From Promethearchaeia archaeon (GTDB lineage Archaea > Asgardarchaeota > Lokiarchaeia > Sigyniarchaeales > SOKP01): a DNA stretch of 64,000 bases. Positions 1 to 64,000 of the stretch are shown here, in pieces; position 1 is the first letter of the stretch; every line of letters begins with the position of its first letter. The DNA lies in NCBI GenBank assembly GCA_029856145.1, contig JAHQWK010000001.1, positions 32,001-96,000 of the forward strand, in the 5' to 3' direction. Position numbers and translations under genes: made by a program. Under the pieces are notes generated by a model. The model made no database searches. It was not told the origin of the DNA and saw only the letters and a list, made by a program, of their open reading frames with translations.

Positions 1-69
1 TCCACCACCTAACACGATTAAATCATAGGTTTTTTCTAAATCGATACCTTCCATATCAATATTAAACAT
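1..69 (-). CDS. trxB: Thioredoxin reductase-like FAD-dependent oxidoreductase, 5' end only (runs off the window)
   Basis: Manual translation from ATG at 69 gives MFNIDMEGIDLEKTYDLIVLGGG, the start of a Rossmann GxG motif; it lies downstream of three PDO genes on the same strand. Not in the ORF track. Confidence 0.65.
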   Translation of the reverse strand, partial: MFNIDMEGIDLEKTYDLIVLGGG

Positions 70-120
70 CTTTTTCTCCCCTTCCTATATTAAATTATTA
101 TCACAAATTATTATTTTATA

Positions 121-777
121 TTATAATATTACCATATTCTCTCCAATAAGTTCCTCTAGTAATTCATTAGGACCATAACAACCAATCAACGGTTCTTTTT
201 TATTTATGATTGTATAAGGAACACTGGAGGTATTATATAGTTTTCCAATATCCGGATTTTCCATTATGTCTATTATCTCAACTCTAATTTTTCCTCCCGC
301 AGCAAGCGCAAATTGGGAAGTAAGACTTACCATCTGAGGGGAGTAAGCACATGAATTAGTTATCATCACTTTAATAGTTGAAGGAACTATCTTATTAAGA
401 TTCTTTTTAATAGCAGGTTCATAATAATTCAAAGCTCCCCCGAAAATTAATAAAGCTTGAATAAATGGTTGGGTTTCGCTGCCTTGTGGAGCTGATAAAT
501 ATCGAATGAGCTCATTCCCCTCATTGTCAATTAATAATACTGTTGGGTCTCTTTCAATATTATATCTTTTCTCTAAATCTGGGTTCTTTCCGATCGGTAG
601 CTCTACAATGGTTAACATTTCATTGGAATTCTCTTCATAAATTTTTAGAATTGACATCGTATACTCATAATTTTGAGATTTCTTATTTTTATCTATAAAT
701 ACGTGTAGCTTAACAGGTTTAGAAAGCTTTTTCATCTCATCACGTATCATTTTTTTGAATATATATGAAGCCGGCAA
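121..777 (-). CDS. Protein disulfide oxidoreductase (PDO/AhpF N-terminal-like) paralog with degenerate active sites
   Basis: Two thioredoxin folds, clearly similar to both upstream paralogs (IRYLSAPQG, IKVMIT). N-terminal CxxC is absent and the C-terminal motif is CAYS. Confidence 0.85.
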   Translation of the reverse strand: MPASYIFKKMIRDEMKKLSKPVKLHVFIDKNKKSQNYEYTMSILKIYEENSNEMLTIVELPIGKNPDLEKRYNIERDPTVLLIDNEGNELIRYLSAPQGSETQPFIQALLIFGGALNYYEPAIKKNLNKIVPSTIKVMITNSCAYSPQMVSLTSQFALAAGGKIRVEIIDIMENPDIGKLYNTSSVPYTIINKKEPLIGCYGPNELLEELIGENMVIL

Positions 778-837
778 TTTTATCTCCTCTTACAAATAAT
801 TATTTTCATAATTTTTAACATAATTAAATTAAAAGGA

Positions 838-1521
838 TCAATATTGAACGCGAATATTACCTCCAATCAAAGCTTGTAAAATTTTATTTGCCCCCACCAT
901 TCCAACTAAGGTCTTTTGATCGTTTATAATAGTATATGGCACACCAGCCGCGTCATAATATTGACCGATATCAGGATTAGCTATAATATCAATAATAATT
1001 GTTCTTATTTTTCCTTCTGAAGCTATGGCAAATAAACTACAGATATTCACTATCTGAGGGCAGTATGGACAAGTCTCAGTTATCATTACCTTTATTGTAG
1101 AAGGTTGAATTCTGTCTAAATTTTGTTTTATCGTCGCTTTATAATAATTGGGTGCCCCAGCAAAAACAAATATAGCTTGGATAAAGGGTTGAATTTCACC
1201 TCCTTGAGGGGCTGCTAAATAACGTATAATCTCCTTTTCTTTCTCATCAATGAATAAGATTGTGGGTACTCTTGAAATATCATAACTCTTAGCAAATTCA
1301 GGATTTTCATCAATACATAATTCCTCAATTGCTAACATTCCATTTGAGTTTTCTTCATAAACTCTCAATAATGCCATAAACTGATTACAATCCATACATT
1401 CTCTTATTTGGCTCCCAGGTGGCTGTTTCTCTTTACATGTAAATACTTTTAATTTAACTGGTTTCCTTAATTTTGCCATTTCTCCCTTGATTATTTCTCT
1501 ATATTTATCATCTTGAGTCAT
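838..1521 (-). CDS. Protein disulfide oxidoreductase (double thioredoxin fold)
   Basis: CMDC and CPYC motifs, cis-Pro motifs RVP and GVP. Confidence 0.9.
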   Translation of the reverse strand: MTQDDKYREIIKGEMAKLRKPVKLKVFTCKEKQPPGSQIRECMDCNQFMALLRVYEENSNGMLAIEELCIDENPEFAKSYDISRVPTILFIDEKEKEIIRYLAAPQGGEIQPFIQAIFVFAGAPNYYKATIKQNLDRIQPSTIKVMITETCPYCPQIVNICSLFAIASEGKIRTIIIDIIANPDIGQYYDAAGVPYTIINDQKTLVGMVGANKILQALIGGNIRVQY

Positions 1522-1544
1522 TAACTAAAATCACCTTAAATTAA

Positions 1545-2240
1545 TTATGCGTAGATTCCTCCAAAATCTCGATCTTTCGAACCGACAAGTTTCTCTAGTA
1601 AATCTTGAGGAGTAAACATTCCGTGAATAACTTCTTTTTCATTTATTACTGTCATGGGGACACCTTGAACTTGGTATTTCATACCGAGCTCTGGGTTTAA
1701 ATTAACATCAATTACTTCCGCTGAAATCTTTCCTTTAGAAACTAAAGCGAATAATGTTAAAACTGGAACAGTAGCAGGACAATAGGGACACGTTGGAGTT
1801 ATAAAGATTTTCATATTTGACTTTCCTATCTTTTTAAGATGAGTAAGGATTTGATCCGTATAATAAGGTCTTACTCCTGAGAAGTATTGTATACTATTAA
1901 GAAATGGTACAAATTCAGATCCTACAGGTTGTGCTAAGTATCGAATAATTTCTTTATCATTTTCATCTACAAATAATATAGCAGGGATCTTAGTAACATT
2001 GAATTTTTTTGCTTCTTCTTCATTTTCTTCAGTGGAGATTTCCTCAATTTTAAGTTTTCCATCAGATAAATCCTCAAGAGTTTTTAACAGCTCATACGTC
2101 CCACCACAAGCCATACACTTTCTAAATCTTGTTCCATCTTCATTGGTTTTAAAATCAGTAAACAGTTTAAGTACAACCTTTCCTTTTAATTTACTCATTT
2201 CTCTTTTAATATTATCCATTTCATTTTCAGAAAATAACAT
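1545..2240 (-). CDS. Protein disulfide oxidoreductase (double thioredoxin fold)
   Basis: CMAC and CPYC motifs, QGVP. Start placed at ATG 2240 because a GGGTGA Shine-Dalgarno (SD) motif lies just upstream; the ORF track starts at 2252. Confidence 0.9.
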   Translation of the reverse strand: MLFSENEMDNIKREMSKLKGKVVLKLFTDFKTNEDGTRFRKCMACGGTYELLKTLEDLSDGKLKIEEISTEENEEEAKKFNVTKIPAILFVDENDKEIIRYLAQPVGSEFVPFLNSIQYFSGVRPYYTDQILTHLKKIGKSNMKIFITPTCPYCPATVPVLTLFALVSKGKISAEVIDVNLNPELGMKYQVQGVPMTVINEKEVIHGMFTPQDLLEKLVGSKDRDFGGIYA

Positions 2241-2370
2241 AAAATCACCCATTAATTCAATCTATTATGAATATTTGCTATCTTACTTAAAAGAATTTTT
2301 CGTTTAAATTATAAAAAAAACTGGTTCTAAATTGTTATTGAATAAAATTGAATAAAATAACATTAATAAT

Positions 2371-3552
2371 TCAAAAGATATCTTTCAATGACTTATTATT
2401 AGTCTCCTCAATTAGTTTTTTAAAAATAAAATACAATATCAACCCAATTAGAAAACCAATTGCTATATTAAATAAGTAGCAAAGAATTGCTGAGATTAAT
2501 ATTATAGGGAACGATTTAATATTAAAATCTTTGAAAGCCATTTTACCTAATAGAAGGGCAGTATAAATAAGCATAGCACCTAAAATAGCCATAGGAAACT
2601 CTTTGAAAAGTAGAAGTAATGTTTCAGAGAAAAATAAACCAAGCATTAGTTCCATTATCCCCTCCATTATCATTGATCCCCCAGTTCTAGCTCCAAATGC
2701 GTATTGTGCCATTAACCCTCCAGATCCATGACATAAAGGCATTCCTACTAAAAAAGGATTAATTAAATTCATCGCACCCATATTAAAAGCTAAAGTATTA
2801 GCATCAATCCCTTCTTTCTCTGGAAAAAGCTCTTTAATTAACACGACAGTAGCAATCATAACATTTGTTAATGTTAAAAATAATTGTGCAATTCCCGCAT
2901 ATAACATACCTAGTAAAAAATTTTCCCAAGTTGGAAATTGAAAGCTTAAACTTGGCAATCCAAATTTCAAATTTGTTATACTAATAGTACCAGTAATAAA
3001 CATTATCAAAATACCCCCAAATGTAAGGATAATCGCCGAAGGAATTGGTTTATTCTTTATCAATAATAAAATAATTAAGATTGATATAATACCTAAAAAC
3101 AAGTTTTCACCAAAGAATAAAATTCCTGTCCATCCTAAAATAAGTGCTAAACCAAGTTGGATTCCCCTAACTGCTATAATAGGTACTTTACTTACGATTT
3201 TATTAAGTTTTTTTGAGAATCCAAGAACAAACCATACAACTCCGGTACCAAATCCAGTAGAGATAACCATGTTAGGATTCCAACCTTTTGATATAGCCAC
3301 AGCACCAATCGTTTTTTGGGGTTGCACAGGAAGTGGGAGATTGAATTTTAATCCTAATATGACATTTGTAATTCCCAAAGTAAGAAAGATTCCTGCAGGA
3401 TTTAAACCTACAATTGAGATATATCCAATTATAAAAGGAATTAATGTTCCCCAATCTCCAAAAGAGCCCCCAAATTCTCTTAAAGTAAATTTCTTATATT
3501 TCTCTTCGCTTTCTTTTTCAATGCCATTAATATTAGGGACCAAATTAATCAA
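2371..3552 (-). CDS. Putative molybdate/sulfate transporter (MOT1 family)
   Basis: Polytopic membrane protein with GSFGDWGTLIP, PLPVQPQK and PLCHGSGG...QYAFGARTG motifs. Confidence 0.85.
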   Translation of the reverse strand: MINLVPNINGIEKESEEKYKKFTLREFGGSFGDWGTLIPFIIGYISIVGLNPAGIFLTLGITNVILGLKFNLPLPVQPQKTIGAVAISKGWNPNMVISTGFGTGVVWFVLGFSKKLNKIVSKVPIIAVRGIQLGLALILGWTGILFFGENLFLGIISILIILLLIKNKPIPSAIILTFGGILIMFITGTISITNLKFGLPSLSFQFPTWENFLLGMLYAGIAQLFLTLTNVMIATVVLIKELFPEKEGIDANTLAFNMGAMNLINPFLVGMPLCHGSGGLMAQYAFGARTGGSMIMEGIMELMLGLFFSETLLLLFKEFPMAILGAMLIYTALLLGKMAFKDFNIKSFPIILISAILCYLFNIAIGFLIGLILYFIFKKLIEETNNKSLKDIF

Positions 3553-3754
3553 ATATAAAAAAAATTCTAAATTTATTAAATTTCTTAAAATAAATCAAAA
3601 TAATTTATATTCATTTAGTAAAATTACACTTCGAAACGTTCTTTTTAACTTTCAATAAATTTAAAAATATTCAATTTATCATATTTGCAGATTTAGCTTT
3701 ATCTAATAAATCTTAATAACCTTAAGAATTTTTTATCCATTCTTTTGATTAAGA

Positions 3755-4089
3755 GTATTTCAGTGTCTCTCTTACATAATGCAATAAAATATAATCAAAT
3801 TCAGCTTATTAAAATTCAAATTACTATTTGTAAAACCGAAAATAGTAGAAAGAACTATATTGTGATGGAATTTAAGGATATCGGTATAAGCATTATTGAT
3901 TACTAGAAAGAATTAATATTCCAAAAAGGACATAAGAACGACAATCATTTAAGAGGAATGGGAATTGGGCTATCTCTTGTGAAAAAGATTATTGAAAGCT
4001 ATAATGGTAAAATTTGGGTCGAAAATCGCATAAAAAATGATTAGAGTCAGGGAAGTAATTTTGTAGTAGAAATTCCAGAAGCAATCTAA
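3755..4089 (+). pseudogene. Histidine kinase HATPase_c remnant
   Basis: Manual translation: VFQC/(frameshift)LLHNAIKY...FKDIGISIIDY*KELIFQKG...GMGIGLSLVKKIIESYNGKIWVENRIKND*SQGSNFVVEIPEAI*. N, G1, F and G2 boxes are recognisable; in-frame TAG at 3904 and 4042; no 5' part. Confidence 0.85.
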
Positions 4090-4133
4090 AAGTAAATATT
4101 TTTGAAACTCATATAAAACTTTTTTAATCCAAT

Positions 4134-5123
4134 TTATAGTAATAATTCAAATAAATCTATAGCTTTTGGGTGAATTTTGCATTGTTTACTAAATCGACGA
4201 AGAATCCACCAACAAGAAGGACAATATGTTGTAACATAATCAAGATCTTCTCGATTAAAATCAGACATTCTCTTATGTGCAATTTGTTCTATTACGTCGG
4301 TTCGCCCCATCCATCCAGAACCACCACCACAACACCAATGAGGAACATTTACAACATCATATCCAATCTTTTTAAGGATATTATCAATAATCTCATCCAC
4401 TCCTTCTTTACCTCTATTCTTTAATTGACATAAATGTTGTACTCCTACTCTACCTGATTTACGTCCATTTGAAGGTTTCAAGTAATCAGAAATATATTTT
4501 ACTTCAGCATTTAGACCCTCCATTTCATTTTTAAAAAGATAATAACAAGCAGGGCACAAACAAATTATTTCTTTAAATTTTCTTGTATTAAAAATCTCTC
4601 TATTCTCCTTTACACATATTTCATATTCATTTCTTAATCCACTGATTTTAAGGTGCCATCCACAACAGATTTCCGTATCCAAAATAGTGAAATCAATCTC
4701 TTGCTGTATTAGATATTGAAGAGCATGTTGCGTGTACTGAGGAATTCTTATCGTAGAAAGACAACCCATAAAAAAAAGAGTATCTGATTCGCTTGAAATT
4801 CCTTTATATCTTTTTATTCGCATTTTATTAGTAGGATAGGGCGATCTATATTTTTCAAAATATTCACGCATTTCATTAATTCCTTCGAATGAATTTCCAT
4901 CTTCAATATATTTTTGTTTTAATGAAATTCGTTCACTTTCAGTCTCACATTCTCCACAATGAACACAATTATAGAGTTTATAATAATCATCTGAGCTAAA
5001 TTTAAAAGTGTCTTTTTTACTAAGAAGATCCTTTACTGATTCATCATTGATGAAATTTTTTGAATCAACCTCATCAGTGGGGTAATTCTTTCTTCCTACT
5101 ATTCGTTCTTTTATTGTAATCAC
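4134..5123 (-). CDS. Fe-S oxidoreductase with two CCG domains (HdrD/GlpC-like)
   Basis: CVHCGEC, FMGC, EICCG, CPAC, HLC, CCGGG and YCPSC motifs. True start may be ATA at 5114. Confidence 0.85.
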   Translation of the reverse strand: MITIKERIVGRKNYPTDEVDSKNFINDESVKDLLSKKDTFKFSSDDYYKLYNCVHCGECETESERISLKQKYIEDGNSFEGINEMREYFEKYRSPYPTNKMRIKRYKGISSESDTLFFMGCLSTIRIPQYTQHALQYLIQQEIDFTILDTEICCGWHLKISGLRNEYEICVKENREIFNTRKFKEIICLCPACYYLFKNEMEGLNAEVKYISDYLKPSNGRKSGRVGVQHLCQLKNRGKEGVDEIIDNILKKIGYDVVNVPHWCCGGGSGWMGRTDVIEQIAHKRMSDFNREDLDYVTTYCPSCWWILRRFSKQCKIHPKAIDLFELLL

Positions 5124-5293
5124 CTATTAATTTCAAATTTATGTTAATAATTAAAGATTTATGTTAAAGATTATAAGATTTATAAAGAAAACTGAATTCT
5201 AAAGCGATAGTTTATATTATTTTGAAGCTTATTTGTATAATTAGGAAACATTATGAATCTATTAGCTATAATAAGATTAAACTCCAAATAACG

Positions 5294-6400
5294 ATGATTG
5301 AAGATTTATTAATTATTAATGAATCAGGAGCACTTTTATATAATTGGCATCCAGAAGGTTATAAAGGCAACATGAACGATGATTTACTTAGTGGCTTCTT
5401 GACTGCGATTAATAGTTTTGCCACTGTAGAAAGGGGCGAGGATCTAAAGTCTCTTAAGATGAAAGAAACTCAAATTATTTTTGAAAAGTATGAAGAGTTT
5501 TTCCAAAAAATAACCTTTGTGATTACTACTAAAAATGAGGAATTAATTGAATTATTACATGCAGTTATTCATGAAATTATGGAAAGCTTTGCAAAACTTT
5601 TTAGCGAAAGCCTTAATAAAAAATTTAATGGTTTGGTATCAGAATATCAAATATTTGATAATTATGTTAAGCAAATAATTAACTCACATGGTTTGGATAT
5701 ATTAAATGACTCTATAAAGAAAATTGATATGGATACACCTTTAAAAGCCATTATGTTTCTCGAACCGAAAGGAGGTAATGTCTACTATATCCACGCTAAA
5801 CAATATGTTAACAAAGATAAAATCAGTTTTCTCATTCCTCTGATCATAAATTCTTCGAAATTATTGTACCAAAATAATCTTAATGAAAAATTATATTGGA
5901 TTCTTCTTAATACTGTTCGTAATGAAAATCTAATAGTCGAACCTCGGAATAACATTCTGATTGCAAAACAATATCAATTATCAGAAAATTTTGAAGATGA
6001 ATATTTAGGATTGGAATTTTTCAACGAAAAAGATAAGTATGTCAAAAAGCCTAAAAAATTAATTGAAAAATTTGAAAGTGTAGATTGGAACCCTAAAATC
6101 AAACAAATTTATTTAATAGATATGGTAGGTAAAATATTTTATTCAGAAATTTTTGATAAGGCTTATGATTGTTCCGATTATATTCCAGAGACTATAAGCT
6201 TTTTGACAGCTTCAAAGAAAGCAAGTGAAGAAATCTATAATAGAATATTATTTAATGCAAGTATTGGTGGAGAAAAATTAGCTACTATATGTATGAATTT
6301 TAATAACTTTGCTTTAACTTTGATTGGTAAAATTCAGGATTTTACCGATTATAAAGTAATTCAAAAGACTTGTCTGGACATTTATCAACAATTAATATGA
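5294..6400 (+). CDS. Multi-module longin/roadblock-like protein (Asgard eukaryotic-signature type)
   Basis: N-terminus MIEDLLIINESGALLY...DDLLSGFLTAINSFA resembles longin domains; two later segments open with similar strand-turn-strand motifs. Start chosen at ATG 5294. Confidence 0.6.
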   Translation: MIEDLLIINESGALLYNWHPEGYKGNMNDDLLSGFLTAINSFATVERGEDLKSLKMKETQIIFEKYEEFFQKITFVITTKNEELIELLHAVIHEIMESFAKLFSESLNKKFNGLVSEYQIFDNYVKQIINSHGLDILNDSIKKIDMDTPLKAIMFLEPKGGNVYYIHAKQYVNKDKISFLIPLIINSSKLLYQNNLNEKLYWILLNTVRNENLIVEPRNNILIAKQYQLSENFEDEYLGLEFFNEKDKYVKKPKKLIEKFESVDWNPKIKQIYLIDMVGKIFYSEIFDKAYDCSDYIPETISFLTASKKASEEIYNRILFNASIGGEKLATICMNFNNFALTLIGKIQDFTDYKVIQKTCLDIYQQLI

Positions 6401-6527
6401 TATAAATTGTATATAACTAAAATTAGTTTAAATTATAAATGAAAGATTCATATTTGGGATTATTATATTATAAAATTATATAGATTTTAAATTCAATAAA
6501 ACAAACTAAAATTAGGAGAAATTTTAA

Positions 6528-7583
6528 ATGTCCGCTCTTGAATTATGGATTGAATTAATGATATTACAAACAATAATAGGTTATTGCTTTGTTTTGGCAA
6601 ATGATTTCATCGGAATATATAATATAAGAGATCTAAATCTCATGAAGGGAGATTTTGTTATAGTCAAATATCATAAGAGATTTGGATGGATTGAAGTTAC
6701 TATTTTTTACGCTTTATTTGCTCAGTGCATGTACATGCTTGCTCAACATATCATCGCTTCTGATCCATTATTACTAATTCCCTCCGGTGTTTGGTCACAT
6801 ACTTGGATCGGAGGTTTAATTGCCACTATTTTAGTAAGTTTTAAGTTTATTGTTGCTCGATTTAAAAAAGATAGTATCTATTTATATGGCAAATACATTG
6901 GCCCTATTGGATTTTTAGGGTGGAGTCTATCTCACTGGACAAGTCTTTATAACTTTTATTTTGTCGTATTACCATATTGGCAGTCTTTAGGGCGCTCAAC
7001 TATAATTGCACCTTCTTCCTTTATATGGGCAGCTATTATTCCATTTATAGGGGGTGCTGGACTATTCCTTTTAGTTCTTTTTAAAAGAGGCTCAACCTTA
7101 AAAGAAAAAACACGCTTTGCATTCAATCAGATTGCCTTTCTGCTTCATGGAGTTACTTTTGGATATGAAAAATCCGCCAAGGAGCTACTTGGGACACCAA
7201 CCTTATTCAAATATGTTGTACCAAGAACTTACGAATTTATTGAGAAGATGATGACTATGTCAGGATTGAATATGAGAAAATTAGAAAAATTGAGTCTATC
7301 TGATGCCTTAAATGAATTTATAAAAATGGCAGAAAAAATTGGGATGGCAGAAAAAGTTAAGGTAAAATGGGAGTCAGAAAAATCTTTTACAATTGAATCT
7401 GTAAATTGTTCAACAGCCCAAGTTAGAAGTGTTATGACAAAGGAAGAATTAACTAATGCTGTTTGTCCATGGGCCATATTTGCTGCTTCTATCGCAAACA
7501 AAATAACTGCAAAAGAATTAAGAATGGAGCCTTCAGAATTTAATGAAATTGGAGCTATTACAAAATTAACTTTAGTAGATTGA
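6528..7583 (+). CDS. Membrane protein with His-containing TM bundle fused to a V4R/MetOD1-like C-terminal domain
   Basis: About 5 hydrophobic segments with YHKRFG, SHTWIG and SHWTS; soluble C-terminal domain with SVNC...VCPW. Confidence 0.6.
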   Translation: MSALELWIELMILQTIIGYCFVLANDFIGIYNIRDLNLMKGDFVIVKYHKRFGWIEVTIFYALFAQCMYMLAQHIIASDPLLLIPSGVWSHTWIGGLIATILVSFKFIVARFKKDSIYLYGKYIGPIGFLGWSLSHWTSLYNFYFVVLPYWQSLGRSTIIAPSSFIWAAIIPFIGGAGLFLLVLFKRGSTLKEKTRFAFNQIAFLLHGVTFGYEKSAKELLGTPTLFKYVVPRTYEFIEKMMTMSGLNMRKLEKLSLSDALNEFIKMAEKIGMAEKVKVKWESEKSFTIESVNCSTAQVRSVMTKEELTNAVCPWAIFAASIANKITAKELRMEPSEFNEIGAITKLTLVD

Positions 7584-7614
7584 ATATTTAATAAAAATAG
7601 AAAATTTTTTTTTT

Positions 7615-7770
7615 TTAATCTTCTTTTAATTTTACATCAGTTCGCTGAACTCCTACTTCCTTATTGCTTGGTATAGGAGATCCACAATGATCTCTTAACC
7701 TTTCGCTATCTTTAAATGCTTTATCAAGTTCGTCTTCTAATTCATCATCAGTTACTTCTTTATCTGACAT
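7615..7770 (-). CDS. Small acidic hypothetical protein (51 aa)
   Basis: Manual: MSDKEVTDDELEDELDKAFKDSERLRDHCGSPIPSNKEVGVQRTDVKLKED*. A TATA-like CTTAAATA lies ~22 nt upstream. Below the ORF-track cutoff. Confidence 0.55.
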   Translation of the reverse strand: MSDKEVTDDELEDELDKAFKDSERLRDHCGSPIPSNKEVGVQRTDVKLKED

Positions 7771-7887
7771 AATAAATAAAGAGAATCTGTACTATTTAAG
7801 GATTTTATTTATAAAAAATTGACCTTAGATATCAAACCATTTTCTAAAAATTAAGAAAAATCAAAGAAATAATAATATTAAAAAAAT

Positions 7888-8253
7888 TTACACGTTAAAA
7901 TATTCAGAAACAGCCTTCTCTTTTTCAATAGATCTCCTTTCAGGAACAGCTATGTAATCTTTCTTAATCGTCTCATAAAAATCTTCACGCATATATAAAT
8001 TGCAATAACAAGCACCAAATTCTTTTACATCAAGAGGAGCATAATTACATGGACATATTAAATCCCTATCTAATTCTCTTTTTCCTGATGCTAAACGACA
8101 TGGACAAGATTGGTAACCTAAATTAATCTTATTATCCACTAATCCATCTATCAAATCATTAAAAGTATTGCTATCCATATTTAAGATCCAGTTGTTTTTT
8201 TCACTTACTTGTTCAACATATTTAGTCATACCTTCCTTAGATTCCATATCCAA
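7888..8253 (-). CDS. Ferredoxin:thioredoxin reductase catalytic subunit-like
   Basis: CPCR...CPC...CYC signature. Confidence 0.92.
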   Translation of the reverse strand: MDMESKEGMTKYVEQVSEKNNWILNMDSNTFNDLIDGLVDNKINLGYQSCPCRLASGKRELDRDLICPCNYAPLDVKEFGACYCNLYMREDFYETIKKDYIAVPERRSIEKEKAVSEYFNV

Positions 8254-8254
8254 T

Positions 8255-8566
8255 TTAATTACCTCCAGATTTCACTAATTCCTCATATTTGCCTGGGTTG
8301 TATCCAACAACAAAATCATCATCACAAATCATAAAAGGATAAGAGATTCTAGATTGATAATTTTCTCGCAAGTGGGCTAAAATTTTCGATTTTTCTTCAA
8401 ACTCAATTTTATCTACATCCACATATTTGTATTGGACATCACGATCCTTCAACCAAGCTTTACATTTTTTGCACCACATACACGTAGATAAGGTTAGAAT
8501 GGTTACATCTCTACTTTTATTTGAACCCTCAACTGTCTGGGCTAATTTATCAATAATTTCAGACAT
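8255..8566 (-). CDS. Glutaredoxin/NrdH-like redoxin
   Basis: CMWC motif, SYP cis-Pro, VVGY; directly adjacent to the FTR gene. Confidence 0.9.
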   Translation of the reverse strand: MSEIIDKLAQTVEGSNKSRDVTILTLSTCMWCKKCKAWLKDRDVQYKYVDVDKIEFEEKSKILAHLRENYQSRISYPFMICDDDFVVGYNPGKYEELVKSGGN

Positions 8567-8604
8567 AATATAATTTACTCCTTATTTTTAAATAACTTTT
8601 TGCT

Positions 8605-9054
8605 TCATGCAGTTTTAACATTCATTTTCCAATTTGGATCTATACACTCAAAAGCCTCTTCTGTGAGCTTTCTTATATCATTATGACACGAATCTAATAG
8701 GATACCTAAATGCTCAAGTGCTCTTTTGTCTCCTATTTTCATTAGACTCTCAATGATAATAAACAATCTTGTTTTATTTTGTTCTTCTTCTGGTTTCTCC
8801 AATTCATCTTTTAAAAAATCTATAATTAATATAGTAGCTTTTGGATCTCGAATTTCACCCATAGCTTCAATAATTCGATTTATAACGACAATATCCTTTT
8901 CAGATTTTAGAGCTCTTGACAAAATATTTGTTGCTCTTCCCTCTTTCATTTGTCCTATAGCTTGTGCTGCTATTGCTCTGTCCTTCCAATTAGAACTACT
9001 AAATAAAATTTTTACATGCTTATTATATGCTTCATTTTGAGCTTTATGATCCAT
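8605..9054 (-). CDS. HEAT/PBS-lyase repeat protein
   Basis: Repeated A/SxGxIxDxxA helical repeats. Confidence 0.8.
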   Translation of the reverse strand: MDHKAQNEAYNKHVKILFSSSNWKDRAIAAQAIGQMKEGRATNILSRALKSEKDIVVINRIIEAMGEIRDPKATILIIDFLKDELEKPEEEQNKTRLFIIIESLMKIGDKRALEHLGILLDSCHNDIRKLTEEAFECIDPNWKMNVKTA

Positions 9055-9158
9055 CTTAAGATTAGAATAAGCATAAGGAATAAGAATCTGATCATAATAA
9101 TTTATTAATAATTAATGAAAAATGGATTAAATGAAAAGCGAAAATAGGTTTTTATTTT
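9019..9158. repeat. 140-bp direct repeat, copy 1 (upstream region plus first 12 codons of the HEAT gene)
   Basis: Colinear with 10046-10185 (offset 1027); about 12 substitutions and no indels by manual alignment. Confidence 0.9.
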
Positions 9159-9344
9159 AATTTTAAATTAATTCTATAAAAAATAGTAGACTGAATTTGG
9201 GCTTAATCTGAATCTAATTTTTTGATAATCACTACAATGACTTTCTACAAAAAAACCTTTAAATAGTTTCTTCCTTTATTATTGACATAAAGAGAAATCC
9301 ACTTAAAATGATTAATATTAAAGAACTAATTTAGGGGAAGATAT

Positions 9345-10025
9345 TTGACAATTATTTTTCATTTTTGGTTTAGTTCCTTCGCATATTTTTTACCACTCGC
9401 TATGTATACCGCATATACAATCGCCTTTAATGTTTTTTTAATTAATGCAAGTAAAGAGAAAGATCGCGAAACATTACATAAAAACCTCTTGAAAATTGCA
9501 GCGATCGTTAACATTATCAACACAGGAATTTTGTTTTTTTTTCCAGTAGGTGCTACCACTTATAGTGCTACTGAGCAGGAAAGGGTGATACTTAATGTTC
9601 TCATTTATATAATCCCACCATTAATAACTTTTATTCCTAATATCTTTTCGTATGGTGTAGTTTTTTTAATCTATGGCTATAAAAATAGAACACAAATTGG
9701 AAATTATCTTCTGTACACCGGCATTTTTTGGCTTTTTTTTACGACTTGGGCTTCTCTTTCTCTATTCTCGCCATTGGGGCGTGTGCCCTACTTACCATTC
9801 TTGTTAAATGACATTTTTAACTTTCCAAACCCCAGTATTTATATGATACTAGTACAAATTTTAGCAGTTGGTTATGGTTTTAGTTCATTCGCAAATATCT
9901 TTCTACTAATTCATGCTTTTGTAAACAAAGATCAATCATTAAAAATCGCTGGATTAATCTTTTTGATTGGAAATATGACAATTGGGCTTAGCCTTATTCC
10001 ATCTTACATTTCATTGTGGTTATAA
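9345..10025 (+). CDS. Hypothetical polytopic membrane protein
   Basis: About 6 hydrophobic segments; GGGGAAG upstream of the TTG start; flanked by the 140-bp direct repeats. Confidence 0.75.
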   Translation: MTIIFHFWFSSFAYFLPLAMYTAYTIAFNVFLINASKEKDRETLHKNLLKIAAIVNIINTGILFFFPVGATTYSATEQERVILNVLIYIIPPLITFIPNIFSYGVVFLIYGYKNRTQIGNYLLYTGIFWLFFTTWASLSLFSPLGRVPYLPFLLNDIFNFPNPSIYMILVQILAVGYGFSSFANIFLLIHAFVNKDQSLKIAGLIFLIGNMTIGLSLIPSYISLWL

Positions 10026-10045
10026 AATGGTAATTGGATTAAAAA

Positions 10046-10185
10046 CTTATTATATGCTTCATTTTGTGTTTTGTAATCCATCTTAAGTTTAGAATAAGAA
10101 TAAGGAATAAGAATCTGATCATAATAATTTATTAAAAATTGATAAAAATTGGATTAAATGAAAAGTAAAAATAGGTTTTTATTTT
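10046..10185. repeat. 140-bp direct repeat, copy 2 (truncated HEAT-gene start MDYKTQNEAYNK)
   Basis: Matches 9019-9158; minus-strand ATG at 10081 corresponds to ATG 9054. Confidence 0.9.
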
Positions 10186-10329
10186 GGTTTTTAATAGTCT
10201 TTTTAGGAAGTTTTTATAAATGAAATATAAGGTTTTCTAGATTTATTTTATTGAATCACCCATTTAACCTTAAAAAATTTATAACTTAGAACCTAAACTT
10301 TTTTTATCATTTGTGTTTATTTTTTTAGT

Positions 10330-10623
10330 ATGGAATCAAAAACACCAATAGTAATTACCAAAGAAGATTGTCACAGGTGTCATGAATTAAAAGAATGGCT
10401 TGATGAACGGGATGTTAGATACATTGAACGAGATATAAATGACGAGGAATTTGTTCATGAATTACTTCATGATGACAATTTTTTAAAGACATTTTGCGAT
10501 GCTGACGGATGTATTGTGAATACTCCAGTAGTAATTCATAAAGGAAAATACTGGTTTAAAGAACTCTGGGGTATTTCTGGTCTTAGAGAGAAAGAAGCAA
10601 AAAAGCTATTCGGAGTAAAATAA
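10330..10623 (+). CDS. Glutaredoxin-like protein
   Basis: CHRC motif, NTP cis-Pro and an extra CDADGC pair. Confidence 0.8.
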   Translation: MESKTPIVITKEDCHRCHELKEWLDERDVRYIERDINDEEFVHELLHDDNFLKTFCDADGCIVNTPVVIHKGKYWFKELWGISGLREKEAKKLFGVK

Positions 10624-10706
10624 TTTTTTTTAACATTCTTTAATTTTTTATTATATAAATTTTCTACCTTTCAAAATCTAACTATTTTTTAAGTAAAAAT
10701 TTCAAT

Positions 10707-10770
10707 TTATATAACCATCTTTCCACATACAGAACAAATTTTTTGTTCTTTTGTAAGTTCATCTTCATCT
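10707..10770 (-). pseudogene. Orphan half zinc-ribbon C-terminus
   Basis: Reads DEDELTKEQKICSVCGKMVI* out of frame with, and just after, the upstream gene; homologous to that gene's ELPPGQAVCHVCGKKI* tail. Confidence 0.55.
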
Positions 10771-10773
10771 TTT

Positions 10774-11934
10774 CTATATTTTCTTCCCACAGACATGACA
10801 AACTGCTTGGCCTGGCGGGAGTTCAGCACCACAATGCTTGCAATATGGTTTATCTTTTAAGATATCTATGGTAATAGGTCGTTTGGTTTGTGGTTCCCCC
10901 GCTAGTCCTAGATCTCCAGGTGGAGTAGGGGGCTTGAAGACATAAGGATATGGAAGATCTCCACCTTCACCATCACTTTTTTCAGTAGAAATTACTGAAA
11001 TATGCTTATAGCGTTCATCAGATTTGATAAATTGATAAAACTCATATATATTAAGTCCTGGCATCATTGGATTCAGAAAAATTATAGCAATATCATTATA
11101 TCTTTCCTCTATAAGTTTTAATGTTTCATTTACACTACTACACGTAATAGTTTCAAAATCTTCTAATTTTAAGAACTTCTCAGTAAGATCTTCTAATTTT
11201 AAGAACTTCTCAGTAAGATCTTCTAATTTTAAGAACTTCTCAGTAAGATTCAAAATATCTGGCTCATTGTCAATTATGAGAATTGTATTTCTAACAAATT
11301 CCTTAAAAAATAAACATATTCTTTTATTTTTTAATAAGAATGCTATCTTATCTTCTTCTATTTTTTCCCTAGTTGCTTCAATTAGTGCCCAGTATAAATT
11401 CATAACCCACTCGCGTATTGAAGACTCGTTCTTTATTATGCTTTTTTGATCTTCTTCATCAAAATTATTTACATCATTTATATAAAATGCCTTAAATATC
11501 TCTTTATTTGACTGTAGCTGATCTGAAAATTCAGTACATAATTGTGATATTTTCTCTTCCACTTCTGTAGGGATTTGTTGATCAAGAATTAATGAAACCA
11601 TCACCATTTCTTTTTTACCTCGAGCCCACTCCGAGTTTAATTGAAAATAATAGTTCAACAATTTTACATTATCGAAAGATTGGGTCAAGAATTCTTCCTT
11701 ACTCGGTTGGTCCATGACATCATATATAGTAGCGGATAATGCTTTATCCAACTGTTTTTTTGGAAATGAATAAAATATTGATGGACCGATTTTGCGATTA
11801 AAATATGATAAAACGATAATTGTCTTGCCTACTCCTTCAGGAAACAATTGGTAACCCTTAACACATACGATTCTAGCTCCGGGATTCTGCTTTAGGAGTT
11901 CAATTAATGCGTTTAATATATCATCCCATCTCAT
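10774..11934 (-). CDS. uDENN/longin-like domain + pseudo-receiver + C-terminal zinc ribbon fusion
   Basis: SYFNRKIGPSIFYSFP and SEWARGKKEMVMVSLI; receiver-like ILIIDNEPD...IIFLNPMMPG; CKHC...CHVC. Confidence 0.7.
   Translation of the reverse strand: MRWDDILNALIELLKQNPGARIVCVKGYQLFPEGVGKTIIVLSYFNRKIGPSIFYSFPKKQLDKALSATIYDVMDQPSKEEFLTQSFDNVKLLNYYFQLNSEWARGKKEMVMVSLILDQQIPTEVEEKISQLCTEFSDQLQSNKEIFKAFYINDVNNFDEEDQKSIIKNESSIREWVMNLYWALIEATREKIEEDKIAFLLKNKRICLFFKEFVRNTILIIDNEPDILNLTEKFLKLEDLTEKFLKLEDLTEKFLKLEDFETITCSSVNETLKLIEERYNDIAIIFLNPMMPGLNIYEFYQFIKSDERYKHISVISTEKSDGEGGDLPYPYVFKPPTPPGDLGLAGEPQTKRPITIDILKDKPYCKHCGAELPPGQAVCHVCGKKI
11158..11249. repeat. Perfect 30-bp in-frame tandem repeat, about 3 copies (LTEKFLKLED)
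   Basis: Unit ATCTTCTAATTTTAAGAACTTCTCAGTAAG repeated three times with no spacers. Confidence 0.97.
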
Positions 11935-11940
11935 AATTTT

Positions 11941-12048
11941 CTAACCAACCCTTTTTCCACATACATGGCAGATTGTTTGTTCCGCTGGGAGTTCAGCACC
12001 ACAATGCCTACAATTGAGTAGTAGTATACCGCAATTTTCACAATACAT
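11941..12048 (-). CDS. Small zinc-ribbon peptide (35 aa) or gene remnant
   Basis: Manual: MYCENCGILLLNCRHCGAELPAEQTICHVCGKRVG*; near copy of the zinc ribbon at 10774-10850. Confidence 0.6.
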   Translation of the reverse strand: MYCENCGILLLNCRHCGAELPAEQTICHVCGKRVG

Positions 12049-12227
12049 AATTTACTCGAAGTCGTTAAATTTACACCCATTTGAAATATTTGTAAAACAA
12101 ACCTCTATGCAAGATCAAATAATTATGGTTTTATAAATATTACAATTGTGTCAGAATTTGTAAAATTTAGATAAGTGGAGAGTGTACTAAATTGATTTTA
12201 GAAAGTTAAAATGTTTAATATTATAAC

Positions 12228-12827
12228 TCATTTTTTAAAATCTGCCATTCTTTTTATTACTTTTCGGATGGTTCTTAACCCTTCTTCATCTTTTTCAATG
12301 CCTTCTTTTCCCAAGTCTCTACTCCATAAACCAGCACCCAGATTTGCTCCAAAAGCGCCACCAGATACTGGTATAATATGATTTTGTTGATAAAAATCTA
12401 AAATGCTTCTTATAGCAATTTCTTGTCCTCCGCTTCTGTCTCCCCCAACAGCCAATGCTGCTCCTATTTTGTTTTTAAATACATTAGGATTCTTAGCAAT
12501 TATAGCACGACACCGATCCATTACTGTTTTTAGTTGACCTGATAAATTACCTTGAAATATTGGAGTACCGTATAGATAGAATTTAGCTTCTTCCAATTTA
12601 GAATAAAGATCTTCCATATCATCCTTATTGACACAACCTTTTTTCTCTCGAATACAATAATCGCAATGAAGGCAGAAATTAATTTTTTTATTTCTAACAC
12701 TCCAAAACTCTGTGTCAAAACTATATTTTTCAGAAGCATAGTTTAAGGCATACTTGATAGCATATTCGGTGCCCTGCTTTCTTGGACTTCCACATATTCC
12801 TAAAAGTAGATTCTTCTTTTCGACCAT
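12228..12827 (-). CDS. Iron-sulfur flavoprotein (Isf)/flavodoxin-fold NAD(P)H-dependent FMN reductase family
   Basis: GSPR, CLHCDYC...C, DDM, TPIF, MDRC and GGDRSGGQE motifs. Confidence 0.9.
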   Translation of the reverse strand: MVEKKNLLLGICGSPRKQGTEYAIKYALNYASEKYSFDTEFWSVRNKKINFCLHCDYCIREKKGCVNKDDMEDLYSKLEEAKFYLYGTPIFQGNLSGQLKTVMDRCRAIIAKNPNVFKNKIGAALAVGGDRSGGQEIAIRSILDFYQQNHIIPVSGGAFGANLGAGLWSRDLGKEGIEKDEEGLRTIRKVIKRMADFKK

Positions 12828-12914
12828 AATAATGCATTTAACTTGCTTTTATTAATAATTAATCATTATTGTATAAAATAAAAGTTTTAAAATCTAAAAT
12901 CCTAATATTAAAAG

Positions 12915-13568
12915 ATGGATGCAACTAGACCGAGCTTAGCTAGAATTAAGATTAAGTTTCCGGATCAGATATGGATTTCTGAAATTTTTAAGAACTATCA
13001 TGATATAAAAATGGAAATTTCCTATTTTCTGCCTTATGATCTTGAGAAGTCCATCGGAAATAGTCTAATTGAGATTTTACATTACGATATCGATTCTATT
13101 ATAGAAGAAATTAGGAATCATCCTTCTGTTTTCGAGTTAAGTGTATTAGAGAAGAAACAAAACAAAGTTAAATTTAACGTGAAAACAAAAGATCCTTATT
13201 TATTATATGCGATAATAAAATGTGGAGTCCTTATTGACTTCCCAGTAAGAGTTGAGGATGGATTTGCATATTGGAGGTTGATATCGAGTAGAGAACGAAT
13301 AGATGAATTATTAACACTTTTTGAAGAAAAAAACATTAATTTTGAGTTATTAAGAATTGGATTATCTCCATACACTATTGAAGAGGATAAAAGTAAATTA
13401 ACATTTGATGAATCAAGTATACTTGATAAGGCTATCTCTTTAGGTTTTTTTGAAATTCCAAGAAAAATTTCTTTAGAAGAATTAGCTAACGAAATAGGCA
13501 AATCTAAATCAGCATTATCCGTAATGCTTAGAAAAATAATTAAAAAGAAAGTCTTATTCGAAAAATAA
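12915..13568 (+). CDS. Bacterio-opsin activator-like (HTH_10) transcriptional regulator
   Basis: C-terminal AISLGFFEIPRKISLEELANEIGKSKSALSVMLRK. Confidence 0.88.
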   Translation: MDATRPSLARIKIKFPDQIWISEIFKNYHDIKMEISYFLPYDLEKSIGNSLIEILHYDIDSIIEEIRNHPSVFELSVLEKKQNKVKFNVKTKDPYLLYAIIKCGVLIDFPVRVEDGFAYWRLISSRERIDELLTLFEEKNINFELLRIGLSPYTIEEDKSKLTFDESSILDKAISLGFFEIPRKISLEELANEIGKSKSALSVMLRKIIKKKVLFEK

Positions 13569-13591
13569 TAAATAAAAAATATAAAAAAAAT

Positions 13592-14377
13592 TTATACCCA
13601 TTCTTCTTTTAAAATATTTCCTTGTATGCCCACGACAACATATTTTATTGGAACTTTTCGGTTTGCTCTTTTAGCTCCTTCTTGAGCTAAAGCTAATAAA
13701 CCAGAACAACAAGGGACTTCCATAATAGCAACTGTAAGTGTATTTATTTTTGCTTCATCAATTAAAGATTTAATTTTTTCTATGTAAACTTCTTTACCTT
13801 GGTCGAGTTTCGGACAAGCAATTGCTATGGATTTCTGTTTTAGGAAGTCTCTATGAAAATCTCCGTATGAAAATCCCACACAATCTGCCGAAAGGAGTAC
13901 ATCTGCTCCTTGGTAATAGGGTGCTCTAGGATTGATTAAATGCATTTGAACAGGCCATTGTCGTAGAGCTGAAGGTATCTTTCCAGTTACTTCTGTTTGC
14001 GTTTCCGTCTCCTCAAAAACCATTGTTTGAGCAGAAGGACAACCACATTGGTGGGTGTGCTCAGTAAGAATTTCTTTTATTTGTTCCGTTTCAGTTTGTT
14101 CATTATGTTTCATAGATTCTAAATGTTTCTCAACAGCTTCTTCATCGAACTCTAAAGCTTCTCTTTCGATTATTTCAAGCGCGCCCTCAGGACAACCAGA
14201 AATGCACGCACCAAGACCATCGCAGAATACTTCATTTATAACCCTAGCTTTTCCATCGATTACTTTTAAAGCTCCCTCTGCACAATCTACCACACAATTT
14301 CCGCATCCTGTACAAAGATCTTCATCAATCTTGATGATTTTTCTTTTTACTGCTTCATATTGTTTTGTTTCAGTCAT
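13592..14377 (-). CDS. 4Fe-4S dicluster protein (FrdX-like, usually hcp-associated)
   Basis: CTGCGNC...C and CDGLGAC...CP, plus WPVQMHL, ADC, CPKLD and MEVPCC. Confidence 0.85.
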   Translation of the reverse strand: MTETKQYEAVKRKIIKIDEDLCTGCGNCVVDCAEGALKVIDGKARVINEVFCDGLGACISGCPEGALEIIEREALEFDEEAVEKHLESMKHNEQTETEQIKEILTEHTHQCGCPSAQTMVFEETETQTEVTGKIPSALRQWPVQMHLINPRAPYYQGADVLLSADCVGFSYGDFHRDFLKQKSIAIACPKLDQGKEVYIEKIKSLIDEAKINTLTVAIMEVPCCSGLLALAQEGAKRANRKVPIKYVVVGIQGNILKEEWV

Positions 14378-14417
14378 GATTAAATCAAATGGAAGTGATT
14401 ATATATTTTTAATTTCG

Positions 14418-14427
14418 AACATGTTCA
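14418..14427 (-). promoter_or_regulatory. Candidate operator TGAACATGTT upstream of the FrdX-like gene
   Basis: Palindromic core GAACATGTTC about 11 nt upstream of a TATA-like element; identical 10-mer at 16514-16523. Confidence 0.5.
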
Positions 14428-14537
14428 AATAGAAACGTGAGATAGGCTCACGAAAAGTATTCTGCAAAATGAAAAATATATTCTACTAAACAGCTTAAAA
14501 CCAATGAATATAAGAAAATAAATTTTTTTTTTATTAA

Positions 14538-16442
14538 TTAAATACCTAATTTTTCCCTATTCTTCTCAATATGGGCTAGCATTGCATCGACGGCTTGAAT
14601 TGGATCAGTTTCAACATGCAATATTCCACCTGTTAAATCTTTACAATCTTCGGTTAAGAGTTTAACTAAATCGGTACCTCCAGTGACTGTAGGTACTGGA
14701 TTGACATATGTATATAGACCAAATGCTAAAGCGAATATAGCATCAATCGTGGCTTTCTGCTCCATATATTCTGGAGCTGCTGCTACTACTGGTAAATCTG
14801 AAATTGGTACGCCACCAAGTGCAGCAGAGATAGCTCCTATCAAATCGGCAACTCTACCTGTATCTGTGCATGTTCCATAACTAAGAACTGGAGGAATACC
14901 TAATTTTTCACAAACAGCTTTAAGTCCAGGTCCAGCCATATCCTTTGCTTCTGGTACACATAATCCTCCAACTTGTAAAGCACCGTTACCGCACCCCATT
15001 GATAATACCAAAACATCTCTTTTAATTAATTCTTTAGCCACTTGAATTGTATGCACATCTTGTCCATAATCTCTAAGTGTAGTACAAGATATTAATCCGG
15101 CAATTCCTCGAATAGTGCCATTTTTAATTACATCTAGTAATGGATCAAGTGTCCCTCCAAGAGCAGCAAGAATACTTTCACTCGAAAATCCAACTACAGC
15201 TTCATTCATGTCTAAACCCATAATAGGTTCCACACTTGCTTTACGTTCCTTGAAATTATCAATTGCCATTTGAATTAATGTCGCTGCTTGCGCTTCAGCT
15301 TTTTCAGGTTTATAATCCACTCGTTCAGTTATGCCCTCAAAAACCACGACTTCTGAAACCGGAATTAACTTGAATTTATATTTTTCAGCATATATAGGGT
15401 CAATTGGCATACAACAATTCATATCACAGATAAAGGCATCAATGCAGCCACTTGCCAAAATTGCTTCTTGCATAATCCAATTTCCTGTAAATCCATAAAA
15501 AACATCATCCATTTCCCATCTTTGTATCATTTCTTGTCCAGTCTCAATATTTGCTAGAATTCTTAATCCTTTTGCCCCAACTGCCTTCGCCTTTTCTTGC
15601 CATTCAGATTTTCGTGCAAGCTGGACCATTGCAAATCCTAGAAATGGTTCATGCCCATTTGGAAGTATGTTTACATAATCTGGGTCTAATACTCCTAGAT
15701 TAACTCTCATTTTATGTGGTCTGGGAATATTAAATAAAATATCCTGAGTGAATTCATTAACAATTTGGCTTTGATAAGCCATCGCAATCCCAAGCCTCAT
15801 TGCTTTAAGAGCTAAACTTGCATAATATCCATCAACATTTGTAAGGCAAGAGCTTGTTGAGAACATCATTTCACCATAAATTCCGCCTGGGAATATTCCT
15901 AATTTTTTCCATACTTCTTGTCTTTCGGGTGGTGCTAATTTCTCAACAATTTTACTTTGTTCATCATAAGGTATATTAAAATCTTCCTTTGCAAAATTAT
16001 ATAATCTAAGTGCAATATCTTTTTCTGAACCATACGTATCTAAACCAAGACGCCCAACAAAACTTTTTAGTTTCTCGGGTTCAGAAATTTTAAAAGGAGT
16101 TAGACCTTCTACCGTTGCCTTTAAGGTTTTTAAAGTTGTTTCAGTATGATAATGATAAGTAGATGCCCCCATTACATTTCTAAGAAGCATCATTCGCATT
16201 GCCATTCCATCCGCGGTAATTCCACATACACCACGTTTATCTATTGATGAGTCAGCTCTACATGGACCATTAGAACATAAATCACAACGAGCCCCTTTTA
16301 AACAAAATGGACATCGTTTATCAGGATCTCCTCCAAAACCTTGTGCTTCAAATCGATCCCAGATATTATTCATACCATCTTTTTTAATTCTCTCATAAAC
16401 TTTTTGAACAGATTTATGATAAGAAATTCTTTCGTTTTCCAT
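14538..16442 (-). CDS. cooS: Ni-CODH family protein (CooS), atypical Glu-substituted form
   Basis: CPFC...CDLCSNGPC...GVCG, NGHEP, IETGQE, DMNC, SCTT, GCG, GTCTD and EQKA motifs. Confidence 0.92.
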   Translation of the reverse strand: MENERISYHKSVQKVYERIKKDGMNNIWDRFEAQGFGGDPDKRCPFCLKGARCDLCSNGPCRADSSIDKRGVCGITADGMAMRMMLLRNVMGASTYHYHTETTLKTLKATVEGLTPFKISEPEKLKSFVGRLGLDTYGSEKDIALRLYNFAKEDFNIPYDEQSKIVEKLAPPERQEVWKKLGIFPGGIYGEMMFSTSSCLTNVDGYYASLALKAMRLGIAMAYQSQIVNEFTQDILFNIPRPHKMRVNLGVLDPDYVNILPNGHEPFLGFAMVQLARKSEWQEKAKAVGAKGLRILANIETGQEMIQRWEMDDVFYGFTGNWIMQEAILASGCIDAFICDMNCCMPIDPIYAEKYKFKLIPVSEVVVFEGITERVDYKPEKAEAQAATLIQMAIDNFKERKASVEPIMGLDMNEAVVGFSSESILAALGGTLDPLLDVIKNGTIRGIAGLISCTTLRDYGQDVHTIQVAKELIKRDVLVLSMGCGNGALQVGGLCVPEAKDMAGPGLKAVCEKLGIPPVLSYGTCTDTGRVADLIGAISAALGGVPISDLPVVAAAPEYMEQKATIDAIFALAFGLYTYVNPVPTVTGGTDLVKLLTEDCKDLTGGILHVETDPIQAVDAMLAHIEKNREKLGI

Positions 16443-16513
16443 AAATTACCACTTTTTACATATTTTTTAAAATTGATTTCTTTAAAATATAATATCATTT
16501 AAGTTTAAATTTA

Positions 16514-16523
16514 AACATGTTCA
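16514..16523 (-). promoter_or_regulatory. Candidate operator TGAACATGTT in the cooS / oxidoreductase divergent promoter region
   Basis: Same 10-mer as 14418-14427, again about 10 nt upstream of a TATA-like element (CTTAAAT) on the minus strand. Confidence 0.5.
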
Positions 16524-16593
16524 TAAGGGTATTACTTTAAGATTACAATATATAATAAAAACTTTAAAATAAGATGCAAAAACTAATAATTCT

Positions 16594-17946
16594 ATGAAAG
16601 TTGTAATAATAGGGAATAATGTTTCTGGGACTTTTACTGCCCAAAACATAAGAGCTCTCAAGGATGATATAGAAATTGATATATTTACGCAAGAAAGTTA
16701 TCCTTACTATACTAGAGTCAATTTACCAGAATTAATATCAGAAAAAGTTACAATTGATGACTTAGTCGTTTTTAAAGAAGATTGGTATAAAAATAGGCAA
16801 TTAAACTTACACTTAAATAAAAAAGTAAATAAGATCGATTCTAATGCAAAAATAATACAAATTGAGGGTGATAGTATGCCTATTGATTATGATAAACTTA
16901 TTTTAGCACTTGGAAGCGTACCCAATATTCCTCCTATTAAGAACGCGGTTGAAATGAAAGATCAAAAGAAAGGAGTATTCACATTACGAAGTATTGATGA
17001 TGCTTTAGAAATACGAGATTATCTCAAAAAGTCCGCAATTGAAAAAGCTATTATTATTGGTGGAGGTTTACTAGGCTTAGAATTAGCTAATCAAATTAAA
17101 GATTGTAATTTGAATACAACAGTAGTAGAATTCTTTCCTCGATTATTACCAAGACAACTAGATGAAGAATGTGGTGCTATGTTAAAAGAAGAAATTGAAA
17201 ACAGAGGAATCAAAGTAGTTTTAGATGCAGCTACTGAAGAAATATTAGGAAATGGTAGAGTTACAGGAATTAAATTAAAAGGTGGAGAGCAATATGATAC
17301 AGATGTGGTTTTAATCCAAGCAGGTATTAGCCCAACAATAAGATTAGCTAAAGAAGCAAATATCCAAACAAATAGGGGAATTATTGTTAATGATTTTTTA
17401 GAAACCAGTGAAAAAGATATCTACGCTGTTGGTGATTGTATAGAATATAAAAATCAAATTTGGGGTATTATCCCTGCTTGCATGGAACAATCAAAAATAG
17501 TTGCTGCCTCTGTACTTGGGTTAAAAAAAGTAGATTATAAAGGAACAACTCCAAAAAACACGCTTAAAATAGTTGGATTAGAATTAACTTCAATAGGAAT
17601 TATAGATCCTACAAAAGAAGAAGGCGGTGGTTGGGAAATCTTGAAAAAAGCTGATAAAAAAGATTGCTGTTATCAGAAATTAGTGTTAAAAGGGAGTAGA
17701 CTAAAAGGCGCCATTTTATTCGGTGAAAATAAAGCAATTTCTTATGTTTATAATAAAATGGAAGAAGATGTAGATAGGGAAGATTTAAGAAAATTGTTAG
17801 AATTGTATATTTATGTATGTAATAATTGCGGAAAGGAATATGATGAGGCTAAAATGGGCATTCTTTTTAAAGATTTGCCAGAAGATTTCAAATGTCCGGG
17901 ATGTAATGGACCTAAAGAAAAATTTAAGAAAAAAGATAATTCTTAA
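16594..17946 (+). CDS. NAD(P)H:rubredoxin oxidoreductase-like flavoprotein with C-terminal rubredoxin domain
   Basis: FAD and NAD Rossmann motifs (GGGLLGLE, IYAVGD); C-terminal CNNCG...LPEDFKCPGC. Confidence 0.9.
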   Translation: MKVVIIGNNVSGTFTAQNIRALKDDIEIDIFTQESYPYYTRVNLPELISEKVTIDDLVVFKEDWYKNRQLNLHLNKKVNKIDSNAKIIQIEGDSMPIDYDKLILALGSVPNIPPIKNAVEMKDQKKGVFTLRSIDDALEIRDYLKKSAIEKAIIIGGGLLGLELANQIKDCNLNTTVVEFFPRLLPRQLDEECGAMLKEEIENRGIKVVLDAATEEILGNGRVTGIKLKGGEQYDTDVVLIQAGISPTIRLAKEANIQTNRGIIVNDFLETSEKDIYAVGDCIEYKNQIWGIIPACMEQSKIVAASVLGLKKVDYKGTTPKNTLKIVGLELTSIGIIDPTKEEGGGWEILKKADKKDCCYQKLVLKGSRLKGAILFGENKAISYVYNKMEEDVDREDLRKLLELYIYVCNNCGKEYDEAKMGILFKDLPEDFKCPGCNGPKEKFKKKDNS

Positions 17947-17972
17947 ATATATTAATAGAGAGGTGATAAACA

Positions 17973-18122
17973 ATTTCTATATATCGATGTAAGAGATGTA
18001 ATTATCTTTATATTAACGATGAAAAGGATAAACCTTTCGAGGAATTAGATGAAGGAGAATTTAGATGTCCTAAGTGTCGATCTTCAAAAAAATTTTTTGT
18101 GAGGAAAGAATCCCCTTCCTAA
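17973..18122 (+). CDS. Rubredoxin-like protein (49 aa), ATT start
   Basis: Manual: (M)SIYRCKRCNYLYINDEKDKPFEELDEGEFRCPKCRSSKKFFVRKESPS*. In-frame TAA at 17967; GAGGTGA ends 6 nt before the ATT. Confidence 0.75.
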   Translation: MSIYRCKRCNYLYINDEKDKPFEELDEGEFRCPKCRSSKKFFVRKESPS

Positions 18123-18260
18123 TTTTTTTCATTATTATTTAAAGCTTATAAATATTTGAAATGGATTATCTTTATAAAATATTAAATTAATATTTTTAAT
18201 ATATTTTCAATTTAAATCCATAAGAGTCTTCAATTTAATCAATAATAAAGGTGAAAGAAT

Positions 18261-18398
18261 ATGGCAGTTTGGGAATGCACCGCGTGTGGTTATCTCTATG
18301 ATGAGGAAAAAGAAGGAACTAAATGGGAAGACCTCCCTGATGATTGGACATGTCCAGTCTGTGGTGTCGGCAAAGACATGTTCGAAAAAATAAGTTAA
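18261..18398 (+). CDS. Rubredoxin
   Basis: Manual: [45 protein letters not shown]; AGGTGA SD. Missed by the ORF track. Confidence 0.95.
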
Positions 18399-18576
18399 TC
18401 AAATCAATACTCTTCTTCAATTTTTTTTTATTAATTTTATTCAATTTCAAGTAATTTAGTTGTAACTTAAAATACTGTAATATTCTGCAAAAATTTTTTA
18501 AATATTTCAATTTTTAAATATAAGAGTAAAAAGTAAAAATAAAATCTAAAAACAACAGACCTAATGAATATTTAAT

Positions 18577-18957
18577 ATGAATGAAATAAAAAAGATTATT
18601 GACGAATTGGGAATTGCTGCACTAGAAGCTAACACAAAAATTGCTGGACTCGCAGTTGTGTCTGATTCGGGAAAGTTAGTTTTCCAGACAGACAATTGGG
18701 ATCTAACCAATCACACGAACATGATACTGGATGTCATTAAAGGAGACCGCACTTTTGTTTTGAATGATGGAGAATTTTCGGTTGTTGAAACTAAAACTGA
18801 AGGAATTATTGGAACCAGTCATAGCGGGATGGGACATATAATATTCGCTCTATTTCAAGGAGGTGTGCTTGTATCATATGCCATGCCTCAAGCAGATCCA
18901 CCCAAAGTATTAACTTTTCTCAAAAATTTTGCGATGAGATTGAATGGGAAGGTATAA
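18577..18957 (+). CDS. Asgard-type profilin
   Basis: GLAVVSDSGKLVFQTDNWD...FSVVETKTEGIIGTSHSGMGHII...GVLVSYA matches the pattern of Lokiarchaeal profilins as recalled (QTENW, IGTNxxGxGH). Confidence 0.82.
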   Translation: MNEIKKIIDELGIAALEANTKIAGLAVVSDSGKLVFQTDNWDLTNHTNMILDVIKGDRTFVLNDGEFSVVETKTEGIIGTSHSGMGHIIFALFQGGVLVSYAMPQADPPKVLTFLKNFAMRLNGKV

Positions 18958-19343
18958 TTGAAAATTATGCTTGTTCAATCACCTTCATACTTTCTTCTTT
19001 TGTAACTGTTGATTTTTTCAACACTCTTTTAGCAAGATAAATTTAACAAGTTATCATCTCTTTTAAGGGGTGGCCCTATAAAGAATATTAAGTATTAATG
19101 CAACATAGTTTCGCTCTCTTGGATTGTGAGGACTAAATCATTTGCAAGATGGTGAACAATTTGTAGGTAAAGATATGTTTGAAATAATTGAATGACTAAC
19201 AATTCAATATACTTTTTTAATTTTTTATTTATTGCTTAATTTTCTGCAAAATTTTATAATATATAGAATATAAGTTTTTAACTTGATTCAAATTAATATT
19301 ACAAAATAACCATTAAATCCTATTAAATTAAGGTGAAATTAAA

Positions 19344-20549
19344 ATTACACATTTAGAATTAATGAAAGATGTCTATTATGTTGGTTATATAGATTGGGAA
19401 GTAAGGAATTTTCATGGATATTCTACTAATCGAGGTAGTAGTTATAATGCATATATAGTTAAAGGAGAGAAAAATGTACTGATTGACACTATTAAACGTC
19501 CTTATTTTGATTACTTTTTGGAAAACATTAAAGAAGTGTGCGATCCTTCTGAAATTGATTATTTCATTACAAACCATGTTGAGTTGGATCACTCTGGGTC
19601 ATTTCCATTAATTCTTAAGTATCTTCCCAATACTGAATTACTTGCTTCAAAGAGTGGGGTTGATATTTTAAAAGCCCACTTTCATGGGGAAGTTGATGAA
19701 GATTCATTTAATAAAATTAGAGCTGTCGAGGAAGGGGATACTTTAGACATTGGAAATGGTAAAAAGTTTACATTTGTTCCCATTCCGATGATTCACTGGC
19801 CTGATTCCATGGTGTCTTTTATGACTGATGAAAATGGGAAAAATATACTTTTTTCTAATGATGCTTTTGGACAACATTATGCAACATCCAAACGTTGGGA
19901 TGATGAAAATGATCTTGCTGAAATTTTTCAGGAAGCAGAAAAATATTATGCGAACATTTTACTTCATCTTTCTGGGCTAATAGCAAAGGCAATACCAAAG
20001 GTTGGAGCATTACCAATCGAAGTTATATGTACCTCTCATGGGATTTGTTGGAGAAAGCATATCCCTGAAATTTTAGAAAGATATACCAAATGGAGTAAAG
20101 GGGAAATTGATGAAAAAAGTGTACTCATCGTATACGACACAATGTGGGAAAGCACGGCAAAAATCGCCAAAGCCTTAACTAAGGAAATTAAACATCGAGG
20201 AATTCCGGTAAAAAGGTATAATTTAACTCATGCTGATTATTCAGACGTAATCACAGAAGCTATGAAATCAAAAGCTATCATAGTTGGGAGCCCTACCCTA
20301 AATAATGGATTATATCCTACAGTTGCAGAATATCTTTCATATCAAAAAGGACTGAAACCTATGAATAAGGTTGGATTAGCTTTTGGTTCATACGGTTGGG
20401 GCGGAGGTGCTGTAAAAGAAATTGTGGAATTAATGAAGGCGGCAAAGATTGATGTTATGGAAGAAACCATAGAGATTAAATTTGTACCAAAGCCAGAAGA
20501 TTTAGATTTCAAAGAAATTGTTGATAAATTAATTAAGAAAATGGACTAA
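19344..20549 (+). CDS. fprA: Flavodiiron protein FprA (O2/NO reductase)
   Basis: GSSYNAY, NHVELDHSG, HWPD, SNDAFG, flavodoxin domain and FGSYGWGGG. Start may be ATT 19344 (behind AGGTGA) rather than ATG 19362. Confidence 0.93.
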   Translation: MTHLELMKDVYYVGYIDWEVRNFHGYSTNRGSSYNAYIVKGEKNVLIDTIKRPYFDYFLENIKEVCDPSEIDYFITNHVELDHSGSFPLILKYLPNTELLASKSGVDILKAHFHGEVDEDSFNKIRAVEEGDTLDIGNGKKFTFVPIPMIHWPDSMVSFMTDENGKNILFSNDAFGQHYATSKRWDDENDLAEIFQEAEKYYANILLHLSGLIAKAIPKVGALPIEVICTSHGICWRKHIPEILERYTKWSKGEIDEKSVLIVYDTMWESTAKIAKALTKEIKHRGIPVKRYNLTHADYSDVITEAMKSKAIIVGSPTLNNGLYPTVAEYLSYQKGLKPMNKVGLAFGSYGWGGGAVKEIVELMKAAKIDVMEETIEIKFVPKPEDLDFKEIVDKLIKKMD

Positions 20550-20563
20550 AAAAGGTTAAGAAA

Positions 20564-21742
20564 ATGGATTTTTCACTTTCAGAAGAACAAAAAGTTTTAC
20601 AAAAAAAGGCAAGAGAGTTTGCAATTCGTGAAATACTACCAGTTGCACGAAAATATGATGAATCTGAAGAATTTCCTCTACCAGTTATTAAAAAAGCTTG
20701 GGAAGAAGGATTATTGAATTTAGGAATCCCTAAAGAGTATGGTGGCCCTGGTTATAGCTTATTAAGCTCTTGTGTTGTTGTTGAGGAAATCTCATCTGCA
20801 TGTCCTGGCATTGCTACTTCTATTTTTGATAATAATCTCGGTGCTGAACCTATAGTTATCGGAGGAAATGAAGAACAAAAGCAGAGAATTTTAACTGAAC
20901 TAGTTAATGAGTTTAAATTGATCGCATTTGCCACATCTGAGCCAACGATGGGTTCTGACGTCGCAGGAATGAAATGTCTAGCAGAAAAAGATGGAGATGA
21001 ATATATTTTAAATGGAAATAAGTTTTGGATCACAAATGGAGGATATGCTGATTATATCACTGTATTTGCAACGATTGATCCTGAGAAAAAACACAAAGGG
21101 ATAGCAGCATTTATAGTAGATGCTAAAAGCGAAGGAGTAAAATTAGGTAAACATATACCAAAATTAGGTCAAAGATCATCAAATACTGTATCAGTTGGTT
21201 TAAAAGATGTACGAATTTCTAAAGAAAATGTTCTTGCTAAACCGGGAAGAGGATTTGTATTAGGTATGCAAACCTTTGCTCATACTCGCCCAGCGATAGG
21301 TGCTTTTGCATGTGGTTGTGCGCGTTCTGCGATGGAATATTCCATTGACTACGCACATAAAAGAGAGGCTTTTGGAAGACCAATTGGAAATTATCAAGTA
21401 ATTCAAGAAAAAATAGCCAATATGTATAAAGATATTGAAGCAGCACGGCTATTAACATATAAAGCAGCGTGGGACGCTGATCAAGGTATAGATAATAATT
21501 TGAGTTCTTCAATTGCCAAAGCTTTCGCTTCGGATGTTGCGATGAATGTAACAACAGAAGCAGTGCAAATATTTGGGGGATATGGATATCTAAGAACATA
21601 TCCAGTTGAAAAACTATTTAGAGATGCGAAATTGTACCAAATATATGAAGGAACAAGTGAGATTCAAAGAATCGTTATCTCTCGATTTGTTATGAAAGGA
21701 TATGAACATGCAATGCCTTTTCTTGGAAAAAAAAGAGCTTAA
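20564..21742 (+). CDS. Acyl-CoA dehydrogenase
   Basis: SEPTMGSD, LNGNKFWITNG, QIFGGYGY and IYEGTSEIQR motifs. Confidence 0.95.
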   Translation: MDFSLSEEQKVLQKKAREFAIREILPVARKYDESEEFPLPVIKKAWEEGLLNLGIPKEYGGPGYSLLSSCVVVEEISSACPGIATSIFDNNLGAEPIVIGGNEEQKQRILTELVNEFKLIAFATSEPTMGSDVAGMKCLAEKDGDEYILNGNKFWITNGGYADYITVFATIDPEKKHKGIAAFIVDAKSEGVKLGKHIPKLGQRSSNTVSVGLKDVRISKENVLAKPGRGFVLGMQTFAHTRPAIGAFACGCARSAMEYSIDYAHKREAFGRPIGNYQVIQEKIANMYKDIEAARLLTYKAAWDADQGIDNNLSSSIAKAFASDVAMNVTTEAVQIFGGYGYLRTYPVEKLFRDAKLYQIYEGTSEIQRIVISRFVMKGYEHAMPFLGKKRA

Positions 21743-21778
21743 AATTATTTTTTTATATTAATTTTAATTTTTTCTCTC

Positions 21779-22333
21779 CTAAATTACCATTTTTTTTAAT
21801 ATTATTTTTGCTGTTACTAAGAAATTATCACATATTAGAGTTGGTTTTATTCCAAGAGAATGCAATTCTTCTAGGTGTTTATCACCATGTCCAGTAGTAA
21901 GAAAAATTGTTCTGCAACCTGCATTTATCCCAAATTGTATATCTGAAGGGTGATCACCAATCATCCATGATCGGCTAATATCGATGTTAAACTCATTAAT
22001 GATTTCAGAAATAAATTTTGTTTTAGGTTTCCTACATTCACAATTATCCTCCTTTAAATGAGGACAGAAATATGTCTTTAAAATTTCTATTTTTTGTTTT
22101 TTCAAGATGTGTATTAAATGATTATTGAAATTTTGAAAATCTTGTTTTGTATAATAACCTCTCCCTATTCCAGATTGATTTGTTACAATAAGAAAGAGAA
22201 AATCATTCTGGAGTAATTTTAATCCTTCAATCACCCCATCTAATAATTCAAAATCTTCTATTTTATAAGCATAATTTTTGTCTTCGATTAATGTACCATC
22301 TCTATCCAAAATAATTGCTTTTTTTTTAGTCAC
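21779..22333 (-). CDS. HAD IIIA phosphatase (GmhB/histidinol-phosphatase-like)
   Basis: LDRDGT, VTNQSGIGRG, CPH...CECRKP and MIGD motifs. Confidence 0.9.
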   Translation of the reverse strand: MTKKKAIILDRDGTLIEDKNYAYKIEDFELLDGVIEGLKLLQNDFLFLIVTNQSGIGRGYYTKQDFQNFNNHLIHILKKQKIEILKTYFCPHLKEDNCECRKPKTKFISEIINEFNIDISRSWMIGDHPSDIQFGINAGCRTIFLTTGHGDKHLEELHSLGIKPTLICDNFLVTAKIILKKMVI

Positions 22334-22377
22334 TATTTAATAGATTCCCTCTATTTTTTATTCAAGATTATTAAGTC

Positions 22378-23733
22378 TTAAAAAAATATAAATATAATAA
22401 ATGCGAGATAGGCTATTCCTAATATGATATGTAGAAGCGCAAATAAACCACCAATCTTTAATAATTTCTTGTAATTCATATCATCAACACAATATTTTGT
22501 AGAAAGTTCTAATGTCATCATATCAGCAGCGCTACCTTGTGGTAAGAAATTACCCCCTAAATTTATCCCTAAAATAAAAGCTATTAACAGAGGAACTGAG
22601 GAAAATCCAGTACTTATTAAAACTTGAATAATAGGTATGAAAAGGACTGTGACAGGAAGATTATCAAGAAACCCTGAGAGAATAGATGTTATAATTAGTA
22701 TTAAAACACACAAGAAAAATAAATTAGCGGGTGCTATACTCACTACAAAATTTTTTATGATATCAATGAGCCCCACTTTTTCAAAACAGAATACCAGAAC
22801 AAATAAACTTATAAAAAAGAATGGTAATTTAAAATCAACTTTTCTAAAGTAATAAGAAATATCAGGTTTTTTTCTACCAGACTCACTTCTCCTCGGGTTA
22901 ATAAATACAAATAAAAGCATTCCAAGAAGTCCTACAAACAAAATATCCGGAATAATAATTAACAAGATGAAAAAGATAAATAAAGTGCCTAAATTTCTGT
23001 AAAAAACCTTACGATTAATTGGTTCTTCTATTATTATTAATTCATGTTCCTCTATATGTTCACTTTCTAAAGGCTCATCATATTCGTCGCAGTGAGGAAT
23101 CCAAATTTCCGTTAAGTGTTTTCTGAGAACAAAATAATCTAAAAGAGATAAAGTCAGTAATGTTCCGATAATAAAATAAATCGAAAGGTATGTAAAAAAC
23201 CAAGTTGTTGAAAGCGTAAATCTATTCGCTATTAAAATATTCTGCGCAGACCCAAAAGGAGTCAGAGTTGAGGCAAGATTAATACAGATTGTCATTCCTA
23301 ACAATATTGGAGTAGGATTTATTCTCATTTTTTCACTCGTACTTATAATCATTGGAATGAAGATAACTGCAACTGAAATATCTTCAATGAAAGCAGCGCT
23401 TAAAGTTGAAATTAAACAAATGACCCAAAAAAACTTTCGGGTATTAGTATGGAATTTTTTCGTTATTTTTAAAGCAATTTCTTGAAAAATAAGCTGTTCC
23501 TCTAATATTACAACAATTGTAAATAGACAAATAAGGAAAAAAATGACTGGCCAATCTATTGCCAAAATGAATTCTTCAATAGTAAAAGGCGTTGGTGAGA
23601 AAAGGAAGGTAGCAGTAGCTGCAGCAAGCATAGCTAACACACTATAAGTTAAAAAATCTGTTTTCTCACGAAAAAGCGCTATAATAACAATAATAAAACA
23701 GAAGATTACAAATATTTGTAAAAAGAAAATCAT
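22378..23733 (-). CDS. ArsB/NhaD/SLC13 (IT superfamily) permease
   Basis: Polytopic; LSAAFIED, LTPFGSAQN, LSGFLDNLP and NLGGNFLPQGS motifs. Confidence 0.85.
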   Translation of the reverse strand: MIFFLQIFVIFCFIIVIIALFREKTDFLTYSVLAMLAAATATFLFSPTPFTIEEFILAIDWPVIFFLICLFTIVVILEEQLIFQEIALKITKKFHTNTRKFFWVICLISTLSAAFIEDISVAVIFIPMIISTSEKMRINPTPILLGMTICINLASTLTPFGSAQNILIANRFTLSTTWFFTYLSIYFIIGTLLTLSLLDYFVLRKHLTEIWIPHCDEYDEPLESEHIEEHELIIIEEPINRKVFYRNLGTLFIFFILLIIIPDILFVGLLGMLLFVFINPRRSESGRKKPDISYYFRKVDFKLPFFFISLFVLVFCFEKVGLIDIIKNFVVSIAPANLFFLCVLILIITSILSGFLDNLPVTVLFIPIIQVLISTGFSSVPLLIAFILGINLGGNFLPQGSAADMMTLELSTKYCVDDMNYKKLLKIGGLFALLHIILGIAYLAFIIFIFF

Positions 23734-23859
23734 TATTTATCTTAGGGAATGGGATATATAGATAATTCCAATATTAACAATTGTGTTTTAAAAGCTTAAA
23801 ATTTCATTATTTTAAAATATTTAAAAAATAAAAAAAAAGAATAATAGGTAATTTCAAAT

Positions 23860-24246
23860 TTAACTTTTCCATAAAAAGTGTAAATTACAATATTCTCGTG
23901 CCCAAAGGCCTTCTGGATTAGCAACAGAAAAAGTTGCTTTAGGTTCAGCTCCAGGTTTTAAGAATCTTCTTTCGTAACATCCGTCTTTACAAATTATTTC
24001 AATCCACATAATATAATGCTCATCGGTCATAGGATGAGGAGTTCCCATTGAGATCCCTATATCAACAGTGACTTTATTACCTTCAACAGTTATTTTAGGA
24101 ACATGCTTTTCTGATTTCCATTCAGCAATTTGTTCTTCCATAAGTTTCATTGGTTGACCACAACAAATAGTTTCTGGGACACCTGGATTCAATATTTCAA
24201 TTACTTTTCCACAAATACTACATCTATATATTTCTTTTTGTTTCAT
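23860..24246 (-). CDS. dfx: Desulfoferrodoxin (2Fe superoxide reductase)
   Basis: CSICG...CCGQPM, EKHVP, HPMTDEHYI and YCNLH motifs. Confidence 0.95.
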   Translation of the reverse strand: MKQKEIYRCSICGKVIEILNPGVPETICCGQPMKLMEEQIAEWKSEKHVPKITVEGNKVTVDIGISMGTPHPMTDEHYIMWIEIICKDGCYERRFLKPGAEPKATFSVANPEGLWAREYCNLHFLWKS

Positions 24247-24334
24247 AATTATTTCACGTGTTCTTTTTTTATCTTAAAATCAGATAGTTTAATTTTTAAA
24301 AATTTTGATTTTAAATTAAAAATTCATAGTTTTT

Positions 24335-24925
24335 CTAGAAATTTTCACATTTCTTTCTATAGTATGCTCTAGGATGATCACAAGATGGGCATTTGAAATC
24401 CTTAGGTAATTCATCCATTTCTACTTCATAACCGCATTCCATACACACCCATACAACTTTCTTTCCTCGTTTAAAGAAAGCATCATCACCAATTAATTTT
24501 AAAAGCTTCCCATATCTCTCAGAGTGATGTTTTTCAGCAACCATAATTGCACGTACTCTTTTGACAATATCGGGATACCCTTCTTTATCAGCAGTCTTAG
24601 CAATATCAGGATACAGTGTTTGCCATTCCATGTTTTCTCCCTTTATTGCAGATTTTAGATTTTCAATTGTGGTTCCATGGGTTGTTGGAAATTCAGCATC
24701 GGGGAGAACTTTCATATCATCAAATGGTTCTTCTTTCTTGAACTGTTGTAGCATTTTATAAAACCAGCTGCCATGTTCTTTCTCTTGATCCGATGTCTCG
24801 TCAAAAATTTTAGATATAAATGCATATCCTTCTTTTTTAGCAATTTTAGAAAAATAATTGTATCTATTTCTAGCTTGTGATTCACCGACATATGCGGTAT
24901 ATAATTTTTTAGGTGTTTCTTTCAT
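24335..24925 (-). CDS. rbr: Rubrerythrin
   Basis: GESQARNRY, EKEH, EKHH and C-terminal CMECG...CPSCDHP. Confidence 0.95.
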   Translation of the reverse strand: MKETPKKLYTAYVGESQARNRYNYFSKIAKKEGYAFISKIFDETSDQEKEHGSWFYKMLQQFKKEEPFDDMKVLPDAEFPTTHGTTIENLKSAIKGENMEWQTLYPDIAKTADKEGYPDIVKRVRAIMVAEKHHSERYGKLLKLIGDDAFFKRGKKVVWVCMECGYEVEMDELPKDFKCPSCDHPRAYYRKKCENF

Positions 24926-25095
24926 AGTTTTTAACCTCCATTTTTAAAATTGGAAATTCGATATATATGAATATATTTGGATTTAAATTATTTCGCCTAT
25001 TTTTTAACTTTTTTACTTATAATTTAAAGAAAAAGCATATTTGATATGAATACAATAAAAGTTATAATAAACTAGTCTAATTTTGCCTTCATAAT

Positions 25096-26046
25096 ATGAT
25101 CGGTTATGAGGAATCAAATCCGAGTGATGTGGATATAAATCAAGTGATTAAAGAATTTTCAAAATTTTTTCCGAACATATCAAAAAATCAAATTAAATTC
25201 CTGTATCATGGAACCCATAATGTTTTCGAAGTTAAAATGAAATACATATTTAGAATTCCAGATCGATTATTCAGAAATGAAAAAGGCGTTGATTTAATTC
25301 AAAAGGAATCTAGCATATTGAATTTTCTAAAAAATCATATTTCAATACCCATTACACAGCCTTTATTCATTTCTCTAACTGAGGATTTTCCATTCATCGG
25401 ATATGAAAAGATTCCCGGTGTATCCCTTTCGAGTATATTTTCTAAGACTAGCATATCTTATAGATGGAAAATAGCTGAACAAGTGGCATCTTTTCTAAAT
25501 GTTTTACATTCAAAATCGATCTGTAAAAGGTTTACTGAATTATTTCAAATTCGGGAACCATTGAGAGGAGATTCGTACAAGCACTACTGGTTAAAAAGAC
25601 TAGAGAGATTGAGGAAAAAAATTTTCTCAGAAATAAAACCCTTTGAACAAGAATGGTTAGAAAGAGTTTTTGATGATTTCCTTTCGAATGAAAAAAATTT
25701 TCATTTCTTACCAAATCTCATCCACGGAGATTTCGATACTTCAAACATTCTAGTGAATTCTGATACCACTATACCAGAAATCACAGGCATCATTGATTTT
25801 GAGGAATGTTCTATATATGATCCTGCATATGACCTCCAATTCTTCGATGAAGGTCCTGAATTTCTAAACTCACTCCTTTTAAAATATGAGTATTCTGATG
25901 ATCCTTCTTTACTGTCTCGGATGAAATTTCTCTATTGTAGAACCTGTATTGAATACTTAGAATTCGGTATTGATCACAATCGTATGGGCATGATCGAAGC
26001 TGGAAAACGGATTTTAAAGAAAAATATGAGAATATTTCCTGTTTAA
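25096..26046 (+). CDS. APH/choline-kinase-like phosphotransferase
   Basis: IFRIP, HGDFDTSN and IIDFE...DPAYD motifs. Confidence 0.85.
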   Translation: MIGYEESNPSDVDINQVIKEFSKFFPNISKNQIKFLYHGTHNVFEVKMKYIFRIPDRLFRNEKGVDLIQKESSILNFLKNHISIPITQPLFISLTEDFPFIGYEKIPGVSLSSIFSKTSISYRWKIAEQVASFLNVLHSKSICKRFTELFQIREPLRGDSYKHYWLKRLERLRKKIFSEIKPFEQEWLERVFDDFLSNEKNFHFLPNLIHGDFDTSNILVNSDTTIPEITGIIDFEECSIYDPAYDLQFFDEGPEFLNSLLLKYEYSDDPSLLSRMKFLYCRTCIEYLEFGIDHNRMGMIEAGKRILKKNMRIFPV

Positions 26047-26068
26047 TTTGCCAATGAAAAAAGATGGA

Positions 26069-28459
26069 TTAATAATAAGTTTCTGTCATTCTACTTTCTT
26101 CTAGCTCTACAGGATAACCTTTTCTGTACCACATCATCATTCCTCCAGTTAAATTTCTGATATCCTTATATCCCGCTTGTGCTAGAATTTGAGCAGCCAT
26201 CATGGACCGAGAACCAGAGTGACATATTGCGATTATTTCCTCATCTTTATAATCCTTAATAACCTCTGGATTATTTAACAACTCTCCTAAGGGAATTAAT
26301 TTTGTATTTCTAATATGACCATGTGGACCAAAGTATTCTTGAGTTGTTCTAACATCAATCATAAGTGGTGGTTCTTCTTCTGTACTAATACGTTCGAAAA
26401 GCTCATCAGGACTAATATCTGAAACGGGAGGTGCATCATGAGGTCTTAGTTCTTTTCTAGTTTTCTTTTTGACAGGAGCTATAACTTCAATAGGTTGAAC
26501 CCTTTGTAATGTAGCAGCTAACATTCCCTTTTCTTTTCCAAGATTTAATAACTTTGCTGCTTCGTTCAATTGAGAATAAGCTTCAACACTAGATTTAAAT
26601 CCAGGATCCGTTGCGTATACTTTTAATTTCTTATTTTCCGGTAACGTGTCAAAGGCTTTAATTAGAGCATTTAAAGGACCGGGACATGAAAGCCCACAAG
26701 CATCCACTTCTATATAATCTTCAGTTTCAGTAGCCTTTTCATGTACAAATTCTTCGATAACATTTTCAGAACCTCCACATGCTGCCATTATTTCTTCTGT
26801 TGTGGCATTGGCCATTTCATAAATTTTAAAACCTCCAGTTAGTTCATATACTTCTTTAAAGCCACTTTGTAATAGAATTCTAAGTGCTAAATAACTCCTA
26901 TATCCTACTTCACAGTAAACATAGATTGATTTATCATTAGGAATTTCATCTAAACGGGCTCTAAGTTCCTCTATTGGAACATTTATTGAGCCTTCAATAG
27001 CTCTAGTAGAAAATTCTTCTTTTGTCCTAACATCTAATAAAACAGCTCCATTATTATTAATACTAGTTAAATCATGCCAATACCAAATAGGCATATCTTC
27101 TCTAAGATAGTTGGATGCAACAAATCCTGCCATATTTACTGGATCCTTTGCAGAACCATAAGGAGGAGCATAGGTTAATTCTAATTCTTCTAAATCATAA
27201 ACAGTACCATTAAATTTAATTGCTGTCGAGATGACATCAATTCTTTTTTCTGTGCCTCGTCCTCCAACAGCTTGAGCTCCTAATATTTTTCCACTTGGAA
27301 CTTCAAAAATTAATTTTAGAGTTATTGGAATAGCTCCAGGATAGTACCCTGCATGATTATTGGGATGAATATATATTTTATCATAATTGAAACTTAAATC
27401 TTTTAATTGTTTTTCTGTTAATCCTACGGAAGCAACGGTTATATCAAAAACTTTAACAACTGATGCGCCCAAAACCCCCTTATATTCTGAATCCCTCCCA
27501 GCAATATTATCTGCAGCTATTCTTCCTTGCTTATTTGCAGGTCCCGCTAGAGCTATTGAGATTGGATTCTTAGTTTGAAAATGCTGGACTTGAATAATAT
27601 CACCCACAGCGAAGATATTGGGATCAGATGTTTGCATTCTTCTGTTAACCTCAATATAACCCCTTTCTGTTAAATTCAAACCTGCATCTTTAGCTAATGA
27701 AATTTCTGGTCTAATCCCAATAGATAAAATTATTAAATCGGTTTCTATTATACGACCACTTTTTGTTTTAATAAATGGTATATCTTTATCAGTTCTTCCA
27801 AAAGAGTCTACAGGATCTTCTAAAACCAAACAAACTCCATTTAATATTAATTCTTGATGAATAAATTGAGCAATTTCCTTATCAATAGGTGGCATAACTT
27901 GATCCAACATTTCAACAATTTTAACTTTCACTCCTTTTTCTGTCAAGTTTTCTGCCATTTCTAGTCCAATAAATCCACCTCCAACGATAACTGCCTTTTT
28001 TATATGAGTTTTTTCAGCATAGTTGCGTATTTTTATAGCGTCTGGAATTGTCCATACAGTAAAATATGGAACTGTATCAAGCCCTAAAAACGGAGGAATT
28101 ATTGGTTTTGACCCAGTTGCTAGAATTAAATAATCATAATCAAGAATATATTCATTTAATTGCTTTAAATCCTTTACTTTAACATTCTTTTTATCTTTAT
28201 TGATTGAAACTACTTCATTATTAACTCGAACATCAATATTAAATCTCTCAAGGAATGTTTCTGGTGTCACCAATTCTAATGACTCACGATCTTTTATTAT
28301 ATTTCCTATATAGTAAGGTAATCCGCAATTCGCAAATGATACATAAGGACCTCGATCTAACATAATTATTTCGAAATCTTCTCTTAATCGTCTTAATCTA
28401 GCTGCAGCAGAAGCTCCTCCTGCTACACCACCAACAATTACTACTCTTTTCATAGACAT
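26069..28459 (-). CDS. CoA-disulfide/persulfide reductase fused to rhodanese, TusA/SirA and a second rhodanese domain
   Basis: GGVAGG, SFANCGLPY, YAPPY; YCEVGYR; DACGLSCPGP; ICHSGSR. Confidence 0.9.
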   Translation of the reverse strand: MSMKRVVIVGGVAGGASAAARLRRLREDFEIIMLDRGPYVSFANCGLPYYIGNIIKDRESLELVTPETFLERFNIDVRVNNEVVSINKDKKNVKVKDLKQLNEYILDYDYLILATGSKPIIPPFLGLDTVPYFTVWTIPDAIKIRNYAEKTHIKKAVIVGGGFIGLEMAENLTEKGVKVKIVEMLDQVMPPIDKEIAQFIHQELILNGVCLVLEDPVDSFGRTDKDIPFIKTKSGRIIETDLIILSIGIRPEISLAKDAGLNLTERGYIEVNRRMQTSDPNIFAVGDIIQVQHFQTKNPISIALAGPANKQGRIAADNIAGRDSEYKGVLGASVVKVFDITVASVGLTEKQLKDLSFNYDKIYIHPNNHAGYYPGAIPITLKLIFEVPSGKILGAQAVGGRGTEKRIDVISTAIKFNGTVYDLEELELTYAPPYGSAKDPVNMAGFVASNYLREDMPIWYWHDLTSINNNGAVLLDVRTKEEFSTRAIEGSINVPIEELRARLDEIPNDKSIYVYCEVGYRSYLALRILLQSGFKEVYELTGGFKIYEMANATTEEIMAACGGSENVIEEFVHEKATETEDYIEVDACGLSCPGPLNALIKAFDTLPENKKLKVYATDPGFKSSVEAYSQLNEAAKLLNLGKEKGMLAATLQRVQPIEVIAPVKKKTRKELRPHDAPPVSDISPDELFERISTEEEPPLMIDVRTTQEYFGPHGHIRNTKLIPLGELLNNPEVIKDYKDEEIIAICHSGSRSMMAAQILAQAGYKDIRNLTGGMMMWYRKGYPVELEESRMTETYY

Positions 28460-28564
28460 AACCAGGTTTTTTACATGTTTACAATCTCGTTAACTATTTT
28501 TATAAAGCGATTAATTTAAATTTGGTTATTATAAGTTAGAAAGATTAGTATATAATCTAATATT

Positions 28565-29716
28565 ATGATAAATGATATTGATATGGATCTTAATAGATTA
28601 TTAGCCGAAATTAATTCATGTATAGACTGTAAGGAGTGTAATGAAATATGTGACACTTACAGGGTTACTAATGATGAATTAAAATCCCCTAACGGAAGAT
28701 TAAAAATAGCTGAAAAAGTTTTTTCTAATATTCAGATTACAGAGGAACAACGCATAGGACTCTATACTTGTACATTATGTGGATTATGTGATTTAACTTG
28801 TCAACAAGAAATTCGAATATCAGAAATTATTCATTCATCAAAAGTTAGACTTGTGAAAGAAGATAAAGCACCATTAGAAATACACAATAAAATCATAAGA
28901 GGAATAATTGAAAAAGATAACTCCGTGGGTGGAAATCCAGAAGAGAGATTAAATTGGTTGCCTGAAAGTTATAAAACAAAAGAATTGTTTGAAAAAAAAG
29001 ACTCAGATACTCTATTATTTTTAGGTTGCATGTCTTCATTTCGAGTAACAGAAAGTGCTCTTGCTCCCTATGAAATTTTAAAACTTGCTGATTTTGACTT
29101 TAAAATTTTAGAAAGAGAACCATGTTGTGGAGAATATGTATATTCTGCTGGAAATCTTGACATAGCAAAGAAAATCTTTCAAGAAAACATTGAACTTTTT
29201 AAAACGTTAGGAGTAAAGAACTTAATAGTTACATGTGGGGGTTGTTTATATGCTTTTGATAAAATCTACAGAAAATATTTTAAAGACTTCAACATAAAAG
29301 TGAGACACATAATTGAGGTTATTTATGAGTTAGAAGAAATTAATAAAATCACACTAAAACCATTGAATAAACGAATTACTTATCATGATGCTTGTCGAAT
29401 TGGAAGAAAATATAAAAGTGGGCCTCTATATTCTGAACCTCGAAAGCTTTTAGATAAATGTGGTATAGAAGTTAAAGAATTATCCAAAAATCCAGAAGAA
29501 TGTCCTTGTTGTGGAGCGGGTTCGGGAATTAGGGGTGTTGATAGCAGTATTTGTATTAAAATAGGGAAAGAATTATTCAGCAATGTCGAATCTAAAGAAA
29601 TAGTTACATCATGTCCATTATGCGTATTTAATTTTAGATATGTTAATTATAAGAATCAAATGGATAAAGAAAGTAAATATATAACTGATTATATTTTAGA
29701 TTCAATGAAAAAATAA
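28565..29716 (+). CDS. Fe-S oxidoreductase (2x4Fe-4S + two CCG domains, HdrD/GlpC-like)
   Basis: CIDCKECNEIC, CTLCGLCDLTC, PCCG, YHDAC, CCGAG and SCPLC motifs. Confidence 0.9.
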   Translation: MINDIDMDLNRLLAEINSCIDCKECNEICDTYRVTNDELKSPNGRLKIAEKVFSNIQITEEQRIGLYTCTLCGLCDLTCQQEIRISEIIHSSKVRLVKEDKAPLEIHNKIIRGIIEKDNSVGGNPEERLNWLPESYKTKELFEKKDSDTLLFLGCMSSFRVTESALAPYEILKLADFDFKILEREPCCGEYVYSAGNLDIAKKIFQENIELFKTLGVKNLIVTCGGCLYAFDKIYRKYFKDFNIKVRHIIEVIYELEEINKITLKPLNKRITYHDACRIGRKYKSGPLYSEPRKLLDKCGIEVKELSKNPEECPCCGAGSGIRGVDSSICIKIGKELFSNVESKEIVTSCPLCVFNFRYVNYKNQMDKESKYITDYILDSMKK

Positions 29717-29722
29717 AAAAAA

Positions 29723-30523
29723 TTAACCTCTATAATCTAATATGATGACTGCGTCCACAAAAAGCTCATATTTCTCGTCTTCATCGAAATCATGAATAAC
29801 AACCTTTTCAACTTCATCTAACTCCCCTTTGATTTCATGAAGTTCTGATTGTTGCACGACTTTTACATCAGATTGTTTCAATTTTTTTGCGATTTCCACA
29901 GTCCCGGGGATCTCTTTTGCGGAAGTAACCACTATTACTCTCCCTGTATATTCAGTTAATTTGAGGGCTAATTCTAAAGAATCATCCCCTGTATCAACAA
30001 TCAAGGTTCTCTTCTCCCTTAGTTCTTCGAGATTAGGAACTTCTGTATAGACCCCTTTCCCCTTGAACTCATCAACACCGAGTATTACTCGCACATCCAG
30101 CTGACATGAAGTAACTATTTCTACTTCTGGGTTTGTTCCCTCACGATAGTTATTTATCGCAGCTTTTAATGCATCTGCGGCTAGATTTGAACAATGCATT
30201 TTGATTGGAGGTAAACCGTCTAATTCCTCCGCTACATTGCTTCGAGTAATTTTATAGGCATCTTCAAGAGTCATACCTTTAGCCATCTCAGTTACCATTG
30301 AAGAAGTCGATACTGCAGATCCACAACCAAAAGTTTTGAATTTAATATCATCTATGATATCTTCCCCTTTGTCATTTTTCCCTACTTTTATGAATATTTC
30401 CATTAAATCTCCACATACTGGATTTCCAACCTTCCCATATCCATCGGGATTCTCAATTGACCCTACATTTCGTGGATTCCGAAAATGGTCCATTACCTTA
30501 TCGGTATATTTATGTACACTCAT
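29723..30523 (-). CDS. iscU: IscU/NifU-type Fe-S scaffold with C-terminal degenerate TrxR NADPH-binding-like domain
   Basis: YTDKVMDHFRNPRN, GNPVCGD, FGCGSA and LPPIKMHCS, followed by a ~130-aa extension. Confidence 0.9.
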   Translation of the reverse strand: MSVHKYTDKVMDHFRNPRNVGSIENPDGYGKVGNPVCGDLMEIFIKVGKNDKGEDIIDDIKFKTFGCGSAVSTSSMVTEMAKGMTLEDAYKITRSNVAEELDGLPPIKMHCSNLAADALKAAINNYREGTNPEVEIVTSCQLDVRVILGVDEFKGKGVYTEVPNLEELREKRTLIVDTGDDSLELALKLTEYTGRVIVVTSAKEIPGTVEIAKKLKQSDVKVVQQSELHEIKGELDEVEKVVIHDFDEDEKYELFVDAVIILDYRG

Positions 30524-31714
30524 TTAATTTTCCTCCTCTTCTAATTTTTTTAATAAATCTGAAGGCGTTAGTGGTGATAAAATTCTTAATTTTCTTACTA
30601 TTCCCGGTAATACTTTTATAATTTTAACAATATCTTTTTCTTCTGTAAATCTCCCTAAAGTTAATAATAAACTCCCATGTGCTTCCTCATGTAATAAACC
30701 ACACGAGATAAGTGTATGGGATGGTTCAAGAGTCTTTGAAGAACAAGCAGAACCTGTTGCTACCTCCACTTTTTCATCCTTTAAGGAGAGAAGTAAAGAT
30801 TCACCTTCAATATAATCAAAACGGAAATTAGCATTATGTGGCGTCCTTTTCTCAGGATGCCCATTTAAATATGATTTAGGTACCTTTAAAACTTCCCTAA
30901 TTAATTTATCCTTAAGAATTTTTAATCTAGCAGCTTCTTCATTTATTTCCACCTTCATTATTTGAGCGGCTTTAGCAAATCCTATTATCCCAGGTATATT
31001 TTCAGATCCAGATCTTATACCTTTCTCTTGACCTCCTCCAATAATTACAGGATTCACTCGTACTCCTTTCTTAAGATATAAAGCACCTATACCCCTTGGA
31101 CCATAGATATCGTTCGAAGATAAAGTCAATAAATCAAAAGGAACTTTTTGTACATCAATAGGTATGGTACTTTCACTTGCTACAGCATCAGAATGAAACC
31201 ATATGTTTTTGTTTTGAGCAATTTCCGCAATTTCTTCTATAGGCTGAAGTGACCCAATTTCATTACTAGCTGTAGAAATCGAGATTAAAATTGTCTCATC
31301 AGTTATAAGTCGCTCTAATTTTCCGAGATTAATAATACCAAATCTGTCCACGGGAACCCTGCTCACTCTAAAGCCTTCTTTCTCTAAATATTTACCAATA
31401 TTTAATATCGAGATATGCTCAATCTCTGAGATGATAATATGATTTCCTTTTCTTCGATTTCGAAGAGCTGCACCGATTATTCCTAAATTATTTGATTCGG
31501 TAGCTCCAGAAGTAAAAATGATGTTATCTGGACTTGGAGCATTTATAAACTCAGCAACTTTAAGTCGACCGTCTTCTAAAGAATTAGTAGCCTTATATCC
31601 ATAATTATGTAATGAAGATGGATTTCCAAAATCTTGAGTGAAATATGGTTTCATAGCCTCAAATACACGAGGATCCACTGGTTTAGCTGCTTGGTAATCT
31701 AAATACGCACTCAT
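30524..31714 (-). CDS. iscS: Cysteine desulfurase (IscS/NifS family)
   Basis: YLDY, FGNPSS, FTSGATESNN, RSGSEN and GSACSS motifs; the usual PLP-lysine motif SxHK reads SSND. Confidence 0.88.
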   Translation of the reverse strand: MSAYLDYQAAKPVDPRVFEAMKPYFTQDFGNPSSLHNYGYKATNSLEDGRLKVAEFINAPSPDNIIFTSGATESNNLGIIGAALRNRRKGNHIIISEIEHISILNIGKYLEKEGFRVSRVPVDRFGIINLGKLERLITDETILISISTASNEIGSLQPIEEIAEIAQNKNIWFHSDAVASESTIPIDVQKVPFDLLTLSSNDIYGPRGIGALYLKKGVRVNPVIIGGGQEKGIRSGSENIPGIIGFAKAAQIMKVEINEEAARLKILKDKLIREVLKVPKSYLNGHPEKRTPHNANFRFDYIEGESLLLSLKDEKVEVATGSACSSKTLEPSHTLISCGLLHEEAHGSLLLTLGRFTEEKDIVKIIKVLPGIVRKLRILSPLTPSDLLKKLEEEEN

Positions 31715-31732
31715 CTTCTAATCCTCGAATCA

Positions 31733-31987
31733 TTATTTTAATTTTTTAAATACGAATATTAAATCATCGCCATCTTTATTAAACTCCACTACCTTAGTGT
31801 CGGTTCTCTTTGCCCATCTTTTAAGATCCTCTTCAGCAGCAGGGTCATCAGCAATAACTTTAAAATACTGTCCTACAGTAAGAGTTTCACTTAAATTCCT
31901 AACTTCAAACAATGGTTCTGGACAAAATAAACCACGAGTATCCAATTCTTCATCAATTATAGTTCCATCAATTTCCTCATGACTCAA
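31733..31987 (-). CDS. tusA: TusA-family sulfur carrier
   Basis: LDTRGLFCPEP and ADDPAAEEDL motifs. Confidence 0.92.
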   Translation of the reverse strand: MSHEEIDGTIIDEELDTRGLFCPEPLFEVRNLSETLTVGQYFKVIADDPAAEEDLKRWAKRTDTKVVEFNKDGDDLIFVFKKLK

Positions 31988-32211
31988 TTTAAAAACCTCT
32001 TTAAAAGGATTCTATTATAAAATATTTCTTGAGATATAAACGATTCAAAAAGAGTATAAATCTTCTGATTATAATTTAATATACTTTAATACTAACTAAG
32101 AAAATTCTATAAAATCCATAGAAAAAGATATTTATATTTTATAAATCTTTTAAACCTAGATATTAAAATAGGGAAAATTAAAGAAAAAAATTTCAAAAAA
32201 ACAGAAAATAT

Positions 32212-32847
32212 TCATTCAATTCCAGCTAATCTTTTAATATGTTTCACTCCATCAACTGCATCGTCGGCAAAATCATCAGCACCAAGTCTCTTTGCAAGTT
32301 CCATATTTAAAGGAGCCCCCCCTACGATCAGTTTAACATTATCACGAATTCCTGCTGTTTGTAAAGCTTCATGAACAACTTTTATATGTTCTACTGTCAT
32401 AGTTAATAATGTACTTAAAGCGATTATAGTAGCTCCTGTTTCCTTTACTTTTTCAATTATAGCTTTCTCATCAACATCCATCCCTAAGTCATATAGTTCA
32501 AACCCAGAACTTAAGAGAAGAGAACTTAATATATTTTTTCCTATATCATGGTTATCTCCCTTAACTGTAGCTAGAATTATTTTCACTTTATCTTCTGATT
32601 TATCTGAAGCAGCTAACACAGGCTTCAAAATATTAAAAGCTTCCTTCATTGTTTCTCCCGCTAGAACAAGTTCTGTTAGATAATATTCTTTTTCTTCATA
32701 AAGACGTCCGACCTCATCCATACCTTTTTTTAAGGAGTTTAATACATCAAAAGCATCCTTCCCTTCATCTAATGCTTCTTTCACTGCATCGGCAATATCG
32801 TCTACTTCCAATTCAATTACTAATTCAGTTAATTTTTCAAAATCCAC
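32212..32847 (-). CDS. Cobalamin-binding corrinoid protein (methyltransferase cognate)
   Basis: B12 cap domain plus DNHDIGKN, LSTLLT and VGGAP motifs. Confidence 0.93.
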   Translation of the reverse strand: MDFEKLTELVIELEVDDIADAVKEALDEGKDAFDVLNSLKKGMDEVGRLYEEKEYYLTELVLAGETMKEAFNILKPVLAASDKSEDKVKIILATVKGDNHDIGKNILSSLLLSSGFELYDLGMDVDEKAIIEKVKETGATIIALSTLLTMTVEHIKVVHEALQTAGIRDNVKLIVGGAPLNMELAKRLGADDFADDAVDGVKHIKRLAGIE

Positions 32848-32959
32848 AAAAATCTCCTTTCTTTACGAAATATAAATGGTAATTGATACTAAAGTAAATT
32901 AAATTTATCCTTTAAATCTTATTTTACTAAAAAAAGTAATTTAAAATTAATTTGTTTCA

Positions 32960-33135
32960 AAAATAAAAAGAAGAGAGAGAGGGAGATGAGAAAAAATCAA
33001 AATCTCAACAAGTATGTTTAAGATTTTGCAAAATTTAGTTTAGTTACCATTATAATCCACTTAGCAGAGAGCCATAGTGCTTAATTAGGAAATTAGGGGA
33101 TATTATTTGTATTTTCTCAATCTTCCCTCTATTTT
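32960..33135 (-). ncRNA. Candidate long-hairpin small RNA or leader element A
   Basis: Imperfect inverted repeat between 32978-33006 and 33099-33130; TTTAAATA ~23 nt upstream and a U-rich tract downstream on the minus strand. Confidence 0.35.
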
Positions 33136-33381
33136 ATAATTATGATACTTTACTATTTAAATTTAATTTAACAATAGCCTAAAAATCCAAAAATTATACA
33201 TTAAAAATGAATAAATTGACCATTCTAAGATTTATCATTAAAATATTGAAGAAATACAAATTCAATAAATTAATACCAATTTCCAAAATTTTTAATATTC
33301 ATATGAATTAATTTTCAGCTTATCAACACAAATAGCTAAATTTGACACTAAAAATTTAAATAAATAATAATTATAAACATT

Positions 33382-34179
33382 GTGCCAGAAATAGATAATT
33401 CCCTAGAGGATATTGAACAAGAAAATTCAGTAAAAGGGGATAAAACCACCTCAAAAGCTGATTTTTTGAAAGAAATAAGTTCAAAATATGCAATTATTTG
33501 TGAAGAGTTATTTAAAGATTATGAAATTGGTGATTTTATTGTTCGAGCTGTTGACAATGTATCATTATCAATTCATAATGGAGAATTTTTAGTTATTAAA
33601 GGTCCTAGTGGAGCAGGTAAGACATCATTATTAAATTTAATAGCTGGATTAGACTCCCCTAATAGTGGAATATTATATTCTTATGGTGTTAAAATTTCAG
33701 ATATGGAGGAAGAATCACTAACAACGTGGAGACTCTTAAATACAGGTTTTATATTTCAGAATTATAATCTTATTAGTACACTTACTGCTGAGGAAAACGT
33801 TATGTTTCCCATGAATCTTTCAGGTGTAGCTTTTAAGGAACAAAGAAAACGTGCAGAAGAACTATTAAGAAAAATGGGCCTTTTTGATCGAAGAGAACAT
33901 CTACCTTTTCAACTTTCTGCTGGAGAACAACAAAGGGTTGCAATAGCAAGAGCTTTAGCAAATGATCCTCCTATGATCTTAGCTGATGAACCAACAGCTA
34001 ATCTAGATAAGAAAACTAGTCAATTTATTAGAGATCTTTTTAAAGAGTTAAAAGATGACATTAGAACAATTTTAGTCGCCACGCATGATGATTATTTAAT
34101 AAACTTAGCCGATAGAATTCTTTCTTTTGATGATGGAAAAATTATAAATGAAGAAATAATAAGACAATTCGAAAAGTAG
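33382..34179 (+). CDS. ABC transporter ATP-binding protein (LolD/MacB-like)
   Basis: GPSGAGKT, LSAGEQQR and ILADEPT motifs. Confidence 0.95.
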   Translation: MPEIDNSLEDIEQENSVKGDKTTSKADFLKEISSKYAIICEELFKDYEIGDFIVRAVDNVSLSIHNGEFLVIKGPSGAGKTSLLNLIAGLDSPNSGILYSYGVKISDMEEESLTTWRLLNTGFIFQNYNLISTLTAEENVMFPMNLSGVAFKEQRKRAEELLRKMGLFDRREHLPFQLSAGEQQRVAIARALANDPPMILADEPTANLDKKTSQFIRDLFKELKDDIRTILVATHDDYLINLADRILSFDDGKIINEEIIRQFEK

Positions 34180-34194
34180 GAATTAAAAAACAAT

Positions 34195-36105
34195 ATGTCG
34201 TCATTTGATTTTGCGTTGAAAGACTTATATCGGAAAAGACAATCTAATTATCCATTTTTAATTATTATTATATTAATCGTCGCTTTTACTGAGTTTTTTA
34301 TATATTTTACATCATCAATAGGCTTGAATATCTTTATTCAACCTTCATTTCTAAATACATATTATTTCTCCGGTGGAATTAGTTTAACCTATAAACAGTT
34401 TAATAACCTAATTCAGATCTTATTGATTTCATTAACTGTTGGTATAGTAGTTGCTGTTAGTACTACATTAATTATTTCTAAAAAGAAAGATATTGCCATA
34501 ATGAAATCTTTAGGAACTCTCCCCCGGAAATTATATAGTTTTTATTTACTTGAAGTTTATATTTTATTTTTTATTGGTTTTTTATTAGGGTTAATTTTAG
34601 GACTAATAGTATTTGGAATATTTGCTTTAATTATGTTTTTTTTCAATTTTCCTATTCTAATTCAAATTGATTTTTTTTACACTCCATTTATTTTTTTTTC
34701 TTGTATAATAGGTATTTTTTTTGTGAGCGGTTATGCAATAAGGAAAATTGGGAAACAGAAAATAATCCAGACTTTCTCTAAAGATATTCCTTATAATTAT
34801 AATGCTGGAAAAAATTTAAAATATATTCCTAAATGGTTGACTTCAATTGGATTTAATATTAAAATTGCCGTTGTTAATACAATAAGAAAAAAAGGCGAAT
34901 TTCAACGGTATTTAATTCTATTTTCTATTATTGGAATATTGATATTTACATTAGGTTTAGGAACTATTGTATTAAACATTTCCTCTCGAGAGTGGATAAA
35001 TAAATCACAAAGTGAAAACATAGTGATTATAGGACATGAAGACGTTGTTTATAACTATTCTTTAATGTATAGGATGTTTTCTGATCCTACTCTTTTAATT
35101 GACGAAACGAATATAAATTTTACAGAGTCACAGTACTTCTTTAATTTAAGTGATATAAACACTTTAAATAGTGTTGAAGAAATTGAAGAAATTGATGAAA
35201 GAATAATTAGTTTTTATGATGTTAAAGAACTTACTGGAACTCATATAACTGAAGATGGTTCCTATATAACTGTTGGTAAGCATCGAGAAGGGAATATTCC
35301 TATCATTGGTGTGAATCCTAAGAATATAATTCAAAATTTTGAAATAGAAGGAAGATTTTTCACTGAGGAGGATGCTTTTTTTAATATGACTATTGGAGAT
35401 GGTTTAGCTCACAACTTTTTCGAATTTCCATTAGTTCAAGGATTAGAACTTACAGGGCTTGGTAAGACATTCCGTATCGCTGGAGTGATTATCGATAGTT
35501 TTTATTCTGGGTGGGGGGGATATATAAGTATTAATGAGTCGAGGAAAACATTAAACCTCGTGAATGATGAGGTCAATTTAATAATGTTAAAGCTAAGTCC
35601 TGGTGCATACCAAGGAATTAATGAAACTCTTGAAAATGTTACTAACACTATTGGAGAAAATTTTACCTATTTAAGATTAGATCAAGTATTCCGGGAAAAT
35701 TTAACTTTCGTAAGCTTCTTATCTATATACCCAATACTGTTAATTATAGTGATATCAACTATCGCAATTTTATCATTGTACAATTATCAAAAATCAGCAA
35801 TAATGGAGAAAGCTCAAGATTTTCTTATTATGCGTGCTATTGGTTCAAAAACTAGATCATTGAAAAAAATTCTTTTTATGGAGTCAATCTTTGTATTATT
35901 TCCATCTTTACTTTTAAGTTTAGGAATTGGAATGATGATAAGTTCTTTATTTTTATTTGAGCAAGTCTATTTACCTCCATTATACGTACCCTTTATCTTC
36001 TTCTTATTTTTATGTTTCCTATTTATGATTTTTAATTTCTTAAGCCTTTTTCCAATAATTAAGAAAATCAATAAATTTTCTATAAAGGATTTTAGCATGT
36101 ACTAA
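34195..36105 (+). CDS. FtsX/MacB-like ABC permease
   Basis: Two FtsX-type repeats (IAIMKSLG, LIMRAIG) and a large extracellular loop. Confidence 0.88.
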   Translation: MSSFDFALKDLYRKRQSNYPFLIIIILIVAFTEFFIYFTSSIGLNIFIQPSFLNTYYFSGGISLTYKQFNNLIQILLISLTVGIVVAVSTTLIISKKKDIAIMKSLGTLPRKLYSFYLLEVYILFFIGFLLGLILGLIVFGIFALIMFFFNFPILIQIDFFYTPFIFFSCIIGIFFVSGYAIRKIGKQKIIQTFSKDIPYNYNAGKNLKYIPKWLTSIGFNIKIAVVNTIRKKGEFQRYLILFSIIGILIFTLGLGTIVLNISSREWINKSQSENIVIIGHEDVVYNYSLMYRMFSDPTLLIDETNINFTESQYFFNLSDINTLNSVEEIEEIDERIISFYDVKELTGTHITEDGSYITVGKHREGNIPIIGVNPKNIIQNFEIEGRFFTEEDAFFNMTIGDGLAHNFFEFPLVQGLELTGLGKTFRIAGVIIDSFYSGWGGYISINESRKTLNLVNDEVNLIMLKLSPGAYQGINETLENVTNTIGENFTYLRLDQVFRENLTFVSFLSIYPILLIIVISTIAILSLYNYQKSAIMEKAQDFLIMRAIGSKTRSLKKILFMESIFVLFPSLLLSLGIGMMISSLFLFEQVYLPPLYVPFIFFLFLCFLFMIFNFLSLFPIIKKINKFSIKDFSMY

Positions 36106-36206
36106 ACATTTTTATTTTAGTAATAAGATAAGATGGATAGGGTATTGATAAGTTAAATTTTAATTTCTAAAATTGTATTATTCTAATATAAAGGTGATTC
36201 TTTTTA

Positions 36207-37523
36207 ATGTCTGAAGATGCGTTAAAAGCCCGTATCAATGATTTAGAGGCAGATCTTGATAAAAAAGATATAGAGAACCATAATCTACTTGATAGAATTG
36301 AAGAACTTGAAGACAATATTATGAGATTAGAGGCTCTAATTCCAGAAGAAGATATTAAAAAAAAAAGCAGGAAACAACAAACATCAGATTCAAAATTGGC
36401 CATTGAACTCGATGAAAAAGATAGACAAATTAGATTAGTAAAGGATAAAATGGGTTTTTTAAGAAAAGAGAAAGTACAACTTCAACAAGAATTAGATAGA
36501 ATAAAATCTCAACTGGGTGAATCTTCGGTTATTAGAGTTGAAGATTTGAGAAGTAAAGCCCCACTTAATATATTAGTAAAAGAACTCCAAGAAAAAGTCA
36601 ATAATCAACGCTCAATAATTAATAAATTAAGATTTCAAAATGCCGGTAGCAAAGATTTTCGTGATCAACTGAACCAAAAAGAAGAAGAGATTGAAATTAT
36701 AAAATCAGAAAACTTAGATTTAAAACAAAAATTAAAAGAGTATAGCAATGCATATAGTGATAAAAGCAATGATTCAATAACAAAAGAATTAATAGAAGAT
36801 CTTCAGAACCAATTAACCAAATCTAAAAGACAGATAGCAGAATTAAAGCAAAGAATTGAAAAATCAGATAAAAAAAGTAAAAAACATGAAAAAGAAATTA
36901 TAAAAGTAAAAGAATTTAAAAAGGAGATCAATGAACAAAATAATCTACTAAAAGCGAAGGATAATGAAATTAAAGAATTAAAGAAAGAAATTATTTCTTT
37001 ACAAAAAGCTGAAATTGCAGCAAATTTTGAGCAAGATGACGTATCTTCAAGTGAAATGATGAGCACATTAAAAGAAGATCTCCAAAATAAACTAAATAAA
37101 GCTAAAGTACGAATAAAATCACTTCAAGCTGAACTCAAGAAATATCAAAGAGGAAAACCTGCAGAATCAGCAGGACCTCAAAAGGAGTTAGAAGGAAAAC
37201 TCAAAATGCAAAGAGAGATGGCCATCTTTCTTCAAAAACAACTTGAAACAAAGGAAGAAGAAATTGAAACAATTAAAAATGAGGCTGTACAAATAAAAAG
37301 AAAATACAGACAATTAGAGAATCAATTGAGTTTAAAAGATGAAAAATTTAATGATTTACAACGCCAATTGGATAGCCTAAATATTCAAACTCAAGTTCAA
37401 CCTATAAGAGAAGATCCTGACTTAGATTTGAGAGTCAGAGAACTTAAAAATAGAGTTGAAAACTTACAAAAACAGAATAATGAACAAAAAGTAGAGATTT
37501 CTCAGTTACGAAAAAAGATTTGA
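36207..37523 (+). CDS. Long coiled-coil protein
   Basis: Heptad-like E/K/Q/L-rich composition along the whole length; AGGTGA SD. Confidence 0.8.
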   Translation: MSEDALKARINDLEADLDKKDIENHNLLDRIEELEDNIMRLEALIPEEDIKKKSRKQQTSDSKLAIELDEKDRQIRLVKDKMGFLRKEKVQLQQELDRIKSQLGESSVIRVEDLRSKAPLNILVKELQEKVNNQRSIINKLRFQNAGSKDFRDQLNQKEEEIEIIKSENLDLKQKLKEYSNAYSDKSNDSITKELIEDLQNQLTKSKRQIAELKQRIEKSDKKSKKHEKEIIKVKEFKKEINEQNNLLKAKDNEIKELKKEIISLQKAEIAANFEQDDVSSSEMMSTLKEDLQNKLNKAKVRIKSLQAELKKYQRGKPAESAGPQKELEGKLKMQREMAIFLQKQLETKEEEIETIKNEAVQIKRKYRQLENQLSLKDEKFNDLQRQLDSLNIQTQVQPIREDPDLDLRVRELKNRVENLQKQNNEQKVEISQLRKKI

Positions 37524-37533
37524 ACTTATTAAA

Positions 37534-38514
37534 ATGGAACTTATTATTTTAGGTAGCGCAGCTGCGACTCCTATAGAAAATCGAAATCTACCCTCTATAG
37601 CATTAAGATACAAAAATCAAATTCTCTTATTTGACTGTGGAGAAGATTTCCAACGTAGGTTTGCCAAGGCAGGCTTAAAATTTAATAAACCAATGAAAAT
37701 ATTTATTACTCATTTTCATGGAGACCATATCCTAGGCCTCCCTCCATTCCTATTTCGTTTAAGTTTAAATGACAGAACTGCACCAATGATGATCTTTGGT
37801 CCTCGAAATCTTTTTCTTTATTTATACATCCATAGAAAAATTCTCGGTTTGAAAGCCAAATATCCTATTAAGATTGTAGAAATTGATCATAAAAATCAAA
37901 AATTAATAGAGTTTGAGGGATTAGATTCTGAAATACCAAAGAGGACAATCAAGATAAATGGTAATTTGATATTTGAAACTAATTATTTTTCAATAAAATA
38001 TGCTTTGGTAGAACATTCTGTAATTACTTTCGCATATGCATTCATTGAAAAACCACGATATGGTAAATTCGTTCCTGAACGTGCCAGAAACCTAGGTATC
38101 CCTGAGAGTAACCTTTGGAAAAAGTTACAAGAAGGACAAATCATTGAATTCAATGGAAAGCTGATTGATCCGGTTAAGGAAGGAATTGTTGGTCCTGAGA
38201 GGCCAGGAAGAAAAATAACTTACTCTGGAGACTTGAAACCTTGTAAATCTTTAATAGATTTAGGAAGGGATTCAGATCTTTTGATTCATGAAGCAACATT
38301 TGCAAAAGCTTTAGCAGAAACTGCTGAAGATAAAAAACATTCTACATCTATAGATGCTGCAAATGACGCAAAAAAAATGGGTGCTAAGCAACTTATCTTA
38401 ACCCATATCTCAGCAAGATACCAATCTGATGCCTTAATTTTACTGGAAGAAGCTAAAGAGATTTTTCCAAATACAATATTAGCAGAAGATTTGCTTAAAA
38501 TTGAATTAAAATAA
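37534..38514 (+). CDS. rnz: Ribonuclease Z
   Basis: FDCGE, THFHGDH, exosite, HEAT, HST and THISARY motifs. Confidence 0.95.
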   Translation: MELIILGSAAATPIENRNLPSIALRYKNQILLFDCGEDFQRRFAKAGLKFNKPMKIFITHFHGDHILGLPPFLFRLSLNDRTAPMMIFGPRNLFLYLYIHRKILGLKAKYPIKIVEIDHKNQKLIEFEGLDSEIPKRTIKINGNLIFETNYFSIKYALVEHSVITFAYAFIEKPRYGKFVPERARNLGIPESNLWKKLQEGQIIEFNGKLIDPVKEGIVGPERPGRKITYSGDLKPCKSLIDLGRDSDLLIHEATFAKALAETAEDKKHSTSIDAANDAKKMGAKQLILTHISARYQSDALILLEEAKEIFPNTILAEDLLKIELK

Positions 38515-38575
38515 ATTATCTTCTAAATTTAATTCGTTAAAAAGAGAAAAATCAAATAAAAATCTTGATTTTGAG

Positions 38576-38794
38576 CTAAAATCCGCCTGCAATGTGTGGG
38601 AGTATAATAATCTCGTCTTCTTTCCCTATCTTCGTTTCTGGTGTTGCTTTTTTACCATTTACTATGATTCCGAAAAACTTGTCTTCAAGATTAAGTTCTC
38701 GTAATAAATCAGCTACGGTCATTGTTTTATCAGGCGAAAATGTTTCATACAATCCAGTATCTAATAATTCTGAAACTTGTTTTATAACAACCAC
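38576..38794 (-). CDS. MoaD/ThiS/SAMP ubiquitin-like protein ending GG-F
   Basis: TVADLLREL, IVNG and ILPHIAGGF*. True start may be ATA at 38785. Confidence 0.88.
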   Translation of the reverse strand: MVVIKQVSELLDTGLYETFSPDKTMTVADLLRELNLEDKFFGIIVNGKKATPETKIGKEDEIIILPHIAGGF

Positions 38795-39044
38795 CTAATA
38801 TTTTTAATTACTTATTATATGTTTGTAATAATATTTAATATTATTTCTTTAGTTTTATTCGTTTCAGTAAGCAGTGAATTCTTGTTTTTGAAACACTTCT
38901 TTAGACTTATTTTAATCATTCAGCGATTATATTCATATTTATTTGAATTAAACACATTTTTTTTAAGCTAAATTAAAATCCAATTTTTTTTATTTTTACT
39001 TTAATTTCTATATATAGGCTTTACTTTTTTGAGGAGATAATAAA

Positions 39045-40697
39045 ATTATTGAAGAAGAAGAATTCATCGAATACACAGAGTTTTTAGACAAACTAAGAAA
39101 ATATGAGTTTAAAATAAAGCAAATCAAAGATCCAATAGAGAAAAATAAAACAATACAAGAAATGGTTTCAGAGTCATTTAATTTTTTTAATGAGATTGCT
39201 CAATCTGGAGAATTTTTTGAAGCAGGGGAATTTCTTTATTCTGTTGCTGAAATAATGGAAAATATTGATTTTTCTGAAGCTCTTAAATTATATAATGAAA
39301 TAATTGAATTGTATAAAAAGCAAATTATAGATTATAAACTTCAAGCGAAATTACGTGAAATTGCTGAATTATACTTAAGAATTGCGGAAATTTATCGTGA
39401 GAAAATTAGAGATTTTCAATCAGAAAAAAAAAATATTCTAAATAGTATAAAATTTTTAAAGCAAGAAAGTGATCTTTTAAAAGAATTTAATGAAACTAGA
39501 AAAATCGCTCAAAATTTTCAAAATATCGCAGATTTATTCTTAAAGTTCTCTGATTTCAAGAATGCTATAAAATTTTATGAAAAAGTTATCAATATTTCTA
39601 AAAATCATAACTATTTTGACATGCTATCTTACTCTTATCAGCAAATTGGATCCTGTTATGAAGAAATCGACGATTATAACAAATCGCAAGATACAATTTT
39701 AGATGGTGTAGAATTCTTCTCTACTTTAACAACTAAATTTGAAGAGAAAAATGATAATTTAACTCTTGCTCAGATTTATCAAATCTTAAAAAACTTATAT
39801 AAAATTTTAGATAAGCAAGATCAATACATAAATTTCTCTAAAAAAGAAGCAGGAGCATATATAGACTTAGCAGAAACACTAGAAAAGACACAAGAAAACT
39901 ATTATAAAATTGCGCGGTATTATCGAGGAGCTGGATTATGTTATCAAGACATTCAAAATAATCTAATTGAATGCGCCTCATGTTTTGTGTTAGCTGGTAA
40001 CTTTTCAAAAAAAATTGAAGATTATAACCAAGCAGCGACGAATTTTTTTGATGGGGCTAATGTTTTTAAAGAAATGGATAATTTTGAAATGGCATATAAA
40101 CATTTTGTAGAAGCAGGTGATAATTATTGGAAGATTGGAAGTATTAACGAATCTACAGAAAGTTATTTAAACGCTTATGATATTGCAATTGAAGGGGAAT
40201 TAGAATTTAATAGATTCGGCATTTTTAATCAAATTATAAGAGGGTTAAATAAGATCGCTGAAGAAGGATTAAAAAACAAACAATTCTTTACAGCAGCCAC
40301 TTTGATTTTAGAAAGTATAAAATTTTATGAGCAGCTTGATACCGCAAAAGATTTCCTTCTAAGAGAAATGGTTAACAATTTGTATCGTTATTATTATCGA
40401 GCAGCAAACTTAAAGAAGATTGGATCTTCTCACATCGTTCTTAGTTATGTTTTGGCCTCTATTTCATGTATTTTAAATGGTAAATTAGATAAGGCTTGGA
40501 AAGTTATCTCTGAAATAGAATCTGAAAAAACTACGGTAAAAAAATACAAAGAAATAATAAAAATAATGATTGAAAGAGTTTCTGAAGGAAAAAAGGTTGA
40601 ACTAAATAATTTCCCTTTCGATTTAAAGAGAATTATTGAATCCTCGGAAGAAATAATGTTTCTTCTAAAACTTTTTAAGGGTTTTAAAATAAAATAA
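39045..40697 (+). CDS. TPR/alpha-SNAP-like helical repeat protein
   Basis: Tandem helical repeats (AATNFFDGANVF, AYKHFVEAGDNY). The frame stays open 39 codons upstream of ATG 39162 to ATT 39045, behind GAGGAG. Confidence 0.75.
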   Translation: MIEEEEFIEYTEFLDKLRKYEFKIKQIKDPIEKNKTIQEMVSESFNFFNEIAQSGEFFEAGEFLYSVAEIMENIDFSEALKLYNEIIELYKKQIIDYKLQAKLREIAELYLRIAEIYREKIRDFQSEKKNILNSIKFLKQESDLLKEFNETRKIAQNFQNIADLFLKFSDFKNAIKFYEKVINISKNHNYFDMLSYSYQQIGSCYEEIDDYNKSQDTILDGVEFFSTLTTKFEEKNDNLTLAQIYQILKNLYKILDKQDQYINFSKKEAGAYIDLAETLEKTQENYYKIARYYRGAGLCYQDIQNNLIECASCFVLAGNFSKKIEDYNQAATNFFDGANVFKEMDNFEMAYKHFVEAGDNYWKIGSINESTESYLNAYDIAIEGELEFNRFGIFNQIIRGLNKIAEEGLKNKQFFTAATLILESIKFYEQLDTAKDFLLREMVNNLYRYYYRAANLKKIGSSHIVLSYVLASISCILNGKLDKAWKVISEIESEKTTVKKYKEIIKIMIERVSEGKKVELNNFPFDLKRIIESSEEIMFLLKLFKGFKIK

Positions 40698-40877
40698 TTT
40701 TAACTCTTTTCTTTTTACTTTCTTGTAGAATCTTGTTAGCTCATGATAAAAACTTAAATATATTAAATTAAACCTTTATGATAATATCAAAAAGAGATTT
40801 TTGAAATATCTAAAATAGCAATATCTAGTAAAAGATTAGATAATTTCTTTAATCGAATCGTAAAGAAGAGATGAATT

Positions 40878-42104
40878 ATGAAAAAAATTAATAAATCTCT
40901 AATAGTATTAGTATTATGCTTCATATTCATCGGAGCGACAATACCATTTTCCCTAATTTATTTTGGTAGGAGACAGCCTACTCAATCAAATCTTGTTCAT
41001 ATTTATGTAAATTCAACGATCTATTCTAGTTTATCTTCTGATATTGCACAATATAAACAAGACATTGAAACACAAGGATATACTGCAAATGTGATCAATT
41101 GGTCCATTAATGGAATTACTCAACTTAAGAATCACATGACAGCAGCTTATTCAAATGGGTTAATAGGAGCTGTTTTAATAGGAAAACTTCCCTATGCAAA
41201 AGCAAGATATTGGGATGCAAGTTGGGCCATGTATCGTCATTTCTCATGTGATTATTATCTAATGGATTTAGATGGAAATTGGACAGATGTAAATGCAAAT
41301 AATTATTATGATGTAGGGGCCTCAGATAATAATATAGAACATAATAATGGTACTGCAGATTGGTTTCCTGAAATATGGGTAGCACGTATAAGTCCTTATA
41401 CGATATCTAAAGTTGGTTTCAATCCACTTAATTCATTAAATAATTTCTTTAATCGAAATCATAATTTGAGAATTGGACTCACTTATCGACCACATCAAGG
41501 ATTATTATATATTGACGATGAATGGGCGAGTTTTGCAACTGAATGGGTTAGTAATTTTACAGCTTACACTGGAGTAAATCTTACGTGTGAATCTGATTAT
41601 AATTATATTGCTAATGATTTTACCAATTCAACACATTTTCTTTCAAACATATCGGATATTACTCATCCAGCGTTTATGAATTATGAATTAGTTCATGTAA
41701 TGGCCCATTGTAACGGTACTGAACAACAATTTGGGATTAATGTGTATCAAGGGGTTCCAAGTGCTGATGATGGTATCTTAACATATCATGATATATATAA
41801 TAGTGGACCACAACCACTATTCTTTAATTTATACTCTTGTTTTTCGTCAAATCTTATGATAACTAATAATATCGCAACACATTATCTCTTTGATGGTCAA
41901 GCCTTAGTTGTAATAGGATGTTCAAGATCAGGGGGGATGAGTCTTTATCAACCATTTTATGATTCTCTAAGAGATGGAAAGATTTTCGGAGAAGCTTTTA
42001 AAGATTGGTTTTATGGACCAGAAATTATTCCTCTTAATCACTGGGAAGAAGTATATGGTATGACATTTTTAGGAGATCCATTACTAACAATTTATATGAC
42101 ATAA
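40878..42104 (+). CDS. Secreted or membrane-anchored C25 (gingipain-like) cysteine peptidase family protein
   Basis: N-terminal signal/TM segment, AVLIGKLP, CDYYLMDLDG, PEIWVARI, His (AHC) and Cys (YSC) candidates, C-terminal FLGDP. Confidence 0.75.
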   Translation: MKKINKSLIVLVLCFIFIGATIPFSLIYFGRRQPTQSNLVHIYVNSTIYSSLSSDIAQYKQDIETQGYTANVINWSINGITQLKNHMTAAYSNGLIGAVLIGKLPYAKARYWDASWAMYRHFSCDYYLMDLDGNWTDVNANNYYDVGASDNNIEHNNGTADWFPEIWVARISPYTISKVGFNPLNSLNNFFNRNHNLRIGLTYRPHQGLLYIDDEWASFATEWVSNFTAYTGVNLTCESDYNYIANDFTNSTHFLSNISDITHPAFMNYELVHVMAHCNGTEQQFGINVYQGVPSADDGILTYHDIYNSGPQPLFFNLYSCFSSNLMITNNIATHYLFDGQALVVIGCSRSGGMSLYQPFYDSLRDGKIFGEAFKDWFYGPEIIPLNHWEEVYGMTFLGDPLLTIYMT

Positions 42105-42198
42105 TCACAATAAAATTAAACTAATTGTAACAATAATTTTTAATAAGGTTTCTTTTTTTTAATTTTTACATTTTACTAGTAATTGGAATAATACAATA

Positions 42199-42867
42199 AT
42201 GATTAATGAAAAGACAAACAACATTGTCTTAAGTTTTGATTTAGATAATACTTTAATTAATAACAGATCGGGTATTGTGGCTTCATTTAATTACGCATTA
42301 AATAAATATGAATTACCTAATTTGGAAAGCCACGTAATAGAAGTTATGATTGGTATACCTTTGAATGAGATGTTTATTAAAGTAACCAATCAAGATCCTT
42401 TAAAATTAACTTCAGCCTTCAGAGAATATTATGGAAAAAAAGGGATATATCAAGCAAATATTTTGCCAGGAATTAAATCTAAACTAAAGGAATTGAAAGA
42501 ATTACACTTCACTATGGGTATTATAACTTCCAAAAAACAAGAAATGGCAAAAAGAATCATCGAAGTTTTAAATGTTCAGAACTATTTTGATTATGTTTTA
42601 GGAGAAACAGAAGATAGAAAGGAATTGGGAAAACTTGACCCAACATTAAAGAAAATTCTAAATAGTAAATATCCCGGATATAAGATTATTGTTATTGGAG
42701 ACCATCCTAAAGATGTAATGCTTTCCAATAATTTAAACTGTCCATTTATCGGAGTATTGACAGGACATCATTCAGCTAATCAATTAAATGAAATAAAAGA
42801 GGGAAAAGCATTAATAATTGATTCAGTTAGTGAATTAGATATTGATTTAATATATTCTTTAATTTAA
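42199..42867 (+). CDS. HAD-family hydrolase (phosphoglycolate phosphatase-like)
   Basis: FDLDNTL, ITSK and VIGD motifs. Confidence 0.88.
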   Translation: MINEKTNNIVLSFDLDNTLINNRSGIVASFNYALNKYELPNLESHVIEVMIGIPLNEMFIKVTNQDPLKLTSAFREYYGKKGIYQANILPGIKSKLKELKELHFTMGIITSKKQEMAKRIIEVLNVQNYFDYVLGETEDRKELGKLDPTLKKILNSKYPGYKIIVIGDHPKDVMLSNNLNCPFIGVLTGHHSANQLNEIKEGKALIIDSVSELDIDLIYSLI

Positions 42868-42932
42868 AACAGAATTATGTTATTGGTATTTCAGTATTAA
42901 AAAAGAGAAAAAAATTAGAGATTTTTTCTATC

Positions 42933-44399
42933 TTATTCTTTTGACCAGGATTCGTATTCCTTCATGAATTCTTCTGGTTTCCACTGACTATCCATAAATT
43001 TTGGGATTCCAGAACTATCTCTAGGTCCTACAATTACAAAAGCATCTGCTTCATCTTCTAAGGCTCCACTCAAACGAGCAGCCATGCCAGGAAGAATGAG
43101 AATTCTATGTTTAACTTTATCAAAAGCTCCAAATTCTTTCACGGCTTCAGCTATTGAGCCCGCATTAAATTGACCCCCCGCAACAGCGCTTTCAATTCCT
43201 ATCCCCTCACTGTCGACTACTAAGAGCCAGCAATTCAAATTTGCACCCTTCAAATCTTGTTCAACTGGAATTTTAGTCATTCTATAATTACTGGTGACGA
43301 ATATTGGGGCCATATCTTCAGGTTCTCCAATTATATAAAGACCAGGATCAACAGCGGGATAAATTCTAGGATCTGAAAAAACACTTTGTCTTAATGTCAT
43401 TAAAGCTAATAGAGCCCAGATTTCTTCTTTCTTTTGACCTGTATGTAACACAATTAAGTTTGTATCAATAGATTCCATTATAGCACCCATTATCAGTTCT
43501 TGATATTGATGTTCCCAGAGCTCCTTATCATTTCCTATTTTAACTTGACTCCAATAGGCAGCAGGAACTCCCATTACTGGCCAACACGCATTTAAATCTT
43601 CTTTATTTATTGCTACTGTTCTTAATTGCATAATATTATCATATGTAACAGAAAGATTACCAGGTCCAAAATAAGTTCCTGAATCTAAAACAATTTCTTT
43701 TACACCAAATTTCTGTAGAGTAGCACTTAATGACAGAAATTCATCTAGATTACTAGAAACAATAGCAACAGGTAAATTATTTTCAATAGCAAATTTTCCA
43801 ATCCGTTCCCATGAGTCTATTGTAATAGCGTAAAGTAATGGTTTATTTTCCTTAATCGCTTCTGCTGCTGCTAATAATACTTCAGCATTAAAACTACATA
43901 AAATGATTGGAAGATTTGAAATTTCAGTAATTTTTTTTGCTGCTAATTTAAACTGATCAGCATCTCCAGAGACATTTCTTAAAGCAATTCCATCTAGGGT
44001 AAGTACATCTCCAATTCTTTCTATCTTAAGATCTGTTAGATATTTTACAATTTCTTCTAAATCTGCATCGTCATCGGCGATTTCTATAAAAATTGCTGTT
44101 TGATTATAAAACGTGAGTTGATGACGCATTAATACTTCCTCTCCTCCAACTGTAACTGCTCTGTCTCCGGTTCCAATTATAACGGGTTTTTGGGGAGGAG
44201 TGATAACTTCAATAAGTTTATCTCGCTTTTTTGCTTGTTTAGGATCCTGCATTAAATGAGGACAATCTTTTATTTTGACTTTTCTTTCAAGAATATCGGT
44301 CGCAAAAGCCATGCATGTATCATATCCGCATTCCTTACAATTACTTTTATCTAAAAGTGCATATATTTCTAAAGGGCTTGGTCGTGCCATTTTTGACAA
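42933..44399 (-). CDS. cdhE: Acetyl-CoA decarbonylase/synthase gamma subunit (CFeSP large subunit)
   Basis: NCKECGYDTCMAFA...CP, GGEEVLMRH, FSDPR, ILPGMAA and VGPRDSS motifs. Confidence 0.93.
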   Translation of the reverse strand: MSKMARPSPLEIYALLDKSNCKECGYDTCMAFATDILERKVKIKDCPHLMQDPKQAKKRDKLIEVITPPQKPVIIGTGDRAVTVGGEEVLMRHQLTFYNQTAIFIEIADDDADLEEIVKYLTDLKIERIGDVLTLDGIALRNVSGDADQFKLAAKKITEISNLPIILCSFNAEVLLAAAEAIKENKPLLYAITIDSWERIGKFAIENNLPVAIVSSNLDEFLSLSATLQKFGVKEIVLDSGTYFGPGNLSVTYDNIMQLRTVAINKEDLNACWPVMGVPAAYWSQVKIGNDKELWEHQYQELIMGAIMESIDTNLIVLHTGQKKEEIWALLALMTLRQSVFSDPRIYPAVDPGLYIIGEPEDMAPIFVTSNYRMTKIPVEQDLKGANLNCWLLVVDSEGIGIESAVAGGQFNAGSIAEAVKEFGAFDKVKHRILILPGMAARLSGALEDEADAFVIVGPRDSSGIPKFMDSQWKPEEFMKEYESWSKE

Positions 44400-44566
44400 T
44401 TCTTTTAATTTGAATTTTTTTCTATTTAGAAAAATGAATATATATGTGTAGTCTAATTTTAAATTGAATTAAAAATTTGGTTTTTTAAAATTCAACTCTA
44501 ATTATCTGGATTTTATCCATAGATTAAATAGTAAGTTTTTAAAAAATATTTGAATTTAATCAGTTA

Positions 44567-46024
44567 ATGGATAAGCATAAAAAAGAGTCTGAAGATCTTT
44601 ATTCTTTATTTTACCCACAACATATTGCGTTTATAGGTGCTTCAGAGAGCTCAAGATTGGGGTCAATGATGTATTTACCCGCTTTTAAAGAATCTATATG
44701 GGCAAATACTTTTTATCCAATTAATCCGAAACACGATAGAATAATGGATTGGAAATGTTACCCCTCTGTTTTAGATGTTCCATATCCCATTGATACAGCA
44801 TATATTTCATTGAAAACAGATTTTATCCCAGAAGCGGTAAAAGAATGTGTACAGAAAGAAATAAATTGGGTTATTATCTTTGCTTCAGGATTTTCTGAGA
44901 CAGGAGATCCTAGAGGTAACGAATTGGAGGAAGAACTTTTAAGAATTATTAAAGATTCAAAAACAAGAATAATCGGTCCTAATTGTTTAGGGCCTTTAAA
45001 TGCGGAAATCGGGATGGCACTTACTTTTGCTTCTCAAAAAGGGAACCAAGGAGGAGTATCTTTCATGTCACAATCTGGAGGACACTTAACCCAATTAGTT
45101 AATGTAGGATATAAACGAGATATAAGATATCGTTATGGTATTAGCTTTGGTAATCAAATTGATTTAAATTGTGTAGATGTAGTAAATTATTTTCGTCAAG
45201 ATTCAAAAACTTCTCTAATTGCTGCATATTTAGAATCAACTGGTTCAGCAACGGCTCAAGAGTTGTTTATTGAACTTAGAAAAACTACAAAAATCAAACC
45301 AGTAATCTTATGGAAAGGAGGATATACTAAAGACGGTTCAAGAGCAGCATTTTCACATACAGGGGCTATAGCTTCGAATAATAAATTATGGAAATCAATG
45401 GCTAATCAGACAGGAACAATCCTCGTTAAAGATAATGAAGAATTTTGGAACACTATTAAAACATTTGAATTATTATATCCACATTATATTCCAAAAGGAA
45501 GGAATATAGGGATTATTACTCCCGGAGGAGGTGCTTCCGTTAATTTGACAGACTTATTTGCTTCCCAAAATCTGTCGATACCAGAACTAACTCCTGAATC
45601 ACAATCAAAAATTGGTAAGATTTTACCCGATGTAAATGTAAACATTAAAAACCCTATTGATTTAGGGGCATCGGGGTTTATTTTAGATATTTTTACTCAA
45701 TGTATGAACGTTGTAGTTAATGATCCTAATATTGATATTATTATGGTTCCACTCTGGCCAGATCATATTTATCGTCATGTTTTTAATAGGATGATTAGAA
45801 TACGGGATTCAGTATCAAAACCATTTGCTTTTTGTTTACCAAATCTTGCTGATGATAGTGCTCTAGCTAAAAGATTTAATTCTGCAAAAAAATTATTGCA
45901 CAAAAAAAGAGTTCTCTATTTCTTTTCATTAAGAGATGCTGCGAGAAGTGTCTCACTTTTGTGTGATTATGTGGAGTTTTTGAAATCTCGCAATATCCCA
46001 ATTAACAAACCAAGCATAAAGTAA
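44567..46024 (+). CDS. ADP-forming acyl/acetate-CoA ligase alpha-subunit-like
   Basis: IGAS, ASGFSETG, IIGPNCLG, SQSGG, SHTGAIA (phospho-His) and NPIDL motifs. Confidence 0.9.
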   Translation: MDKHKKESEDLYSLFYPQHIAFIGASESSRLGSMMYLPAFKESIWANTFYPINPKHDRIMDWKCYPSVLDVPYPIDTAYISLKTDFIPEAVKECVQKEINWVIIFASGFSETGDPRGNELEEELLRIIKDSKTRIIGPNCLGPLNAEIGMALTFASQKGNQGGVSFMSQSGGHLTQLVNVGYKRDIRYRYGISFGNQIDLNCVDVVNYFRQDSKTSLIAAYLESTGSATAQELFIELRKTTKIKPVILWKGGYTKDGSRAAFSHTGAIASNNKLWKSMANQTGTILVKDNEEFWNTIKTFELLYPHYIPKGRNIGIITPGGGASVNLTDLFASQNLSIPELTPESQSKIGKILPDVNVNIKNPIDLGASGFILDIFTQCMNVVVNDPNIDIIMVPLWPDHIYRHVFNRMIRIRDSVSKPFAFCLPNLADDSALAKRFNSAKKLLHKKRVLYFFSLRDAARSVSLLCDYVEFLKSRNIPINKPSIK

Positions 46025-46037
46025 ATAAATTTTATCT

Positions 46038-46367
46038 TTAAATTCTTTCAGAAATACTTTTTAAATATAACTTCATAAAAAATCGTTGACTACTACAATA
46101 GTCATATTTCTGGTTTTGAGTTAGATCTTGAGAATTTTTTAAAATGAAATGGATTTTTTGTATCATATCAAAATGATTATCCATAACTCCTTTAAAAGGA
46201 TCTTGCATATTAATATGAAACTCTTTATAAATTCCTTCTTTACATGATTTTGATTCAGAGAAATGACTTTTATGTAAAATGTCTTCAGAAAAAATAACAG
46301 ATTCATTGAAGATTAAACCATCTTGAACATTCTTAAAATAATTTTGTTCTATTTTTCCCGAACTCAT
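46038..46367 (-). CDS. Hypothetical protein
   Basis: 109-aa ORF filling an intergenic gap; no recognisable motif. Confidence 0.5.
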   Translation of the reverse strand: MSSGKIEQNYFKNVQDGLIFNESVIFSEDILHKSHFSESKSCKEGIYKEFHINMQDPFKGVMDNHFDMIQKIHFILKNSQDLTQNQKYDYCSSQRFFMKLYLKSISERI

Positions 46368-46496
46368 AATAATAATGACCTTATAGGTTGAAATTTACTA
46401 ATACTATTATTTTACTTATATTAATTTCAGAGTTAAACATTCTATTAATCCATTAATATGTTTTTTTGAATTGATAAAATTAAATTCTTATAAGGA

Positions 46497-46600
46497 ATAA
46501 AAAAAGGAGAAAAGAAGGAATGCAAAATTCAACTTTTAATAAAAAATAGAATATTAAAGGCGAAATCCAATGTAAGATTGAAAATTTTGTTTCCCTTCCA
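46497..46600 (-). ncRNA. Candidate long-hairpin small RNA or leader element B
   Basis: Imperfect inverted repeat between 46514-46535 and 46573-46598, followed on the minus strand by a pyrimidine/U tract; same layout as element A. Confidence 0.3.
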
Positions 46601-46750
46601 AATAATTTGTTTAAATTAAACTATAAAAATATAACAGAATTTTAAGTAATTAAGAGGTAGACAATTGAATTATGTTACCAAGTAAATTGTCTCGTTATAA
46701 TATATTAATAAGAAAAAAAAATAAGGAAATCTTAAATTTTCGAATCATAT

Positions 46751-47281
46751 TTAATAATATTCTGTTTTTGAAACAAGGACCGCGAAAAAGCCGTAAAATA
46801 CTATGTTTATTGTGCAACTGATAATAATATTGATAAGAAGAACATCAATCGTCATAGCCCAACCATAAACAGTATTTAATTCGGTTTTGAAAAAATCACT
46901 TAGAAAAACTCCACTAATTACTAAAACTGTACTGATAATTGCGGTTAAAAGCCATCCTCCAAAACATTGACCTTTACTTTCTCCGAACTTTCCAGCAAGA
47001 ATCGCTGCAATTATTAGAGCAGCTAAGTATCCTATCCCCAAAATTAGATCTGTTAAGACCAAACTGCCAAAAAAAGGTTGTGCTATAGTCCAATTGAAAA
47101 TTACAGATGGGAAACTGATTATTGAACCGAACAAGTAATAGAAAATCATTAGAGGGTGATTTTGAATCGTGGCAAACAAAGAATCAAAACCCGGGCCAAT
47201 AGCATAATATATTATTGTAAAAATGAAATTTAAACCGACAAAAGCAAGTATACTAAATAAAAACGCCTTACCAAATCCCAT
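46751..47281 (-). CDS. Hypothetical membrane protein
   Basis: 4-5 hydrophobic segments; likely start MGFGKAFL at ATG 47281. Confidence 0.75.
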   Translation of the reverse strand: MGFGKAFLFSILAFVGLNFIFTIIYYAIGPGFDSLFATIQNHPLMIFYYLFGSIISFPSVIFNWTIAQPFFGSLVLTDLILGIGYLAALIIAAILAGKFGESKGQCFGGWLLTAIISTVLVISGVFLSDFFKTELNTVYGWAMTIDVLLINIIISCTINIVFYGFFAVLVSKTEYY

Positions 47282-47456
47282 TTTGCTCAGACTCTTTTTT
47301 GTTAGTGTAATTTTATTCCTTATTATCCTCAAGGAAGTAATGAATTTTAAATTTTAGGGTGTAATAATTCATTTCATCAAATTATTGTAAATAAGTAATT
47401 AATGAATATTTGCTCAAAATTTTAATAAATTATGAACCCCTAAAAAGACTATAACA

Positions 47457-48485
47457 ATGAAAAGAGTTAATGAAAAATTTGCTCTTGGAAAGCTTAAACA
47501 TGATTATTTAGCCCAGTTGCTCTCAGAAATAGAAATTCAAGATAGTAGAGTAATTTCGGGATCAAAAATCGGGGAGGATGCCGCAGTTATAGATATACCT
47601 GGAAAAAATTATCTAGTGGCAAAAACTGACCCAATTACCTTCGCAACTGATGAGATTGGCTATTATGCAGTAATTGTAAATGTTAATGATCTTGTATGTA
47701 CAGGAGCTAAACCAAAATGGTTTCAATCAACGATCTTATTACCTCCTAATTTCACAACAAGTAATATGATTGAAAAGATATTTAATGATATTCACAATAC
47801 CTGTAAATCAATGGAAATAACTGTCATAGGAGGTCATACAGAAGTTACACCAGGGCTTACTAGACCAATTGTGATTGGATCTTTAATCGGAGAGGTAGAT
47901 AAAAATAAACTTGTACTTACTTCAGGAGCTGAATCAGGAGATGCATTGATTTTAACAAAAGGTATCTTTATTGAAGGTACATCTATTATAGGTCGTGAAA
48001 AAGAAAAGGATTTAATAGAAAAAGGATTTAATCACAATTTTATCGAAAAATGTAAGGATTATCTTTATAATCCTGGGATAAGTGTTTTAAATGAAGCTCT
48101 CTTAGCAAATAACCATTTTCAAATAAAGGCTATGCACGACCCTACAGAAGGGGGACTTGCTACCGGAATTGCTGAAATGACGATAGCTTCTAACACTGGT
48201 GTGTTGATAGATGAAACAAAAATAAAAATTCTTCCAGAGCCATTAGAATTAAGTAAAATGTTTAATTTAAACCCTTTAAACACTATATCATCAGGATCAT
48301 TATTGATTGCAATAGAGGAAGATTACTCTATTGAATTAATCGAATTAATGAAAAATAATAATATTTATGCTGAAAAAATTGGCAAATTTTTATCTAAAGA
48401 AAGTGGTTTGAAAATTAAAGAAAAAGAAGGTAAAAAAATTCCTTTAGAGTATTCTGAAACAGATGAAATAACAAAAATATTTTGA
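47457..48485 (+). CDS. AIR synthase-related (HypE/ThiL/PurM-like) protein
   Basis: GEDAAV, KTDPIT, NVNDL, GGHTE and MHDPTEGGL motifs. Confidence 0.88.
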   Translation: MKRVNEKFALGKLKHDYLAQLLSEIEIQDSRVISGSKIGEDAAVIDIPGKNYLVAKTDPITFATDEIGYYAVIVNVNDLVCTGAKPKWFQSTILLPPNFTTSNMIEKIFNDIHNTCKSMEITVIGGHTEVTPGLTRPIVIGSLIGEVDKNKLVLTSGAESGDALILTKGIFIEGTSIIGREKEKDLIEKGFNHNFIEKCKDYLYNPGISVLNEALLANNHFQIKAMHDPTEGGLATGIAEMTIASNTGVLIDETKIKILPEPLELSKMFNLNPLNTISSGSLLIAIEEDYSIELIELMKNNNIYAEKIGKFLSKESGLKIKEKEGKKIPLEYSETDEITKIF

Positions 48486-48648
48486 TTTTTATCCAAAATT
48501 GACAACGAAATATTAAGTTTTGTCAACCAAACCTCACTTAACTAAGATTTTTATTTTAAAATTTTTATTTTAATAATATATAATATTTTTTTCTTAAGGT
48601 TTTTTAAAACCGAATAGAAAGATAAACTGATTAAATACTCGATCAAAC

Positions 48649-58933: not shown

Positions 58934-61900
58934 ATGAAAGAAAATTTAGATGAAGTTAAAAAAGTACCTAAAATTTCCATTATTACTGCCGCAGTATTTA
59001 TGAAGTGGATAACTGAGGGTATAATAGAAATTTATCAAAAATTTGGGCGAATTTTTAGTTTTAAAACCTATTTTTTGAATGATGTTAATGATGGAAAGGT
59101 TTCAAAAGAAGAATTTACTAAAGTAATTTATGAATCTGATGTAATGCTCATTGATATAAGAGGCCATTGTTTAGCAGTGGATATTCTTGAAGAAACTTAC
59201 GATAGAATGGAAAAAGAAAACCCAGAATTATTTGAGACAAAACAAATTATAACTTTAATTGGAGGAAATCCTCAACTTATGAAGCTCACTAAACTAGGGT
59301 CTTTTATAGGGCGTAAAATTCCAGTACCCCAAAAAAAATTAGAATTAGGCTTTGATGAAGTACTAGATATCACTGAAGCAGTTAATAAAGGCATGAAAAT
59401 AGACAAGATTATGGGAAAATTTTCAAAAATGTTTCCATTTAGATTGCTTAAGCATATTAGAAATTGGGTATATTTAAGAGATTATTGGAGTCATGGCTTT
59501 GCTGGAATAGCAGAAAACCATAAAAATTTGATCTTATTTCTTTTAAAAAATTACTTAGGATTTAAAAATATTAAAGTACCTAAACCATCAAAAATCCCTG
59601 AAATTGGGATATATGAGCCAATTTCAAATAAATATTTTGACACATTAGATGAATATCTAAATTTTAAACCAATAGACCCAGATAAACAAACGATAGGTTT
59701 ATTTTTTTATGGATCACTTTATTTTGAGCAATCATTGCCGATAATTGAGGAATTTGTAAATAAATTATCTGAATTTAATATTATTCCAGTTTATTCAGAA
59801 GTATTATTTAATATTGAAGCTCATCAGAAATTTTTTTTTAAAAATAGGAGGAATCTTGCAAGTATAATTATCAATCTTCAATATTTCCAACTTAACGGAG
59901 GACCCTTTGGGGGAGATTCCTCTATAACAATAGATTTATACAAAAAAATGAATATACCTCATATCAATCCAATAATTCAATATGATCTTCTTTATGATGA
60001 ATATCTTAAGTCGGAACAGGGATCTAGTCCTATAAATCAAGTTATATCCATTGTAATGCCAGAATTAGATGGAAGAATTGAGATGATGACCGTTGGATGT
60101 ATGCGAAATTTAGGATATTCTGAAGAGATACATTCAGAAGTTTTAGAGGTCGCTTCTATTTCTCATCATATTAATTTTATTATTGGGAGAGTAAAGAAAT
60201 GGCTTAATCTACGTATTAAAGATAATTCAGAAAAAAAAATTGCGATTATTATTTATAATTATCCCCCAAGTGAGGATAAGATAGGAAATGCAGCCTATTT
60301 AGATGTTTCAAAATCTGTTAGGAATTTAATAGATTTTTTAATGAAAGAAGGGTATAGTGGAGAAAATATCCCTGAAGATAAGAATTTATCAGATATTTTT
60401 ATTGAAAGCGGAGCTCTAAATAATGCAAAATATACAAATGTAGAAGTTTTTAAAGGAATAAAATGGAAAAACGAAGAATATTTAACATATTTTAATCAAT
60501 TACCAGAAGAACTTAATAATAATATTATTGAACATTGGGGAGCCCCCCCAGGAAAAATAAATGTTGAAAATAATCATTTTAAACTTCCTATAATACAATT
60601 TAAAAATATATATATTGCATTACAACCTGCCAGAAGCATGATTTCTGGAGACCCTAATGATTATCATGATAAGAATTTACCTCCTCATCATCAATATCTA
60701 GCTTTTTATCGTTATCTTGAAAATATTTTAAATATAGATGCTATAATTCACTTTGGAACACATGGAACTGTTGAATTTCAACCCGGAAAGCAAACTTCTG
60801 GAGGTCCAGATGATTTCTGTTTAAATCTCATTGGGACAATACCGAATTTGTATTATTATCATATAACAAACACTAGTGAATCAGCAATAGCAAAAAGAAG
60901 GGGAAATGCTGTTATAATAAACCATGCAGGACCCACTTTCAAAAATTCAGATTTATATCAAGAACTTGCTAAACTAGAATCTTTAATCTCCGAATATCAA
61001 AATGAAAAAATTTTAGATTTAAAAGAATCAATTGATCCTGTGAAAGCCGATAGAGTTAGAGATATGGAGAATGATATCTCTAAAATAGCTAAAAATTTAA
61101 ATTTTGAATATTCCTCTATTGATGAGCTTGAAGCTCTATTATATAGATACAAAACAGCAGTTATACCAATGGGGCTTCATGTATTAGGCAAAAGTTATAA
61201 TATGGAAGAGAAAAAAGATCTTATTCTCCAAATTCTATTGAATTCAGGTGAAATACCCGATAATTTAAAGGAAATGTTATTGAAATTCGAAAGACAAGAA
61301 AAACAACAATCTAATCTTTTAGAGAAACATATACAAGGAATTATAGATGAGATCTATGATTCAGAAAAAAAAATTAAGCAAAGTGAGTTAAACGAGGAGG
61401 AATATTTGTCTTTAAAAAATTGGGTTAAAGATTTCCTCTTTAGAATTGATAGTTCTATGGAGATGGAGAATTTAATTCGAGGATTAGAAGGTGGATATGT
61501 AGAACCTGGCCTTGGTGGCGATCCAATACGTTCACCGAATATATTTCCAACAGGCAGAAATTCTTACGGGTTTGATCCGAGATTAATTCCAAGTTCGACA
61601 GCTTATAAGAGAGGGACATTAATTGCCGAAAAATTAATTGAGAATTATAAAAAAGAATATGGAACATTTCCTGAAACAACAAGTGTAGTTCTATGGGCTT
61701 TCGAAACAATGAAAACAGGAGGCGAAACTATTGGGCAAATTTTTAATTACTTAGGTGTTAGACCAATTAAAAATAGATCTGTATGGACAACTGAACTTGA
61801 AGTAATACCTCTTGAAGAAATGAAACACCCTCGAATTAATATTATCGTTACTATTTGTGGGATTTTTAGAGATACTTTTCCTTATATTTTAAATTTATTA

Positions 61901-62725
61901 AATGAAGCAGTAGAATTAGTGGAAAATTTAGATGAGCCTTTTGATAAGAATTTTGTTAGAAAGAGCATAATAGAATTAAAACAAAAAGGTTTAGAGCTCC
62001 CTGAGGCTAAGGTATATGGTCCTGCACCAGGAAAATATAATACTAACTTGACTGATATTATTTCAGCAGGAGTTTGGGAAGATGAAAAAGAATTAGTTGA
62101 TGATTATATAAATTGCATGAGCTTTGCTTATATGAAAGATCAGAAAGTTCAGAAAATTGCTAAAACATTTACAGAAAATATAAGTAAGATTGATATAATG
62201 AGCCAAGTAAGAGATTCTTCTGAATATCATATAACAGATCTCGATCATTATTTTGAATTTACTGGCGGATTAGCAAGAGTTTTTAACGAAATTAATGGAA
62301 AACAAGCAAATATTTATATTGCAGATACGACAACAAGAGAGATAAAAGTTGATCCTTTAGAGAAAAGTATCAAGGAAGGTGCAGTTACAAGGTCATTGAA
62401 TCCTCGGTGGATAGAAGCAATGTTAGCTCATAAATATCATGGTGGTCAAAAAATTGCTGAAAGAGTTGAGAATGTTTTAGGGCTTGCTGCTACTACTCAC
62501 TCTGTAGATAATTGGATTTGGGATAAAAGTTATCAACAATATGTAGAAAATGAGGAAATTCGAGAGGCACTTATTAAAAATAACAGATTTGCAATGATGG
62601 ATATTATTAGAAACATACTGCAAGCAGGAAATAGAGGTTATTGGGACGCAACGGAAGAACAGATTGATAATCTAAAAAAATTGTATTTAGAGTTAGAAAA
62701 CTGGGTTGAGAGTATTTATCAATAA
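58934..62725 (+). CDS. cobN: CobN/ChlH-family chelatase large subunit
   Basis: PELDG, YNYPP, PPHHQY, HFGTHGT.EF.PGK, AKRR, PTGRN, GIFRD and NPRWIEAM motifs. Confidence 0.92.
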   Translation: MKENLDEVKKVPKISIITAAVFMKWITEGIIEIYQKFGRIFSFKTYFLNDVNDGKVSKEEFTKVIYESDVMLIDIRGHCLAVDILEETYDRMEKENPELFETKQIITLIGGNPQLMKLTKLGSFIGRKIPVPQKKLELGFDEVLDITEAVNKGMKIDKIMGKFSKMFPFRLLKHIRNWVYLRDYWSHGFAGIAENHKNLILFLLKNYLGFKNIKVPKPSKIPEIGIYEPISNKYFDTLDEYLNFKPIDPDKQTIGLFFYGSLYFEQSLPIIEEFVNKLSEFNIIPVYSEVLFNIEAHQKFFFKNRRNLASIIINLQYFQLNGGPFGGDSSITIDLYKKMNIPHINPIIQYDLLYDEYLKSEQGSSPINQVISIVMPELDGRIEMMTVGCMRNLGYSEEIHSEVLEVASISHHINFIIGRVKKWLNLRIKDNSEKKIAIIIYNYPPSEDKIGNAAYLDVSKSVRNLIDFLMKEGYSGENIPEDKNLSDIFIESGALNNAKYTNVEVFKGIKWKNEEYLTYFNQLPEELNNNIIEHWGAPPGKINVENNHFKLPIIQFKNIYIALQPARSMISGDPNDYHDKNLPPHHQYLAFYRYLENILNIDAIIHFGTHGTVEFQPGKQTSGGPDDFCLNLIGTIPNLYYYHITNTSESAIAKRRGNAVIINHAGPTFKNSDLYQELAKLESLISEYQNEKILDLKESIDPVKADRVRDMENDISKIAKNLNFEYSSIDELEALLYRYKTAVIPMGLHVLGKSYNMEEKKDLILQILLNSGEIPDNLKEMLLKFERQEKQQSNLLEKHIQGIIDEIYDSEKKIKQSELNEEEYLSLKNWVKDFLFRIDSSMEMENLIRGLEGGYVEPGLGGDPIRSPNIFPTGRNSYGFDPRLIPSSTAYKRGTLIAEKLIENYKKEYGTFPETTSVVLWAFETMKTGGETIGQIFNYLGVRPIKNRSVWTTELEVIPLEEMKHPRINIIVTICGIFRDTFPYILNLLNEAVELVENLDEPFDKNFVRKSIIELKQKGLELPEAKVYGPAPGKYNTNLTDIISAGVWEDEKELVDDYINCMSFAYMKDQKVQKIAKTFTENISKIDIMSQVRDSSEYHITDLDHYFEFTGGLARVFNEINGKQANIYIADTTTREIKVDPLEKSIKEGAVTRSLNPRWIEAMLAHKYHGGQKIAERVENVLGLAATTHSVDNWIWDKSYQQYVENEEIREALIKNNRFAMMDIIRNILQAGNRGYWDATEEQIDNLKKLYLELENWVESIYQ

Positions 62726-62747
62726 AAAAAATATTGTACAATAACAA

Positions 62748-62954
62748 TTATAATGAGAGATATTTTTTTCTAATTATCTTTCTTTCATTAAATAATTTTG
62801 ATTTCTTTTTCTTCAAATATGTAATTAAGTAAAAAGCAGCAATCATTATAGCTATAGAAAGGATAATACCAATAATTCCGGCGATATAATCATTGGTAAT
62901 CCAACTTAAGATAGGAATCCAGGGAGAGAATAAACTTTCAAGCCATTCTTCGCT
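62748..62954 (-). pseudogene. Start-less C-terminal fragment of a membrane protein (possibly a Co/Ni ECF accessory, PDGLE-like)
   Basis: Manual: *SEEWLESLFSPWIPILSWITNDYIAGIIGIILSIAIMIAAFYLITYLKKKKSK...SL*; a TM helix with a basic tail, convergent with cobN. Confidence 0.4.
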
Positions 62955-63101
62955 TTAAATGTCAAGAATTTACTAGGATCTTATGATGATATTCTATCTT
63001 TAATAAAAAAGAGTTATTAGTAAATTGATACAATACTTTTTCTAAAAAATTAATTTTAAATTTGTATAATTTATTTTCTAATAAACTTCTGGTGACCAGA
63101 T

Positions 63102-63593
63102 ATTCACTTAGTCCTAACTTTTTTCCATCAAATTAATGGCCCGAGTGTTTTATTATCATATCCAGATGAAAAATTAGAAGAAGAGATTATCAGCTCTCTA
63201 ATTAAATTCTTTGACCTGGAAATCAACGAAACGTTTTTTGAAATCGTTCTTATCACAAAAAAAAAGAAAATTATTAATTTTCATTTTGAGATCCCGTCTG
63301 AGTGGGCACGTGGCAAAAAAGAATTTGCTATGCTCTCTTTGATAATGAAAATAGAATATAACAGTGAAGATCTTTATGCATTCCTCGTAGACTCGAGCTA
63401 TAAAATCCTAAAAACAGAGAATGTTTATAAAGCATTTTATAAGGATTCAGATTTTCATTATAATGATATAGAAATCGATCTTAACTATGAGATAATAAGA
63501 AAAATACTCTTTGATTGTTTAACTAATTTAATATCAAGAATTGAGGATAAAATTAAAGGATTAGAGAAAAAGGATCCTTTTCCTTTTACTTAA
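63102..63593 (+). CDS. Stand-alone uDENN/longin-like protein, probable ATT start
   Basis: The frame of the 63330 ORF is open upstream to 63096: (M)HLVLTFFHQINGPSVLLSYPDE...FHFEIPSEWARGKKEFAMLSLIM...VYKAFY. Paralogous to the N-terminal domain of 10774-11934; GGTGA ends 6 nt before the ATT. Confidence 0.78.
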   Translation: MHLVLTFFHQINGPSVLLSYPDEKLEEEIISSLIKFFDLEINETFFEIVLITKKKKIINFHFEIPSEWARGKKEFAMLSLIMKIEYNSEDLYAFLVDSSYKILKTENVYKAFYKDSDFHYNDIEIDLNYEIIRKILFDCLTNLISRIEDKIKGLEKKDPFPFT

Positions 63594-64000
63594 AAATAGA
63601 AACTAAAAAAAGAATTTTACTTTCCTTTAAATTATAAGTATGTCGCCTGAAACACTAACACAGTCTTTTTCATCTCAAGGAATTCTACCCTTTAAATCAA
63701 AGGCGTTCTCTCATGCCAGGCATTTAAAACGTTGGGACATAATCATGTCGCAAATCTGGGTTGCTGACTCTACATTCATTGCTGTGGTTTTTACCATCGC
63801 TCTGTAAAGAGCCCGTATTATTTTTGCATTTACTGATTATTAAACTCTAGATATTCGCATTAGTTTGCACTGCATAATCATTTTTTCATCATATGAGTCC
63901 TCGAACACGCGGTTATTCCATCATCGTTTTCCCATCAATATAATAGATTATTAAAAATAAAAGTTTTATTATAATCCCAATTTTGATGAAAAAATTCAAA

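Follow-up and report, generated by a model that had tools for sequence, protein, structure and literature searches.

Several per cent of the genes of the Lokiarchaeia (Promethearchaeota) assembly studied here (GC content 30%) appear to start at AUU, AUA or AUC (AUH; ATH in DNA) behind a precisely placed Shine–Dalgarno (SD) motif. On sequence evidence, the most probable explanation is near-cognate AUH initiation enabled by an exactly placed SD, together with a looser discrimination between start codons. It looks like a family-wide, SD-dependent habit affecting a few per cent of genes, with start-codon checking looser than in other archaea. The floor for this genome is about 75 apparently AUH-started genes (2.4%, at least 1 in 40), and we estimate the true share at 3–6%. 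The window, that is, the whole 64 000-nucleotide stretch analysed, has eight such genes among roughly 55, above the genome-wide rate:

4134..5114, minus strand: CCG-domain protein; start ATA at 5114, SD GGTGA at 5124–5120, spacer 5 nt.
17960..18122, plus strand: rubredoxin-like protein of 49 amino acids; start ATT at 17973, SD GAGGTGA at 17960–17966, spacer 6 nt.
19331..20549, plus strand: flavodiiron protein FprA; start ATT at 19344, SD AGGTGA at 19331–19336, spacer 7 nt.
38576..38795, minus strand: ThiS/ubiquitin-like protein; start ATA at 38785, SD GGTGG at 38795–38791, spacer 5 nt.
39031..40697, plus strand: TPR/SNAP-like protein of 550 amino acids; start ATT at 39045, SD GAGGAGA at 39031–39037, spacer 7 nt.
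50542..51072, minus strand: MobB; start ATT at 51060, SD GTGTGA at 51072–51067, spacer 6 nt.
53287..53569, minus strand: ribosomal protein eS26; start ATT at 53559, weak SD GCTGA at 53569–53565, spacer 5 nt.
63091..63593, plus strand: protein of 163 amino acids (uDENN label unconfirmed); start ATT at 63102, SD GGTGA at 63091–63095, spacer 6 nt.

The six ATT and two ATA sites, with their SD-like motifs and upstream in-frame stops, lie where the sequence-only reading had placed them, as do its ATG-started controls (2240, 18261 and 36207). Motifs and spacers also agree, except that the TPR/SNAP-like gene, given as GAGGAG with 8 nt, is better read as GAGGAGA with 7 nt. Among the protein labels, uDENN is not confirmed, the 63102 gene having no Pfam match at E 0.01, uDENN included; the ‘ubiquitin-like’ protein is more specifically a match to ThiS (PF02597), and the rubredoxin-like protein matches the Pfam family Rubredoxin weakly. 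The ATT codons at 17973 and 19344 recur with identical flanks in three independent ENA assemblies, which rules out an assembly error.

Genome-wide, 86 in-frame ATH codons were observed behind a strong SD at a spacer of 5–6 nt, far above the chance expectation of 11–12 (p ~1e-26). The peak is confined to these two spacers (29 observed versus 5.0 expected at 5 nt, 57 versus 5.7 at 6 nt), and the decoy codons TTH, CTH and GTH (Phe, Leu, Val), AAG and AGG show no peak at the same register. Behind GGTGA motifs without a nearby canonical start, in-frame ATH accounts for 41 of 67 codons at spacer 5–6 versus 32 of 272 farther downstream (Fisher p=5e-16); its share at out-of-frame positions is 6–8%. 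These frame, distance and decoy-codon controls rule out AT-rich composition as the cause. The anti-SD used was the archaeal consensus (PMC7531240), the 16S 3′ end of this genome being unassembled. An SD is present in 18% of the ATG genes here, which fits the reported rarity of SDs in Lokiarchaea (PMC12993045), and about a quarter of the starts with a strong SD at 5–6 nt are AUH. The genes for eS26 and uS14, which are essential and intact, have AUH starts; inspection of the sequence adds eL8, eL21, ATPase D and E, and Pop5 to them. Among these, the SD of eS26 is weak.

Comparison of orthologues supports the same conclusion. In fprA, the CCG, uDENN-like and ThiS-like genes and uS14, a single codon column alternates between ATG, GTG, TTG and ATH; in uS14 the counts in 28 family genomes are ATG 10, TTG 6, ATA 5, ATT 4 and GTG 3. 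The corresponding counts are ATG 13, ATT 4, GTG 1 and TTG 1 for fprA; ATG 11, GTG 4, TTG 3 and ATA 1 for the CCG gene, the ATA being found in this genome alone among the orthologues compared; ATA 12, ATT 5, ATG 6, GTG 1 and TTG 1 for the ThiS-like gene; and ATG 4, TTG 1 and ATT 2 for the 63102 gene. The mobB column has ATG 10, TTG 2 and GTG 1, with ATT in three genomes (G000, G016 and G138). The ATT copies of fprA form one supported clade; this start arose once, inside one genus clade. In contrast, eS26 starts at ATT in 16 genomes of the genus and at ATA in one, versus ATG, GTG or TTG in other families, and the TPR/SNAP-like orthologues of the family have kept ATT or ATC together with the SD. 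Swaps at the start column are limited to initiator-type codons, which internal Met columns reach in only 47% of cases; a binomial test on codon types (23 of 24) is a hand tally that omits the shifted mobB rows and is indicative only. SD strength compensates for the weak codon: an SD score of at least 10 is found in 96% of 47 ATH orthologues versus 38% of 45 ATG orthologues, in the same direction in six genes. Automated calling of start columns yielded many false positives and contributes no figures here; among 196 cross-genus pairs, a stricter version found about four clear cases. When G005 and G026, two relatives, were compared pairwise with ATG as the anchor, ATG was mostly conserved, since many ATH starts are either shared or badly aligned.

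It is very unlikely that ATH is plain Ile in these genes and that translation starts at a nearby canonical or other codon. Candidates do exist: an in-frame GTG, inside the SD, lies three codons upstream in the CCG and ThiS-like genes, an ATG or GTG lies six codons downstream in fprA and mobB (an ATG in fprA, making its N-terminal extension short), and some NCBI records begin eS26 at a CTG three codons before the ATT. However, the upstream GTG is missing in several ThiS-like orthologues, the rubredoxin-like and AUH-started uS14 frames contain no canonical codon (the former has no ATG, GTG or TTG at all), and the first ATG comes 39 codons (TPR/SNAP-like) and 76 codons (63102 gene) after the ATT, within conserved sequence. 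Moreover, the ATG of the orthologues falls exactly on the ATH column and not downstream. Intact, conserved genes without a usable AUG, GUG or UUG before required sequence are the rubredoxin-like, eS26, TPR/SNAP-like, 63102 and uS14 genes and, in part, mobB and fprA. In mobB, the Pfam MobB match begins at residue 4 of the product read from ATT.

Still less credible is that an AUG is made after transcription, by mini-intron splicing, editing or a frameshift from an out-of-frame AUG, or that the genes are decaying. Hairpin inserts resembling mini-introns do occur in coding genes of the family (aIF2-gamma in this genome, uS8 in three relatives), but there is nothing to splice out between SD and codon, the distance being equal whether the orthologue starts at ATG or at ATH, and editing would have to act on three different third bases. 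AUH starts are also present in relatives that lack the aIF2-gamma insert, and the frames are intact and conserved across dozens of genomes. Nor is that insert the cause of the AUH starts, as it is absent from four relatives in the genus, one of which has the AUH excess.

Near-cognate initiation with loosened discrimination could proceed as follows. A GGUGA-type SD would pair with the 16S 3′ end and bring the codon 5–6 nt (sometimes 7) downstream into the P site; there the ordinary initiator Met-tRNA, with its CAU anticodon, would pair with two of the three AUH bases, presumably at lower efficiency. AUG is compatible with spacers of 4–9 nt and frequently lacks an SD, whereas AUH would require an SD in exact register. 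The aIF1/aIF2 check on mismatched codons would be loose enough in this family to tolerate, behind a strong SD, ATG-to-ATH mutations, which the 30% GC content would favour and which would be gained and lost in evolution (fprA, CCG, mobB, uS14). A weak start retained family-wide (aIF1, TPR) or genus-wide (eS26) would probably limit output.

Alternatively, fidelity may be normal and each AUH a selected, gene-specific attenuator (about 10% of output), the AUH genes together being a set under control of the level of aIF1, which would repress itself through its own AUU start. We consider this unlikely, although the aIF1 weak start is conserved in the family (ATA or CTG stands at this position in other Asgard groups, versus 2 of 77 non-Asgard loci), TPR and eS26 retain ATH over long distances, and AUU and AUA give about 10% of AUG output in Staphylococcus aureus (PMC13009471). 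Many of the starts are labile (fprA ATT once in one genus clade, CCG ATA private, five uS14 codons in one family), the AUH genes share no common function, and tenfold damping would be odd for stoichiometric ribosomal and ATPase subunits.

As for the fidelity components, altered aIF1/aIF2 or regulation, proposed earlier, may be the cause; aIF1 proved divergent and the initiator tRNA ordinary. The aIF1 gene itself begins at ATT, ATC or ATA in 35 family genomes, the conserved weak start expected of an autoregulated fidelity factor; 31 of the 35 have no canonical codon before the zinc knuckle, and four have only an SD-internal GTG. Family aIF1 carries G-to-F, L-to-A and C-to-S substitutions at columns that do not vary among 77 outgroup archaea, and it retains the basic residues of loop 1 as well as an intact QGD motif; the substitutions also occur in the sister family, where the AUH excess is weaker. 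In Sulfolobus, aIF1 reportedly promotes discrimination against non-canonical starts (PMC6237735). It is conceivable, though rather doubtful, that the divergent, AUU-started aIF1 sets the stringency for a hundred or more AUH genes across this large Asgard family, a translational dial acting genome-wide that, in the sister group of eukaryotes, would anticipate eIF1 control of non-AUG initiation. A true loss of aIF1 or aIF2-beta, both missing from this assembly, was rejected in favour of an assembly gap, because long runs of neighbouring genes, including an aRF1-like gene, are absent too. No special initiator tRNA was found in the 61 genomes searched: all initiator tRNAs have CAU and three G–C pairs, with A1–U72 wherever the ends are uninterrupted, and matches with other anticodons were not tRNAs. 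The ordinary CAU initiator tRNA of the relatives argues against a start code reassigned through this molecule.

The register excess recurs in relatives of the family, at 3.1% in G005 and 2.4% in G067, from another genus; shared ancestry makes such counts non-independent. It is weaker in the sister family (G026, 1.2%, 4 sites), and other Asgard groups show weaker traces. Pooled loci around aIF1 from other genera of the family gave no excess at spacer 5–6 (4 observed, 3.4 expected). None was seen in 1582 ORFs from 77 non-Asgard archaeal loci, including those below 38% GC, a control consisting chiefly of ribosomal-protein operons and hence biased towards strong starts. The claimed relaxation of start selection is supported against the non-Asgard controls, within limits: it is SD-dependent, concerns a few per cent of genes and extends through the family, with the fainter traces in other Asgard groups.

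Near-cognate initiation in eukaryotes follows a hierarchy in which AUH, ACG and CUG are used and AAG and AGG avoided. The codon set and the weak start of the eIF1 homologue are alike here; SD positioning replaces scanning, and aIF1 has a non-AUG codon whereas eIF1 has an AUG in poor context, through which it is autoregulated (Ivanov 2010, as cited in PMC6237735). Bacterial AUU/AUA starts behind strong SDs (infC, cvfC1, ccpN and citZ in S. aureus; infC and pcnB in Escherichia coli; PMC13009471) are similar in that a strong SD compensates for a weak near-cognate AUH codon and that the gene of a fidelity factor is itself weakly started (IF3 there, aIF1 here). However, S. aureus has four sites genome-wide, against about 75 or more here, including ribosomal proteins and ATPase subunits, and the present case concerns an archaeon with eukaryote-type factors in which many sites are evolutionarily labile. 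The SD core, the initiator tRNA with A1–U72 and three G–C pairs, and the factor set are those known from SD-led initiation in archaea, which involves aIF1, aIF1A and aIF2 as well as local scanning and for which reviews give AUG, GUG and UUG as starts (PMC7531240, PMC6412873, PMC6237735). In Haloferax profiling, about 30% of putative alternative sites were near-cognate, but these were set aside (PMC7261190). We found no open-access paper on AUH starts in archaea or Asgard, nor any account of their frequency, SD dependence or lineage pattern.

AUH initiation would widen the archaeal start-codon set beyond AUG, GUG and UUG and suggests that the SD, rare in Lokiarchaea, is kept where the start codon is weak. 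Family aIF1 as a natural variant, with AUH genes as reporter sites, could serve to study start-codon stringency before eukaryotic scanning. The search for eukaryote-like proteins in Asgard proteomes relies on automatic gene calls, in which several per cent of the genes of this abundant family, small genes above all, may be shortened or missing. Some such ATT starts are already known from NCBI annotation, where table 11 admits ATT, ATC, ATA and CTG as initiators through per-gene automatic calls: eS26 of relatives is so annotated in three assemblies, with ATT as Met1 in GCA_011364925.1. As anticipated for standard gene callers, public gene calls lack the rubredoxin-like gene and give a shortened fprA.

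The assembly spans 3.55 Mb at 30% GC, and the window lies on its contig C9. All eight ATT or ATA sites that the sequence-only reading had proposed as starts are present, as are its three ATG controls. Pfam domains support MobB, eS26, CCG, ThiS, SNAP/TPR and fprA; the rubredoxin-like gene matches rubredoxin weakly, and the 63102 gene has no Pfam match. Relatives of the window eS26 at 80–93% identity are named Promethearchaeota or Lokiarchaeota. The ATT codons at 17973 and 19344 are identical in three independent ENA assemblies, whose gene calls bear out the prediction that standard callers miss or truncate such genes: the rubredoxin-like gene is absent, and fprA is called as 343 or 395 residues instead of 401. 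Both genes belong to an oxidative-stress cluster (14538–25000) that also encodes a prismane protein, an NADH oxidoreductase, a second rubredoxin-type protein, desulfoferrodoxin and rubrerythrin.

Homologue alignment places ATG, GTG and TTG codons of orthologues at the ATH (ATT, ATA or ATC) positions, as the same reading anticipated, and relatives carry almost solely initiator-type codons in these columns.

Table. Candidate starts in the window (position, strand) and codons in the orthologue column.
5114 (−), CCG protein, ATA: ATG 11, GTG 4, TTG 3, ATA 1 (this genome)
17973 (+), rubredoxin-like, ATT: ATT 3, GTT 1 (relative G016), ATG 1, TTG 1
19344 (+), fprA, ATT: ATG 13, ATT 4 (one clade, support 97/91), GTG 1, TTG 1
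38785 (−), ThiS-like, ATA: ATA 12, ATT 5, ATG 6, GTG 1, TTG 1
39045 (+), TPR/SNAP-like, ATT: ATT or ATC throughout the family
51060 (−), mobB, ATT: ATG 10, TTG 2, GTG 1, ATT in three; some rows shifted or unresolved
53559 (−), eS26, ATT: ATT in 16 genus genomes, ATA in one; other families ATG 9, GTG, TTG
63102 (+), gene with unconfirmed uDENN label, ATT: ATG 4, TTG 1, ATT 2

A close metagenomic relative has ATG at the eS26 column, and NCBI already annotates eS26 of some relatives from the same ATT. At internal Met columns, used as a control, initiator-type codons make up only 47% of changes, with Leu TTA a frequent replacement. In the candidate start columns, 96% of ATH copies have a good SD versus 38% of ATG copies, a comparison among kin that are not independent, with the same direction in six genes. 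Outside the window, the uS14 frame of this genome (contig C8) lacks any canonical codon; its column in 28 family genomes reads ATG 10, TTG 6, ATA 5, ATT 4 and GTG 3. ATA or ATT starts also occur in uL15 of the same-genus genome G005 and uL6 of the related genome G084. The CTP synthase frame (contig C23 near 64800, minus strand) is without its first conserved residues; a frameshift or insertion close to the N-terminus seems a better reading there than a non-canonical start.

Genome-wide, about 3100 stop-to-stop ORFs were called with a codon model and in-frame codons behind GGTGA were counted near their 5′ ends. In ORFs without a canonical start nearby, ATH accounts for 41 of 67 codons at spacers of 5–6 nt versus 32 of 272 farther downstream (p = 5e-16); out of frame it amounts to 6–8%. 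With a graded SD score, the ATH excess is limited to spacers 5 (29 observed, 5.0 expected) and 6 (57 versus 5.7), and ATG forms a broad peak at spacers 4–9. ATT and ATA are enriched about tenfold at spacers 5–6, ATC, ACG and CTG likewise in small numbers, and the decoys TTH, CTH, GTH, AAG and AGG show no enrichment in this count. Residue 2 of the candidates (Ser, Lys) resembles that of ATG genes. ATT and ATA thus occur at SD spacing beyond chance, and the ATH codons of these genes are, judging from these sequence comparisons, very probably genuine translation starts.

The excess corresponds to about 75 ATH and 5–8 ACG/CTG genes, or 2.4%, which is a floor: just two of the window's eight genes pass at the strict SD score, because the rest are short, use spacer 7 or have a weak SD. 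By cross-genus homology, about 2% of genes have their first canonical codon at least eight codons inside conserved sequence. We estimate the true share at 3–6%. Contigs C26, C19 and C18 have probable ACG and CTG starts preceded by strong SDs (an HdrC-like protein, an ETF-type ferredoxin protein and an AN1 zinc finger; the zinc-finger case is conserved in G005).

In archaeal SD-led initiation, the tRNA probes the P site over a short range, and aIF1, the start-codon fidelity factor, departs once codon pairing holds the tRNA (PMC6412873). A third-base mismatch should hold only where pairing of the SD locks the codon into its optimal register; confinement of the ATH excess to spacers 5–6 is the pattern expected from this.

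The same excess reaches 3.1% in G005 and 2.4% in G067 (another genus of the family). It is 1.2%, on four sites, in G026 of the sister family, which includes closed genomes of 4.3 and 6.0 Mb, and a few sites appear in the other Asgard loci pooled. In 77 non-Asgard loci (1.25 Mb, 1582 ORFs; biased towards ribosomal operons), 14 were observed versus 11 expected, without excess in the low-GC bin; of their 611 ribosomal-protein ORFs, 11 were flagged and none had an SD-led ATH on inspection. Relaxed start selection in this lineage is therefore supported for three family genomes, but not as an exclusive property: the trait is enriched here, with weaker traces in other Asgard archaea.

Altered initiation factors, as suggested, may contribute. 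aIF1A and aIF2-gamma are present; aIF1 and aIF2-beta fall in an assembly gap. In relatives, family aIF1 retains the basic loop and QGD motif and carries G-to-F, L-to-A and C-to-S substitutions at outgroup-invariant columns, partly shared by sister families. The initiator tRNAs of relatives are ordinary, and no altered type was found among them. Many Lokiarchaeia seem to have initiator tRNA genes broken up at non-canonical sites in the D arm, variable region or T arm, so that ARAGORN misses them.

aIF1 itself starts with ATT, ATC or ATA in 35 family genomes, typically 9 nt behind a GUGA motif, and with ATA or CTG in several other Asgard families, against two of the 77 non-Asgard loci. A named Promethearchaeota aIF1 locus matches that of one family genus. 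Such conserved cases, aIF1 foremost, are compatible with selected attenuation and feedback; we consider this unlikely as the general explanation, given frequent AUH gains and losses and the stoichiometric subunits affected. For the same reasons we favour loosened start-codon discrimination combined with AT-biased mutation as the probable cause, and both may apply, to different genes. In the genus, the aIF1 SD region contains an in-frame TTG-TGA-TAA. This start-stop element precedes the ATT by three to five codons and might compete with initiation at the AUU or modulate it. Some genus genomes (G006, G074) carry a second, divergent aIF1 copy, with an internal stop in G006.

Bacterial AUH starts also lie behind strong SDs, but number a handful per genome, with four in S. 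aureus at about 10% output (PMC13009471) against about 75 here. Reviews list AUG, GUG and UUG for archaea (PMC7531240), and our open-access literature search found no published description of an AUH habit in Asgard archaea. This analysis adds the controlled genome-wide count, the register rule, the finding of SD compensation, a comparison with outgroups and an inspection of initiator tRNA and aIF1.

In the aIF2-gamma gene, a 30-nt hairpin insert (contig C5, ~34199–34228) that carries in-frame stops separates the P-loop Gly codon from the Lys codon and resembles a tRNA-type mini-intron in shape; the frame is uninterrupted in four genus relatives. A 30–33-nt hairpin insert with in-frame stops, probably another coding-region mini-intron, occupies one site of uS8 (after the AYI codons) in three family genera (G160, G195, G177) and is absent from this genome.
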